A DNA stretch of 64,000 nt from Eledone cirrhosa (lineage: Eukaryota): contig OZ024742.1 in the NCBI GenBank assembly GCA_964016885.1, positions 290,656,001 to 290,720,000 on the forward strand, given 5' to 3'. Both the position numbers and the translations under genes were made by a program. Position 1 is the first letter of the stretch. The number at the start of each line of letters is the position of its first letter. The notes beneath the pieces are model-generated. The model saw only the letters and a list, made by a program, of their open reading frames with translations. It did not search any database and had not been told where the DNA came from. Positions 1 to 64,000 of the stretch are shown piece after piece.

Positions 1-612
1 GTGTTTGTGAGAAGTATATCCTCCACGCAGCTGAGATGCGACATCCACACAAAATTTCATGTGGCAGTAGTCCTTTGGTGGTGGCGGATCCTTGTGGCTT
101 TTAGTGAATACAATAAAAGAATTCACAATGGTTAAATTCACTAAAAACCACAAGATATATCTCCACCATTTCTTCCCAGGGCGTCCAACTGGGTAATATG
201 CGCAATATTGGTCGGATTTGTCAACCCCGCCCATACATTTATTATAGGAGAGGAGGTTGACTAAAGGTTTACTTTCAGCCCCAACTCCTGGTTGCTGGTT
301 AGAAGCAAAATTTGCCGTTTGTCTTTGTACAATGTGGCTAACATGTTCCCTTTTTGCACTTGGAGAGTGTCTCCTCTCTTTTTAAATTTTGTGATTCCCC
401 ATTATTGTACCACAGGTGTACGTATTTATGAGGGCAAGATCCTCTGCTAGAAGCACTAAAGAAAAAAAACGGTCAAAATCTATGTGTCTGTGTTGAGAGT
501 GGAATGGTTCAGTCAGAGACCACACAACATCATACCCCAATCTATTTTTTCTCTCTCCGTTGTGTTTCTTTCCTGTGTAAACATCAAAGTTTGCACAGTA
601 GCCTGTGTCCGA

Positions 613-864
613 TGAGGTTAGAAAAAGCTATCTCACTTTCCGCTTTTCATAGGCGCCGCTAAATCCCACTGCTGGTTTCTCCTCTTCCACGTGCGTTCAA
701 CTCCTTAACACCAGGAGCTGCCAAAACTCGCATCCACACTTGCTGGTTACCACTAGAGAGAGACCCATCTGCTGGCCCTTCTGGTCGAGCATCCTTCCTG
801 CGAAGCACCCTTCCGGTCGAGCACTCGCCCGCTTCCGGCCACCGCACGCCACACCATACCCACA
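613..864 (-). repeat. 3' LTR of LTR element 1, with adjacent polypurine-like tract (865-879, GAGATCAGGGGGGCG on - strand)
   Basis: Direct repeat of 4528-4797; G-rich tract abuts the TG start on the - strand. Confidence 0.9.
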
Positions 865-3800
865 CGCCCCCCTGATCTCAAGGATCAATTTCCCCCTCGT
901 CCTTCTGCATATGAAAGTCTGCTGTCCAGGTTGGTGGTTTACGACTTCTTTGCGATCTCCGCAGTGTTGGGGCAGCACTTTGGGTTTCCTCTTCCTCGGA
1001 GTCTGTTCACACAGTGATTCTATGGACATCCAGGACATGAAGTGGTACTCCGTCCACGGACACATTGTTCTGGGAATTTACAGCCGTCACCGTTCCCCTT
1101 CCCCATTGAGATGTGCAACGTGCACCTGGGGGCTTAACCCAGAATTCTTTGCCCACCTGCACGAATGCACTCTCTCTCCCCACTGGCCGTTGTGCACGGT
1201 CCCGCACTCGTATCTGAATACTACTCTGTGTGGCACCGATTCCTCGACCTGTCCCACCCGAGGCGACATGTTGTACCAGAACACTGCCTCCATTGGTGAG
1301 ATATGGCCCCGCTCCGCCATTGCCTTGATCGTCCGGTGGTGTCGCTCCACAAATCCATTCCCGCTCGGCCTGTGCGCTGCTCTGAAGAAACGGTCCACCT
1401 TCCATCCATCGAGCCTCTCCCTCAGTGCCTCCGAGCGGAACGCTGCGCTGTTGTCCATCAGCAGTTCGTCCACAGGGACCCGCTCCAAGAACACCTCTCT
1501 CAACGTCTGCATGATTTCCTCGGCCGTTCCAGTCTTCATCTCCTTCCATATCGCCATCCGTCCTGGTCTACAGTCGACCATCGAGAGGTACGTCCCCTGT
1601 TGGTAGTGCGTTACATCCACCGTCAATCGCTTCCAGTCGCGATACACCGGGAGGCTTCCCGTTTCGTGCACACCCGGGGCGGGATCAATGGACTGACATC
1701 GGACGCAGCCTCTAACCACCCTTTTGAACACTGTCTGTTAATGTCCGAGTCGATTCTCCTGGCTAGGAACAGGCTCCTATCCACTCCCATGTGGTGCATG
1801 TCATGCAACCCTTTCAGATCCGACTCGGTCAGCTGACACACGGCAGCTATCTCATCTTCTACCTCCTCCGGCGCTTCCATCCAGGCTTTCTTCACCCTAG
1901 TGCGCCCTATTTTTCTCTGAGGGCACAAAAACTACGCTCAGCCTCAGGTCGAACTCGGTGGCCAGCTCTCCTAAAGTTCCCAGGCGGCGCTTTATCAGCA
2001 TCTCCGCCGCCCCTCTCGTTCGCACTCTCTTCTCACCCATCCGAGTACAGTAGCCGAGTCGGTGCGTATCTCGATAGTGCGCAGTCTCCACCTCAGGGCG
2101 AGGTTCACCCCTCTCAACACTGCGTCCAGTTCGGCCACATTGATATGGTTGCAGTCGTCCTTCTTCCTAAGCCAGGCTGCATCCTCGACCTCAACACCTC
2201 CTATCTCCAACATGACACCCAGCGCTATGCTGCTGGCATTGCACCATACGGTCCCGTTCTGCAATTTGGGAACATACCAGCGTCCCCGCACTGGGTCATC
2301 GGCCTTCATCCACCCCACGATCTCCTGCATCATGGCCACCGTCCTCTCTCCCACTCTGTCACTCCAAGTCACTCCTCCTGCTCGTCTCTTGACATAGCTG
2401 CATGCCGTCCGGAGCCACCCAGCAATCGGGTAGTGACCCACCAACTTTCCACACACCAAGAAAAGCTCCTGCCTATTCATACTTGGACCCTGTTCTGGAA
2501 CTTCATTTCCCCTCTGCAATACCAAGACGCCGTCCTGTCTCGCCGTAGCCTAAGTCCCAGCGCTGCCCCTCCCTCCAACGCTTCTGACGGCTTCGCAGCC
2601 AGTCCATACCCCTGTAAATGGCTCGTAACCTCCGCCGCCGACACCACAGACTCGTCCACTAGGATGTCATCAATATAGCAGTTAGTGGCCCACTTCATCT
2701 TGTCGGCCTTTCCCAGAATGGTCTTGAGGACCGCCGCCATGATCTTCAGTGCGGAGCTCAGCCCAAAACCGAGCCTGGTCAGGCAATATGTCCGGCCCTT
2801 ATACCTGACCAGCTGATACTGCCAAAGCTTCTCATCTATATGCTATTGCAAGTATGCCGACTTTAGATATACGATTGCTGAACCCTCCGTCATGCGTCTC
2901 CAATCACGCAGGGTTTCCCCACAGACATCCGTGACCTCACCAACCGTGTGGCATGACACGTGCTCGTTCAGCTCCCGAAAGTCCAGCATCGGCGTCACCT
3001 TGTTCTTCGTGGGTTGCGCCACCGCCATTAACGGCAATACTCCGCACTTCACCTCCTCTTTCCAGGGAAGCAGTATGCCCTCCACAATCCATCTCTCTAC
3101 CTCTCGCTCGAACTTGCTCCTAATGTTTCCCTTCAATGTGTGTTGATAGCAGCCCACTTTGGTCTTCAGTGTTGGTGGTTCTCCCTTCCAGTACCACTCA
3201 ACAACCCATCGCTGCCCATCGAACACGGCCTTGAAGTCTTTGTCCTGCACAGTGTAAGTGGGGTATTTCTCCTCATGGGCCTTCTCGTTCTCCTGTCGCG
3301 CACTCACAGCGCATAACGACACACCGACACCAAACGACACACCGACGTTGTTCACTGTGACGCCTCCTAGATGGCCAATTGCGTCCATGCACATAACCAC
3401 GCCGATCCCATCCACCACACTGTCTACTACGATGGCAGAAAGCCTTAATTTCCTTCCCCGTACCGCTATTTCCATCTCGCTGCGACCTTGGCATTCAATT
3501 TTCCTGCCGTCGACTGCCCTTACGCTGCTCTTCCCTCTCCACCTCTGCACCACCCCTGCGGTCACCAGTGTCGTCGTACAGCCCGTGTCCATGAGGGCTC
3601 GCTGTGGCTTTCCCCTCACGAAGACTTCCACCACGGGCAGCGCCTCTACTCGTATGGGGAAACTACCGGCGCAGTAGTTCCCCTTGGATCGTTTCCCTGG
3701 TAGCAGTTAATAGCGATGTGGCCTGGTCGCTTACACCGGTAGCATATTATTTCCGGCCTTGACTCTCTGCAGTCTCTAGCGACGTGCAGACCCTGGCACC

Positions 3801-4515
3801 GAAAACAGCGACCTCTAAACGTTCGCAGGCGACCGCGTGCCGTGGTTGCCTCCCTTTCACCATTTCGCTGCCAGCTGTCTTGAGCCTCTGTAGTTGCTAT
3901 CGCCGCGACACTCTTCTTGGCATCTTCTGCTATGATCCGGGCTTGTTCCACCAGTGAACGCATTTCCATTTCTTTGTAACCCGGGACTTGCTGCAGTCTT
4001 ACCGCTTTGGCGTCTGGAAATCCATTTATGAAGGCCAACCGCACCGTGCGTTCACATTCCACCTGATATCCAGCCAACATGGCCAATTGCCGTATTTCCG
4101 CTGCGAAAATGTCAACGCGTTCACCGTTCCATCTAATTCTTGCCAGCTTAGCGAAAGCAGCTAACGGTCCCTCTGCGAACGCTTCCATCATGCGACTCTC
4201 AATCTTTTGCGCATCTCTTTGGCTGTGTTCGTCCAACTCAAGGAAGAGTACCAACATGTCCCCCCTCGAGGTACAGTGCCATGAGGCCAGCCACATCTTC
4301 TATCTTCTGGAAGCTTGCGACCAGCCGGACTTTTCGCAGCCAAGCGACAACATCACCTTCCCCAGTAAATGCCCTGATAGCTTCGCTTGTTCGTAGTCTT
4401 GTTGCCATCTTCTAATTTGTCTTGCGGTATGTGATAAAAAAAACAACAGACTCCTCTCTGTTTTTCCAGTAGCTTTTTTTTTTTTTTTTTTTTCAATCAG
4501 ATCTCAGTTTCCAGT

Positions 4516-4527
4516 GCCGAAATAGCT
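4516..4527 (-). promoter_or_regulatory. Putative primer-binding site AGCTATTTCGGC, complementary to the 5' 12 nt of tRNA-Phe
   Basis: Abuts the 5' LTR. The identical 12-mer is at 35057-35068 in copy 2 while the neighbouring bases differ. Metazoan tRNA-Phe starts GCCGAAAUAGCUCAG. Confidence 0.75.
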
Positions 4528-4797
4528 TGTGGTTAGAAAAAGCTGTCTCACTTACCGCTTTTCATAGGTGCCGCTAAATCCGACTGCTGGTTTCTCCTCT
4601 TCCACGTGCGTCCAACTCCTTAACACCGGGAGCTGCCAAAACTTGGGTCCACACCGTTGCTGGTCACCACTAGAGAGAGACCCATCTGCTGGCCCTTCCG
4701 GTCGAGCATCCTTCCGGTCGAGCATCCTTCCGGCGAAGCACCCTTCCGGTCGAGCACTCCCCTGCTTGCGGCCACCGCACGCCACACCATACTCACA
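4528..4797 (-). repeat. 5' LTR of LTR element 1
   Basis: Direct repeat of 613-864 with one extra 16-bp CCTTCCGGTCGAGCAT unit. Confidence 0.9.
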
Positions 4798-4859
4798 TCT
4801 GATTCACAGAGTTTCCACACTTTGATGCCCATTTGGTGGGTTTAGCTGGCATGTATTGT

Positions 4860-5200
4860 GGCACATGGCTTAGTGGTTAGAGCATTGGCCTTGCAATCGA
4901 AAGGTTGTGAGTTCAATTCTCAGACCGAGTGATGTCTTGTTTCCTTGAGTAAGACACTTTATTTCACATTGCTCCAGTTTACTCAGCTGTAGAAATGAGA
5001 TGATAGGGACTGGGGTCCCTATCATTCCACTGTAAAGTGGACGTGTAGGTGCCACGGAAAAAAAAAAGCACCCAGCACTCACTGTAAATGAGGTTGGTGT
5101 TAGGAAGGGCATCCAGCTGTAGAAATCAAGCCAGAATCAGTTCCCGTCCCACCCTTGCAAGCAGGGAAAAAGCAGACGTAAAATGAAATGAGGATGATGA
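4860..5200 (+). mobile_element. tRNA-derived SINE with RTE-derived 3' tail
   Basis: A box TGGCTTAGTGG and B box GAGTTCAATTC. The 3' part matches the RTE 3'UTR (GGTTGGTGTTAGGAAGGGCATCCAGCTGTAGAAA) and ends in a (TGA)n tail. TSD TATTGT at 4854-4859/5201-5206. Absent from the piggyBac copy near 54025. Confidence 0.88.
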
Positions 5201-7176
5201 TATTGTCTGAAATGTACTCTTCCCTTATACCCAATCATAGCTTCATCAACACTAAGATTTTTCCCAGGTATATATACTGTTTTAAATATTTCAGATAGTA
5301 TTTTAATTAATGGTTGAACTTTATAAAGAGGGTCATAATTCAATTCATTTCTATCGGGGACATTTGAAGTATCGACCAGATGCAAATACTGGTTTAATTT
5401 TAAATACCTTGTTTTTGCCATATATAAGGGTCACTAAACCTTATATCAGTGCTCCAGTAATTCCATAGTCTTGGAAATTGTTTTATACCAAACATAATAT
5501 TTATGGTAAAAAACGCTTGCATCTCCGCAGCATCTGTCAGTCGCCATAACATATCAGGTTTTCTTTGATTTGAAATTTGTTGTTGGGCAAATCAAGTAGT
5601 CTCTTTTGCCACAACTTTGAAGAAAGTTTGTGGCAAAAACAAAAAGAAATAATCCAGTACTTTAGCATCAGAAGGTAATGTGTGTTGTGGACCAGTATTT
5701 TCAATAAAATCGGGAACATGTATAGGTGTGGTATTTGTCGACCACGTTGCTGTAATATCTTCAATGGCGTCCTGGAGATCTCCTTTGTTTTCACTTTCAA
5801 AACAACAATCATCGTCGGATGAAATTTCAGAAATGTAAACATCTGATTAATTTGAGGATAAATCACTAATATTATCTTTTGTTTCATCGTGTGTAAAACC
5901 TTCAAAGTCGGTATCGCTACTTTCACAAGCCATGTTGATACACACAAAAAAATCTGTTCTACTTTCAACGTTAAAAAAACACGTGTTGTTTCAAGTTGTT
6001 TCACTATGTTAAGTGTTAATTTTTGCAATAATTGCCTAATCTCGCAGTAATCTCGAATTGACGAGATTTTGATGACGTATTGTTTATTTTTAGAACGATA
6101 TTTTAGTGTTAGTGTTATTGGCCGTTTTGGGCTGGATTGAACAAATGAAGAGGAAATAATTGCGTCCGGTTTGGGCTGGTTTGAACACTAAAGGGTTAAT
6201 AATCTCTTCTTTTTACTCCTTTTACAAATTTGTATCAAATATTTAAATTTACTTATTTCATTTTCAAATAATAAACTATTTATGTTGACTGAAACAGTAA
6301 AATGCAACCTCTAAATTTTCTTCATATAACACTGTCAATCTTTTTAACTGTTTTTCTACCAAACCAGCTGAAACTAGCCCTGGTTGTATGATACAAAACT
6401 ATTGGTTTTTCAAGCAATTATATTTATCTAAAAACCTTCCACCATATTTTATGCATAACCCTTAATTAAGAAACACCAGTTTAATAATCCCTTCTTTTTA
6501 CTCCTTTTGTCCTTAATATCTGCTTTGTGTGTATTGTGGAAGGAGATAACAGTGAATGATATGTTTCTAGGTCATGTGATTAGAAGCTATATCAGACTAT
6601 TGGTGATGGTCAATGTGACATTCTTGAAGGGATTTCTTCATAGAATCCTTGTATCTTTCTTAATGTAATTACATTAATGACACCAGTCTTCCAATACTCT
6701 ATATATGAGTCTAATAATACTAACATAATTATTACCTCCTCCTACTCCTTCTCATCATCATCATCATCATTTAACATCTACTTTCCCTGCTTAGGTTGGA
6801 CGGGTTGTCACAGACCAAGTATGTACTTAATTGATGCCATTAACCTTTCAGACAAGTTGGGAAACTAAATCTTGCTTACATACATTCCCGCACTGGGTGT
6901 CTTATTTTGGGACAGCAATAAAGAGGTTGCATATCTTTGACATGACTAATAAATCCTCCTGACCCTTTGTTTAATAATTTCTTTCTTTCAGCTTGATACC
7001 CTTTCTTTCACCAACCAGTTCACAGAATATACCGTATGCATTTTATCAAGCCACTAATACTACAGAGATTGATCTGTCATTGACACAACTGACGAGTCCT
7101 TTTGACACATAACAACAATATGTAATTATTTTCAGTGTCCAAATTTCTTAGCTGTTACCCTAATTTACTCTTGTAG

Positions 7177-7404
7177 GTTGATGTTATTGTTAACAGCACC
7201 AATAAAGAACTCAATCTTAATTCTGGTGGTATCTCCAAATTTATTTTGCAAACTGCTGGTCCACAGATACAAGAAGAGTGCAATGCAAATTATCCTCAAG
7301 GTATTTCTACATCTACAATAGCCGTCACAAAGGGCTATAACCTGAAATGTGAATATGTATTTCATGTTTATTTACCTGAATGGGATAAAGATAAAGCTGA
7401 TGAA
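7177..7404 (+). CDS. Host exon, macrodomain middle part (repeat A): VDVIVNSTNKELNLNSGGISKFILQTAGPQIQEEC...VTKGYNLKCEYVFHVYLPEWDKDKADE
   Basis: TTGTAG acceptor, GTAAGT donor, 228 bp open, phase 0-0. DVIVNST and VTKGYNLKC..VFHV motifs are typical of PARP14/9/15-type macrodomains. Not shown in the ORF track. Confidence 0.9.
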
Positions 7405-7591
7405 GTAAGTATCAATTAAATACCATATCATCACCATCATCAACGTCTCCACCACCACCACAACCCCCACCACCACCACCATTGTCATTATTGCCATCAT
7501 TATTTTCCATTCACTTTCTATGTTGACATAAGTTGGACAGATTGTCAGGGTTTGAGCTTTAAGAATCTCTTCAACAAACATAACACTAGAT

Positions 7592-7762
7592 GACTGGTTA
7601 CCAAAGTGGGTTCTGCCGAACTCAAGGGTGTCTGGGATTCCATGAAAATGGTAGAGGCGTATATTTGTATTACAATCATATAACAGTATTAGACTTTGGG
7701 GTTCCCCAAAATGTTTCTGAACCTAAAAGTGTTCCGTGTTTGAAAAGGTTTGGAAAAGCCTG
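7592..7762. mobile_element. hAT/Charlie-like MITE
   Basis: 8-bp TSD CACTAGAT (7584-7591, 7763-7770). Degenerate TIRs GACTGGTTACCAAA / TTTGGAAAAGCCTG. Duplicate at 56137-56319; mostly deleted in segment B (~24920-24936). Confidence 0.7.
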
Positions 7763-8559
7763 CACTAGATGAAGAAATTCATTAAATTTAGAGGATTAAT
7801 GAATGACAGATATTTGAATAGATTGGTAGACCAAGCCATATATGAATATAGACCTGAATACAATGGAACACAAACTTCAGGCACCATAGCTATTAAAAAT
7901 ACACAAACTGGACATAAAGTATACTACTCTCGGATCCAAAATGACAGGGAATATGCCGGGAAGGTCAGTAACTTTTCTAGGTTGTCTCCATTGATTTTTT
8001 AGAAAACCAGAATTAGTTGTTTAGTTTACATATTGAGACACCAAACCATCGTATTCATTCTATAATGTATGGGATTTCAAGTAATGAAATTTTTCTTCTC
8101 ATGTATAATGTTTTTTAATGTCTAAAGAAAATTAATTGTCACAGGAATGCTACTTAAAATAAAATTTCACCAGGGATAGAGTATGAAAATTTAATAAGCA
8201 GGGGATTGGAAAAAATCTGAAAAATTAATAAGTGGTGGGGATTGATTATTTGAGACACTTGAGAATATATGAATTAAATGTATACAAACTACAAGACAGA
8301 TGAATATGTAATCATAAATTTGCATCACACCAAACCATAAATTAACAGTTTCAATGTATTAAATGAATAAACTCATTATTAACAGTATGCAAACCTAGAA
8401 ATGAATAACACAATTTATTCATTTGGTTACAAAAATGAAAGTTATAAACTTCATGAAAACAACTGTTACATTGGCCATTGATGTATAACACATACATGAA
8501 TGCTCACCATCCATTTACAAGAACGAGAAATAGCAGCACACTACACCACACACCATAAG

Positions 8560-9010
8560 AGTGAGACCAGCCAAGCTTATGGATGTTATCCAACTATCTT
8601 GCTTGGGGTCTACCTTGAGTCTCCTGCCGGTTGATTTTGTCTGTAAAATTTCTCCAGCATTTCTTTCCTGAGACATTCTTACCACATGCCCATAGTATTG
8701 AAGCTGTGATGTAGTGTCTCTACCTGGCGTGCCTCTCTGATCTCCGACCTACAACTTTATCGAGTACCATTACTCCAAAGACCTTTCAGCAGAACCCTAT
8801 TTTGGCCACTTGTATTTGCGATCGTATTCTTTCAGTCCTAATGCAAGATTCATGGTCATAGGTAAGGGTTGGCACAGAAATCAAATTGAAGATAGCGATT
8901 TTGGTTTTTATACCGGCCTCCCTTTTTCTGATTACCGAATGCTGAAGTGGCGCATTACTGCATCAGCTCCTGCGATGCTTGCACTTAATTCAGCCTCTTG
9001 CCTTCCATCA
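8560..9010 (-). mobile_element. Degenerate RTE-like LINE 3' fragment
   Basis: The - strand reads ...QYYGHVVRMSQER..., resembling an RTE ORF2 C-terminus. It starts where segment A stops matching B/C. Confidence 0.55.
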
Positions 9011-9221
9011 CTCATCACAGAAGAAAAACATGTTTCAGTGCTGCAAACATCCCTGTCCCATGAAACTCTTTTCCTTCTAACATGGTTGGTTCTGCAGCTA
9101 AACTTTCAAACTTTTTCTCATTGCCAAGACAATGCTTTCTGATTCCTATTCCATGAATAATAAATATTTCCATGGTTGTCATTCTACCAAGCTTTCTTCA
9201 TTTGATCCTCCTATTATTGTT

Positions 9222-10615
9222 GCTAACCATTTTACATATCTCTTGCTAACCATTTAAACATCTCTTGCGAACCATTTGACATCTCTTGTTAACCATTTGA
9301 CATCTCTTGTTAACCATTTGACATATCTTACTAACCGTTTGCCAAATCTCTTGCTAACCATTTGACACATGTCTTGCTTACCATTTGACACATCCCTTGC
9401 TAACCACTTGACACATCTCTTGCTAACCATTTGACATATCTCTTGTTAACCATTTGACATATCTCTTGCTAACCACTTGACACATCTCTTGCTAACCATT
9501 TGACATATCTCTTGCTAACCATTTGACACATCTCTTGCTAACCATTTGACATATCTCTTGCTAACCATTTGACATATCCCTTGCCAACCATTTGAAATAT
9601 CTCTTGCTAAGCATTTCACATATCTCTTCCTAACCATTTGACATCTCTTGCTAACCATTTGACACATCTCTTGCTAACCATTTGACATATCTCTTGCTAA
9701 CCATTTGACATATCCCTTGCCAACCATTTGAAATATCTCTTGCCAACCATTTGACAGATCCCTTGCTAACCATTTCACATATCTCTTCCTAACCATTTGA
9801 CATCTCTTGCTAACCATTGGCATATTTCTTGCTAACCATTTGACATACTTCTAGCTAACCATTTGACATATTTGTTGCTAACCATTTTACATCTCTTGCT
9901 AACCATTTGACATATTTCTCACTAACAAATTGACATCTGGTGCTAACCATTTGACATATCTCTTGTTAACCATTTGACGCATGTCCTGATAACCATGTGA
10001 CATATCTCTAGCTAACCATTTGACCTATCTCTTGCTAGCCATGTGACACATTGATACATCTCTTGCTAACCATCTGACTCATCTCTTGCTAACCATTTGA
10101 CATCTTTTGCTAACCATTAGACACATCTCTTATTAACCATATGACATCTCTTGCTAACCATTTCGCATCTCTTGCTAACCATTTGACACATCTCTTGCTA
10201 ACCATTCGACCTTTTTTGCTAACAATGAGACACATCTCTGGCTAACCATTTGACCTTTTTTGCTAACAATGAGACACATCTCTTGCTAACCATTAGACAC
10301 ATCTCTTGTTAACCATTAGACACATCTCTTGCTAAGCATGTAACACATCTCTTTGTAACAATTTGACATATCTCTTGCTAACCATGTGACACATCTCTTG
10401 CTAACCATTTGACACCTCTTGCTAACCATCTGATCCATCTCTTGCTAACCATTTGACATCTTTTGCTAACCATTTGGCATCTCTTGCTAACCATTTGACA
10501 TATCTCTTGCTAACCATTTGAAACATCTCTTACTAACCATTTGACTTCTTTTGTTAACCATTAGACACATCTCTTGCTAACCATTTGGCATATCTCTTGC
10601 TAACCATTTGACACA
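9222..10615. repeat. Minisatellite, ~60 units of 21-23 bp, consensus TCTCTTGCTAACCATTTGACA(CA/TA)
   Basis: Directly visible tandem array with length variants. Confidence 0.95.
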
Positions 10616-10976
10616 TTTATTCACTGATTCTCATTCTTCCACTGTGGTTGTTTTCCTCTTTCCTCAAAAGTCTTTCTTATGGATTTCTCTTCAGTCTTCT
10701 TATTTCCTATGATAGATATAATTTTAAGTGTTTTAAATCTTCTGCTCATTGTTTCCTTCTTTTCTTTTGTAACTGGCAACAAACAAATTGGTTGCTTGAC
10801 ACTTGCTGTATTGCTGGGACTTACTGTATTGCTTGTTACTGCCTTGTTGGGACTTGCTGTATTGTTTGGACTTGCTGTAGGTTACTTACTGCCTTGTTGA
10901 AAGTGACTTACAAAAACATTATTGTAAGATGTCATTGTAAAATATTAATTGCAAATTATTAAACTTTTTTATTTAG

Positions 10977-11204
10977 GTATTGCAGTGTTTAGTTAACATA
11001 ATAATCACTTGTCTAAAAGCTGCTGAGGAAAAGGGAGCCAAAAGCATTGCATTCCCTATATTAGGGTCTGGAGAATTGAAGTACCCTCTCGACAAACTAC
11101 CTTCAACCATGTATGAAGCAGTGAAAACATACTCACATAGAAATACAAGTCATATTGATGTTGTCAACTTTGTTATTTTACCTAAAGATTCAAACATAAT
11201 AAAG
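10977..11204 (+). CDS. Host exon, macrodomain C-terminal part (repeat A): VLQCLVNIIITCLKAAEEKGAKSIAFPILGSGELKYP...VVNFVILPKDSNIIK
   Basis: TTTAG acceptor, GTTGGT donor, 228 bp, phase 0-0. SIAFP.LG.G macrodomain motif. Confidence 0.9.
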
Positions 11205-11400
11205 GTTGGTTGATCTATTTTGTTTTCATTGTTTATGCTAACTTTTAATATAGTAGAAAATATCTAAAATCTGCTTTGTTAATTCAAATATTTCTATCTT
11301 TGCTAGTGGACATATTGTGAAAATTTGCAGTTGTAGAAGATTAAATCATTTTTTACTCTTATTATCGTGTAATTATTTAGAAGAAAAATATCTAGAAACA

Positions 11401-13730
11401 TCATCATCATCATCATCATCATCAGGTTTAGCGTCCGTGTTCCACGCTTGCATGGGTTTGGACGGGGGTTTTCCCACTTGAGGCAAGAGTGGTTGTCTTG
11501 CTCGCATAGGACTGTCTGGTGGGTTTTCTACAGTTGGATGCCCTTTCTAACACCAACCACATTTACAGTGTGGGGCTGGGAGGTTTTTACCGTGTTGCCT
11601 ACACGGCCACATTACAGCGTGGACTGTCTGGCGGGTTTTCTACAGCTGGATGCCCTTCCTAACACCAACCACATTTACAGTGTGGGGCTGGGAGGTTTTT
11701 ACCGTGTTGCCTACACGGCCACATTTACAGCGTGGACTGTGTGTTTTTTGTCGTGACACCTACATGATCTCATTTGTTTCGGCCTGGATGTTGTGGGACC
11801 AACATAACTTTACATTGAAAGGGGCGGTGTGGGTGGGGTGGAGGTGGTGGGACGGGGGTGTGTTTTGATAGAGATGCCTACTGACTGTAGTAGGTTTTTA
11901 CTTTGTATTTAGGTAAGGCGGGTCTTCTCTATTACTGAGTACCGCCAAAGGTCTCGGTCCAGTGACATTGTCTTGGAGAGGTGTAAGCGTGTGAGGTCGG
12001 AATTTATCAGCTCGTCCCATGTTTTTCTGGGTCTGCCTACTCCGTGGCTACCGTCTATCTTTATTGCCCTGCACTTTGTTATACAGCTGTCGTCTTTCAT
12101 GCGCATCACGTGACCGTACCAACGTAGCCTTCTCTCGAGTAAACAACATCTGATCCCTCTTATTTCTAATTTTTTCCTTAGTTCGTTTATGCTTTGCCGT
12201 TCACGTATATTACTATTGCACATCCAGCGGAGCATGCAAGCTTCGTTCCTCTCTAGTCTACGTATATCCTCTGCACACAATGCCCAGGTCTCACTGCCAT
12301 GCAGCATTGCTGTTCGTATGCAGGCATCGTATAACCTGCCTTTCATTTTTAGGGAGAACCCTCTAGCGGCTAATAGTGGTATAAGCTCTCTGAACTTTTT
12401 CCATCCAGTTCTGACTCTAGCTACTGTACTTTCAGAGCACCCTCCCCCACTGCTGATTTTGTCACCCAGATAACGGAAGCTGTCCACTATTTCTATAGAA
12501 CCCTCTGCGCAGTTGAAGGAGCTAGTATTTTGTGGGCACTTGCTGCTACTTATTGCACCAGAGCACCGGCCACATGTAAAATCTATGTTCTTAGTTAGCT
12601 TACCTGTGATCCCACTACATCTTTTATGCACCCATACTTTGCATTTGGGACATAAAATGGAGTTTCTACCTACGCCTTTCCTACACACTGAGCATGGCCA
12701 TTTCCCAGATGGGACCGCCGCCTTATTTTCTTTCCTACAAACTAGAACTTTAGTCTTAGCCAGGTTAATTTTAAGGCCTTTTGATTCTAGGCCGTGCTTC
12801 CATGTTTGGAATTTCTTCTCTAGTTCGGTCATTGATTCAGCTATGAGCGTTAGATCATCTGCGTATAGGAGTTCCCATGGGCAGCCGGTCTTGAACTCCT
12901 CTGTTATAGCCTGAAGGGCAATAATAAATAGTAGGGGGCTAAGAACAGAGCCCTGATGGACACCAACTTTTACGCTAAACTCTTCACTATATTCGTTGTT
13001 AATTCTAACCTTACTGACTGTTTCTTTATACATGGCTTGTATAGCTCTCACAAGCCATTCGTCGACACCTAGTTTTCTAAGAGACCACCAGATAATGGAA
13101 CGGGGGACTCTGTCGAAGGCTTTCTCCAAGTCGACGAAAGCTAAGTATAGGGGTTTACTTTTAGCTAGGTACTTCTCCTGTAGTTGTCGTACAATGAAAA
13201 GAGCGTCTGTGGTACTTTTGCCTGACACAAACCCGAACTGCATTTCATCTAGATCAATTCTCTCTCTGATTAGTTGCGCTATTACTTTTTCCGTGACCTT
13301 CATGACCTGGTCGATTAATTTAATGCCTCTATAGTTACTCCTATCTAGGGCATCTCCTTTTCCCTTATAGCAGTTAACGATGATGCTGCTACGCCAGTCC
13401 TTCGGAACAACCCCATTCTGTACGACTTGGTTAACTATCCGGGTGACCATGGTGTGTCCCACCGAACCAGATCCTTTCAGCATCTCAGCAACTATTTCCG
13501 AAGACCCAGCCGCCTTACCTGTCTTCATATCTTTGATTGCCTTACTTATTATACTACCCTGGACTAACACTGCTGGTCCCTCTATTGGATCGATCTGGGG
13601 GAGACTGTCTTTCTCCCATTTGTTCTCCTCATTTAGAAGCCTTTCGTAGTGACACTTCCAAGCTACCTTCTTATCAGCGTCGGTGATGGCAAGTATGCCA
13701 TCATCGTTAAGTACACACTTCTCCCCGACA
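11401..13730 (-). mobile_element. 5'-truncated RTE-clade LINE with intact RT ORF segment, repeated 3'UTR and (TGA)n tail
   Basis: ORF 11909..13570 contains DLEKAFD, GVHQGSVLSP, YADD and the RTE C-terminus RRLRWYGHV. Tail (TCA)n on + at 11401-11423. Confidence 0.95.
11909..13570 (-). CDS. RTE LINE reverse transcriptase (partial ORF2) with an internal Cys/His PHD-like finger
   Basis: 553-aa open frame with RT motifs; CSVC..CPKCKVWVHKRC..CGRC lies after YADD. Confidence 0.9.
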   Translation of the reverse strand: MLVQGSIISKAIKDMKTGKAAGSSEIVAEMLKGSGSVGHTMVTRIVNQVVQNGVVPKDWRSSIIVNCYKGKGDALDRSNYRGIKLIDQVMKVTEKVIAQLIRERIDLDEMQFGFVSGKSTTDALFIVRQLQEKYLAKSKPLYLAFVDLEKAFDRVPRSIIWWSLRKLGVDEWLVRAIQAMYKETVSKVRINNEYSEEFSVKVGVHQGSVLSPLLFIIALQAITEEFKTGCPWELLYADDLTLIAESMTELEKKFQTWKHGLESKGLKINLAKTKVLVCRKENKAAVPSGKWPCSVCRKGVGRNSILCPKCKVWVHKRCSGITGKLTKNIDFTCGRCSGAISSSKCPQNTSSFNCAEGSIEIVDSFRYLGDKISSGGGCSESTVARVRTGWKKFRELIPLLAARGFSLKMKGRLYDACIRTAMLHGSETWALCAEDIRRLERNEACMLRWMCNSNIRERQSINELRKKLEIRGIRCCLLERRLRWYGHVMRMKDDSCITKCRAIKIDGSHGVGRPRKTWDELINSDLTRLHLSKTMSLDRDLWRYSVIEKTRLT

Positions 13731-14289
13731 CGGATTTGTTAATTCAAATGTTTATTGGTGGACAGTGTGTTGTTAACATTTTCAGTCTTAGAGTAAAGAC
13801 TGTAATTTTTAATGTAATTTAGCCATAGTTATCTATATATATAAAACTGATGTCTGTGTGTCCTCATTTTTGCAAAGTCTATACAAATCCACATTTCTAC
13901 TCCGATTGACTTGAAACTCGCATTTATATATTCCTTGCGGTCTAAAGATATTAACAGCCGCTTTTTTTTTTTTCAATTTTCTGTTGTTAAAGGGTGTTAG
14001 GTGTCGGTTATCCATCTCCGTCGCGCTCTAATAATATCTGTCTGCATGCCTGGCTGTCTGCATAACGTCATTGCTGACTTATTATCTTCGCTACATTCAC
14101 ACACAGACATGCGCGCGCGCACATATATATATACATATATACTTATATATATATATACACATATATACATATACACACACATATATACACATATACATAT
14201 TAAGGGTGAAAGCAGCGATTCTTTGCTTAAACTTTAATCTGTTATTCTAATAAATATATATATATATACATATACAAACACATACAAAC

Positions 14290-15180
14290 TGTAGCTTACC
14301 GGCAGTGAGGAACATGACCAATGCTGCAGTGGGAGGAGTGGGTTTTGTTTTCAGCACAAAAACCAATCTATTGGTGAGGGAAATAATACCTGTCTCTCCG
14401 CAAGTGTTGAGGGTGACCTTCAATGGAAACCCAAGACTGACAGTCACCTCAGCCTATAGTTTTGGTGACAAATACAGTGAAGAAGGCAGAGGATTTGATG
14501 CAGGAGGTTGAGACTGTGACGACGAGTGTGGGGCTGAGAATGAATGAGACTAAAACAAAATATCTGGTAGAGAATGTTAAGAAGCCAGAGGGCATCACTA
14601 ATGTAGGCGGGAAGCCGCTAGAATTGGTTGAGAACTTCCTGTATTTGGGCGCAAAGATTGGGAATACAGAAGATGATGTGGTTGAGAGGAAGAGCAAGGC
14701 CTGGGCGGCGTACCACAGCTTGAGATCAGTGTGGCAGTCTGACCTTCGTAAAGACCTGAAAATCCGCCTCTTCATTCCTGTAGTGGAGTCTGTGCTGCTG
14801 TACGAGTCTGAGACTTGGACACTGACCAAGAAACTCACTCAGATGGTCGATGGGTGCTACACAAGAATGCTGAGGATGGCTCTGAACATTAATCAGTATA
14901 CACTGAGGATGAAAAACTCAGAGCTGTATGGGAGCCTCCCAAAAGTCAGCTCAAAAGTGACACAAAGGAGACTGAGGTTAGCTGGACATGCTCACCAGCA
15001 TCCAGAGTTGACATTGCACTCAGTTGTCCTGTGGGAGCCCCTACATGGACACACTGGAAGAGGAAGACCAAGGTTGACGTATGTTGATGCCCTAAGGACA
15101 GACTGGTCTGTTGGAGATGCAGGACATGGCAGCGATAATGAGGGACAGAGACCGCTGGAGAGAACTTGTCCATGGATCTC
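14290..15180 (+). mobile_element. Internally deleted RTE-like LINE fragment (different family)
   Basis: Endonuclease-like piece (GGVGF...RVTFNGNPRLTV) is fused to an ORF2 C-terminus (F.YLG, VLLYESETWTL, RRLRLAGH; ORF 14462..15220). Confidence 0.8.
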
Positions 15181-15624
15181 AGGAATACTCATTTTTTTCC
15201 ATTTCCCCGAGGGTTCTTAACCCCACTATCAGGCTAAATAATTTCTTTAATTTCTTTATTCAAACTACAGCGATAACTTACATTTATAATTTCAAACTGG
15301 CTCGCTGTTTCGAAAATATTCTTACTTGATATATATACAGATACATTGTAGGTTGCTTTAACCCGTCTTTTATTATTCAAAAAACTTCTTGCCAATAAAC
15401 ATTAACCCTTTGTGCGCCACTCATCTAACTGTAGACCAACACATACAAATAAACAGAGCGTTGACAAGAACGATAGCGAATGAATGTTCGAGATAAGCAG
15501 TTTCCTCCCGAGCTGTTAGTTCACGCGGGATTCTCTGCTACACCTTTTCGTAATAATACCGAACAACATACTGCTGGTCACTCCTTCCTCCAAAAGCGTA
15601 CAAAGCATCTCTCTCACTCTCTCT

Positions 15625-15658
<34 letters not shown>

Positions 15659-15700
15659 CTTCAAAATATTAATAAATATAGACATGCATGTGATCAAATA

Positions 15701-15766
15701 TATTTTATTATACATATTTCAGAGGTACTGAGCTATATCATCAGTACGTCCTCATCAGATAAAATA
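15701..15766 (-). ncRNA. Minimal type I hammerhead ribozyme, intact core
   Basis: The - strand reads TATTTTAT-CTGATGA-GGACGTACTGA(loop)TCAGTACCTCT-GAAA-TATGTA-TA-ATAAAATA. This gives an 8-bp stem I, a stem II, a palindromic short stem III and an AUA cleavage triplet. Confidence 0.8.
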
Positions 15767-15840
15767 AATTGATGTCTGACACACCTCAACTGTGCTGATG
15801 GTTCAATTCCAGTCTTGGCAGTATTTGGCAGACAGCAATT

Positions 15841-15906
15841 TATTTTATTTGATGAGGACGTACTGATGATATAGCTCAGTACCTCTGAAATATGTATAAT
15901 AAAATA
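15841..15906 (+). ncRNA. Minimal type I hammerhead ribozyme, core mutated (TTGATGA instead of CTGATGA)
   Basis: Same fold as the 15701-15766 copy but with C3->U at 15849. Confidence 0.7.
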
Positions 15907-17218
15907 TATTTGATCATATGAATATCTATATTTATTAATATTTTGAAGTAATATTAATAACTCCAGAAAACCTTTTTTGTTGAGTGCTTCTAATCTATTG
16001 TAAAACTTTATTCATTGATTAATCAATGAACCTTATTAAACTTTTGGTTTTATATATATATATGTTATAAGAACAGATTAAAGTTTAAGCAAAGAATCAC
16101 TGCTTTCAACATTAACGGGATCTTCTGAAGCTGAAAAATTTAATCTGTGAACGCAGAAGTAAATATTTCGAGAAACGTTGCAACTGAAGGAAAACAGGAA
16201 GACGATATTTTGGTTCGTGAAGACGTTCCCTGACAATAAATGGAAAAAAAGCGAGGATAATACGTCGTTATGTGGACTGAGAAGAACAATTTCATGCAAA
16301 GACAAGACCAAGTTTATGGCATAAATGGAGTCGTTAGACTAATATTCTATTTAAAATAACCGAATGATTTCCAGCCCCGGAGTTTAAGAATTATGTAAAT
16401 AAAATTGAAAACGAAAATGACAGAGGTTATTAAAATAGTAAAAGTAAATAGGGAAGATTTAGGCCAGTACATATGTATGCGCCGACGGACACACACATAC
16501 ATATACATACACACACACACGCACGAACGCACGTGTGTGTGTAAGACTTATGCATTTCTACAGTATTTTCACCAAACTTAAGACATAAATTACTTATGTA
16601 CTCCGGATGGTCATGGGCACTTTCATTTTTCCAGATATTGATTATAGGGCTTCCCGGCAGATAACCCCCTTCAACCGCTTCCTTGGAGTTGACTGAAGCA
16701 CTGCAGTGCAATGTAACAAAACGTCATAACTTCTGGAGTTCGCAACCGATTTTCACAAAACTTGACACATGGGCTACGTTTGTTCTACAGATGAATGTGA
16801 TTTGGCACATATCGAGTAGGGGACCCCTGGGGGCAGGAACCCCCTTTGGGAAAAAGCCGATGATTTTGTAAAAGTATAGTTTTCGAATCAGCACTGAAGT
16901 ATTGACATAAATGGTATACATAACTGCTATTTAATACCCGAGCAACGCCGGGTACCTCTGCTAGTATTTTATACATTTGAAGAATGCCTTGCAAATGTGG
17001 TTTTATGCAGTACATGATGTTAAGAGTTAATGTGATGCAGTCATACTGTTCTGTTATACTTTTCAAGAACATGTTGCCAATGCAGTTTCCTGAACTGTAC
17101 GACATGCAAAGTTAATTTGAAAATAAAATTTAGCCCTTTGTGCTCCATTATTCTATTTGCAAACATCTAAAATCAAAATGGAAGTAAACATGATTCTATT
17201 TATTATTTCTTCTAACAG

Positions 17219-17306
17219 AAATTTGACGAGTATTTTATATGTCACGTGATGGATACAAGTGGAGCTATTTCAAACACGGAAGAAAGGAATGCATTTATAT
17301 CAGAGG
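17219..17306 (+). CDS. Host exon, end of macrodomain A plus linker: KFDEYFICHVMDTSGAISNTEERNAFISEG
   Basis: TCTAACAG acceptor, GTAAAG donor, 88 bp, phase 0->1. Joins 11204 and 23242 in frame. Paralogous to 36423-36471 (F.EYF). Confidence 0.75.
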
Positions 17307-17399
17307 GTAAAGTATTTGTTACTTAATTCTGAATATTATTATTAAGAAGACTTTAAAGAGTTGTCAAGGGCACAACAGCCACTCTAGTGTTGGTGATAT

Positions 17400-17908
17400 C
17401 ACTTTACAGAATGGATTGCGTGCATTTTATCATGGCAGTTGCACAAAGTGATCATTGCATTACAATGCCTGTGTGTGAAGTGCAATACTGCGTAGTAGTG
17501 AAACATGGACTGTGACTGCAGAGGGCATATGTCGACTGGAGAGAAATTAAACAAACATGCTCCGTTGGATATGCAGTGTAAGTGCAAGAGAGAGGCAGAG
17601 CTAGGTTTAAGAGAAATGTGAGGTAGTGTGCAGGAGAGAAGACTGCATTGGTTTGGATATGTGATGAGCATGGACAATGATCATTGGGTGAAGAAGTGCT
17701 AGGAAATGCCTGTGGGAGGAAATAATGGTAGAGATAGACCAAGAAAGACCTGGACAGAGGTTGTGAAAGCTGACTTCAAATCACTGAGATTTACAGAGGT
17801 GATGATAAAGGATTGCATTGTGTCGAGATGCCATATTGAGGAGAAACCATCCAACCCATACAAGCGTGGAAAAGCGGATGTAAAATTAATGATTATTATG
17901 ATGATGAT
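17400..17908 (+). mobile_element. Degenerate RTE 3' fragment
   Basis: RRLHWFGYV and GRDRPRKTW remnants, (TGA)n tail. Confidence 0.75.
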
Positions 17909-18010
17909 AATATATATAGTTAGAAATAGAAGCTTTCATCGCATTTTAACCAAAGAAAATTATACTTACTACAAATATATAGTTTATAATTTGAATGGAA
18001 AGGGATGGGT

Positions 18011-18081
18011 GATGTATTAGTGTAATGGCAGCACATTGGTTTGGATAACCAAAGATGTAGGTTCAACTCCCGTATATGTCA
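18011..18081 (+). ncRNA. tRNA-like cloverleaf (probable SINE head or tRNA pseudogene) inside a 45-bp inverted repeat (17918-17962 / 18129-18173)
   Basis: Acceptor GATGTAT/ATATGTC, D stem GTGT/GCAC, anticodon stem TTGGT/ACCAA with 7-nt loop TTGGATA, T loop TTCAACT with an imperfect T stem. Confidence 0.6.
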
Positions 18082-18261
18082 ATACTCATTTTTTCCCATT
18101 TAGAGGGTTTTAAACTCCACTATCAGACTAATTTTCTTTAGTCAAAATGCAGTGAAAGCTTCTATTTCTAACTCAATTTCAAACTTCACTCGACGTCTTC
18201 AAAACAACTTGCTTGCTTTCATATATATATATATATATATATACACACAAACACACTATAA

Positions 18262-19330
18262 CTGGCATTAATTGTTGTAAGGGAAAAGGTGATGCTCAAG
18301 ATAGGAACAATAATGGAGGCATAAAACTGATGTATCAAGTTAGGAATGTGACAGGAAGTATTGGCACAACCAATTAGGGAAAGAGTCAAATTTGATGTGA
18401 TGCATTTTAGTTTTGTGCCAAGAAGGAGTACTACAGATGCTATCTTAGTGAGACAACTGCAAAAGAAGCTACATGTAAGCTGCTATCTTTTGTAGATCTG
18501 AAAAATGCCTTTGATTGAGTAACACAGTTTGTTATCTGGTGATGTTTAAGGAAACTGGGAGTAGATGAGTGGCTTGTAAAAGCAGTCCAAGCCATATACA
18601 GAGGTGCTGTCAGTAAAGTGGAAGTGGTTAATTCAATGTACAGTTGGGTCTTCATCAAAGCTCATTCCTCTGCCTCCTCCTGTTTGTTATAGTTCTCCAG
18701 GCTGTAACAGAGGAGTTTCAGACTGGCTGTCTATGGCAACTTCTATATGCATATGATTTAGTTCTTATTGCTGAATCATAAGAAGAGCCTGAAAAGAAAT
18801 TCCTGCTGGAGAAACAGAATTTAGAATGAAAAGGGTCTAGATTAAATATAGCAAAGACCAGTCTTAGTAAATAAGAAAGAAGACAAAACTCTGATTCTAT
18901 GAAGGAAGTGCCTGTGCTTGATGTGTAGAAAAAGAGTAGGTAGGAACTCCGCATGATGTACACAATGTAAAACATGGATACAGTGGGATACCTGACAGGT
19001 GTAGTTTGTAGTTAGTGCAACATTGAAATAAACTTTTTCCTATCTTGGGATGATTCAACAGAGGTACTGGGTAGCTTCTGTTACTTAGGTAACTTAATTA
19101 GTTGTGAAACATAGTGTCTGGAATAAGAACAGGTTGGAAAAAATTTTAGGGGTAAAGGGTTGATTATATGATAGCTGCATGAGAAATGTGATGTTGCTTG
19201 GCAGAGAGATATGGGCAATGAATGCAGAGGATATTTGGAGGCTGGAGAGAAATTAAGTGAGGATGCTCTGTTCGGTCTGTATTGTTAATGTGCTTGAACA
19301 ACAAAGCATAGATGAGCTGAGAATTAGATA
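18262..19330 (+). mobile_element. Old, heavily degenerate RTE RT fragment
   Basis: Recognisable homology to the 11909..13570 RT (GKGDA, DLKNAFD, KLGVDEWLV) with many stops. Confidence 0.8.
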
Positions 19331-19379
19331 TAGTACTATTTTACATGTTTTTAATAATATGCCTCAATCTGTTGGACCC

Positions 19380-22127
19380 TTTCTAAAAACTAACCTTCTC
19401 CTAAAGTTACCCATTTCCCCCTCCCAATACCACCATTGCTATTTGGTACAATCATAACTCAGCGGTTTATAGTAAGTTCTCTTACCAATCTCTATAGCAA
19501 AACCACCACCTCGGTTATTACTCCTTATGTTTAGACCTGGTTGCCTTTCGGTTTGCTAAATGGACTGCAGAATTTGGAGAGTCTGAACACTCAATGACAA
19601 TGTCACAGATAAAGATAAATTCACCTCCCACTGCCAGACGAGAATGCAAGGACTCCTCTTTATTTCAGACATGGATGACCAACATAATTCTGTCTCCCAC
19701 AGCCCTCCCTGCGCTCCCAACCCATCCATTCCACCCACCCAACGAAATCCAAAACTTCAGAGTTGGTACCATGAACGTAGGCACATTGAAAGATCACTGA
19801 AATGAGGTTGTAGAGATGCTTGAACGTAAGGAAGTTGATGTTTGTTGTGTTCAAGAGACTAGGTGGAAGGGTGGGTCTGCTAGATTCATTGTGGGTATAA
19901 AACGAAGCTATAAACTTTTCTGGGTGGGAAATGATAATGAGCTGGGGGAAGTAGGAATTATGTTAGCTGAAAATGTGTAGATAAAGTAATTGCCGTAAAA
20001 TAGAGTGAATGACAGAATAATTAAAATAAAACTAGTCCTAAATAGAACTACTGTGACAATAATATCCGCTTGTGCACCCCAATCTGGCCTACTTGACGTT
20101 ATAAAAGACAGGTTCTATGAGTCGCTAATGCTCACTACCTCCCAAATAACCGACACTGACTACTTAATTATTGCTGGTAACCTTAATGGATTATATCCTT
20201 ACTAGAAGACGTGACAGAGTGTCTGTTGTAAACACTAAGTCCCTCCTCCATGAAGAATGCGCCTCCCAACATACCCTAGTAGTTAGTGACCTCATAGTCA
20301 GGACTAGACGCACTCAACGACAGAGGAGGACTACCTTGAGGAGAAGAATATGGAAGTTAAAGGACCCCACAACCAGTGACAAATTTAAAAGCTTATTACT
20401 TGATGCTTTTTGAAAGTAAGGAAGAGCAATTAGAGATGTACAATATAGAGGAACAGTGGGTATTCCTGAAAGTTTACCTGCTTGAAGGCAACAGATGAAA
20501 TCTGTGGCTGGAGCAGACCTATAGGCAGGAGGAGAGTAACTTGGTGGTGGAACAGTAAGATGGAGGAGACAATCAAGGCCAAAAAGCAGGCTTCGAAAGT
20601 ATGGTGGGATGGGGCAAATAGAGAACACTATCAAGTGGCCAGGAGAGAAGTTATGGGACAAGTGTACCTAGCAAAAAGGGAAGCAGAGGATAGAAAGTTC
20701 AAGCATGTTCTACAACGTGAGGTGTTCAGGATTGTGAGACAATGTGTCAAAGAAAATTGTGATATTGTCGGGAGAAGTGTGTCCGTAATGATGATGGTGT
20801 ACTTGCCCTCACTTACACTGATAAGAAGATAGCTTGGCAGTGTCACTACGAGAGACTACTAAGTGAGGACAATAAATAGGAAAAAGATCTAATAGAGGGA
20901 CCAGCAGTGCAAGTTAGTGGTTGTATAATAAGTAAGGCAATCAAAGATATGAAGACGGGGAAGGCGGCTGGGCCTTTGGAGATAGTTGCTGAGATGTTGA
21001 AAGCATCTGGAATGATGGGACATACTATGGTCACCCGGATAGTAAACCAAGTAATACAGAATGGGGTCATACCAAAGGACTGGCATAGCAGCAGCATCAT
21101 TAACTGCTACAAGGCTAAAGGAGATGCTCTAGATAGGGGAAACTTTAGAGGCATTAAGTTAGTTGACCAGGTCTTGAAGATCACATTAAAGAGTTATAGC
21201 ACAACTAATCAGAGATCGAATTGATCTAGATGAAATGCAGTTTGGGTTTGTGTCAAGTAAAAGTACCACAGATGCTCTTTTCCTTGTACGACAACTACAG
21301 AAGTACCTAGCTAAAAGTAATAACCTCTACTTAGCTTTTGTTGACTTGGAGAAAGCCTTTGACAGATTCCCACGCTCTATTATCTGGTGGGCCCTTAGAA
21401 CACTAGGAGTAGATCAATGCCTTGTGAGAGCTATACAAGCCATGTATAAAGATACAGTCAGCAAGATTAGAATTTACAATGCTTATAGCGAAGAATTTAG
21501 CGTAAATGTTGGTGTTCATCAAGGCTCTATCCTTATCCCGCTCCTGTTTATTATTGCCCTTCAGGCTATAACAGAGGAGTTTAAGACCGGCGGCCCAATG
21601 GAACTTCTATACGCAGATGATCTAACTCTCATAGCTGAATCTATGGCTGAACTAGAGAAGAAATTCCAAACATGGAAGATTGGCCTAGAATCAAAAGGCC
21701 TTAAAGTTAACTTGTCTAAGACTAAAGTTCTAGTATATAGAAATGAAAATGGGAAATGGCCATGCTCAGTGTGTAGGAAAGGAGTAGGTAGAAATTCCAT
21801 TCTATGCCCCAATTCAAACAATATGTACATAAAAGATGTAGTGGGATCTCAGGCAAGCTATCTAAGAACGTAGATATTATATGTGGCCGATGCTCAGGTG
21901 CAATAAGTAGCAAATGCCCACTGGATACTAGTTTCTTCAACTGCCCAGATGGTTTTATAGAAATAGTTGATACTTTCTGTTACCTGGGTGACAAAATCAG
22001 CAGTGGTGGAGGGTGCTCTGAAAGTACAGTAGCCAAAGTTAGAACGGGATGGACAAATTTCAGAGAGCTTATACCGCTGTTGGCCACAAAATGTTTCTCT
22101 CTGAAAATGAAAAGCAGATTGTTTGGC
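19380..22127 (+). mobile_element. RTE LINE with 5' end, APE endonuclease and RT; frameshifted and 3'-truncated
   Basis: NFRVGTMNVGTL and CVQETRW (APE); ORFs 20907..21224, 21235..21873 (YADD) and 21804..22130. The 5' end is homologous to 45300-45480. Confidence 0.9.
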
Positions 22128-22844
22128 TGAGTCTTCAACAACTTTGTGATGTGTATATATGAAAATAACGCTAAAAGTTCGACCAGCCTGACCTCTTTTG
22201 AGAAAGGCCATGTGACAACACAGGCAGACTTACTATAATTAAATGCCTATGTTAACAGACCAAGCCTTGGATACAAGAGAACAAAACCTGCAGAAGACGG
22301 GAACTCCAGTTCCATCATGGAAATGCACTCTTGAATTGCATATGCATTATGCAACTAATGGTGTAATTACCAGGTGCCCAGAAACCTATCAAAGATTTTA
22401 ATTTCTATTGATTCTAATTCACTTGAGATGGTTCAGGTTAGTCTTCAACCTATTTGTATTTATTACTGAGGTATAAGTATGGTCACTGCCTTCAGTCGTT
22501 TTTCTTGGTGTCACACTTTATTAATTGTTGTGTTTACTCTGGAGGATAATGTTTAACTTCTCGCTCCATTGAGTGCTTTGTGATTGCCTCAAACAACTCG
22601 ATTAGTACCTACAACATTGTGGCAAACAACTTTGTTAACTTGGATAGGTTTCAGCCAATATTAGCTCAGGCAATGTCTAACTTAATATCATCATCAGCTG
22701 AAGCCTTTTAAATCATGCTTCATATATCAGTCTTATATTCGACACCATGGCTCATTCAAGTAAGGACTTGATGGTAGAACCATATCCATATGTAGATAGT
22801 ACATCTGAAATTTTGGGGAGGAATTTGTCCAGAAGGAATATGCG

Positions 22845-22918
<74 letters not shown>
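22845..22918. repeat. (TA)n microsatellite
   Basis: Directly visible. Confidence 0.95.
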
Positions 22919-22919
<1 letters not shown>

Positions 22920-23241
22920 CAAGGCTGTCATGTTCTGATGTTAGATTGATTGGGGGCTGTTTGGCTTTGATCAATGGTTGCTTAATACAATCTACTTAAT
23001 AGCATGTACTGGGAGTATTCTACTGTGGCACCAACATTGCCACTGTCTGTCTCTCTCCATTTATCCATCCATCTATCCTTCGATCTGTCAGTCCACCCAC
23101 CAGTTAGCTGAAAGAAAGATAAGTAGATAGACCGCTAGCTAGACTATGGACATACATGCATGCACACACACATACATACATAATACTATTCTGCCATGTC
23201 AATACCAGCCTTGAAAATAGTATTTTTGTATTCATTTTCAG

Positions 23242-23366
23242 GAGGGACTCCATCAAAGACAACTGTTCCTGATTCACAACAAAAACATTTGTCTCCTAGC
23301 ACCAATCTGGAATATTCAAAAAATATTGATATTAAAGTAATGCTTGATTCAATTTCGAATGTCTCT
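23242..23366 (+). CDS. Host exon, linker plus macrodomain N-terminus (repeat B): GGTPSKTTVPDSQQKHLSPSTNLEYSKNIDIKVMLDSISNVS
   Basis: TTTTCAG acceptor, GTGAGT donor, 125 bp, phase 1->0. Joins VDVIVNST at the position of the usual GDIT...DVIVN. Confidence 0.85.
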
Positions 23367-24322
23367 GTGAGTAAACAAATTTGTATCAAATATTTAAATT
23401 TACTTATTCTATTTCAAATAATAAACTATTTATGTTGACTGAAACAGTAAAATGCAACCTCTAAATTTTCTTCATATAACACTGTCAATCTTTTTAACCA
23501 TTTTTCTACCAAACCAGCTGAAACTAGCCCTGGTTGTATGATACAAAACTATTGGTTTTTCAAGCAATTATATTTATCTAAAAACCTTCCACCATATTTT
23601 ATGCATAACCCTTAATTAAGAAACACCAGTTTAATAATCCCTTCTTTTTACTCCTTTTGTCCTTATATCTGCTTTGTGTGTATTGTGGAAGGAGATAACA
23701 GTGAATGATATGTTTCTAGGTCATGTGATTAGAAGCTATATCAGACTATTGGTGATGGTCAATGTGACATTCTTGAAGGGATTTCTTCATAGAATCCTTG
23801 TATCTTTCTTAATGTAATTACATTAATGACACCAGTCTTCCAATACTCTATATATGAGTCTAATAATACTAACATAATTATTACCTCCTCTTACTCCTTC
23901 TCATTATCATCATCATTTAGCATCTATTTTCCCTGCTTAGGTTGGACGGGTTGTCACAGACTAAGTATGTACTTAATTGATGCCATTAACCTTTCAGACA
24001 AGCTGGGAAACTAAATCTTGCTTACATACATTCCCGCATTGGGTGTCTTATTTTGGGACAGCAATAAAGAGGTTGCATGTCTTTGACATGACTAATAAAT
24101 CCTCTTGACCCTTTGTTTAGTAATTTCTTTTTTTCAGCTTGATACCCTTTCTTTCACCAACCCGTTCACAGAATATACCGTATGCATTTTATCAAGCCAC
24201 TAATACTACAGAGATTGATCTGTCATTGACACAACTGACGAGTCCTTTTGACACATAACAACAATATGTAATTATTTTCAGTGTCCAAATTTCTTAGCTG
24301 TTACCCTAATTTACTCTTGTAG

Positions 24323-24550
24323 GTTGATGTTATTGTTAACAGCACCAATAAAGAACTCAATCTTAATTCTGGTGGTATCTCCAAATTTATTTTGCAAACT
24401 GCTGGTCCACAGATACAAGAAGAGTGCAATGCAAATTATCCTCAAGGTATTTCTACATCTACAATAGCCGTCACAAAGGGCTATAACCTGAAATGTGAAT
24501 ATGTATTTCATGTTTATTTACCTAGATGGGATAAAGATAAAGCTGATGAA
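24323..24550 (+). CDS. Host exon, macrodomain middle part (repeat B)
   Basis: 228 bp, AG/GTAAGT, nearly identical to 7177-7404 (LPRW vs LPEW). Confidence 0.9.
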
Positions 24551-24638
24551 GTAAGTATCAATTAAATACCATATCATCACCATCATCAACGTCTCCACCA
24601 CCACCATTGACATTATTGCCATCATTATTTTCCATTCA

Positions 24639-24827
24639 TTTGGGCGGTGGATTAGCAGTATCGGTAGAGAGTCGGACGCCATGCTTTCCAGCATAGTTAC
24701 GTCCCTTTACGGTCTGAGTTCAAATCCCGCCGACGTTAACTTCGTCTTTCATCCTATGGGATCGATAAAATAAAGTACCAGTAATGTACTGGGTAATTTA
24801 CTGGTCTTGTGCCAAAAGTAGCAACAG
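24639..24827 (+). mobile_element. tRNA-derived SINE (second family; core CTTTCATCCT.CGGGGTCGATAAAATAAAGTACCAG)
   Basis: B box GAGTTCAAATCCC. 14-bp TSD TTATTTTCCATTCA (24625-24638/24828-24841). Absent at the paralogous sites ~7500 and ~56045. Confidence 0.88.
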
Positions 24828-25639
24828 TTATTTTCCATTCACTTTCTATGTTGACATAGGCTGGTCAGATTGTCAGGGTTTGAGCTTTAAGAATCTCTTC
24901 AACAAACATAACACTAGATGACTGGTTACCAAAGTAAGTTTTCTAGGTTGTCTCCATTGATTTTTTAGAAAACCAGAATTAGTCCTTTAGTTTACATATT
25001 GAGACACCAAACCATCGTATTCATTCTATAATGTATGGGATTTCTAGTAATGAATTTTTTCTTGCCATGTATAATGTTTTTAATGTCTAAAGAAAATTAA
25101 TTGTCGCAGGAATGCTACCACTTAAAATAAAATTTCACCAGGGATAGATTATGAAAATTTAATAAGCAGGGGATTGGAAAAAATCTGAAAAATTAATAAG
25201 TGGTGGGGATTGATTATTTGAGACACCTGAGAATATATGAATTAAATGTATACAAACTACAAGACAGATGAACACGTAATCATAAATTTGCATCACACCA
25301 AACCATAAATTAACAGTTACAATGTACTAAAATGAATAAACTCCTTATTAACAGTATACAAACCTAGAAATGAATAACACGATTTATTCATTTGGTTACA
25401 AAAATGTAAGTTATAAACTTCATGAAAGCAACTGTTACATTGGCCATTAATGTGTAACACACACATGAATGCTCACCATGCATTTACAAGGAGAAATAGC
25501 AGCACACTACACCACACACCATAAAATAAAGCTGGATAGGAGAACATTAATGAGAATACATCTGTATTATAGAGGATTCTAAACAAAAAAAAAAAAACAT
25601 TTAATCATGGAGGAGATCAGTATACATCATCATCATCAT

Positions 25640-26745
25640 CTATTCACATCACATGTCTATACAAGCTCAGTCTTCTCTTCTGACTATAAATGTTTCCTCT
25701 TATACTTAGTTTCTATCTCAGTTCATACATGCTTAGTTTCTCATGCATATTAATATAGCACGTCCATGAAAGCATGATTACTTCATTTCTCTCCAGCCTT
25801 CACATACCCTCTGCAGTAACTGCTCATGTTTCACTACCAGGCAAGATTTTCAGATAGCATACAGGCATCATACACCTGACCTTTCATTCCTAGAGAGAAA
25901 CAACTTCTTGTCAACAGGGGTAGTAACTCTCTAAACTTCTTCCATCCTGTTCTTATTCTAGTTACTATGCTCCTTGAACACCCACCTCCTCTGCTAATTT
26001 TGTCACCTAGATAGCAGTAGCTATTAACCACCTCTACATATCCTACATAAAATTGAAAAAGGTGTATATCTTTGACACTCTTACTATCAATTTTCCCTGA
26101 ACATCTATTACATACAAAGTCTTTTTTCTTGTTAGTCTGCCTGTTACCCTGCTACACTTTTTATGTACCAAAGATTTACATTGTGTTCATAGTATAGAAT
26201 TTCTACCTACTCATTTTCTACATATCAAGCATGGCTATTTTCCCTGTGGGATCAGAGCCTTGTCTTATTTTCTACTTATTAACACTTTGGTTCTTGCTAC
26301 GTTTACCCACAGCTCTTTTGTTTCTAAGTTCTGTTTCCACAGACTAAAATTGTCCTCTAGTTCTTTTGTGGATTCAGCTATAAGAACCAGATCATTGGTA
26401 TACAGAAATTCCCATGGGCAATCCATTTTAAACTCCTTTGTTATGGCCTGAAGGACAGAAGTTGGCTGAGATCTGAGTTCTGATGTACTCCTACCTGTAC
26501 TTTAAATTCCTTGCTAAACTTACTTCCTACTCGCACTTTACTAACAGCTCCTCTGTACATCACTTGCAATGCTCTCACAAGCCATTCTTCTACACCTAGT
26601 TTCCTTAAGCGCCACCAGATGATAAATTGTGGTATTCTGCCAAAAGCTTTCTTCAGCTCAACAAAAGCTAGATGTAGAGGCTTACTCTTAGCTAAGAACT
26701 TCTCTTGTAGTTGTCTCATCTGTAGTACTCCTCCCTGGCACACAA
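25640..26745 (-). mobile_element. Degenerate RTE RT fragment (paralog 57480-58800)
   Basis: RQLQEKFLAKSKPLHLAFV..KAF and YLGDKISRGGGCS remnants. Confidence 0.85.
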
Positions 26746-26747
26746 CA

Positions 26748-28133
26748 TTGTTGGTTACTGCCTTGTTGGGACTTGCTGTACTGTTGGTTACTGCCTTGTT
26801 GGGACTTGCTGTACTGTTGGTTACTGCCTTGTTGGGACTTGCTGTACTGTTGGTTACTGCCTTGTTGGAACTTGCTGTACTGTTGGTTACTGCCTTGTTG
26901 GGACTTGCTGTATTGTTGGTTACTGCCTTGTTGGAACTTGCTGTACTGTTGGTTACTGCCTTGTTGGGACTTGCTGTATTGTTGGTTACTGCCTTGTTGG
27001 AACTTGTTGTACTGTTGGTTGCCTTGTTGGGACTTGCTGTACTGTTGGTTACTGCCTTGTTGGAACTTGCTGTACTGTTGGTTACTGCCTTGTTGGGACT
27101 TGCTGTATTGTTGGTTACTGCCTTGTTGGGACTTGCTGTACTGTTGGTTACTGCCTTGTTGGTTACTGCCTTGTTGGGACTTGCTGTACTGTTGGTTACT
27201 GCCTTGTTGGGACTTGCTGTACTGTTGGTTACTGCCTTGTTGGGACTTGCTGTACTGTTGGTTACTGCCTTGTTGGGACTTGCTGTATTGTTGGTTACTG
27301 CCTTGTTGGAACTTGCTGTACTGTTGGTTACTGCCTTGTTGGGACTTGCTGTATTGTTGGTTACTGCCTTGTTGGAACTTGCTGTACTGTTGGTTACTGC
27401 CTTGTTGGGACTTGCTGTACTGTTGGTTACTGCCTTGTTGGGACTTGCTGTACTGTTGGTTACTGCCTTGTTGGGACTTGTTGTACTGTTGGTTACTGCC
27501 TTGTTGGAACTTGCTGTACTGTTGGTTACTGCCTTGTTGGAACTTGCTGTACTGTTGGTTACTGCCTTGTTGGGACTTGCTGTACTGTTGGTTACTGCCT
27601 TGTTGGAACTTGCTGTACTGTTGGTTACTGCCTTGTTGGGACTTGCTGTATTGTTGGTTACTGCCTTGTTGGGACTTGCTGTACTGTTGGTTACTGCCTT
27701 GTTGGAACTTGCTGTACTGTTGGTTATTGCCTTGTTGGGACTTGCTGTACTGTTGGTTACTGCCTTGTTGGAACTTGCTGTACTGTTGGTTACTGCCTTG
27801 TTGGGACTTGCTGTATTGTTGGTTACTGCCTTGTTGGGACTTGCTGTACTGTTGGTTACTGCCTTGTTGGGACTTGCTGTACTGTTGGTTACTGCCTTGT
27901 TGGGACTTGCTGTACTGTTGGTTACTGCCTTGTTGGGACTTGCTGTACTGTTGGTTACTGCCTTGTTGGGACTTGCTGTACTGTTGGTTACTGCCTTATT
28001 GGAACTTGCTGTACTGTTGGTTCCTGCCTTGTTGGGACTTGCTGTACTGTTGGTTACTGCCTTGTTGGGACTTGCTGTACTGTTGGTTACTGCCTTGTTG
28101 GTTACTGCCTTGTTGGTTACTACCTTGTTGGGA
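26748..28133. repeat. 30-bp minisatellite, ~46 units, TTGTTGG(G/A)ACTTGCTGTA(C/T)TGTTGGTTACTGCC
   Basis: Directly visible; stop-free in several frames, which explains the spurious ORFs. Confidence 0.97.
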
Positions 28134-28896
28134 GTAACTTCCAAAAAACATGTCATAGTAAGATGTTAATTGCCAATTAACTCTAAAGGCCTTGTACTGC
28201 ATGAAACTACGTTGGACAATTTTGAAATGTACAAAACAGCACTACGAGTGCAGAAGATAAAAAAAAGTATTTTACTACAATACTGCGAATGTTCATAATT
28301 ATCATCATTATCATCATTGTTTAACGTCCATCTTCTATACTAGCATGGGTAGGACGGGCTGTCCCTTTGTGAGAGATCAGGTTGGAGGACTGTGATTTGC
28401 TGACACAGAACTGATTTTGACTTCATTTCTACGGTTGGATACCCTTCCTAATGCCAACCACATTTACAGTGTGTGCTGGGTGCTTGTTGTTGTGACATCT
28501 ATACGACCTCTTTATAGTGAGGACTGAGTGCTTTTGTCGTGACACCTACATGACCACTATATAGCTCTTTCACAATGTATCCAGCAATAAAGATACTATA
28601 AGTATGTGAATTAACAAACTTGTTTTTAGATATTTTCTGCTAAATCATTACAGGATGGCAAGAGTTAACATAACATCCTGTACCACATGAAAGCACATTA
28701 GCAAGACACTCTTGAAAAGCACAAATCTGTGCTATGACCACATCACATTAAAAATTAAAATCTTCACTCTTTGTCACAGCAATCTGTTCACTAGTAAAGA
28801 TACTATAAACAATTGAATTAACAAATTTATTTTTAGATATTTTCTGCTAAATAATTTCAGGATGTTAAAAGTTAATGAACCATAATTTGTTTTTAG

Positions 28897-29124
28897 ATTT
28901 TGATGAGCTTAAACAATATAATACTCACTTGTCTACAAACTGCTGAGGAAAGGGGAGCCAAAAGCATTGCATTCCCTATATTAGGGGCAGGAATCTTGAA
29001 ATACCCTCTTGGTGAACTACCTTCAACCATGTATGATGCCGTGAAAACATACTCACATAGTAATACAAGGCAGATTGATGTTGTCAACTTTGTTATTTTA
29101 CCTACAGATTCAAACTTAATAGAG
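28897..29124 (+). CDS. Host exon, macrodomain C-terminal part (repeat B): ILMSLNNIILTCLQTAEERGAKSIAFPILGAGILKYP...ILPTDSNLIE
   Basis: TTTTAG acceptor, GTTGGT donor, 228 bp, phase 0-0. Confidence 0.9.
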
Positions 29125-29749
29125 GTTGGTTGATTTATTTTGTTTTTATTGTATTTTTGATTCTCTTGATATTCTTAATTCTTTTTCTTGTTATATGTTG
29201 TAACCATAGTTACTATTATTAGATTGCAGTCATGGTTATAGAAATTAGACTATGCCCATGGTTACAGTTATTAAATTGTAGCCATGGTTAGTTATTAAAC
29301 TAATTATGTTTACAGTTTTTGAATTGGCCATTGTTACAATCATTAGACTGCTGCCATGCTTGGGCACCACCTTAAACAGATTTAGTACTTATCTATGTTG
29401 CTCAAGGGTTGGATGAATCAGTACAGTCTAAAACTAGACCACATTTTGACTAATAAATTCCATGGCTAGATACACTTCTTAATGTCACCCACCTTATAGA
29501 GTGTATTGGATGCATTTTATTATGGCACCATCATTTTATATATTTACATATATTTCTTGGTAGAGCTATTCTGATAGAGAATGGCTCACACGTGGCAGAT
29601 AGTGATATGACCACTAGATATGATGGTTAGTTGAGGCATAAGCGGGTTTCTGTTGAATGAATAAGCAACACCGGATCAAACAGTATTAAGCTATTAGGGA
29701 GATGGAATAAAGGGTGACACTGTTAGCTTTCAAATAAACTCTTACAAGT

Positions 29750-31184
29750 TAGCAATGTACATATGATGAAGCAAGTAAAGTGTGCCTCTAAACAAGTCTA
29801 GTCTTTGTGGGTCTGAGAAAATTACCAAATTGGTGACAGGTGCAAATAATATCACCAAAAAGTGCACCACGCCAAGCTTCTTTCACCCACAGCATTTAAA
29901 AGCTGAAGCAGAAACTGCTCAGCTGAACAAGTTCTACATTGTTTCAATGTCCTCAGTTTTCTCAGGGAGTTCTCTGAATTTGGATACAATAGTGTCTGCA
30001 TACCTGGTCCTGACTTTCTTATCCACCAACGCTTCCCACTTTATCTTGTTGGTCACTCTGGACCTGCCAGTTTTGTGGGCTTATTTGGCTTTAGGTAGTC
30101 TCAAGCTGTAGATAAATAGATGAAGACCAGTTGACAGCTCAGCCCCTCTCTTAACACAAATTTCCAGTACTGAATCGAAGAGATCAGAGACAATAACAAA
30201 ATCACTTATTGATCTCTGTCCCTGATTCCCCTTATACCATGTATATTTATGGATGTTTCTGTGCTGGAAGAAGGTGTTTATAATAGAGAGTCCATTGCTA
30301 AAACAGAAGTCTAATAAGGCCTCTCCATTCATATATAGGTAGGGATTACCGATCCTTCCAATCATTCCTTTCCATGTCGGGTGGTCTGTGCTAACATGTG
30401 CATTGAAGTCTCCCATTAGGATATATGACTCAGTCTTAACTAGATCTTACGCTGCAGTGACTTCATCAAGGAAGGATCTGTATTTGGACTCTTTGTTCAG
30501 TGCATAAACTTGCACCACCCACAAAAACCTATCTTTCAGCCTAAGTTTCAAGAGTCAAATCCTCTCACCTAATGATGTCCAGTCTATAACACATTCTGAC
30601 AGTCGGGGGGCTGTGAGTATCCCCACTGCTGCCTGTGCAGTCATTTCTAGTGTCATACCTGAATAGTGGAGTTTCCATTTTCTATCCAAATCTTCAGTAC
30701 CAGATCCACGGAACTTGTTGAGGAAACCCAAACTATATATAGCTGGAAGCATCTAAACCCCTCCACTAGTTCCTGCTCCTTACCTGTAAGGATTGTGATG
30801 CTCCAGGTTCCAATTGTCAAGGTTTGTTCCCTTCCAAACCATCTTTGATGTCTCGAGATATGCAATCGTTATGCGTAAATCCCATGCCTCCCAGGACAGG
30901 CCGTAAGCTCATTACCAGTTTTTACAGCAAGAAATAGAGACTGCAATATATTTTTTGAACAGGTCCCTCTACTTAAGGCCCGAATGTGTCCCTTATTAAT
31001 TCATGTGAAGGATAATATTGCAGTTTTGGTGGTTTTATTCCTGCCAGTCACCAATCTGGTACTTTCTCAGACCCATGAAGACTAGGCTTTTTTAGAGGTG
31101 GCATTTTCATAGCTACATCACTGGGTTGTGAAAGATTTCTTGGGAACTAAAGGTATCACCCGCTACTTCATCTCCCTTAGTAAT
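29750..31184 (-). mobile_element. Degenerate RTE-type LINE 5' part (APE endonuclease), interrupted by LTR element 2; uninterrupted paralog ~61420-62960
   Basis: MGDFNAHV and NTFFQHRNIHKYTW (ORF 30081..30416); LTIGTW. Confidence 0.8.
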
Positions 31185-31479
31185 TGTAGTTAGAAAAATC
31201 TATCTCACTTACCGCTTTTCACAGGCGCTGCTAAATTCCACTGCAGGTACTCATCTTCCACGTGCGACCGACTGCTTAACACCGGGAGCTGCCCAAAACT
31301 CGCGTCCACACCGTATGCTGGTCACCACTAGAGAGAAGCCCTCTCCTGGCCCTTCCGGTCGAGCATCCTTCCGGCCAAAACACCCTTCCGGTCGAGCACT
31401 CCCCCGCCTCCGGCCACCGCACGCCACACCATACCCACACGCCCCACTGATCTCAAGGATCAATTTCCCCCTCGTCCCT

Positions 31480-34400
31480 CTACATATGAAAGTCTGCCGT
31501 CCAGGTCGGTGGTCTACGACTTCGTTGCGATCTTCGTAGTATTGGGGCAGAGCTCTGGGTTTCCACCTCATCTTGGGTTTCCTCTTCCTCGGAGTCCGTC
31601 GACACAGTGATTCTTCTTACATCCATGACATGACCTGGTACCCCGTCCATGGACACATTGTTCTTTGAATTTACGGCCGTCACCGTTCCCCTTCCCCATT
31701 GAGATGTGCAACGTGGACCTGGGGGCTTAACCCAGACTTCTTTGCCCACCTGCACGAATGCACTCTCTCTCCCCACAGGCCGTTGTGGTGGCGTGCACGG
31801 GTGCCGCCACTCATATTTGAATACTGCTCTATGTGGCACCGATTCCTCGACCTGTCCAACCCGAGGGGACATATTGTACCAGAACACTGCCTCCATTGGT
31901 GAGATATGGCCCCGCTCCGCCATTGCCTTAATCGTCCGGTGGTGTCACTCCACGATTCCATTCCCGCTCGGCCTGTGCGCCGCTCTGAAGAAACGGTCCA
32001 CCTTCCATCCATCGAGCATCTCCCTCAGTGCCTCTGAGCGGAACGCTGTGCTGTTGTCAATCAGCAGTTCATCCACAGGGCCCCGCTCCAAGAACACCTC
32101 TCTCAATGCCCGAACGATTTCCTCGGCCGTTCCAGTCTTCATCTCCCTCCATATCGCCATTCGACCCGGTCCACAGTCGACCATCGAGAGGTACGTTCCC
32201 TGCCGGTAGTGCGTCACATCCACCGCTAATCGCTTCCAGTCGCGATCCACCGGGAGGCTTCCCGTTTCGTGTACACCCGGGGCGGGATCAATGGACTGAC
32301 ATCGGACGCAGCCTCTAACCACCCCCCGAACACTGTGTCTGCTAACGTCCGAGTCGATTCTCCTGGCTAGGAACAGGCTCCTATCCACCCCCATGTGGTG
32401 CATGTCATGCAACCCCTTCAGGTCTAACTCGGTCAGCCGACACACGGCAGCTATCTCATCCTCTACCTCCTCCGGCGCTTCCATCCAGGCTTTCTTCAGT
32501 CTAGTTAAGGTGTCCGCCCTATTTTTCTCTGAAGGCACGAACACTACGCTCAGCTTCAGGTCGAACTCGGTGGCCAGCTCTCCTAACGTTCCCAGGTGGC
32601 GCTTTATCAGCATCTCCGCCGTGCCTCTCGTTCGCATTCTCTTCTCACTGGTGAGCACTGATCTTACCCATCCGAGTACGGTAGCCGAGTCGGTGCGTAT
32701 CTCGATGGTGCACAGCCCCCACCGCAGGGCGAGGTTCACCCCTCTCAACACCGCGTCCAGCTCGGCCACATTGATGTGGCTGCAGTCCTTCTTTCTAAGC
32801 CAGGCTGCTTCCTCGACCTCAACACCTCCTATCTCCAACGTGACACCCAGCGCTATGCTGCTGGCATCGCACCATACGGTCCCGCTCCGTGATTTGGGAA
32901 CGTACCAGCGTCCCCGCACTGGGTCGTCGGCCTTCACCCTCCCCACGATCTCCTGCATCATGGCCACCGTTCTCTCTCCCACTCTGTCACTCCAATTCAC
33001 CCCTCCTGCTCGTCTCTTGACATAGCTGCATGCTGTCCGAAGCCACCCAGCGATCGGGTAGTGACCCACCAGCTTTCCACACACCGAGAAAAGCTCCCGC
33101 CTATTCATACTTGGGCCCAGTTCCGGAACTTCGTTTCCCCTCTGGAACACCGAAACGCCCGTCTTATCTCGCCGTAGCCTAAGTCCCAGCGCGGCTCCTC
33201 CCTCCAATGCTTCTGATGGCTTCGCAGTCAGTCCATACCTCCGCAAATGGCTCGTGACCTCTGCCGTCGACACCACCGACTCGTCCACTAGGATGTCGTC
33301 AATGTAGGAGTTAGTAGCCCTCTTTATCTTGTCGGCCCTCCCCAGAGCGGTCTTGAGGACCGCCGCCATGATCTTCGGTGCGGAGCTCAGCCCGAAACCA
33401 AGCCTGGTCAGGCAATATGTCCGGCCCTTATACCTAACCAGCTGATACCGCCAGAGCTTCTCATCTATATGCAACTGCAAGTAAGCCGACTTTAGATCCA
33501 CGATTGCTGAACCCCCGTCATGCGTCTCCACTCACGCAGGGTTTCCCCACAGACATCCGTGACCTCGCCACCCGTGTGGCATGACACGTGCTCGTTCAGC
33601 TCTCGATAGTCCAGCACCGGCCTCACCTTGCTCTTCGTGGGTTGCACCACCGTGATCAACGGCAATACTCCGCACTTCACCTCCTCCTTCCAGGGAAGCA
33701 GTATGCCCTCTTCGATCCATCTATCTACTTTTCGCTCGAACTCGCTCCTAGCGTTTCCCTTCAATGTGTGTTGATAGCAGCCCACTTTGGTCTTCAGTGT
33801 TGGTGGTTCTCCCTTCCAGTACCACTCAACAACCCATCGCTGCCCATCAAACACGGCCTTGAAGTCCTTGTCCTGTACAGTGTAAGCGGGGTATTCCTCC
33901 TCGTGGGCCTTCTGGTTCTCATGACGTGCACTTACAGCCCATACCGATGCAGCGGCGCCAAACGACACACCGACATTGTTCACCGTGACGCCCCCTAGAC
34001 GGCCAATCGCGTCCATGCCCATAACCACGCCGATCCCATCCACCACACTGTCTACCACGATGGCGGAAAGCCTTATCGTCCTTCCCCGTACCGCTATTTC
34101 CATCTCGCTGCGACCTCTGCATTCAATTTTCCTGCCGTCGACTGCCCTTACGCTGTTCTTCCCTCCCCACCTCTGCGCCACCCCCGCGGTCACCAGTGTC
34201 GTCGTACAGCCCGTATCCACGAGAGCTCGCTGTGGTTTCCCCCTCACGAAGACTTCCACCACGGGCAGCACCGATACTCGTAATAGGGCAACTACCGGCG
34301 CAGTAGTTCCCCTTGGATCGTTTCCCTGGTCACAGTTAGTAGCGATGTGGCCTGGTCGCTTACACCGATAGCAAATTATCTCCGGCTTCGACTCTCTACA

Positions 34401-35015
34401 GTCTCTAGTCATGTGCGGGCCGTGACACCTAAAACAGCGTCCCCTAAATTCTTGCGGACTGCCGCGTGCCGAGGTTGCCTCCATTTGACCATTTTGCTGC
34501 CAGGTGTCCTGAGCCTCCGTAGTCGCTATCGCCGCGACACTCTTTTTGGCATCTTCCGCTATGATCCGGGCTTGTTCCACCAGTGAACGCATTTCCATCT
34601 CCTTGTACCCCAGGACTTGCTGCAGTTTCACCGCTATGTCGTCCGGAAATCCATTGATGAATGCCAACCGCGCCGTGCGTTCGCATTCCGCCTGGTAACC
34701 TGCCAACATAGCCAACCGCCTTATTTCCGCTGCGAAAATGTCGACGCGCTCACCATTCCACCTGATTCTCGCCAGCTTAGCAAAAGCCGCCAACGGTCCC
34801 TCGGCGAATGCATCCATCAGTCGCCTCTCAATCTTCTGCACATCTCTTTGGCTGTGCTCGTCCAACTCAAGGAAGAGTACCAACGCGTCGCCCTCGAGGT
34901 ACAATGCAATGAGACCGGCCACGCCTTCTATCTTCTGCAAGCCTGCGACCAGCCGAACCTTCCGCAGCCAAGCGACATCACCTTCCCCGGTGAATGGCCT
35001 GATAGCTTCGTTCAT
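31480..35015 (-). pseudogene. gag-pol polyprotein of LTR element 2; one frameshift near 33515 and one premature stop near 31945
   Basis: Two CCHC knuckles, LVDTG protease, DLKSAYLQ/FGLSSAP/YIDD RT, CDAS/AEL/TDS/ADTL RNase H, HHCC plus DDE integrase. Confidence 0.92.
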
Positions 35016-35056
35016 CTGTTTTCTTTTTTTTTTTTTTTTTTTTTTTTTTATCAGTC

Positions 35057-35068
35057 GCCGAAATAGCT
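35057..35068 (-). promoter_or_regulatory. Putative primer-binding site AGCTATTTCGGC (complement of tRNA-Phe nt 1-12)
   Basis: Abuts the 5' LTR; identical to 4516-4527. Confidence 0.75.
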
Positions 35069-35981
35069 TGTAGTTAGAAAAAGCTATCTCACTTACCGCT
35101 TTTCACAGGCGCTGCTAAATTCCACTGCAGGTACTCCTCTTCCACGTGCGTCCGACTGCTTAACACCGGGAGCTGCCCAAAACTCGCGTCCACACCGTAT
35201 GCTGGTCACCACTAGAGAGAGGCCCTCTCCTGGCCCTTCCGGTCGAGCATCCTTCCGGCCAAAGACCCCTTCCGGTCGAGCACTCCCCCCGCCTCCAGCC
35301 ACCGCACGCCACACCATACCCACAGTAATTCACCACTGTTGGTCCAGGGGTTGTTTACTTGTCCAGCAGGTGCTCACTTATATCATAACTAACTAATATT
35401 ACTGTTGGCCGTATCGCTATTCCCCACCTATGACCTGTTCTCTAGCAGAACAGCTCTGCCAAAAAGTATAAGAGTAACAAATAAAAACCAAGAGAAATAT
35501 TAATTTAAAACAATATTCATGGTTGAGTTAGAGCTAGTCTTTTAAATCTGTTTTTCCCTGTTTTGCATGGTTTGGACAGAGCCTGGAGCTTATCCCAGTT
35601 ACTTGGGCATTAAACTAAGGGTACTTATGTTTAGCTAAATCAACTGGAACAGCATGAAATGAAGTGCCTTGCTGGTCTGAACATTGAACCCAAGGTCTTT
35701 ACATTCACAATAGAAATAATACATAATTAAAACATTTTATTGTAATTTATTGATAAATATAACAATTAATTTGAAATGTAGTCATTCCAATGCATGTGAC
35801 TCTAATAATAGCTGACCACTGTAGATAATAGTTTAAAAAATTAGGTACAATACCCCTGGAGATGGAAAAAAGTGGACAGCGGTGCTTGCGAGGAATTAAA
35901 CCCTAAACCAGGCAAGTGTATTATTCACTGTTAAACCAATAAGTCTCTGACCACTGACTGCTGTCTTTTAGAAGCATTTAA

Positions 35982-36202
35982 CCCTTTACTATTTACATTA
36001 TTCTATATATACTATTGTATTTTCATGGTAAAGGCTTTACCTCACATAATTATCTCTCATAATATCGAATCTAAGAGATTTTGATATTATTTATGTTGAG
36101 AACAATACCTTAACATCAGTATGATCAACTGGTTACAATTGGCTTGAACTGAAAGATATGAGAGAATTTTGGCCAGATATGGCTGGTTTAAATGCTAAAG
36201 GG
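35982..36202. mobile_element. 221-bp piggyBac-type MITE
   Basis: TTAA|CCCTTTAC...GCTAAAGGG|TTAA; TIR resembles that of the 1.85-kb piggyBac. Other copies at 48239-48459 and 63501-63721. Confidence 0.85.
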
Positions 36203-36422
36203 TTAAACTTGTATCTAGAAGTGGTTGACTTGAAACATTGGGAACATTTTAAATATGAAATATTGTTCTATTTATAGTGATCAACTACTATTTTAATCAT
36301 CTGCATTGGGACAACTACATTTTAAATTTCAAACTTTCCCAATGTATCTTAAGTCAACCAGAAGATAACAATTAATGTTTCCATGGAATTATAACATGAA
36401 AGTCTTTGGTTATTTCTAACAG

Positions 36423-36471
36423 GTATTTCAAGAATATTTCCAAGAAATACAGACAACTGAAACATCATCAG
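36423..36471 (+). CDS. Host exon, end of macrodomain B: VFQEYFQEIQTTETSS
   Basis: TCTAACAG acceptor, GTAAAC donor, 49 bp, phase 0->1; joins 29124 and 40111 in frame. Confidence 0.8.
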
Positions 36472-36689
36472 GTAAACACACAATATTTTATTCACAGATG
36501 TATAAATAACATTAAAAATTGTTCACAATTCTTTCAGAATGAAAATATAACACATATAATAAATACAATTAACTATTGCTAGGAACCTCACAATGCACCA
36601 AAATATATGGTGAAAGCAAGAGAAAGAGGGGGGAAAAAGTAAAGAAAAGAGGGTGGGATATCTCTGATGACACTGCAGCTTTATGATTC

Positions 36690-37890
36690 TTCATCTCCTT
36701 GATTGCTTCTTTGACCCTATAACTATCAACCTCAATAGCTGGTCCTTCTTTTGGGTAAGTAAGGGGTAGTCTTTCCTCTTCCCATTAATTCTCTACATTC
36801 ATCAGTCTCTCATAGTAACATTTCCAGGCCTCTTTCTTTTGAACATTAATGATGCTAAGTGCATGAGAGTAATTTTTAATACACTTTTCCCCAGCTACAT
36901 CCTGATTCACACTGACACACTGCCTTGTGATATGGTACACTTCTCGTCTCTGGTCCTCACATCACAAGACATCGACAAACTTTCTTTTTTCAGCCTTTCT
37001 TTCAGCTCCGTATACCTGTCATCTATCTTCTCCCTTACCTACCTGGTACCGGTCTCTGATATCCCCATTTTTCCAGTATTTCCATGCCTGTTTCTTGGCT
37101 TTAATGGCTCTATCCACTGTGCTTTTCCACCACCAGGTCACCCTCTGTCTAGCTGGTGAAAAGGTTGTCACGCAAGATATCTGATTGTTGTCTATGTTAT
37201 ATGTATCTGGCTTGTCAATCCTCTCATCGAATGCATCTCATAGGGCCTTTCCAAACCTGCCATGTAACATTGCATTTTGCATGCAGGCATCACATAGTCA
37301 TCCCATCACTCTGAAAGAGCAGCCATTTATTGCCAGCAATGGCAGCAACTACCTGAACTTCTTCCAGCCTGTTCTTACTTTGGCTATAAAACTTTCAGAG
37401 CATCCACCTACACTACTAATGTGATCTCCTAGATAGCATAAGCTGTCTATCATTTCCAGCAAACCTTCTGAACATCTAATAGGGTTTATCTCTTGAGTAT
37501 TCTTACTGTTAACTATTCCTACACATCTACCACTCACAAAGCCTGACCTTCCCATCAGTCTATCGGTGGTTCCACTACCTCTCGTAGGTGTCCAGTTTAC
37601 ACTGGATACAAAGTATGGAATTACTACTCCACCTCCCTTTTCTACACATTGAGCATGGTCATTCCCTGATAGTAGCAGAGTCTTATCTTTTTTTCTTACT
37701 AAAACTTCAGTTTTTGAGGTCATTTGATTCCAGATTTTGCTTCTATGTCTGGAACTTCCTTTCTAGTTCTTCTATCATTTCAGCTATGATGGCACAGAGG
37801 AGCTACCATGCATAACCAGTCTTGAATACCTCTGTTATAGCCTAAAGGACTATAATAAACAAGAGGGAACTGATGACTGGGCCTTGGCAA
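36690..37890 (-). mobile_element. Degenerate RTE fragments
   Basis: RVTWWWK and YLGDHISSVGGCSES..RTGWKKFR remnants. Confidence 0.8.
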
Positions 37891-37994
37891 GCCCTGTGTA
37901 TGTTATCATACTTTTATGTAAGACTCTTTGTTAATTCCAAATACCAGTTAAATAATGAGAAAATTAGTTGTATTACTAAATTGCATTATTTTCA

Positions 37995-38390
37995 AGTGGA
38001 TTGGCAATATCGGTAGAGGGTCGGACACCATGCTTTGACGCATAGAGTTACGGCCCTTGCCATTCTGTGTTCAAATCCCGCCGAGGTTAACTTTTCTTTT
38101 CATCCTTACGGGGTTAATAAAATAAAGTACCAGTAATGTACTGGGTAATTGCTGGCTTTGTGCCAATAGTAGAAACAATTATTTTCAAATAGCAGTGGAT
38201 TGGCAGTATCAGTAGCGCATCAGACACCATGCTTTGCAACATAGAGTTATGGCACTTTACCTCCTGAGTTCAAATCCGACCGAGGTTAACTTTGCCTTTC
38301 ATTGTTACGGGGTCGATAAAATAAAGCACCAGTAATGCACTGGGGTAACTGCTGGCCTTGTGCCAAAAGTAGAAACAATTATTTTCAAAT
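37995..38390 (+). mobile_element. Two tandem SINEs (same family as 24639-24827)
   Basis: Two ~195-bp units, each ending GTAGAAACAATTATTTTCAAAT; TTATTTTCAA also precedes the first unit. Confidence 0.85.
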
Positions 38391-40110
38391 GATTTGAAAA
38401 CTATAAACTGTGTCTTTCATTAGAAATATGATAAAAAAAAGGTTAATAATGAATGAGAGGAGAGATGAGTAAGTTTGGAGAGCCCAAGTTAAGGTAGTGC
38501 AAGATCCTCCACATTCACAGAACATAAGCCATTGTATTAATGGTAACTTACAGGAATAGGAGCATATTTGTAAATAACTCTACACTAATTAATTGAGTGA
38601 CTTGGTCTAGAAAGTTTACATGTCCCAGATGTAACAGCAGTACTCTAAAGGGTCAGCAATTGATGAGAGAGTTGTAGTATTTTCTGGTCATGGGGAGCTA
38701 GTGTTTAGGGTGTAGTCCTTGCTATTTAAGGATGCATATTTGCCATAAGAGATCCTCAGAGATTGCTAGGTTGAGCATTTGGAGCAATTGCAACGCCCTA
38801 ATTGTGTGATGCTTATAAAAGGGGTGGGAGAAGTATGATAATGTTTTCTTGATTTGAGCAGAGTTTGGGTTATTTTGGCTGTTGAAAGAGACATGCTTGT
38901 CATAGCTTCATTGGAGGATGGTTTTGAGGTCTCTTTCATGGAGTCATTACAGACTTGGTGTGAGACAGTCAACAATTAGTTGAGAAAGGTTATGGAAGAA
39001 TGAAGGGTTGTTACATTTGCATAAGAATGGGCATTGTTGAATGTGAAGTAAAGTAGATAATTGGTGTATAGAAAGAAAAGGAGGATGCAAAACTGCATGC
39101 AGGGGAACACCAAAGTTAGTTATAGTCTATAAACATATTAAAATTTATTTCATTGTGAACTGACGTGGCATCATAATCATCATTTCATGTCTGATCTTCT
39201 GTGCTGGCATGGGTTGGATAGGTTGTTACAGACCAAATCAGAACTTAATCAGGGTTACTAGTCTTCCAGACAAGTCAAGGGACTATGCCTCCTTTAAATA
39301 TGTTCCACATTTGACATGGCTTCCAATGCTCTTTACACAGGATACTGGGTACATTTTATTGTGGCACCACTGCTAAAGATGTTGCATCCTTCATGTGATT
39401 AAGAAGGTCTTCTGAGCCTGTTTTTAGCACAGCCACAAAAGCTGGCTGCACTTCCTATCACTAACCACTTCACAGAGTATATTGGGTGCATTTTATTGTG
39501 GCACCACTGTTGCATAGGTTATTATATCCATGGCATGATTGAACAGTCTTCTCAATCCTTTTTTTGGCATGATTTCTATTGTTGAATGTTCTTCTTTAAT
39601 GCCAACCATGTTACAGAGTGCATTGGGTTCATTTTATCATGGCACCAGCACTAAAGAGGTTATGTCATTAATGTGACTGAAGCTTCCTCTCTACCCTTTT
39701 TGACAAGATTTATGACTGGATTACTTTTCTAAACCTAATTAATTAGAAATATTGACACATGTACAATTAATGCTTTGATACTAGCCTACTGAAAACCATC
39801 TCTGTTTCTATGAAACAAAAGCACCCATTTGAGTAAATCTATCCAAATTCTTAATTAAATAATTGAAATACATAGTTCATATTTAAATTAGTATCCTCCA
39901 ACATAATTTTATATAAAAACCATATGTTAAGTTACTATTTTGTTAATGAAATAGCAATTTTACTAAATCCCTCAAAATTTCCATTAATTGGAATACAGTA
40001 ATATTGGTACAAATGGGTTAATATCTTGTCTAGGTACAGTAACATAAGAAAGCATCTGCTAGATATATGACTATTTTTCTTTGACAAAATGAGTATTTCT
40101 TTTATTTCAG

Positions 40111-40292
40111 AGAGTGATGCATCAGAGGACAATACAGTTACTGACGTCCATGAAAAAGACATGAGTGTCTCAGTGAAATTCATTTCAAAATATCAAAATC
40201 TTGACATAGCTGTAAAAACTGTTAAAGAAGAATATATCTCCATGTTATTGAATGAGGTGATGCCATTAGACTTTGAGTTAACAGAAGCTCAA
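40111..40292 (+). CDS. Host exon, post-macrodomain linker: (E)SDASEDNTVTDVHEKDMSVSVKFISKYQNLDIAVKTVKEEYISMLLNEVMPLDFELTEAQ
   Basis: TTTCAG acceptor, GTAAGT donor, 182 bp, phase 1->0; open and compatible with both neighbours. Confidence 0.8.
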
Positions 40293-40339
40293 GTAAGTTT
40301 GTCAAGAATATTACATGTTTATTATTATCAACATGACTA

Positions 40340-40935
40340 GGATGGTGGAGTGGCAGTATCGGTAGAGCATTGGACATTCTGCTTTGTGGCACAGGGTTAC
40401 AACCCTTTACGTTCTGAGTTCAAATCCAGCTTAGGTTTCTTCCTTACGAGATCGATAAAAGAAAGTACCAGTAACACACTGTGGGTCGATTTAATCTACT
40501 TTTCCCTCCCCAAAAAATTTGCTGGTCTTGTGCCTCGATTGGCAGTATCAGTAGAGGGTCTGACGCCATGCTTTGCAGCAAAGAGTTACGGCCCTTGCCA
40601 TTCTGAGATCAAATCCCGTCGAGGTTAACATTGCTTTTCAACCTTACGGGATCGATAAAATAAAGTACCAGTAATACACTGGGATAATTGCTGGCTTTGT
40701 GCCAAACGTAGAAACAATTATTATTATTATTATTGATAGGGCAGTGGATTGGCAATATTGGCAAAGCATCGGAAACCATGCTTTGCAGCACAGAGTTTTG
40801 GTCCTTTGCATTCTGAGTTAAAATCCCCCGATAAAATAAAGTACCAGTAACACACTGGGATCAATTTAATCAACTTTCCCCATCTCCAAAATTGTTGGCC
40901 TTGTGTCGAAAGCAGAAATCGTTATTATTATTGAT
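40340..40935 (+). mobile_element. Cluster of about three tandem or nested SINEs (family of 24639-24827)
   Basis: Repeated TGGCAGTATC.GTAGAG heads and GATAAAATAAAGTACCAGTAA cores. Confidence 0.85.
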
Positions 40936-41189
40936 TACTGAGGTGGAAGCCACGTTTCTTCTCAGCTCCCGTAAGCTTTTCTAAATTTAAACATTTTTAC
41001 TTTTTCTAATATTGAGTTTCAAGTTTTTAAACTTGACTGAAACAGAAAAACCAGACTGCTAACTGCAGATGTGTTTCTTGAACCTGGAATGATACCCAAT
41101 GAGTATAAACACATATATTTACTTACACACATATATAGATACACATATACACACACCTATGCATATATAAATATACACACATACATATC

Positions 41190-41481
41190 ATCATCATCAT
41201 CATCATCATCATCACCGTTTAACATCCATTCTTTTTCACACTAGCATGGGTTAGAGGAGTTGTCCTGTTGTGAGCAATGCCCAGTCAGGTGACCGTGTCT
41301 TGCTCATACAGAACTGATTTTGGCTTGGTTTCTACAGCTGGATGCCCTTCCTAATGCCAACTTCATTTACAGTGAGGACTGGGGGCTTTTTGTTGTGACT
41401 CCTGTATGACTACTTTACAGTCTGGGTTGGGTGCTTTTTCTTTTGACATCCAGCAGTGTGCGCTGGATACTTTTTGTCATA

Positions 41482-41516
<35 letters not shown>

Positions 41517-41950
41517 CATCATCATCATCGTTTAATGTTTATCTTCCACGCTAGCATGAGTTAGACGGGAATTGTCCCACTTGAGGCAAGATTGATTGAG
41601 TGACTCTGTCTTGCTTGTATTGGACTGTATCTGGCAGGTTTTCTACAGCTAGATACCTTTCCTAACACCAACCACATTTACAGTGTGGACTGGGAGCCTT
41701 TTTACCGTGTCTGCTACACGACCACTTTACAGCGTGGACCGGGTGTTTATTGTCATGACACCTACACGGCCACTTTAGATTGGACTGGATGTTGTGGTAC
41801 CAACATAACTTTACAGAGAAAGGGTGGTGCTGGTGGGAGTGGGAGTAGTAGGTTGGGGTGTATATTTGGTTAAGAGGTGCCTACTGACTAGGTTAACTTT
41901 GTACATAGGGAAGGTGGGTCTTCTGTATTACTGCGTGGTGCCAAAGATCT
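41190..41950 (-). mobile_element. RTE 3'-end fragments with (TGA)n tails, among microsatellites
   Basis: 41517-41950 aligns with 11401-11960; 41190-41480 is a related 3'UTR. Confidence 0.8.
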
Positions 41951-42845
41951 CGATACATATATATACAAACACATGTATATGTATCTATCATTTCACTCTT
42001 CTTTTAAAGATACAGTGGGTATGTGTACACAACTAGTATATAATAACTGTATATAATGATACATCCAGTATTGAAATAACGGTTCAGATTACTACAGTGT
42101 TTTCAGTATAACACTAGATTACGCTATAATCCAGTATGAAAATAATATTTGTTCAGATTATCGTATAGTGGAATTGTTGGTGCCACGAAAAAATGCATCC
42201 ACTACACTCTGTAAGGTGGTTGACATTAGGAAAGGTATCTAGCCATAGAAACCATGCTAAAATGGAAAGTATAAGCAAAATGTGGTCAGTTGACTTCCCT
42301 TGTCTTAAATTATGATAATCCATCTATCTAATCCAGCATGGGAAGTGTATGTAAGTAAAAGGATGAGGGATGATAATGATGAAGATGATGACTTTAAATT
42401 AAATGAAGGAGATGCTCCATCATAGCTACAATCCAATGACTGATATCAGTAAATAATATATTTCAAAATTATTTTTAGGTGCTACAATAAAATACACTTA
42501 GGATAACCTGTAAGGTTGTTGGTGTCAGGAAGGGCATCAGACTGTAGAAGCTGTGGTGAAAAGACTCTCCATTTGTGTCAAGGACCTGACAACCTCCATA
42601 GTGTTGATGCTATGATAGAATGCACCCAGTACACTCTGTAAAGTGATTAGTGATAGAAAGGGCTTCCAGCTATAGAAACCATGCCAAACAAAGGGTTGAG
42701 AGAATGTTTTGGTCTTGCTGAGTACATGTGATGGTGATGATAGCGGTGATGGGGATGATGATGATGCTGGTAATACTGATAATTATATTGGTGATGATAA
42801 TGAGGTGCTTTATAAGAAATTGTTTTCTTTTATTAATTTTTTCAG

Positions 42846-43209
42846 AAGAAGGAAGTCAGAAACATTAATGGCAAGGACAAAGTCAACATAAATATTGATT
42901 CAAGTATTAATATTCATGGCAGATTGCCTTGTGTAAAAGATGCCAAAATCAATATTCAATCCCTATTAATGAAATTCAAAAAACAGGAAGAGGAATCATA
43001 CATTAAAAACATGGTGCAGTGGTACTATTACAGTAGAGAAACACCTGAAAGAATGTTTGATGAAGAAGAAAATGCTGTGTTAGAGAAAGCTTTCTCACAG
43101 AAAAAAAAAACATACACATGGAGAAATATTGAATATGATATTAAGAATCTATGTTTTGTAAAGAATGGATTGCAATTTCAACTGAAGAGAACAGAAATAG
43201 GAAAAGGTG
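42846..43209 (+). CDS. Host exon, KH-like segment plus WWE domain: KKEVRNINGKDKVNINIDSSINIHGRLPCVKDAK...MVQWYYYSRETPERMFDEEENAVLEKAFSQKKKTYTWRNIEYDIKNL...LKRTEIGKG
   Basis: TTTCAG acceptor, GTAAGG donor, 364 bp, phase 0->1. VQW.Y...FD...N..LEKAF is the PARP14-type WWE pattern. Confidence 0.85.
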
Positions 43210-43277
43210 GTAAGGATGTCTTTTTATCATTATAGTCATCATCATCATTAACAATCATCATTTTATGTCTACCTTTA

Positions 43278-43490
43278 GGGTGGTGGATTGGCATTATTAG
43301 TAGAGCATTGGACAACATGCTTTGCAGCATATAGTGATGCCTCTTTGTATTGAGTTCAAGTCCTACCAAGGTGAACTTTCCCTTTCATCCTTATGGGGTC
43401 GATAAAATAAAGTACCAGTAATGCACGGGTGAATTTATTCAACTTTCCTTTCTCCAAAAATGGTTGATCTTGTGCTTAAATCAGAAACTA
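43278..43490 (+). mobile_element. SINE (family of 24639-24827)
   Basis: Head and core motifs present; TTTTATGTCTACCTTT is duplicated on both sides (~43261, ~43491). Confidence 0.85.
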
Positions 43491-43604
43491 TTTTATGTCT
43501 ACCTTTCCATGTTTGCATGGGTTAGATGAATTTGTTCCACCACAGTTTCCTCCACTTGTGTCTTTCTTTCATTTCCTCTCTGAGGTTCAACATTTTGACA
43601 TCAA

Positions 43605-45480
43605 CTATTTACTATCCGGGTGACCATACTATGTCCCACCATTCCAAATTTTTTCAACATTTCAGCGTCTATCTCCAAAGGTCCAGCTGCCTTGCCCGTC
43701 TTCATATCTTTGATTGCCTTACTTATTATACTACCATTAACTTGCACAGCTGGTCCCTCTATTGGATCAATTTGGGGCAGACCATCTTTTTCGCATTCAT
43801 TCTCTTCATTTAGTAGTCTCTCATAGAGACATTTCCAAGCTACCTTCTTATCAGTGTAAGTGAGGGCAAGTAAACTATCATCATTACGGACACACTTCTC
43901 CCCGACAATATCACAGTTTTCTTTGACTCATTATTTCGCAATCCTGAACACCTCACGTTTCTGGTCCTCGTGTTGTAGAACATGCTTGAACTTTCTATCC
44001 TCTGCTTCCCTTCTTGCAATGTACACTTGTCGCCGAGCTTCTCTCCTAACCATCTGATAGTGTTCTCTACTTCCCCACATCCCACCATTCTTTCCAAGCT
44101 TGCTTTTTGGCCTTGATTGTCTCCTCCACTTTACTGTTCCACTACCATGTTACTCTTCTGCCTAAAGGTTTGCTCCAGCCACAGATTTTTCTCTGTCGCC
44201 TTCAGCAGATTAACTTTCAGGAATACCCACTCTTTCTCTATATTGTACATCTCTAATTACTCTTCCTTACTGTCAAAAGCATCAAATAATATGCTTTTAA
44301 ATTTGTTACTGACTGTGGGGTCCTTCAACTTCCATATTTTTCTCCTCGAGGTAGACTTCTGTCATCGAGTACGCCTAGTCCTGACTATGAGGCCACTAAC
44401 TATTAGGCTATGTTGGGAGGTGCATTCTTCATGAATGAGGGGGGACTTAGTGTTTACAACAGACACTCTGTTTCATCTTCTAGGAAGAGTAAAATCTATC
44501 TGGCTGGCATGTTCCCCTGATCTATAGGTAATCAAGTGATTGTCTTGTTTTTTAAATTTGTGTTACAGATAGTTAGATTATTAGCATCACAGAATTCCAG
44601 GATCCTAAAGTCTTCCTCATTTCTAGTACCAAACTCATAGCCTCCATGGATTCCGTCATAGCCATCACAATGTCGCCCAACATGACCATTAAAGTCACCA
44701 GCAATAATTATGTAGTTATTGTTGGTTATTGAGAGGTAGTGAGCATTAGCGACTCATAGAACCTGTCTTTTATAATGTCAAGTAGACCAGATTGGGGTGC
44801 ATAAGCGGATATTATTGACACAGTTGTTCTATTCAAACCTAGTCTTATTTTAATTATTCTGTCATTCACTCTATGGCAATTACCTTATCTACCCAGTTTT
44901 CTGCTAATTCCTACTCCACCCAGCCCGTTGTCACATCCCATCTAGAAAAGTTTAAAGCATCGTTTTTTGCCCACTACAAATCTAGCAGACCCACCCCTCC
45001 ACCTGGTCTCTTGAACACAACAAACATCAACTTCCTTACATTCAAACATCTCTACAACCTCATTTGAGTGACCTTTAACCTGTATGCCTACATTCATGTT
45101 ACCAACTCTGAAGTTTTGGAGTTCGCTGGGAGAGAGGAAGGGATGAGATGGGGGCACAGTGAGGGGTGTGGGAGATGGAATTGTGTTGGTTTTGGTCTTC
45201 CATGTCTGAAATAAAGAGGAGTGCTTGCATGCTCGTCCAGAGATGGAAGGTGAATTTATCTTTGTCATTGTCATTGTGAGTGCTCAGGCTCTCCATCTCT
45301 GTAGTCCATTTATCATACCGAACAACAACCAGGTTTAAGGAGTATTTTAAAGCTTTGCGATAGAGATTTTATGTTAGAAACCTTACTATAAACCACTGGG
45401 CTTTGATTGGACCAAATAACTATGGTGGTGAATGGGGGTGGGTGGGAGGAAAATGGGTAACTTTTGGACATGCTTTTCAA
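43605..45480 (-). mobile_element. RTE LINE 5' half (APE endonuclease), degenerate
   Basis: NFRVGNMNVG, DVCCVQETRWRGGSAR and AGDFNGHVG; homologous to 19380-21050. Confidence 0.9.
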
Positions 45481-45499
45481 AAGTGTGAGAGATAAAAAA

Positions 45500-45690
45500 A
45501 TAATTGTTTCTACTTTAGGCACAAGGCCAGCAATTACCCAGTGCATTACTAGTACTTTATTTTATCGGCCCCGTAAGGATGAAAGGCAAAGTCAACCTCG
45601 GCAGGATTTGAACTCAGATCGTAAAGGGCCTTAACTATGCTGGAAAGCATGGCGTCCGACCCTCTACTGATACTGCCAATCCACTGCCTT
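45500..45690 (-). mobile_element. SINE (family of 24639-24827), reverse orientation
   Basis: Reverse complement of head and core (TTTATCGGCCCCGTAAGGATGAAAGG, GGATTTGAACTC). An older copy lies at ~47150-47290. Confidence 0.85.
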
Positions 45691-46159
45691 AAAAAATAAT
45701 AACAATAAGTATGGACAAAACAAAATTCCGAGAGAGAAAAGTTAATGCTAGAACAATCTATACAAACAAAAATGACCAAGTATACTTAGTAAGTATACTT
45801 TTCAAATGTGTCTTTTTTTTTCAAAATCGCCCACCACTTAGATAAGCCATAAGACTTTTATTTTCTCATCCCTTAGCTTAATGGTAAAAACAGTCAACCA
45901 GAATTCAATAGATTCAGGTTTGTTTCTTCATAGTAGTTGCTGGACACGTTTTGAAACTAATTAAGAATTTAGAGTGATTTAGTAATATAAATAACTTTCT
46001 CATTATTAAGTTGATGTTTGGAACATACCTTTACATAGGTACATAAAATTCTGATGGAAGCTCCAATTAACCCTTTTGATATGAACTTTCCCCAGGTTCT
46101 CTGATATAAAACTATTTATTTTAAAGTATATTTAGCTTCCATCATAATTTTATGCAAGA

Positions 46160-46835
46160 ACCTATCAAAGAACATCGGATTTATATGTGGTTGATGCACA
46201 GGTAAATAAGTAGCAAGAGCTCGCAAGATACTAGCTCTTTTAAATGTCCAGTGGACTCTGTAGAAGTAGTGGATAGTTTCTGATAACTGGGTGATTAAAT
46301 TACAGTAGCCACCACTGTTAACAAAAGTGTTTTATCTCAAAAGCTTGCATGCTCCAATGGATGTGTAATAGTAATATACATGAACGGCAAAATGTAAATG
46401 AACTGAGTGAGAAACTAGGCATAAAAGGGATTGGATCCAGTGTGCAGGAGAGAAGATTGCAGTGGTATGGACATGTGATGGTATGAAGGATGACAGCTGT
46501 ATAAAAAAGTGGGGGCACTCAAAGTTAATGGAATCTATGGAGTAGGAAGACCTATGAAAGCTTGGGATGAGGTGATAAAAACTAACCTCATACAATTGCA
46601 CCTCTTTAAGACAATGAGACAGGATAATGATCTCTGGTATAATGCAATACTACAGAAGACCTACCTTCCCATGTGCAAGGGACGAAGCAATGTCTAGTGG
46701 TCTTTAGTATGCACATCTCCCTCCCTCCCCTTGCATAATCCTACTTCATTAGAAATATAGTAACAAAAGGTTTAAATTCTGACTTTGATTGTGACAACCA
46801 ATCCAACCGTTGCTAGCAGTTAAAAAGGACATTGA
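46160..46835 (+). mobile_element. Degenerate RTE 3' fragment
   Basis: RRLQWYGHV and GVGRPMKAW remnants. Confidence 0.75.
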
Positions 46836-47349
46836 ATGATCATAATGATATATATATATATGTGTGTGTGTGTGTGTATATAAATTATTGTTTTTATGTC
46901 TGCTTTTCGATATTGAAAATGAAAATAAGCATGTAATGCCCAATGCTAATTCATAAATTTCATAGAAACCATTAATGGAATTGGAAATTTGTCCACAGCA
47001 ATGCGAGGGGACTAACTAATGTGTGCTGCAAATTTTGAGGAAATCAGCTGGATTATCTTTAAGCTACACCTCAAAAAAGCCTAAAAATGCCTATTTTTAT
47101 TTTTATTTATTTATTTTTTTTATTCCTGAAATTCATTCTTATCCTTGACTGATACTTTATTTTATTGACTGGAGAAGGATGAAAAGCAAAGTTGACCCCA
47201 AGGGATTTGAACTCAGAATATAAAAAGAGCCAGAGAAAATACCACAAAATATTTTGGCTGATGCTCTAACGATTCTGCCAGTCTACTACTGTCTTTATGA
47301 ATATAGTAATAATGAAGATGGTTGTGGTTGTGATGGTGATGGTATTGTG

Positions 47350-47665
47350 TTGTACCACCATTGGTTCTGATGAGAGAGTTCCAGTTGTTCAATCAATGAA
47401 ACAGCTTGTTCTTGAAATTAACATACAATGGGCTGAGCATTCCACAAATACATGCACACTTAACATAGTTCTCAGGAAGATTTAGCATGATAGTGGGTGA
47501 TATGTTCCTTTGAATTACAGATACAACTCAATTTTTCTAGCTAAGTGGACTGGAAAAATGTGAAATAAAATGTCTTGCTCAAGGACACATAGCACCACTG
47601 GAAATCAAACTCATGACCTTATGATTGCGAATAAAACAGCTTAACCATTAAGCCATGTACCTTCA
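47350..47665 (-). mobile_element. tRNA-derived SINE, reverse orientation; head related to 4860-5000
   Basis: TGTCTTGCTCAAGGACAC core and TAACCATTAAGCCATG A-box complement. A related degenerate SINE lies at ~48500-48830. Confidence 0.7.
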
Positions 47666-48238
47666 CTGGTGATGGCGATAATATTAAAATAATATTTATG
47701 TACACTATACACCAGCTATGTAATATACAGGGGGCAGCAGAAATATCTTCCATAATTTACAGGATCAACCATTAAAATATGGCAGGTATTTTTGCCACAG
47801 CCTGTATTAGTAAAGCTGTATATTGGACAGGTATGCATAGTTTAGTACATTTTAATACCTAATTAATACCATTATTGATATTTCTGTAAAATAATTCCCC
47901 CAAAACATAACTATTTACATTTCTCCTTAATTCACGAAAAAACTGAATCAATTACAGGTAATAGATATAAGTGAAATATTTGTAATTTATTGCAGGTCAT
48001 TACAGGTAATAGAGGTAGATGAATGTATTTGTAATTATACAGTAATTGTAAGTAATAGATAAAGGTGAAAATATTTGTAAATAATCAGTAATTATTGGTA
48101 ACATATTTCAATGAACACTCAGTCCTCATTAAATGTATGATTAAACCTCTACCTGTCATGACCAATTTCTATTTTTTTTGTGCATAGTTTATATAGGAAA
48201 ACATTATCCAATGTGTCATATCTTGTTAAAGACATTAA

Positions 48239-48459
48239 CCCTTTAGTATTTCCGTTACTCTGTATTTACTATTGTATTTTCACAGTAAAGGCTTTACCTC
48301 ACATAATTATCTCACATAAAATCGAATCTATGAGATTTTGATTTTATTTATTTTGATAACAATACCTTAACATTGGTATAAGTGGCTAGTTATGGCTGGT
48401 TTAAACAGAAAGGGATGAGTGAATTCTGGCTGGATATGACCAGTTTAAATGCTGAAGGG
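48239..48459. mobile_element. 221-bp piggyBac-type MITE, independent insertion
   Basis: TTAA|CCCTTTAG...GCTGAAGGG|TTAA; internal homology to 35982-36202 with different flanks. Confidence 0.85.
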
Positions 48460-49344
48460 TTAAAGTGTGATTTGTGGGAGATTCTGCAGCTGTTTCTTGG
48501 AGATGAATCAACAAGCATGTGGAATGGCCCTTTGTTGGTTTTGACAATGAGTATTCCAGGTATTTGATCACTAGGCTAGCATGCAGGTGGTTGAGCATTT
48601 CATTGATATGTTTACCTTTAACATAATTCTTGGGAAGATTCAATGTGACACAATATGTAATATGGCTGGCCATCCCATAAGTTTCCAAACAGTTTCTGTC
48701 TACTTAATTTCCCTCGCCTGGCTTGGCCCAAGGCTATGGTAAATGATACTTGCTCAAGATGTCATGCAGTGAGATTTATCCTGAGACCTAATGATTTCAA
48801 ATCAAACTATTTAACCATATGGTCATGCTGTATCAACATGCAACCATATAATGGCTCTGTCATTGGCCTTGTAATATATTTTATTAGCCATTCTTACCAT
48901 ATGATACTGTTTAGAAACTGATAAAATTACCAGTCTTTGTTTGACCATAGAGTCATAACTAACAAGTTTATGGGACAAACACCTGCTGATGACTATGTGT
49001 GAGTCCTATTTGCTTATGTAGTTACTGTGGATGTGCCGTTATATATAACCACATGTACAGTTGGTGTGTATTAAAAACTACTATGGACCAGGTAAACATG
49101 TTTCTTTTTCCCCTGGGTATTTGTTAATGACTCCTGCAGGAGGTTCACGTGTCTATGCTATTTGTTCGTGTTCCTTTCTAATTTGAATAATGAATTGCCA
49201 CTCAAAAACAATGAATTGCCACTCAAAAACAATGAATTTATTTCCTGTACGATTTAGTATTGATATTTGTCTGTCTATCTCTATTGATCTGTCTATCTAT
49301 ATTGATCTGTCTGTCTGTCCACCTATTGGTTGATTAATAGATAG

Positions 49345-51288
49345 ATTTCTTTATTTACCATAAAGGCATAAAAAGAAGGGACAAATACAAAGGGGGAGTT
49401 TACATATAATCGAGTAAAAAGGGTGTAACATGAAAATAATCGAAAATAACCTCAAAAGGGAGGGGACGTGATGGGGGTTGCACACACCCCCGAAAAAGTG
49501 TGCAATCCTTTGCCCGGGGAGCACATGGAGAAGGTGCTCCCCTCTCCTTTACTTCTTTACCTACAGGATGGTATACAGAGAAGGCCCATTTACACGAGCC
49601 ATTCTCGCCACTATCACCCACCTTTCATAAAACTGCCTGTGGCCAAGCACCTCTCTCTCCATTCTTATCCTTCTTCCGAAGTGATATCGGAAGAAGTAGA
49701 CCAGACTATGGCCAGAGAGGAAGTTGCCTGACCTCAGACCTTTCAATCGTGTCCACCAAACAACCTCTTTCAACATGGCTATTACGCACAGAAAAATCGC
49801 CTTTGCTTCCTTTGTGAAGAGGGGAGGCGGTTTGATTGTCATCACGGACCCGGCGGTCAATTTAATCGGCGCCACCCGCGACAGCAGTTGTTCGGCGTAC
49901 CCCCACAGATCAGCCACGCCAGGACATTGCACCAATGCGTGCGCCACGGTTTCTTCGTGACGCACGCATCTAGGGCAAATCTTTTTTGAGGGATCCCTGC
50001 CCGGGCGCCCGTGTCTGTAGAGCCTCTCTCGAACGGGTAGAGCCCCTCGGTAGCACTGCCAGGCCAGTGACTTCTGGAAGTTGTCCATTGGTCCTGGGCC
50101 GAAAGTCCTACCGAACAGGCTGGCCAGTTCGTCTTCTTCCATGTCCAGCGACTCTCCAAGGGTGTCATCGCCCCTGCTAGCCACCAGCCCTCTATAGAAT
50201 GATGAGGTGGATTCTCCACCGATGGCCCGGCCCGCTTGCCAGAGAGCCCTGAGCGCCTGAGCACACTCAGTGTGCCAGTCTCCCAGTTTTCCGGATCTTT
50301 GCTTGACCCAGGACTGTAGCTCGGTGAGTGAGACGAGTCTCGGAAAGGCTCGTTTCACGAACGGAGCCCACACCGGTTGACCAGTGAGGAATACCTGTAG
50401 GTGCCGTAGCCTTAATGCGTGCCTACGCATCATCAACCACGGCATCCCCAGCCCTCCTTTCGAAGGTTGTTGGCAGCAGATGGATCTTCTCACCATAGGA
50501 GGACGCTTCTTCCAAAGAAATTGGAAGAGCATGCGTTCCATGGTGGTGAGTGTTTCCTTAGGGCAAGGCACGACAGTCAGGCGGTAGTAAGTGACGGACG
50601 CTATGTAAATGTTCGCCACCTCCGCCCGGCCTTTTAGGGACAGCTTACACTTGGCCCATTTCTGGGTTAGTGCAAACACCTTGTTCGTAACCTCGTTCCA
50701 GTTCTTTTCCACCTGGAGGTCCGGTCCAAACCAGACCCCAAGCAACTTTACCGGGCCCTCCGTCCAGTGTCCGACGACACCGTCAGGAGGCATCGGTTTG
50801 CCTCTCCACGTTCCGAGTTGCAGCCCGATGGATTTTTCCCGGTTCAGTTTCGCTCCTGACAACCTTTCGTACTCCTCCAGTAAGGTACCGATCGCCTCGA
50901 TCTCCGAGTCGGTTGATACCATTACTGTTACGTCATCGGCGTAGGCCGACACCGCTTTGCTCAATCCTGGTTCCAGGGGGATACCCTGCAACAACTCCAA
51001 CTTCCTCAGTAAGGGCTCGAGAGTCAATACGTACAGAAGGGAGGAGAGAGGGCACCCCTGTCGAATGGATCGTGTGATTTCGAACGGCTTCGAAAGGTAG
51101 CCGTTCACCTTGATCCTAGAACAGATGTGGTTGCTATGTAGGGCAGTGATCCAGCCTCTGAAAACAGGACCGAACCCAGCCGCCGCTAGCACCGCATCCA
51201 GGTAACCATGGTCGACCCTATCAAAGGCCTTAGACTGATCCAAGTTGATCAGGGCCCCACCGAAGCCGGGTTTGTTGCCAACCCTCTC
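49345..51288 (-). mobile_element. Tx1/L1-clade non-LTR retrotransposon, 5'-truncated, open RT-to-end ORF (49561..51243)
   Basis: DQSKAFDRV, RQGCPLS, YADD and a C-terminal CPRC..EETVAHALVQC zinc motif. The 3' end lies in a GATA-type repeat. Confidence 0.93.
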
Positions 51289-52638
51289 TATTTACCACAA
51301 GGGCGCACAAGAAAAGGGGACAATACAAAGACACATGCCGGGGATTTTACATACAGTCGTGTAAAAAAAACAAAAAAACAAACAAACAATTATAACAATC
51401 GAAATCCCCAATAGGGGGGAGACGCCACAAATGGGTTGTTTAATACCCCATCGATAGAACAACCCTCAACTTCAGGAGCATGTTGTGCAAGTGCTCCTTT
51501 CTTTAACCTACAAGCTTATAATGAGAAGGCCCAATCACTCGGGCCATTTTCGCTTCATTCACCCACCTTTCAGTAAATTTACTCAGGTGCAGTGCCTCTC
51601 TCTCCACTCTGATTCTTTTTCTAAAGTGATACTTAAAGAAGGGAATCAAATGTTGTCCAGAGAGAAAGGCATCTGTCCTCAGTCCTCTCAATCTCATCCA
51701 CCATATAACTTCTTTCACCATAGTCACTGTACAGAGGAAAACTGCCTCTCTTTCGTTTTTGAAAGAGGCTGGCGGTTTGATGCTTACTATGGACTTGGCA
51801 GTCAACTGGATTTATCCCATACGCAACAGCAGTTGTTTTGCATAGTTCCACAGGTCGCTTACGCCCGGGCAGTGTACAATTGCGTGCAAGACGGTTTCAA
51901 TGTCCTGCTTGCATCTTGGACACGTCCTCTTGGAAGGATCCCTGCCGAGGTGTCCGTGCCTGTAGATCTTATCTCGAACGGGTAGAGCTCCTCGGTAGCA
52001 CTGCCAGGCCAGGTACCTTTGGAAGTGGTCCATAGGTCCCGGGCGGAAAGTCCTACCGAACAGACTGGTGAGCTCGTCGTCTTCGACGCCTAGAGTCTCC
52101 CCGAGCACATCGTCGCAGTCGTAAAGTACCAACCCTCTATAGAATGTCGAAGTGGAGTCTCCACTGATTGCTGTGCCCGCTTGACAGAGGACTGTGAGCG
52201 CCTGGGCACATTCAATGTGCCAGGCGCCTATCTTCTTCGATCTTCGCTTGACCCAGAACTGCAGCTCCGTCAGCGAGACAAGTTGTGGGAAGGCCTGTCT
52301 CACAAACGGTGCCCACACCGGTTGGTCGGTGAGGTATACCTGGAGATGCCGTAGCTTCAGCGCATGATTAGCCATGGCATTCCCAGCTCTCCGTTGGAAG
52401 GGTGTTGACAGCAGACGGATCTCCTCAGCAGTGGAGCCTGCTTCTTCCACAGGAACTGGAAGAGCATGCGTTCCATCTTGGTGAGGTATTCACGGAGACA
52501 AGGCACGACATTCAAGCGGAAGTAGATGACGGACGCTATGAAAGTGTTCGCCACCTCCGCTCGACCTTTCAAAGACAGTTTGCACACTGCCCACTTCTGG
52601 GTGAGCGCAAATACCTTGGCCATGACCTCATTCCAGTA
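51289..52638 (-). mobile_element. Second related Tx1/L1-clade element, 5'-truncated and degenerate, fused to the first
   Basis: ORFs 52357..52674, 51812..52450 and 51503..51805 parallel the ORF2 C-terminus of the first element. Same 3' terminus motif (TATTTACCA.AA.GGC on +). Abuts (TAGA)n at 52637. Confidence 0.9.
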
Positions 52639-52784
52639 GATAGATAGATAGATGGATAGACAGATAATGTACACACACGCTCACACACAGATAATGAACA
52701 CACTCGCACACACACCCATACATAATATTATTCTGCCATGTCAGTACCAGCCTTGTAAAATATTATTTTTGTGTTTATTTTCAG

Positions 52785-52909
52785 GAGGGACTCCATCAAA
52801 GACAACTGTTCCTGATTCACAACAAAAACATTTGTCTCCTAGCACCAATCTGGTATATTCAAAATATATTGATATCAAAATAATGCTTGATTCAATTTCT
52901 AATGTCTCT
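52785..52909 (+). CDS. Host exon, linker plus macrodomain N-terminus (repeat C)
   Basis: 125 bp, AG/GTGAGT, phase 1->0; 5 substitutions relative to 23242-23366. Confidence 0.82.
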
Positions 52910-53177
52910 GTGAGTAAACAAATTTGTATCAAATATTTAAATTTATTTATTCTATTTCAAATAATAAACTATTTATGTTGACTGAAACAGTAAAATGCAA
53001 CCTCTAAATTTTCTTCATATAACACTGGCAATCTTTTAAACCGTTTTTCTACCAAACCAGCTGAAACTAGCCCTGGTTGTATGATACAAAACTATTGGTT
53101 TTTCAAGCAATTATATTTATCTAAAAACCTTCCACCATATTTTATGCATAAACCTTAATTAAGAAACACCAGTTTAA

Positions 53178-55028
53178 CCCTTTAGCATTCATATATATAA
53201 ATATAAATATTCTTTACAATATTGTCAGACAATCTTCCTATCATGATATTGGCCAATACAGCCTTTACATAATGGCACTTTGCAAAATCAATATTTCTTT
53301 GTTCACCTCAGATAATTTTGACTTTCTCCCAGCTTTGTGTTTGCGAGAATTACATCCTCCACGCAGCTGAGATGCGACATCCACACAAAATTTCATGTGG
53401 CAGTAGTCCTTTGGTGGTGGCGGATCCTTGTGGCTTTTAGTGAATACAATAAAAGAATTCACAATGGTTAAATTCACTAAAAACCACAAGATATATCTCC
53501 ACCATTTCTTCCCAGGGCGTCCAACTGGGTAATATGTGCAATATTGATCGGATTTGTCAACCCCGCCCATACATTTATTATAGGAGCGGTTGACTAAAGG
53601 TTTACTTTCAGCCCCAACTCCTGGTTGTTGGTTAGAAGCAAAATTTGCCGTTTGTCTTTGTACAATGTGGCTAACATGTTCCCTTTTTGCACTTGGAGAG
53701 TGTGCCCTCTCTTTTTAAATTTTGTGATTTTTATTTCTTGGGGTAGCCCTTTGCGATTCCCCATTATTGTACCGCAGGTGTACGTATTTACGAGGGAAGA
53801 ACCTCTGCTAGAAGCACTAAAGAAAAAAAACGGTCAAAATATATGTCTGTGTTGAGAGTGGAATGGTTCAGTCAGAGACCACACAACATCGTACCCCAAT
53901 CTATTTTTTCTCTCTCCGTTGTGTTTCTTTCCTGTGTAAACATCAAAGTTTGCACAGTAGCCTGTGTCCGATTCACAGAGTTTCCACACCTTGATGCCCC
54001 ATTTGGTGGGTTTAGTTGGCATATATTGTCTGAAATGTACTCTACCCTTATACCCAATCATAGCTTCACCAACACTAAGATTTTTCCCAGGTATATATAC
54101 TGTTTTAAATTTTTCACATAGTATTTTAATTAATGGTTGAACTTTATAAAGAGGGTCATAATTCAATTCATTTCTATCGGGGACATTTGAAGTATCAACC
54201 AGATGCAAATACTGGTTTAATTTTAAATACCTTGTTTTTGCCATAATACTTGATATATAAGGGTCACTAAACCTTATATCAGTGCTCCAGTAATTCTATA
54301 GTCTTGGAAATTGTTTTATACCAAACATAATATTTATGGTAAAAAACGCTTGCATCTCCGCAGCATCTGTCAGTCGCCATAACAGATCGGGTTTTCTTCG
54401 ATTTGAAATTTGTTGTTGGGCATATCAATTAGTTTCTTTTGCCACAACTTTGAAGAAAGTTTGTGGCAAAAACAAAAAGAAATAATCCAGTGCTTTAGCA
54501 TCAGGAGGTAATGTGTGTTGTGGACCAGTATTTTCAATAAAATCGGGAACATGTATAGGTGTGGTATTTGTCGACCACGTTGCTGTAATATCTTCAATGA
54601 CATCCTGGAGATCTCCTTTGTTTTCACTTTCAAAACAACAATCATCGTCGGATGAAATTTCAGAAATGTAAACATCTGATTGATTTGAGGATAAATCACT
54701 AATATTATCTTTTGTTTCATCGTGTGTAAAACCTTCAAAGTCGGTATCGCTACTTTCACAAGCCATGTTGATACACACAAAAAAATCTGTTCTACTTTCA
54801 ACGTTAAAAAAACACGTGTTGTTTCAAGTTGTTTCACTATGTTAAGTGTTAATTTTTGCAATAAGGGTCTAATCTCGCAGTAATCTCGAATTGATGAGAT
54901 TTTGATGACGTATTGTTTATTTTTAGAACAATATTTTAGTGTGAGTGTTATTGGCCATTTTGGGCCGGATTGAACTAATGAAGAGGAAATAATTGCGGCC
55001 GGTTTGGGCTGGTTTGAACACTAAAGGG
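53178..55028 (-). mobile_element. piggyBac-family transposon (1851 bp) with both ends; transposase pseudogene
   Basis: TTAA TSDs at 53174-53177 and 55029-55032. 14-bp imperfect TIR CCCTTTAG(CA/TG)TTCA. Motifs QYMPTKPTKWGIKVW and MGGVDKSDQ. Empty site TTAA at 23631-23634. Confidence 0.96.
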
Positions 55029-55721
55029 TTAATAATCTCTTCTTTTTACTCCTTTTGTCCTTAATATCTGCTTTGTGTGTATTGTGGAAGGAGATAACAG
55101 TGAATGATATGTTTCTAGGTCATGTGATTATAATCTATATCAGACTATTGGTGATGGTCAATGTGACATTCTTGAAGGGATTTCTTCATAGAATCCTTGT
55201 ATCTTTCTTAATGTAATTACATTAATGACACCAGTCTTCCAATACTCTATATATGAGTCTAATAATACTAACATAATTATTACCTCCTCTTACTCCTTCT
55301 CATTATCATCATCATTTAGCATCTATTTTCCCTGCTTAGGTTGGACGGGTTGTCACAGACTAAGTATGTACTTAATTGATGCCATTAACCTTTCAGACAA
55401 GCTGGGAAACTAAATCTTGCTTACATACATTCCCGCATTGGGTGTCTTATTTTGGGACAGCAATAAAGAGGTTGCATGTCTTTGACATGACTAATAAATC
55501 CTCTTGACCCTTTGTTTAGTAATTTCTTTTTTTCAGCTTGATACCCTTTCTTTCACCAACCCGTTCACAGAATATACCGTATGCATTTTATCAAGCCACT
55601 AATACTACAGAGATTGATCTGTCATTGACACAACTGACGAGTCCTTTTGACACATAACAACAATATGTAATTATTTTCAGTGTCCAAATTTCTTAGCTGT
55701 TACCCTAATTTACTCTTGTAG

Positions 55722-55949
55722 GTTGATGTTATTGTTAACAGCACCAATAAAGAACTCAATCTTAATTCTGGTGGTATCTCCAAATTTATTTTGCAAACTG
55801 CTGGTCCACAGATACAAGAAGAGTGCAATGCAAATTATCCTCAAGGTATTTCTACATCTACAATAGCCGTCACAAAGGGCTATAACCTGAAATGTGAATA
55901 TGTATTTCATGTTTGTTTACCTAGATGGGATAAAGATAAAGCTGATGAA
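55722..55949 (+). CDS. Host exon, macrodomain middle part (repeat C)
   Basis: 228 bp, AG/GTAAGT; HVCL versus HVYL in A/B. Confidence 0.88.
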
Positions 55950-56136
55950 GTAAGTATCAATTAAATACCATATCATCACCATCATCAACGTCTCCACCAC
56001 CACTACCACCCCCACCACCAACACCATTGTCATTATTGCCATCATTATTTTCCATTCACTTTCTATGTTGACATAAGTTGGACAGATTGTCAGGGTTTGA
56101 GCTTTAAGAATCTCTTCAACAAACCTAACACTAGAT

Positions 56137-56319
56137 GACTGGTTATCAAAGTGGGTTCTGCCGAACTCAAGGGTTCCGCAAAGGTTTGTCTGGGATTCCA
56201 TGAAAAAGGTAGAGGAGTATATTTGTATTACAATCATAGAACAGTATTAGACTTTGGGGTTCCCCGAATGTTTCTGCACCTAAAAGTGTTCCGTGTTTGA
56301 AAAGGTTTGGAAAAGCCTG
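56137..56319. mobile_element. hAT/Charlie-like MITE (paralog of 7592-7762)
   Basis: TSD CACTAGAT on both sides. Confidence 0.7.
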
Positions 56320-57479
56320 CACTAGATGAAGAAATTCATTAAATTTAGAGGATTAATGAATGACAGATATTTGAATAGATTGGTAGACCAAGCCATATAT
56401 GAATATAGACCTGAATACAATGGAACACAAACTTCAGGCACCATAGCTATTAAAAATACACAAACTGGACATAAAGTATACTACTCTCGGATCACAAATG
56501 ACAGGGAATATGCCGGGAAGGTCAGTAACTTTTCTAGGTTGTCTCCATCGATTTTTTAGAAAACCAGAATTAGTTGTTTAGTTTACATATTGAGACACCA
56601 AACCATCGTATTCATTCTATAATGTATGGGATTTCTAGTAATGAAATTTTTCTTGTCATGTATAATGTATTTTAATGTCTAAAGAAAATTAATTGTCACA
56701 GGAATGCTACTTAAAATAAAATTTCACCAGGGATAGAGTAGGAAAATTTGATAAGCAGGGGATTGGAAAAAAACTGAAAAATTAATAAGTGGTGGGGGAT
56801 GATTATTTGAGACACCTGAGAATATATGAATTAAATGTATACAAACTACAACACAGATGAAGACGTAATCATAAATTTGCATCACACCAAACCATAAATT
56901 AACAGTTACAATGTACTAAAATGAATAAACTCCTTATTAACAGTATACAAACCTAGAAATGAATAACGCAATTTATTCATTTGGTTACAAAAATGAAAGT
57001 TATAAACTTCATGAAAGCAACTGTTACATTGGCCATTAATGTATAACACACACATGAATGCTCACCATGCATTTACAAGAAGGAGAAATAGCAGCACACT
57101 ACACCACACACCATAAAATAAAGCTGGATAGGAGAACATTAATGAGAATACATCTGTATTATAGAGGATTCTAAACAAAAAAAAAACATTTAATCATGGA
57201 AGAGATCAATATACATCATCAACATCATTGTCGTCATTTAAAGTCTATTTTCTCAGTCAAATGCTAATGAGACAAACAACATACACATGTCATAAACATG
57301 AGACTTATCAGGTAGAAGTCTAATGGTCATATTTTAAGATTCATGTTCTGGTAAGAAAGCCATAGAATGCTGGAAAAGTAGGAACTGCATAAAATTTCAT
57401 AAAGTATATTTGCCTACTTAAAAGAGGCAGTAAAAGTAAACCAGCAACATTCCTCATAATGAGACTGTATATAATCATC

Positions 57480-58800
57480 ATCATCACTTTACATCTACTT
57501 TTCCATGCTGGGTCAGATGGGTCCTTTTCAGCACAGCCACTTTCTACTTGCTGCAATCTTTTATTGTCTCTACTATGAGTTTCAGTGATTTGAGATCAGC
57601 TCTTATGACTTCTGCTCAGGTCTTCCTTGGTTTACCTCCACTGTGGCTTCCTTCCACTGGGATTTCTTGGCACTTCTTCACCTAGCAATCATCATCTATT
57701 CACATCACATGTCTATACAAGCTCAGTCTTCTCTTCTGACTATAAATGTTTCCTCTTATACTTAGTTTCTATCTCAGTTCATACATGCTTAGTTTCTCAT
57801 GCATATTAATATTGCACGTCCATGAAAGCATGATTACTTCATTTCTCTCCAGCCTTCACATACCCTCTGCAGTAACTGCTCAAGTTTCACTACCAGGCAA
57901 GATTTTCAGATAGCATACAGGCATCATACACCTGACCTTTCATTCCTAGAGAGAAACAACTTCTTGTCAACAGGGGTAGTAACTCTCTAAACTTCTTCCA
58001 TCCTGTTCTTATTCTAGTTACTATGCTCCTTGAACACCCACCTCCTCTGCTAATTTTGTCACCTAGATAGCAGTAGCTATTAACCACCTCTACATATCCT
58101 ACATAAAATTGAAAAAGGTGTATATCTTTGACACTCTTACTATCAATTTTCCCTGAACATCTATTACATACAAAGTCTTTTTTCTTGTTAGTCTGCCTGT
58201 TACCCTGCTACACTTTTTATGTACCAAAGATTTACATTGTGTTCATAGTATAGAATTTCTACCTACTCATTTTCTACATATCAAGCATGGCTATTTTCCC
58301 TGTGGGATCAGAGCCTTGTCTTATTTTCTACTTATTAACACTTTGGTTCTTGCTACGTTTACTCACAGCTCTTTTGTTTCTAAGTTCTGTTTCCACAGAC
58401 TAAAATTGTCCTATAGTTCTTTTGTGGATTCAGCTATAAGAACCAGATCATTGGTATACAGAAATTCCCATGGGCAATCCATTTTAAACTCCTTTGTTAT
58501 GGCCTGAAGGACAGAAGTTGGCTGAGATCTGAGTTCTGATGTACTCCTACCTGTACTTTAAATTCCTTGCTAAACTTACTTCCTACTCGCACTTTACTAA
58601 CAGCTCCTCTGTACATCACTTGCAATGCTCTCACAAGCCATTCTTCTACACCTAGTTTCCTTAAGCGCCACCAGATGATAAATTGTGGTATTCTGGCAAA
58701 AGCTTTCTTCAGCTCAACAAAAGCTAGATGTAGAGGCTTACTCTTAGCTAAGAACTTCTCTTGTAGTTGTCTCATCTGTAGTACTCCTCCCTGGCACACA
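57480..58800 (-). mobile_element. Degenerate RTE RT fragment (paralog of 25640-26745, retains its 3' end)
   Basis: Near identity to segment B, plus ~470 bp (57220-57690) missing from B. Confidence 0.85.
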
Positions 58801-58803
58801 ACA

Positions 58804-59799
58804 TTGTTGGTTACTGCCTTGTTGGGACTTGCTGTACTGTTGGTTACTGCCTTGTTGGGACTTGCTGTACTGTTGGTTACTGCCTTGTTGGGACTTGCTG
58901 TACTGTTGGTTACTGCCTTGTTGGAACTTGCTGTACTGTTGGTTACTGCCTTGTTGGGACTTGCTGTACTGTTGGTTACTGCCTTGTTGGAACTTGCTGT
59001 ACTGTTGGTTACTGCCTTGTTGGAACTTGCTGTACTGTTGGTTACTGCCTTGTTGGGACTTGCTGTACTGTTGGTTACTGCCTTGTTGGAACTTGCTGTA
59101 CTGTTGGTTACTGCCTTGTTGGGACTTGCTGTACTGTTGGTTACTGCCTTGTTGGGACTTGCTGTACTGTTGGTTACTGCCTTGTTGGAACTTGTTGTAC
59201 TGTTGGTTACTGCCTTGTTGGGACTTGCTGTACTGTTGGTTACTGCCTTGTTGGGAGTTGCTGTACTGTTGGTTACTGCCTTGTTGGGACTTGCTGTACT
59301 GTTGGTTACTGCCTTGTTGGGACTTGCTGTACTGTTGGTTACTGCCTTGTTGGGACTTGCTGTACTGTTGGTTACTGCCTTGTTGGGACTTGCTGTACTG
59401 TTGGTTACTGCCTTGTTGGAACTTGCTGTACTGTTGGTTACTGCCTTGTTGGGACTTGCTGTACTGTTGGTTACTGCCTTGTTGGGACTTGCTGTACTGT
59501 TGGTTACTGCCTTGTTGGGACTTGCTGTACTGTTGGTTACTGCCTTGTTGGGACTTGCTGTACTGTTGGTTACTGCCTTGTTGGAACTTGCTGTACTGTT
59601 GGTTACTGCCTTGTTGGGACTTGCTGTACTGTTGGTTACTGCCTTGTTGGGACTTGCTGTACTGTTGGTTACTGCCTTGTTGGAACTTGCTGTACTGTTG
59701 GTTACTGCCTTGTTGGAACTTGCTGTACTGTTGGTTACTGCCTTGTTGGGACTTGCTGTACTGTTGGTTACTGCCTTGTTGGTTACTACCTTGTTGGGA
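58804..59799. repeat. 30-bp minisatellite, ~33 units (paralog of 26748-28133)
   Basis: Same unit and flanks, different copy number and variant order. Confidence 0.97.
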
Positions 59800-60560
59800 G
59801 TGACTTCCAAAAAACATGTCATAGTAAGATGTTAATTGCCAATTAACTCTAAAGGCCTTGTACTGCATGAAACTACGTTGGACAATTTTGAAATGTACAA
59901 AACAGCACTACGAGTGCAGAAAATAAAAAAAAGTATTTTACTACAATACTGCGAATGTTCATAATTATCATCATTATCATCATTGTTTAACGTCCATCTT
60001 CTATACTAGCATGGGTAGGACGGGCTGTCCCTTTGTGAGAGATCAGGTTGGAGGACTGTGATTTGCTGACACAGAACTGATTTTGACTTCATTTCTACGG
60101 TTGGATACCCTTCCTAATGCCAACCACATTTACAGTGTGTGCTGGGTGCTTTTTGTTGTGACATCTATACGACCTCTTTATAGTGAGGACAGTGCTTTTG
60201 TCGTGACACCTACATGACCACTATATAGCTCTTTCACAATGTATCCAGCAATAAAGATACTATATGTATGTGAATTAACAAACTTGCTTTTAGATATTTT
60301 CTGCTAAATCATTACAGGATGGCAAGAGTTAACATAACATCCTGTACCACATGAAAGCACATTAGCAAGACACTCTTGAAAAGCACAAATCTGTGCTATG
60401 ACCACATCACATTAAAAATTTAAATCTTCACTCTTTGTCACAGCAATCTGTTCACTAGTAAAGATACTATAAACAATTGAATTAACAAATTTATTTTTAG
60501 ATATTTTCTGCTAAATAATTTCAGGATGTTAAAAGTTAATGAACCATAATTTGATTTTAG

Positions 60561-60788
60561 ATTTTGATGAGCTTAAACAATATAATACTCACTTGTCTAC
60601 AAACTGCTGAGGAAAGGGGAGCCAAAAGCATTGCATTCCCTATATTAGGGGCAGGAATCTTGAAATACCCTCTTGGTGAACTACCTTCAACCATGTATAA
60701 TGCCGTGAAAACATACTCACATAGTAATACAAGGCAGATTGATGTTGTCAACTTTGTTATTTTACCTACAGATTCAAACTTAATAGAG
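60561..60788 (+). CDS. Host exon, macrodomain C-terminal part (repeat C)
   Basis: 228 bp, AG/GTTGGT; MYNAV versus MYDAV in B. Confidence 0.88.
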
Positions 60789-61419
60789 GTTGGTTGATTT
60801 ATCTTGTTTTTATTGTATTTTTGATTCTCTTGATATTCTTAATTCTTTTTCTTTTTATAATATGTTGTAACCATAGTTACTATTATTAGATTGCAGTCAT
60901 GGTTATAGAAATTAGACTATGCCCATGGTTACAGTTATTAAATTGTAGCCATGGTTAGTTATTCAACTAGTTATGTTTACAGTTTTTGAATTGGCCATTG
61001 TTACAATCATTAGACTGCTGCCATGCTTGGGCACCACTTTAAACAGATTTAGTACTTATCTATGTTGCTCAAGGGTTGGATGAATCAGTACGGTCTAAAA
61101 CTAGACCACATTTTGACTAATAAATTCCATGGCTAGATACACTTCTTAATGTCACCCACCTTATAGAGTGTATTGGATGCATTTTATTATGGCACCATCA
61201 TTTTATATATTTACATATATTTCTTGGTAGAGGTATTCTGATTGAGAATGGCTCACACGTGGCAGATAGTGATATGACCACTAGATATGATGGTTAGTTG
61301 AGGCATAAGTGGGTTTCTGTTGAATGAATAAGCAACACCGGATCAAACAGTATTAAGCTACTAGGGAGATGGAATAAAGGGTAACACTGTTAGCTTTCAA
61401 ATAAACTTTTTACAAGTTA

Positions 61420-62960
61420 GCAATGTACATATGATGAAGCAAGTAAAGGGTGCCTCTAAACAAGTCTAGTCTTTGTGGGTCTGAGAAAATTACCAAATTG
61501 GTGACAGGTGCAAATAAGATCACCAAAAAGTGCACCACGCCAAGCTTCTTTCACCCACAGCATTTAAAAGTTGAAGCAGAAATTGCTCAGCTGAACAAGT
61601 TCTATATTGTTTCAATGTCCTCAGTTTTCTCAGGGAGTTCTCTGAATTTGGATACAATAGTGTCTGCATACCTGGTCCTGACTTTCTTATCCACCAACGC
61701 TTCCCACTTTATCTTGTTGGTCACCCTGGACCTGCCAGTGTTGTGGGCTTATTTGGCTTTAGGTAGTCTCAAGCTGTAGATAAATAGATGATGACCAGTT
61801 GACAGCTCAGCTCCTCTCTTAACACAAATTTCCAGTACTGAATCGAAGAGATCAGAGGCAATAACAAAATCAATTGATCTCTGTCCCTGATTCCCCTTAT
61901 ACCATGTAGATTTATGGATGTTTCTGTGCTGGAAGAAGGTGTTTATAATAGAGAGTCCATTGCTAAAACAAAATCTAATAAGGCCTCTCCATTCATATAT
62001 AGGTTGGGATTACCGATCCTTCCAATCATTCCTTTCCATGTCGGGTGGTCTGTGCTAACATGTGCATTGAAGTCTCCCATTAGGATATATGACTTAGTCT
62101 TAACTAGATCTTACGCTGCAATGACTTCATCAAGGAAGGATCTGTATTTGGACTCTTTGTTCAGTGCATAAACTTGCACCACCCACAAAACCCTATCTTT
62201 CAGCCTAAGCTTCAAGAGTCAAATCCTCTCACCTAATGATGTCCAGTCTATAACACATTCTGACAGTCGGGGGGCTGTGAGTATTCCCACTTCTGCCTGT
62301 GCAGTCATTTCTGGTGTCATATCTGAATAGTGGAGTTTCCATTCTCTATCCAAATCTTCAGTACCAGATCCACGGAACTTGTTGAGGAAACCCAAACTAT
62401 ATATAGCTGGAAGCATCTAAACCCCTCCACTAGTTCCTGCTCCTTACCTGTAAGGATTGTGATGCTCCAGGTTCCAGTTGTCAAGGTTTGTTCCCTTCCA
62501 AACCATCTTTGATGTCTCGAGATATGCAATTGCTATGCGTCTATCCCATGCCTCCCAGGACAGGCTGTAAGCTCATTACCAGTTTTTACAGCATGAAATA
62601 GAGACTGCAATATATTTTTTGAACAGGTCCCTCTACTTAAGGCCCGAATGTGTCCCTTATTAATTCATGTGAAGGATAATATTGCAGTTTTGGTGGTTTT
62701 ATTCCTGCCAGTCACCAATCTGGTACTTTCTCAGACCCATGAAGACTAGGCATTTTTAGAGGTGACATTTTCATAGCTACATCACTGGGTTGTGAAAGAT
62801 TTCTTGGGAACTAAAGGTATCACCCATTACTTCATCTCCCTTAGTAATTCACCACTGTTGGTCCAGGGGTTGTTTACTTGTCCAGCAGGTGCTCACTTAT
62901 ATCATAACTAACTAATATTACTGTTGGCCGTATCGCTATTCCCCACCTATGACCTGTTCT
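61420..62960 (-). mobile_element. Degenerate RTE-type LINE 5' part, containing the empty site for LTR element 2
   Basis: Collinear with 29750-31184 plus 35330-35450; single GTAAT at 62844-62848. Confidence 0.8.
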
Positions 62961-63500
62961 CTAGCAGAACAGCTCTGCCAAAAAGTATAAGAGTAACAAA
63001 TAAAAACCAAGAGAAATATTAATTTAAAACAATATTCATGGTTGAGTTAGAGCTAGTCTTTTAAATCTGTTTTTCCCTGTTTTGCATGGTTTGGACAGAG
63101 CCTGGAGCTTATCCCAGTTACTTGGGCATTAAACTAAGGGTACTTATGTTTAGCTAAATCAACTGGAACAGCATGAAATGAAGTGCCTTGCTGGTCTGAA
63201 CATTGAACCCAAGGTCTTTACATTCACAATAGAAATAATACATAATTAAAACATTTTATTGTAATTTATTGATAAATATAACAATTAATTTGAAATGTAG
63301 TCATCCCAATGCATGTGACTCTAATAATAGCTGACCACTGTAGATAATAGTTTAAAAAATTAGGTACAATACCCCTGGAGATGGAAAAAAGTGGACAGCG
63401 GTGCTTGCGAGGAATTAAACCCTAAACCAGGCAAGTGTATTATTCACTGTTATACCAATATGTCTCTGACCACTGACTGCTGTCTTTTAGAAGCATTTAA

Positions 63501-63721
63501 CCCTTTACTATTTACATTATTCTATATATACTATTGTATTTTCATGGTAAAGGCTTTACCTCACATAATTATCTCTCATAATATCGAATCTAAGAGATTT
63601 TGATATTATTTATGTTGAGAACAATACCTTAACATCAGTATGATCAACTGGTTACAATTGGCTTGAACTGAAAGATATGAGAGAATTTTGGCCAGATTTG
63701 GCTGGTTTAAATGCTAAAGGG
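63501..63721. mobile_element. 221-bp piggyBac-type MITE (paralog of 35982-36202)
   Basis: TTAA flanks and TIRs; same flanking sequence as the segment B copy. Confidence 0.85.
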
Positions 63722-63934
63722 TTAAACTTGAAGTGGTTGACTTGAAACATTGGGAACATTTTAAATATGAAATATTGTTCTATTTATAGTGATCAACTAC
63801 TATTTTAATCATCTGCATTGGGACAACTACATTTTAAATTTCAAACTTTGCCAATGTATCTTAAGTCAACCAGAAGATAACAATTAATGTTTCCATGGAA
63901 TTATAACATGAAAGTCTTTGGTTATTTCTAACAG

Positions 63935-63983
63935 GTATTTCAAGAATATTTCCAAGAAATACAGACAACTGAAACATCATCAG
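63935..63983 (+). CDS. Host exon VFQEYFQEIQTTETSS (repeat C)
   Basis: Matches 36423-36471 including splice sites. Confidence 0.8.
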
Positions 63984-64000
63984 GTAAACACACAATATTT

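Follow-up and report, generated by a model that had tools for sequence, protein, structure and literature searches.

The analysed window is a 64-kb stretch of Eledone cirrhosa DNA, to which all positions refer. It contains 13 exons on the forward strand, all bordered by AG and GT, that join to a frame of 783 codons without a stop and encode, in order, macroA, macroB, a KH-like/WWE region and macroC. Module A is represented by A2 (7177–7404), the first half of a macro2-type domain that is identical to B2 at 226 of 228 nt; A3 (10977–11204), the second half of the domain and an older paralog of B3, with 196 of 228 nt shared; and A4 (17219–17306), a short phase 0-1 exon that ends the module and was placed by a weak tblastn match, an acceptor homologous to that of B4 and an open frame. 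Exon 1 of this module lies upstream of the window. The three exons are located outside the range of the original prediction (23242–63983) and are needed for the count of 13 exons and 783 codons.

Module B spans 1176 nt of coding sequence, with phase 1 at its start and at its end. It consists of B1 (23242–23366; phase 1-0), which encodes a linker and the first macro strand and is 37–55% identical to Octopus linkers; B2 (24323–24550) and B3 (28897–29124), the first and second halves of a macro2-type domain; B4 (36423–36471), a 49-nt exon of phase 0-1; B5 (40111–40292; phase 1-0), about 50% identical to Octopus proteins; and B6 (42846–43209; phase 0-1), which covers a KH-like stretch, a long helix and a predicted WWE domain. 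In-frame splicing from macroA to the KH-like/WWE region, with a phase 1 end at 43209, had been predicted and is fully compatible with these borders and the open frame. Likewise, the next recognisable exon is a phase-1 copy of the macro-start exon, C1 (52785–52909; phase 1-0), which matches B1 at 120 of 125 nt. It is followed by C2 (55722–55949) and C3 (60561–60788), each matching its B counterpart at 227 of 228 nt, and by C4 (63935–63983), identical to B4 over all 49 nt. The proposed tandem duplication of a macro plus WWE module thus holds for exons 1 to 4, which are seen twice, and not for the WWE part, as the window ends 17 nt past C4. The likeness between B and C persists to that end, and by extrapolation a second KH-WWE copy would follow.

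The domain types are in agreement with a PARP14-like gene. Pfam PF01661 matches B2 (4.9e-14), B3 and A3, the top PDB matches of the macrodomains are the PARP14 entries 3vfq, 3q71 and 5o2d, with PARP14 macro2 as the best match for B2, and the top protein matches carry PARP14/15-like names. All three macrodomains in the frame are of the PARP14 macro2 type, and form a clade of their own with a support of 100/100. Their loop 2 reads GAGILKYP in B3 and C3 and GSGELKYP in A3, and the equivalent loop of Octopus macro1 is TGIFGIP. Absence of the hydrophobic-aromatic pair in this loop is given as the mark of reader-type (macro2/3) domains in PMC10221186. Because loop 2 of B3, C3 and A3 lacks the aromatic residue tied to hydrolase activity, these domains are assigned to the reader class and, judging from sequence, are predicted ADP-ribose readers. 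With its three PARP14-related macrodomains, the encoded protein agrees in this feature with the macroPARPs, which carry two or more.

The combined KH-like/WWE label survives in its second half. The Pfam score for the WWE domain of B6 lies under the cut-off (E 0.024); the best Foldseek match of the predicted model is the PARP14 WWE domain (1x4r, E 3e-4), and WWE chains occupy VIA ranks 1–11 (Z 6.3–10.8), so that a WWE domain is predicted to follow the macrodomains. The KH-like part is modelled with a pLDDT of 44–67 at residues 1–50, no KH chain is found among the fold matches listed, and the label follows from the position relative to human PARP14. By the same positional reasoning, B5 may correspond to the second half of a split KH domain and the start of the next one (PMC10450202). 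Searching longer proteins for words of B6 returned no matches; a HMMER search returned three representatives, all from Octopus.

No catalytic (ART) exon was detected on either strand of the window with an HMM of 16 Octopus ART domains or with four sub-profiles (best E 1.6–5.2 over 3562 six-frame pieces), whereas control profiles recovered B5 (1e-15) and B6 (3e-38) in the same pieces. This agrees with the predicted lack of such an exon at 43.2–52.8 kb. In the genome, C1 and not an ART exon is the next recognisable exon after B6; an ART directly next to WWE may still occur after the last copy or in transcripts with skipping. Profile searches of the window also gave no exon for an RRM, an N-terminal KH or macro1, which leaves a tandem array of full paralogs, one of the options first considered, unsupported; the N-terminal RRM/KH region and the hydrolase macro1 would sit upstream of position 1. 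The spacer between B6 and C1 (43210–52784) is free of ART, RRM, KH and macro exons and holds LINE and SINE remnants, including two LINE fragments at 49345–52637. Directly before these, 49268–49343 is about 72% similar over 78 nt to the intron preceding B1; the rest of the upstream flank of C is unrelated.

Modules B and C differ by 1.44% (98.6% identity), a value taken from block-wise comparisons, since misalignment at 7514–7972 spoiled the three-way count of informative sites. The offset of about 29.5 kb first given for the duplication applies to exon 1; owing to insertions, it ranges from 27.5 to 32.1 kb elsewhere. A Gypsy-type LTR retrotransposon on the reverse strand (31184–35324), flanked by a 5-bp target duplication, occupies intron 3 of B and is missing from C, and a piggyBac-like DNA transposon, also on the reverse strand (53177–55029), lies at a TTAA site in intron 1 of C, is present in A and is missing from B. 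At 6197–6484, module A carries the C-type filled site with the B-type empty site straight after it, which points to genuine exchange between the copies. The exons of B and C are separated by five nonsynonymous and two synonymous differences (dN/dS about 0.7, from few sites), and these tiny counts show no purifying selection. The differences fall at positions 70, 81, 92, 96 and 116 of exon 1, position 194 of exon 2 and position 139 of exon 3. For A3 and B3, dS is 0.22 and dN 0.14 (dN/dS about 0.64). Positive selection was considered and rejected, neither ratio exceeding 1.

We further analyzed the locus using contigs from four of the seven sequencing runs (all but X3, X6 and X7; the RAD run X5 gave no usable signal). 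None of the runs is catalogued as RNA; X1, a single sample, was taken as RNA on account of its intron-less contig. This 645-nt contig is spliced, joins B5 to B6 and has its end precisely at 43209, the donor of the WWE exon; a second X1 contig ends at 55914, one base short of the C-specific site 55915. The 645-nt contig is unbroken across three donors and three acceptors, an argument against its being simply unspliced RNA. It is also unbroken at the B4 donor, and C4 would therefore also lead into a B5-like exon. The depth in X1 is 118 on exon 2 and 89 on B5–B6, a weak indication that is nearer to 3:2 than to 2:1 or 3:1. The joint from 43209 to 52785 is not among the 15 joints listed out of 5203, all of which are repeat-derived, and neither is the known B5–B6 joint; the loose ends (24 listed out of 13588) are likewise dominated by repeats.

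The ends of these contigs were compared with de Bruijn graph simulations of 13 distinct transcript models, computed without removal of bubbles and tips and with random stand-ins for unseen exons. Four models match the contig ends, two of them without read-through from B6 into C. A model with read-through yields all four observed values: a length of 645 nt, 0 nt past B6, 50 nt before B4 and an exon 2 end at 193. The 50 nt before B4 arise because A3 and B3 have a single 31-mer in common, at position 178, which independently checks the logic of the simulation. Within the models, two conditions are needed to reproduce the contig ends: transcription of C-type exon 2, and a WWE exon that continues in two ways. 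A3 and C2 would both be transcribed. One continuation would be an unseen exon whose first base is not G, because C1 and the intron both begin with G. All 16 Octopus ART proteins that were parsed have E or D at the join, and with a conserved intron position this means an exon starting with A. The Octopus ART exon should, like the unseen exon, not begin with G, but the unseen exon need not be ART.

We infer that the ADP-ribose-reading back half of an antiviral-type PARP14 gene was recently copied in tandem, which probably yields one longer protein with the reader block recurring ahead of the enzyme end. The best reading, to which we assign a probability of about 0.5, is a read-through product macro-macro-KH-WWE-macro-KH-WWE-ART, possibly with skipping. 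The accordion-like protein originally proposed would fit best, while the B6-to-C1 joint is neither seen nor excluded in the contigs. Mechanistically, the 3' reader block of one octopod PARP14-like gene (linker, macro2-type domain, short exon and KH-like/WWE exons), with phase 1 at both ends, would have been doubled when paralogous linker exons underwent unequal exchange, and conversion would now be homogenising the copies. At least some transcripts would pass from the first WWE exon into copy C, the gene would terminate in an ART exon past the window, as (unseen N-terminus)-macroA-macroB-KH-WWE-macroC-[KH-WWE-ART], and skipping of C would also remain in frame. The protein would act as a mono-ADP-ribosyltransferase that carries additional, non-catalytic readers of ADP-ribose, which would raise its avidity for modified targets. 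The full form of the proposal is a single expressed PARP14-like protein whose whole macro2-KH-WWE block, and not the macro alone, is repeated before the catalytic domain. Its copy number would shift through continuing unequal exchange, whole blocks could be skipped, and accordion-like steps in the genome and in splicing would thus determine reader valence. In this form the proposal is tentative and somewhat short of an even chance.

The best-surviving alternative, which we regard as unlikely, involves two transcription units. The A-B unit would end in the intron after WWE as an ART-less reader, and C, with its own leader in the spacer, would continue into KH-WWE-ART as a PARP15-type partial duplicate. 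The corresponding model (S1) fits all contig ends, the frame of B6 reads eight codons into the intron up to a stop at 43235, and a SINE supplies a polyA signal at 43406. Short Octopus models start at or just ahead of the linker exon, and the introns before C1 and B1 are only about 72% alike, so that C1 has an older acceptor site that may have served another gene start. However, the spacer has no MAE-type first exon, a crude scan passed only two weak acceptors, both within LINE remnants, and the same AATAAA-bearing SINE family does not stop splicing in the B2–B3, B4–B5 and B5–B6 introns. The B6 donor is strong, and the eight X1 pieces listed include no unique terminal exon.

Less probable still is direct splicing from B6 to a downstream ART, with C as a separately started or minor cassette and macro-macro-KH-WWE-ART as the main protein. 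This would preserve phase 1-1 and reproduce the layout of 10 of 11 WWE-bearing relatives; in its pure form, though, it simulates to a 796-nt contig with no branch at 43209, and it needs a second, G-starting continuation into C1 or the intron. That B and C are two haplotypes set side by side by the assembler is improbable. A divergence of 1.44% together with transposon indels could occur between alleles of a polymorphic marine animal; model H2 (alleles with intron read-through) fits the contig ends, and no contig of the runs used spans the spacer. On the other hand, the window contains no N, the upstream flank of C is no allele of that of B, module A combines filled and empty sites, and alleles alone (model H1) produce no branch at 43209. 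Contig depths in DNA runs, which are not copy numbers, are 29–49 for the spacer, like the 27–42 of B5/B6, with 62–63 on exon 2. The suggestion that every copy is an ART-less decoy or a reader-only protein is the least probable, despite the lack of ART in 64 kb and several Octopus models with macros and no PARP domain (many seemingly partial), as both decoy-only models miss the observed 645 nt (646 and 836 nt) and some transcripts must leave a WWE exon for an exon other than C1 or the intron.

A comparison with PARP14-like models of O. sinensis, O. vulgaris and O. bimaculoides, mostly predicted (e.g., XP_036364520.1, XP_036364784.1, CAI9714770.1 and XP_052829884.1), reveals the same linker, macro2 halves (65–74% on exon 2) and B5 and B6 segments (42–53%). 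Paralogs are numerous and, in each species, sit mostly on a single large contig, and near-identical repeats occur within one chain, as in the window. The number of macro2 units varies from 0 to 5 and the KH-WWE pair is present or absent; phase symmetry is thus no peculiarity of this locus. The WWE exon is single and leads to ART in 10 of 11 models (one is cut short) and to a macro in none, and a macro after WWE occurs in none of 36 Octopus models, which counts against read-through into C. So does the split KH domain, the repeated half of which would be left without its partner (as inferred from PMC10450202).

MacroPARPs are fast-evolving antiviral genes, and the family is often duplicated. If read-through is true, the repeat unit at this locus extends past the WWE, and the locus would provide a natural series in which to test how reader number alters ADP-ribose signalling; the basic picture of PARP biology would stay unchanged. 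Macro repeats of Octopus are already in public gene models, and we found no paper describing them, although File S1 of PMC10221186 may list octopods. The locus is real, less strange than first proposed, and a fresh twist on known PARP14-like variation.

A metazoan survey regards three different macros plus ART as ancestral (PMC10221186). In octopods the route seems to differ, in that exon modules with phase 1 at both ends are amplified and homogenised within each lineage. Human PARP14 shares the order of macro2-like domain, KH-like stretch, long helix and WWE, but has three different macros (1 a hydrolase, 2 and 3 readers) and one WWE with ART directly next; in the window, by contrast, macro2 is repeated, macro1 and macro3 are not in view, and a macro follows the WWE. 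Partial duplicates of PARP14, PARP15 among them, likewise go back to a tandem duplication of part of the gene, its 3' portion with the macros (PMC4038475 and PMC4245714). PARP15 has become a gene in its own right, with an ART but no WWE, whereas the copy in the window is 98.6% identical to its parent, reaches at least exon 4 and is in frame with it.

The window contains intron-rich DNA of animal type. Compared with itself, it resolves into segments A, B and C, which are related to one another and comprise 13 exons, all on the + strand and all with AG/GT ends. Each macro module has four exons: a linker in phase 1-0 opens it, two exons of 228 nt (0-0) each encode half of the macro domain, and a short 0-1 exon closes it. 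In segment B the module is followed by exons B5 (phase 1-0) and B6 (phase 0-1), the latter encoding the WWE domain. The closing exon of segment A (A4, 17219–17306, + strand) is assigned from a weak tblastn match and an acceptor homologous to that of B4. The exons from A2 to C4, joined computationally, give 783 codons with 0 stops. The window ends 17 nt past C4, so any second B5–B6 copy would lie beyond it. The original prediction of a macro-PARP-like gene without a PARP catalytic (ART) exon after the WWE was largely right; its duplicated WWE is an extrapolation beyond the window, which is now indirectly supported.

No ART match was obtained in the window by tblastn with 29 relatives as queries. 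When an ART HMM built from 16 Octopus domains, together with four sub-profiles of exon size, was run against 3562 six-frame pieces of the window, the best E values were only 1.6–5.2, while control profiles made from Octopus sequences alone recovered B5 at 1e-15 and B6 at 3e-38. A profile of the N-terminal region matched only the known macro exons. The spacer between B6 and C1 (43210–52784) therefore holds neither an ART domain nor the beginning of a full-length paralog, which bears out the claimed absence of a catalytic exon in 43.2–52.8 kb. The spacer also carries two 5'-truncated non-LTR elements (RT plus zf-RVT; 49345–52637), 74% alike and both set, in head-to-tail order, within a single AGAT microsatellite, which suggests a target-preferring family. 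Contigs of sequencing run X1 contain near-identical copies (0–2 differences over 494–841 nt), which makes this a young and probably transcribed family.

Exons B2, B3 and A3 match Pfam Macro, and the closest solved relatives of the window macros are PARP14 macro2 entries; in the Octopus relative P0019, the corresponding domain likewise aligns to macro2. Loop 2 of the window macros lacks the hydrophobic-aromatic pair that PMC10221186 links to hydrolase activity, and these domains are therefore predicted readers. In the predicted fold of B6, an N-terminal part modelled with low confidence precedes a long helix and a WWE domain modelled with confidence. By position only, B5 and the start of B6 may be counterparts of the split KH half of human PARP14 and of the KH after it (PMC10450202). 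The reader label is uncertain for the WWE, because the same paper describes the human PARP14 WWE as apparently devoid of PAR binding.

Of 53 candidate proteins, 29 match exon B2; almost every one is named PARP14/15-like and comes from Octopus sinensis or O. vulgaris, and further searches added more relatives. Judged by identities of 65–74% on B2 and 42–48% on B6, the source organism is probably an octopod outside these two species. The 36 proteins examined (P0001–P0036), many PARP14-like models across Octopus species, contain 0–5 macro2-type repeats each. With isoforms counted separately, a B6-like segment occurs in 11 of the 36, followed by ART in 10, cut short in 1 and followed by a macro domain in 0; in other relatives the macro leads directly into ART. 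Given these variable repeats and a WWE exon that is present or absent, phase-symmetric module shuffling is the rule in the Octopus family, and the macro after the WWE is the sole unusual feature of the window locus. In a tree of 31 macro2 repeats, from 14 of the 36 proteins plus window A, B and C, the window macros cluster together at 100/100, and near-identical repeat pairs occur within single Octopus proteins. A macro3-like domain was not noticed in the 36 models, and P0033 (O. vulgaris) has a repeated KH-macro1 block.

Divergence between segments B and C is 1.44% overall (108 of 7501 aligned columns) and ranges from 0.43% to 3.6% by block. A Gypsy element is found in B only, a piggyBac-like element is common to A and C, and A2 is 99% like B2, yet A3 is 86% like B3. 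Segment A retains a transposon end and 27 nt of flank before jumping back to the B-type empty site; at 6197–6484 the filled piggyBac site is directly followed by an empty copy of itself, and the resulting fold-back of 290 nt is of the kind that unequal exchange or repair typically leaves. These features suggest that paralogous linker exons repeatedly underwent unequal exchange and conversion, in place of a single clean duplication. High B/C identity starts about 80–140 nt upstream of exon 1; farther upstream, across two LINE fragments, similarity is ~72% over just 78 low-complexity bases. Two Gypsy copies (617–4385 and 31189–35010) are 89% alike, the first interrupting the piggyBac-like element of A. 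Macro intron 2 carries a minisatellite with a 33-nt unit that lies within a LINE remnant and is open in several frames; it has ~42 copies in B (26749–28133), 30 in C (58805–59782) and a short diverged relic in A (10801–10899). A 23-nt minisatellite (9220–10616, ~62 copies) is confined to A intron 2, and a ~240-nt inverted-repeat element, a possible MITE spotted by eye, lies in the A3–A4 intron (15694–15930).

Four of seven sequencing runs, none recorded as RNA, were compared with window positions 36300–56100. Runs X2 and X4 are DNA from one sample, and their mean contig depths (B5 and B6, 27–42; spacer parts, 29–49; exon 1, 47; exon 2, 62–63; minor contigs, 7–8) would fit several copies, although depths are not copy numbers. 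Relative to the window, their contigs show about 1% divergence as well as indels, and among those compared no contig crosses the spacer. An assembly error as the source of the repeat is judged improbable.

Run X1 (88 million letters) was taken as RNA because a 645-nt contig matches 40107–40292 and 42846–43209 with the B5–B6 intron absent. This contig terminates exactly at 43209, and a 297-nt contig matching 55722–55914 ends one base short of the site distinguishing C2 from A2 and B2. As contig ends of this type mark graph branches, unitigs were simulated for 13 distinct transcript sets (6 + 8, one common to both). In simulations that keep graph bubbles in place, 4 of the 13 gave every end observed in this one sample: transcripts reading through A-B-WWE-C-WWE into an unseen exon; such read-through combined with skipping; termination of B in the intron, with a start of its own for C; and B and C as two alleles, with read-through into the intron. 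Each of the four requires an unseen exon, placed after a WWE exon, whose first base is not G, and a G-starting alternative (C1 or intron). All 16 parsed Octopus ART proteins have E or D at the join, which fits an ART exon beginning with A, taking the Octopus intron position from the protein joins. The overhang into B3 is 50 nt in the simulation and in the observation alike; this exact agreement lends support to the method and implies transcription of A3. Among the joints listed, neither B6→C1 nor the known B5–B6 appears. Simulations with a silent C or no second B5–B6 copy did not match the X1 contig ends. X1 differs from the window at exon sites 40198, 40251 and 42898; two changes are A>G and occur in the DNA runs too, which rules out RNA editing there, and 40198 A>T is found in X1 only.

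The most likely reading, with a probability of about one half, is a PARP14-like gene that is active and catalytically complete and whose reader block was repeated recently, closest to the accordion side of the accordion-or-decoy proposal. An array of decoys is very improbable, as decoys-only simulations miss the observed X1 contig ends.

Outside subscription journals, we found nothing on octopod macro2 repeats, an Octopus PARP14-like expansion or a repeated macro-WWE block. An antiviral role in octopods may be envisaged by analogy. PMC10470015 and PMC13224862 describe modified proteins bound by macro2 and 3, and PMC9334734 lists 17 PARP genes in Aplysia. Molluscan macroPARPs are described as PARP14-like in PMC10221186, and according to PMC4038475, PMC4245714 and PMC13224862, PARP14 duplicates often and locally, PARP9 and PARP15 being partial duplicates.

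Follow-up and report, generated by a model that had tools for sequence, protein, structure and literature searches.

Two LTR retrotransposons in the window

The window, i.e., the whole 64,000-nucleotide stretch of Eledone cirrhosa DNA that was analyzed, contains two LTR retrotransposons of ~4.1 kb each, both on the minus strand: E1 (span 613–4797) and E2 (span 31185–35324). Each encodes gag with CCHC knuckles, protease, reverse transcriptase (RT), DUF7047, RNase H and integrase, with the coding sequence interrupted in both elements. The following features were delimited:

E2, with its target site
35325–35329, minus: 5-bp target-site duplication ATTAC, partner copy at 31180–31184
35069–35324, minus: 5' LTR, 256 bp, TG...CA, 8 substitutions per 255 aligned nt relative to the 3' LTR
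35082–35092, minus: U5 segment able to fold onto the primer-binding site (PBS), 10–11 bp with G:U pairs and a short loop, family-specific
35057–35068, minus: PBS, exact complement of host tRNA-Phe(GAA) nt 1–12, adjoining the LTR end
33492–35015, minus: gag with two CCHC knuckles, protease and N-terminal part of RT, frame break within RT
31945–33531, minus: remaining RT (YIDD), thumb (DUF7047), RNase H and integrase, ending at a premature stop in integrase
31480–31944, minus: C-terminal remainder of integrase past the premature stop
31442–31448, minus: polypurine tract, 2 nt between tract and 3' LTR
31185–31439, minus: 3' LTR, 255 bp
62844–62848, minus: empty pre-insertion site with ATTAC present once, within a segmental duplicate of the sequence flanking E2

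E1
4528–4797, minus: 5' LTR, 270 bp
4516–4527, minus: PBS, 12-mer identical to that of E2
1090–4299, minus: gag-pol, split over several frames
613–864, minus: 3' LTR, 252 bp, 17 substitutions per 252 aligned nt

The ends of the E2 LTRs were fixed independently by the 96.5% identity of the LTR pair, the ATTAC duplication and the empty site. E1 is flanked by a 5-bp duplication with one mismatch and, judging from the LTR differences (17/252 versus 8/255), is older than E2. Of 22 host copies examined, 15 could be delimited at both ends, and ten of these had a 5-bp target-site duplication with at most one mismatch (six exact). The first ATG of E2 lies 41 nt past the PBS, after a poly(A) tract; its RNase H carboxylates are D222, E257, D281 and D340, and its integrase has the motifs HHCC, D, D and E.

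The poly(A) tract between the PBS and the gag start (35022–35049 in the window) was also present, with variable length, in the main host family (L001–L030). The cDNA ends are asymmetric: a 2-nt spacer separates the polypurine tract from the 3' LTR (31440–31448 in the window; also loci L087, L089, L090, L091 and L098), but the PBS adjoins the 5' LTR without a spacer. The segmental duplication (26400–31184 plus 35325 onward versus 58500–63119) is 97% identical over 3.2 kb and includes 33-bp tandem arrays; E2 is inserted in one copy, and the site is still empty in the other. At 11909–13738 (minus), 21190–21873 (plus), 49561–52489 (minus) and 53834–54295 (minus), the remainder of the window carries a DDE_Tnp_1_7 transposase fragment and pieces of non-LTR RTs, one of them with a PHD finger and others with zf-RVT. 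ARAGORN also called a tRNA-Ser(GGA) at 18010–18082 (plus), whose anticodon is unusual for a eukaryote and which is possibly a SINE head or a pseudogene.

A primer-binding site matching the 5' end of tRNA-Phe

The 12-mer AGCTATTTCGGC was found at 35057–35068 and 4516–4527, and these were the only two matches in the window even with one mismatch permitted (shuffle mean 0.07). The initial annotation had placed both copies directly after a 5' LTR ending in ACA, in place of the canonical TGG, and had extended their match with tRNA-Phe to tRNA position 1. All of this held: both 12-mers follow the LTR with zero spacer, now assigned to the minus strand; no TGG was present just past the E2 5' LTR; and the host tRNA-Phe(GAA) starts with GCCGAAATAGCT. 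A 25-nt pattern opening with the complement of the 12-mer had 210 matches in the host genome; 12 of these loci were fetched and, in eight of eight scanned with ARAGORN, a tRNA-Phe(GAA) began exactly at the first base. Also observed were extensive tandem arrays of tRNA genes (Phe/Asn with a ~1.26-kb period, intron-containing Met, and Lys(CTT)), located at G000:C4:117.37–117.58 Mb, C2:102.0–102.15 Mb, and C4:79.56 and 128.7 Mb.

The E2 PBS has no mismatches to tRNA-Phe nt 1–12 and five to the 3' acceptor strand. The same relation, 5–6 mismatches to the tRNA 3' strand versus 0 to the 5' end, was found in the Phe, Lys and Met types alike, ruling out the PBS as a sense copy of the 3' acceptor strand. 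Exact 10-mer complements to tRNA-Phe occurred in E2 only at the nt 1–12 site, and tRNA-Phe nt 13–15 (CAG) showed no in-register pairing with the LTR end. E2 contains neither a canonical PBS for a tRNA 3' end (the best candidate had 4 mismatches in 12) nor a complement of the anticodon stem-loop of the kind used as a half-tRNA PBS.

Conservation in the host genome and in distant relatives

The host genome holds 514 occurrences of the junction 15-mer but just one of the reversed control. Thirty junction loci were fetched, a set biased for presence of the 12-mer because it was picked by the motif itself; in six of the 30 the 12-mer was kept next to LTRs giving no blastn match to the E2 LTR. In host copies picked by Gag (the best 30 of 150 scored copies, one of them E2) the 12-mer was exact in 27 and had one mismatch in the other three. 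Searches of the host genome gave no matches for the variant PBS sites (control 4) and, for Lys- or Met-type members, a single match that fits neither site. Three near-identical copies spaced at ~10 kb (G000:C994:14488–34814; L135–L137) suggest tandem amplification of an element-containing unit. Internally deleted copies of 2.7–3.1 kb or shorter (L010/L163, L180 and L004), possibly non-autonomous derivatives, retain the LTRs and the 12-mer.

Homologs of Pol were numerous, at least 474 longer and at least 552 of similar length, and the named ones came from Argonauta, Octopus, Aplysia, Oratosquilla, Petrolisthes and Trinorchestia. On a quick tree of lineage members, from which L083 and L102 were left out as short, the window protein was closest to Octopus. 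A Pol-based metagenome scan yielded 70 loci with 32–56% identity, 45 of which were evaluable (23 gave no match to the Gag N-terminus and two had no upstream DNA). A 12-mer of the tRNA-5' type was present between the LTR end and gag in all 45 of these Pol-picked relatives (42 seen directly and three overlapping the profile start; ~7 near-duplicates within the set), so that the family-wide conservation expected from the two window copies was borne out both here and in the Gag-picked host copies. ACA formed the three bases ahead of the 12-mer in 38 of the 45, and in all of them an ATG followed 0–22 nt behind it. A scan of viral contigs found no relatives.

When compared with real tRNA starts, either tool-called or printed in PMC8715211 and partly found via PBS-built patterns, 39 of the 45 12-mers were exact complements, four had one mismatch and two had two. 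The common PBS variants differ at tRNA nt 5–6, in the acceptor stem. In contig scans, tRNA-Phe(GAA) genes starting with either of the two commonest variants were found, some clearly eukaryotic in form; a eukaryotic example of these 5' ends was not found in paper text, and tRNA-Thr in phage contigs matches two of the variant 5' ends as well. In one distant clade (support 100), the PBS matched tRNA-Lys(CTT), tRNA-Lys(TTT) (with the start given in the accessible part of PMC8715211) and elongator-type tRNA-Met(CAT).

Covariation of the PBS with the host tRNA-Phe, proposed as a check in the initial annotation, stood in part. The PBS shifts alongside tRNA 5' ends, a relation seen against tRNA classes rather than species by species, the relatives being metagenome loci; but judging from these sequences the site is not Phe-specific, since it switches to the 5' ends of Lys and elongator-Met tRNAs. 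In the Met-type PBS, C replaces A at the LTR-adjacent base where tRNA nt 12 is G instead of U, which argues that this base is paired and not a spacer. The 10–12-nt 5' tRNA-Phe primer suggested earlier is supported by sequence and can be refined: the pairing probably covers all 12 nt. At the other end, the aligned sites indicate that conservation stops at tRNA nt 1, as had been predicted, with 1.85 bits of column information at that position and 0.14 at the next base (48 sequences), a result that is partly circular because most sites were first found by pattern.

Several peculiarities of the metagenomic material were recorded. Eukaryote-type tRNA-Phe genes were located inside bacterial MAG contigs (L283–L287, L292, L294, L313 and L317), probably due to contamination; they had no encoded CCA, several had T-rich tails and one formed a tandem array. 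Many contigs were circularly permuted with a single LTR (L049, L054, L059–L062, L070, L072, L075, L079 and L089–L091), representing collapsed repeats or one-LTR circles. In L094, gag together with its PBS was inverted relative to pol, and the PBS of the near-identical L096 differed by one G:U-compatible base.

Encoded proteins and lineage placement

The RT catalytic motif YxDD/FxDD was present in 236 of 240 homologs, AYLQ in 223 and the RLGFG signature in 216, and the four RNase H carboxylates (D/E/D/D) were found in 120 of 120. A structure model of an intact natural relative (pLDDT 94.9) consisted of RT, a helical thumb at the DUF7047 position and one RNase H. The modeled RT, ~16% identical to solved RTs, had its best match in a caulimovirus RT (TM 0.71), and its predicted fold resembles ordinary LTR-class enzymes. 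None of six intact proteins was recognized by the canonical profiles (RVT_1 below cut-off, no match to PF17917/PF17919), and no Pfam match to a chromodomain was obtained in six intact proteins at E 0.05. The ESM Atlas gave weak leads only, with a DUF7047 cluster at 0.88. A lineage profile scored 470–557 bits for the members versus ≤16 bits for 24 Gypsy loci of the host, which probably represent one family.

The lineage is tight and isolated, has a DUF7047 thumb and a single invariant RNase H, and lies far from the canonical Gypsy of the host. It may be a long-branch offshoot of Mag, the Cigr-1 clade or a separate superfamily. Membership in the Cigr-1 clade can be suggested only tentatively. 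It is also possible, albeit somewhat doubtful, that these LTR elements make up a lineage of superfamily rank, so far undescribed, which occurs throughout marine animals and probably in other eukaryotes as well. Its defining trait would be a priming mode in which the 5' 12 nt of a host tRNA (Phe, Lys or elongator Met) are captured and its RNase H cuts the tRNA in trans in the D-stem. If so, the lineage would form an evolutionary link between tRNA priming and the self-priming of Tf1, and would supply ultra-short 5' fragments of tRNAs from an element-encoded source.

Priming mode

The position and conservation of the PBS make it highly probable that minus-strand DNA is primed by a 12-nt 5' piece of a tRNA. 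The tRNA 5' end would anneal to the PBS by invading the acceptor and D stems, probably aided by the two-knuckle nucleocapsid. With tRNA nt 12 placed against the LTR end, a 3'-OH would be needed there and hence a D-stem cut, which between nt 12 and 13 would free the 3'-OH at nt 12. The RNase H of the element may make this cut in the RNA:RNA duplex, as that of Tf1 would on its own transcript end, and the 12-nt piece would then prime minus-strand DNA. For this full version, in which a 12-nt tRNA piece is the primer and the element's own RNase H cuts between nt 12 and 13, we consider the case evenly balanced. The analogy with Tf1, together with a boundary constant across tRNA types and hosts, leads us to favor the element RNase H over a host nuclease as the putative cutter; its conservation cannot single it out, because RNase H is invariant in any working retroelement.

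The same primer could also arise by a host-made cut, either as a D-loop-cut 5' tRNA fragment that anneals and is shortened to the 12-bp duplex by a host nuclease or as a ready-made 12-mer, and this is a serious, albeit somewhat doubtful, alternative. Every piece of sequence evidence for the primer applies to it equally. Short 5' pieces annealed better than the whole tRNA in the fold model, the gain predicted by cofolding being -3.4 kcal/mol for the full tRNA versus -8.9 for the pre-cut 12-mer, so that a host-made fragment fits equally well. That tRNA pieces can prime is evident from Copia half-tRNA priming, as described in the accessible text of PMC6317226 and PMC10886601. However, the 12-nt boundary is constant over Phe, Lys and Met tRNAs and over very distant hosts, and an element-encoded ruler would explain this more easily than a host cut. 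An extra helix between U5 and tRNA nt 14–25 (D-arm), resembling the helper stems of Tf1, was predicted for the window family (z -2.7) and also in L014; as a general feature it was rejected (mean z -0.12 ± 0.15, 3 of 45 elements at p ≤0.05).

Cutting would be dispensable if the tRNA were docked by its 5' strand and DNA synthesis started either at an internal 2'-OH, a mode of priming known in retrons, or at the 3' CCA, which invasion of the acceptor stem would release. Such use of an uncut tRNA is very unlikely: E2 has no complement of the tRNA 3' end, nt 12 is either U or G and therefore provides no fixed branch nucleotide, and the RT is predicted to fold like ordinary LTR-class enzymes. Even less can be said for the 12-mer serving not in priming but as a tRNA-fragment target for translation control or packaging near the gag start; the ATG located 0–22 nt behind it in 45/45 relatives would suit such a role, but the 12-mer adjoins the LTR end in every case, exactly the required PBS position, and E2 has no other PBS candidate. 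Finally, Tf1-type self-priming by the 5' end of the element transcript or by the U5 segment, which the initial annotation had named as a possible primer source, is hardly credible: although in three host families (E2, L024 and L028) a 10–11-nt stretch of U5 can pair with the PBS if G:U is allowed, Watson-Crick pairing of the PBS with the upstream LTR reaches a mean longest run of 5.2 nt versus 5.4 in shuffles (45 elements), none of the 45 has a run of ≥9, the U5 hairpin is located just 12–14 nt away from the end of the LTR and has suffered damage in E1, and PBS changes track tRNA sequences, not the LTR sequence. The U5 segment, which is not a plausible primer, may merely mask the PBS.

Novelty and significance

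The feature is real and present throughout the lineage, and it very probably serves as a priming signal of a type for which the searchable literature gave no example. Priming by the tRNA 3' end, by a tRNA half and by a self-primer are the modes described in the accessible text of PMC6317226, and the accessible portions of PMC10886601, PMC7472051, PMC13524379 and PMC4600332 give 3'-end, half-tRNA (Copia only) and self-priming. Within the partly accessible literature searched, which did not extend to Repbase and GyDB, priming from tRNA nt 1–12 was not described, and neither was the PBS of this lineage or DUF7047 in a priming context. An earlier note of a tRNA nt 1–12 PBS may exist outside this literature, which we regard as unlikely but by no means negligible. 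Such a site is easily missed, since PBS screens, as far as described in the accessible sources, target tRNA 3' ends, tRNA halves and LTR self-complements.

We regard the feature as one more form of priming by tRNA fragments, carried by a lineage whose classification is poor. The start of reverse transcription is a defining trait of retroelement groups, and the tRNA nt 1–12 mode would add to the few described. By implication, the priming or silencing of transposons could be open to 5' tRNA fragments as it is to 3' ones. The 12-mer motif combined with DUF7047 also provides a sharp annotation marker for a high-copy lineage that is barely detected by standard Gypsy profiles.

Relation to known retroelements

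An Odin/Lokiretrovirus or retrovirus type was rejected, since one RNase H directly follows the thumb without a tether and second RNase H, and the RT has YxDD, the motif of Odin/Loki being SSDD. The Troyka/Kuafuorterviruses resemble the present elements as a deep, neglected LTR lineage of aquatic animals (accessible text of PMC12440569 and PMC11673190), but they have CG...CG ends, a 3-bp target-site duplication, xADD and a size of 5–6 kb, against TG...CA, 5 bp, YxDD and ~4.1 kb here; membership was rejected on the termini, the duplication and the RT motif.

Canonical Ty3/Gypsy elements (Metaviridae) share the TG...CA LTRs, 5-bp target-site duplication, gag-PR-RT-RH-IN order, single RNase H and two CCHC knuckles. 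The AYLQ motif of RT is also present in SPM and Cer4, with the Mag lineage as a lead, and RLGFG was absent from the reference RT sets in the supplement of PMC11673190, the gaps of whose alignments could hide it. The differences are the lack of a 3'-end PBS, RVT_1 below cut-off and no PF17917/PF17919. The Cigr-1 clade (Ciona), compared by description only, is similar in size and in its occurrence in cephalopods. Cigr-1 itself is reportedly ~4.2 kb long, with ~245-bp LTRs and one long ORF. The clade is listed in molluscs, including Octopus, in the accessible part of PMC6238403, in which no PBS description for it was found; PMC2774666 makes no mention of Cigr, Ciona, PBS or primer.

Membership in Copia was rejected because the integrase is not located before RT. 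Priming by a tRNA half is known for copia and Ty5. It is also described for Osser, Bryco, Gymco-II, Bianca and fungal Copia/Helenus in the accessible text of PMC6317226 and PMC10886601. As far as these sources go, the half-tRNA Copia lineages resemble the present one in that a cut 5' tRNA piece is the primer and the tRNA type can switch in evolution, but they are reported only with the Copia order (integrase before RT), in contrast to the Gypsy order found here. Furthermore, those lineages pair via the anticodon stem-loop, while the present elements would pair with nt 1–12, i.e., the acceptor 5' strand and D-stem.

The Tf1/Sushi chromoviruses share the Gypsy-type domain order, and the RNase H of Tf1 is said to be implicated in cleaving the transcript end to form the primer. 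They differ in that the partner here would be a host tRNA in trans and not their own transcript, in the chromodomain, which was unseen here, and in their distant protein lineage. In Tf1 the RNA 5' end pairs with the PBS and is cleaved (accessible text of PMC4600332), and the likeness lies in a PBS that pairs with an extreme RNA 5' end, cut about a dozen nt in for a 3'-OH (PMC4600332 and PMC6317226, as far as accessible). With the same geometry and a primer in trans, the origin of Tf1 self-priming would become testable.
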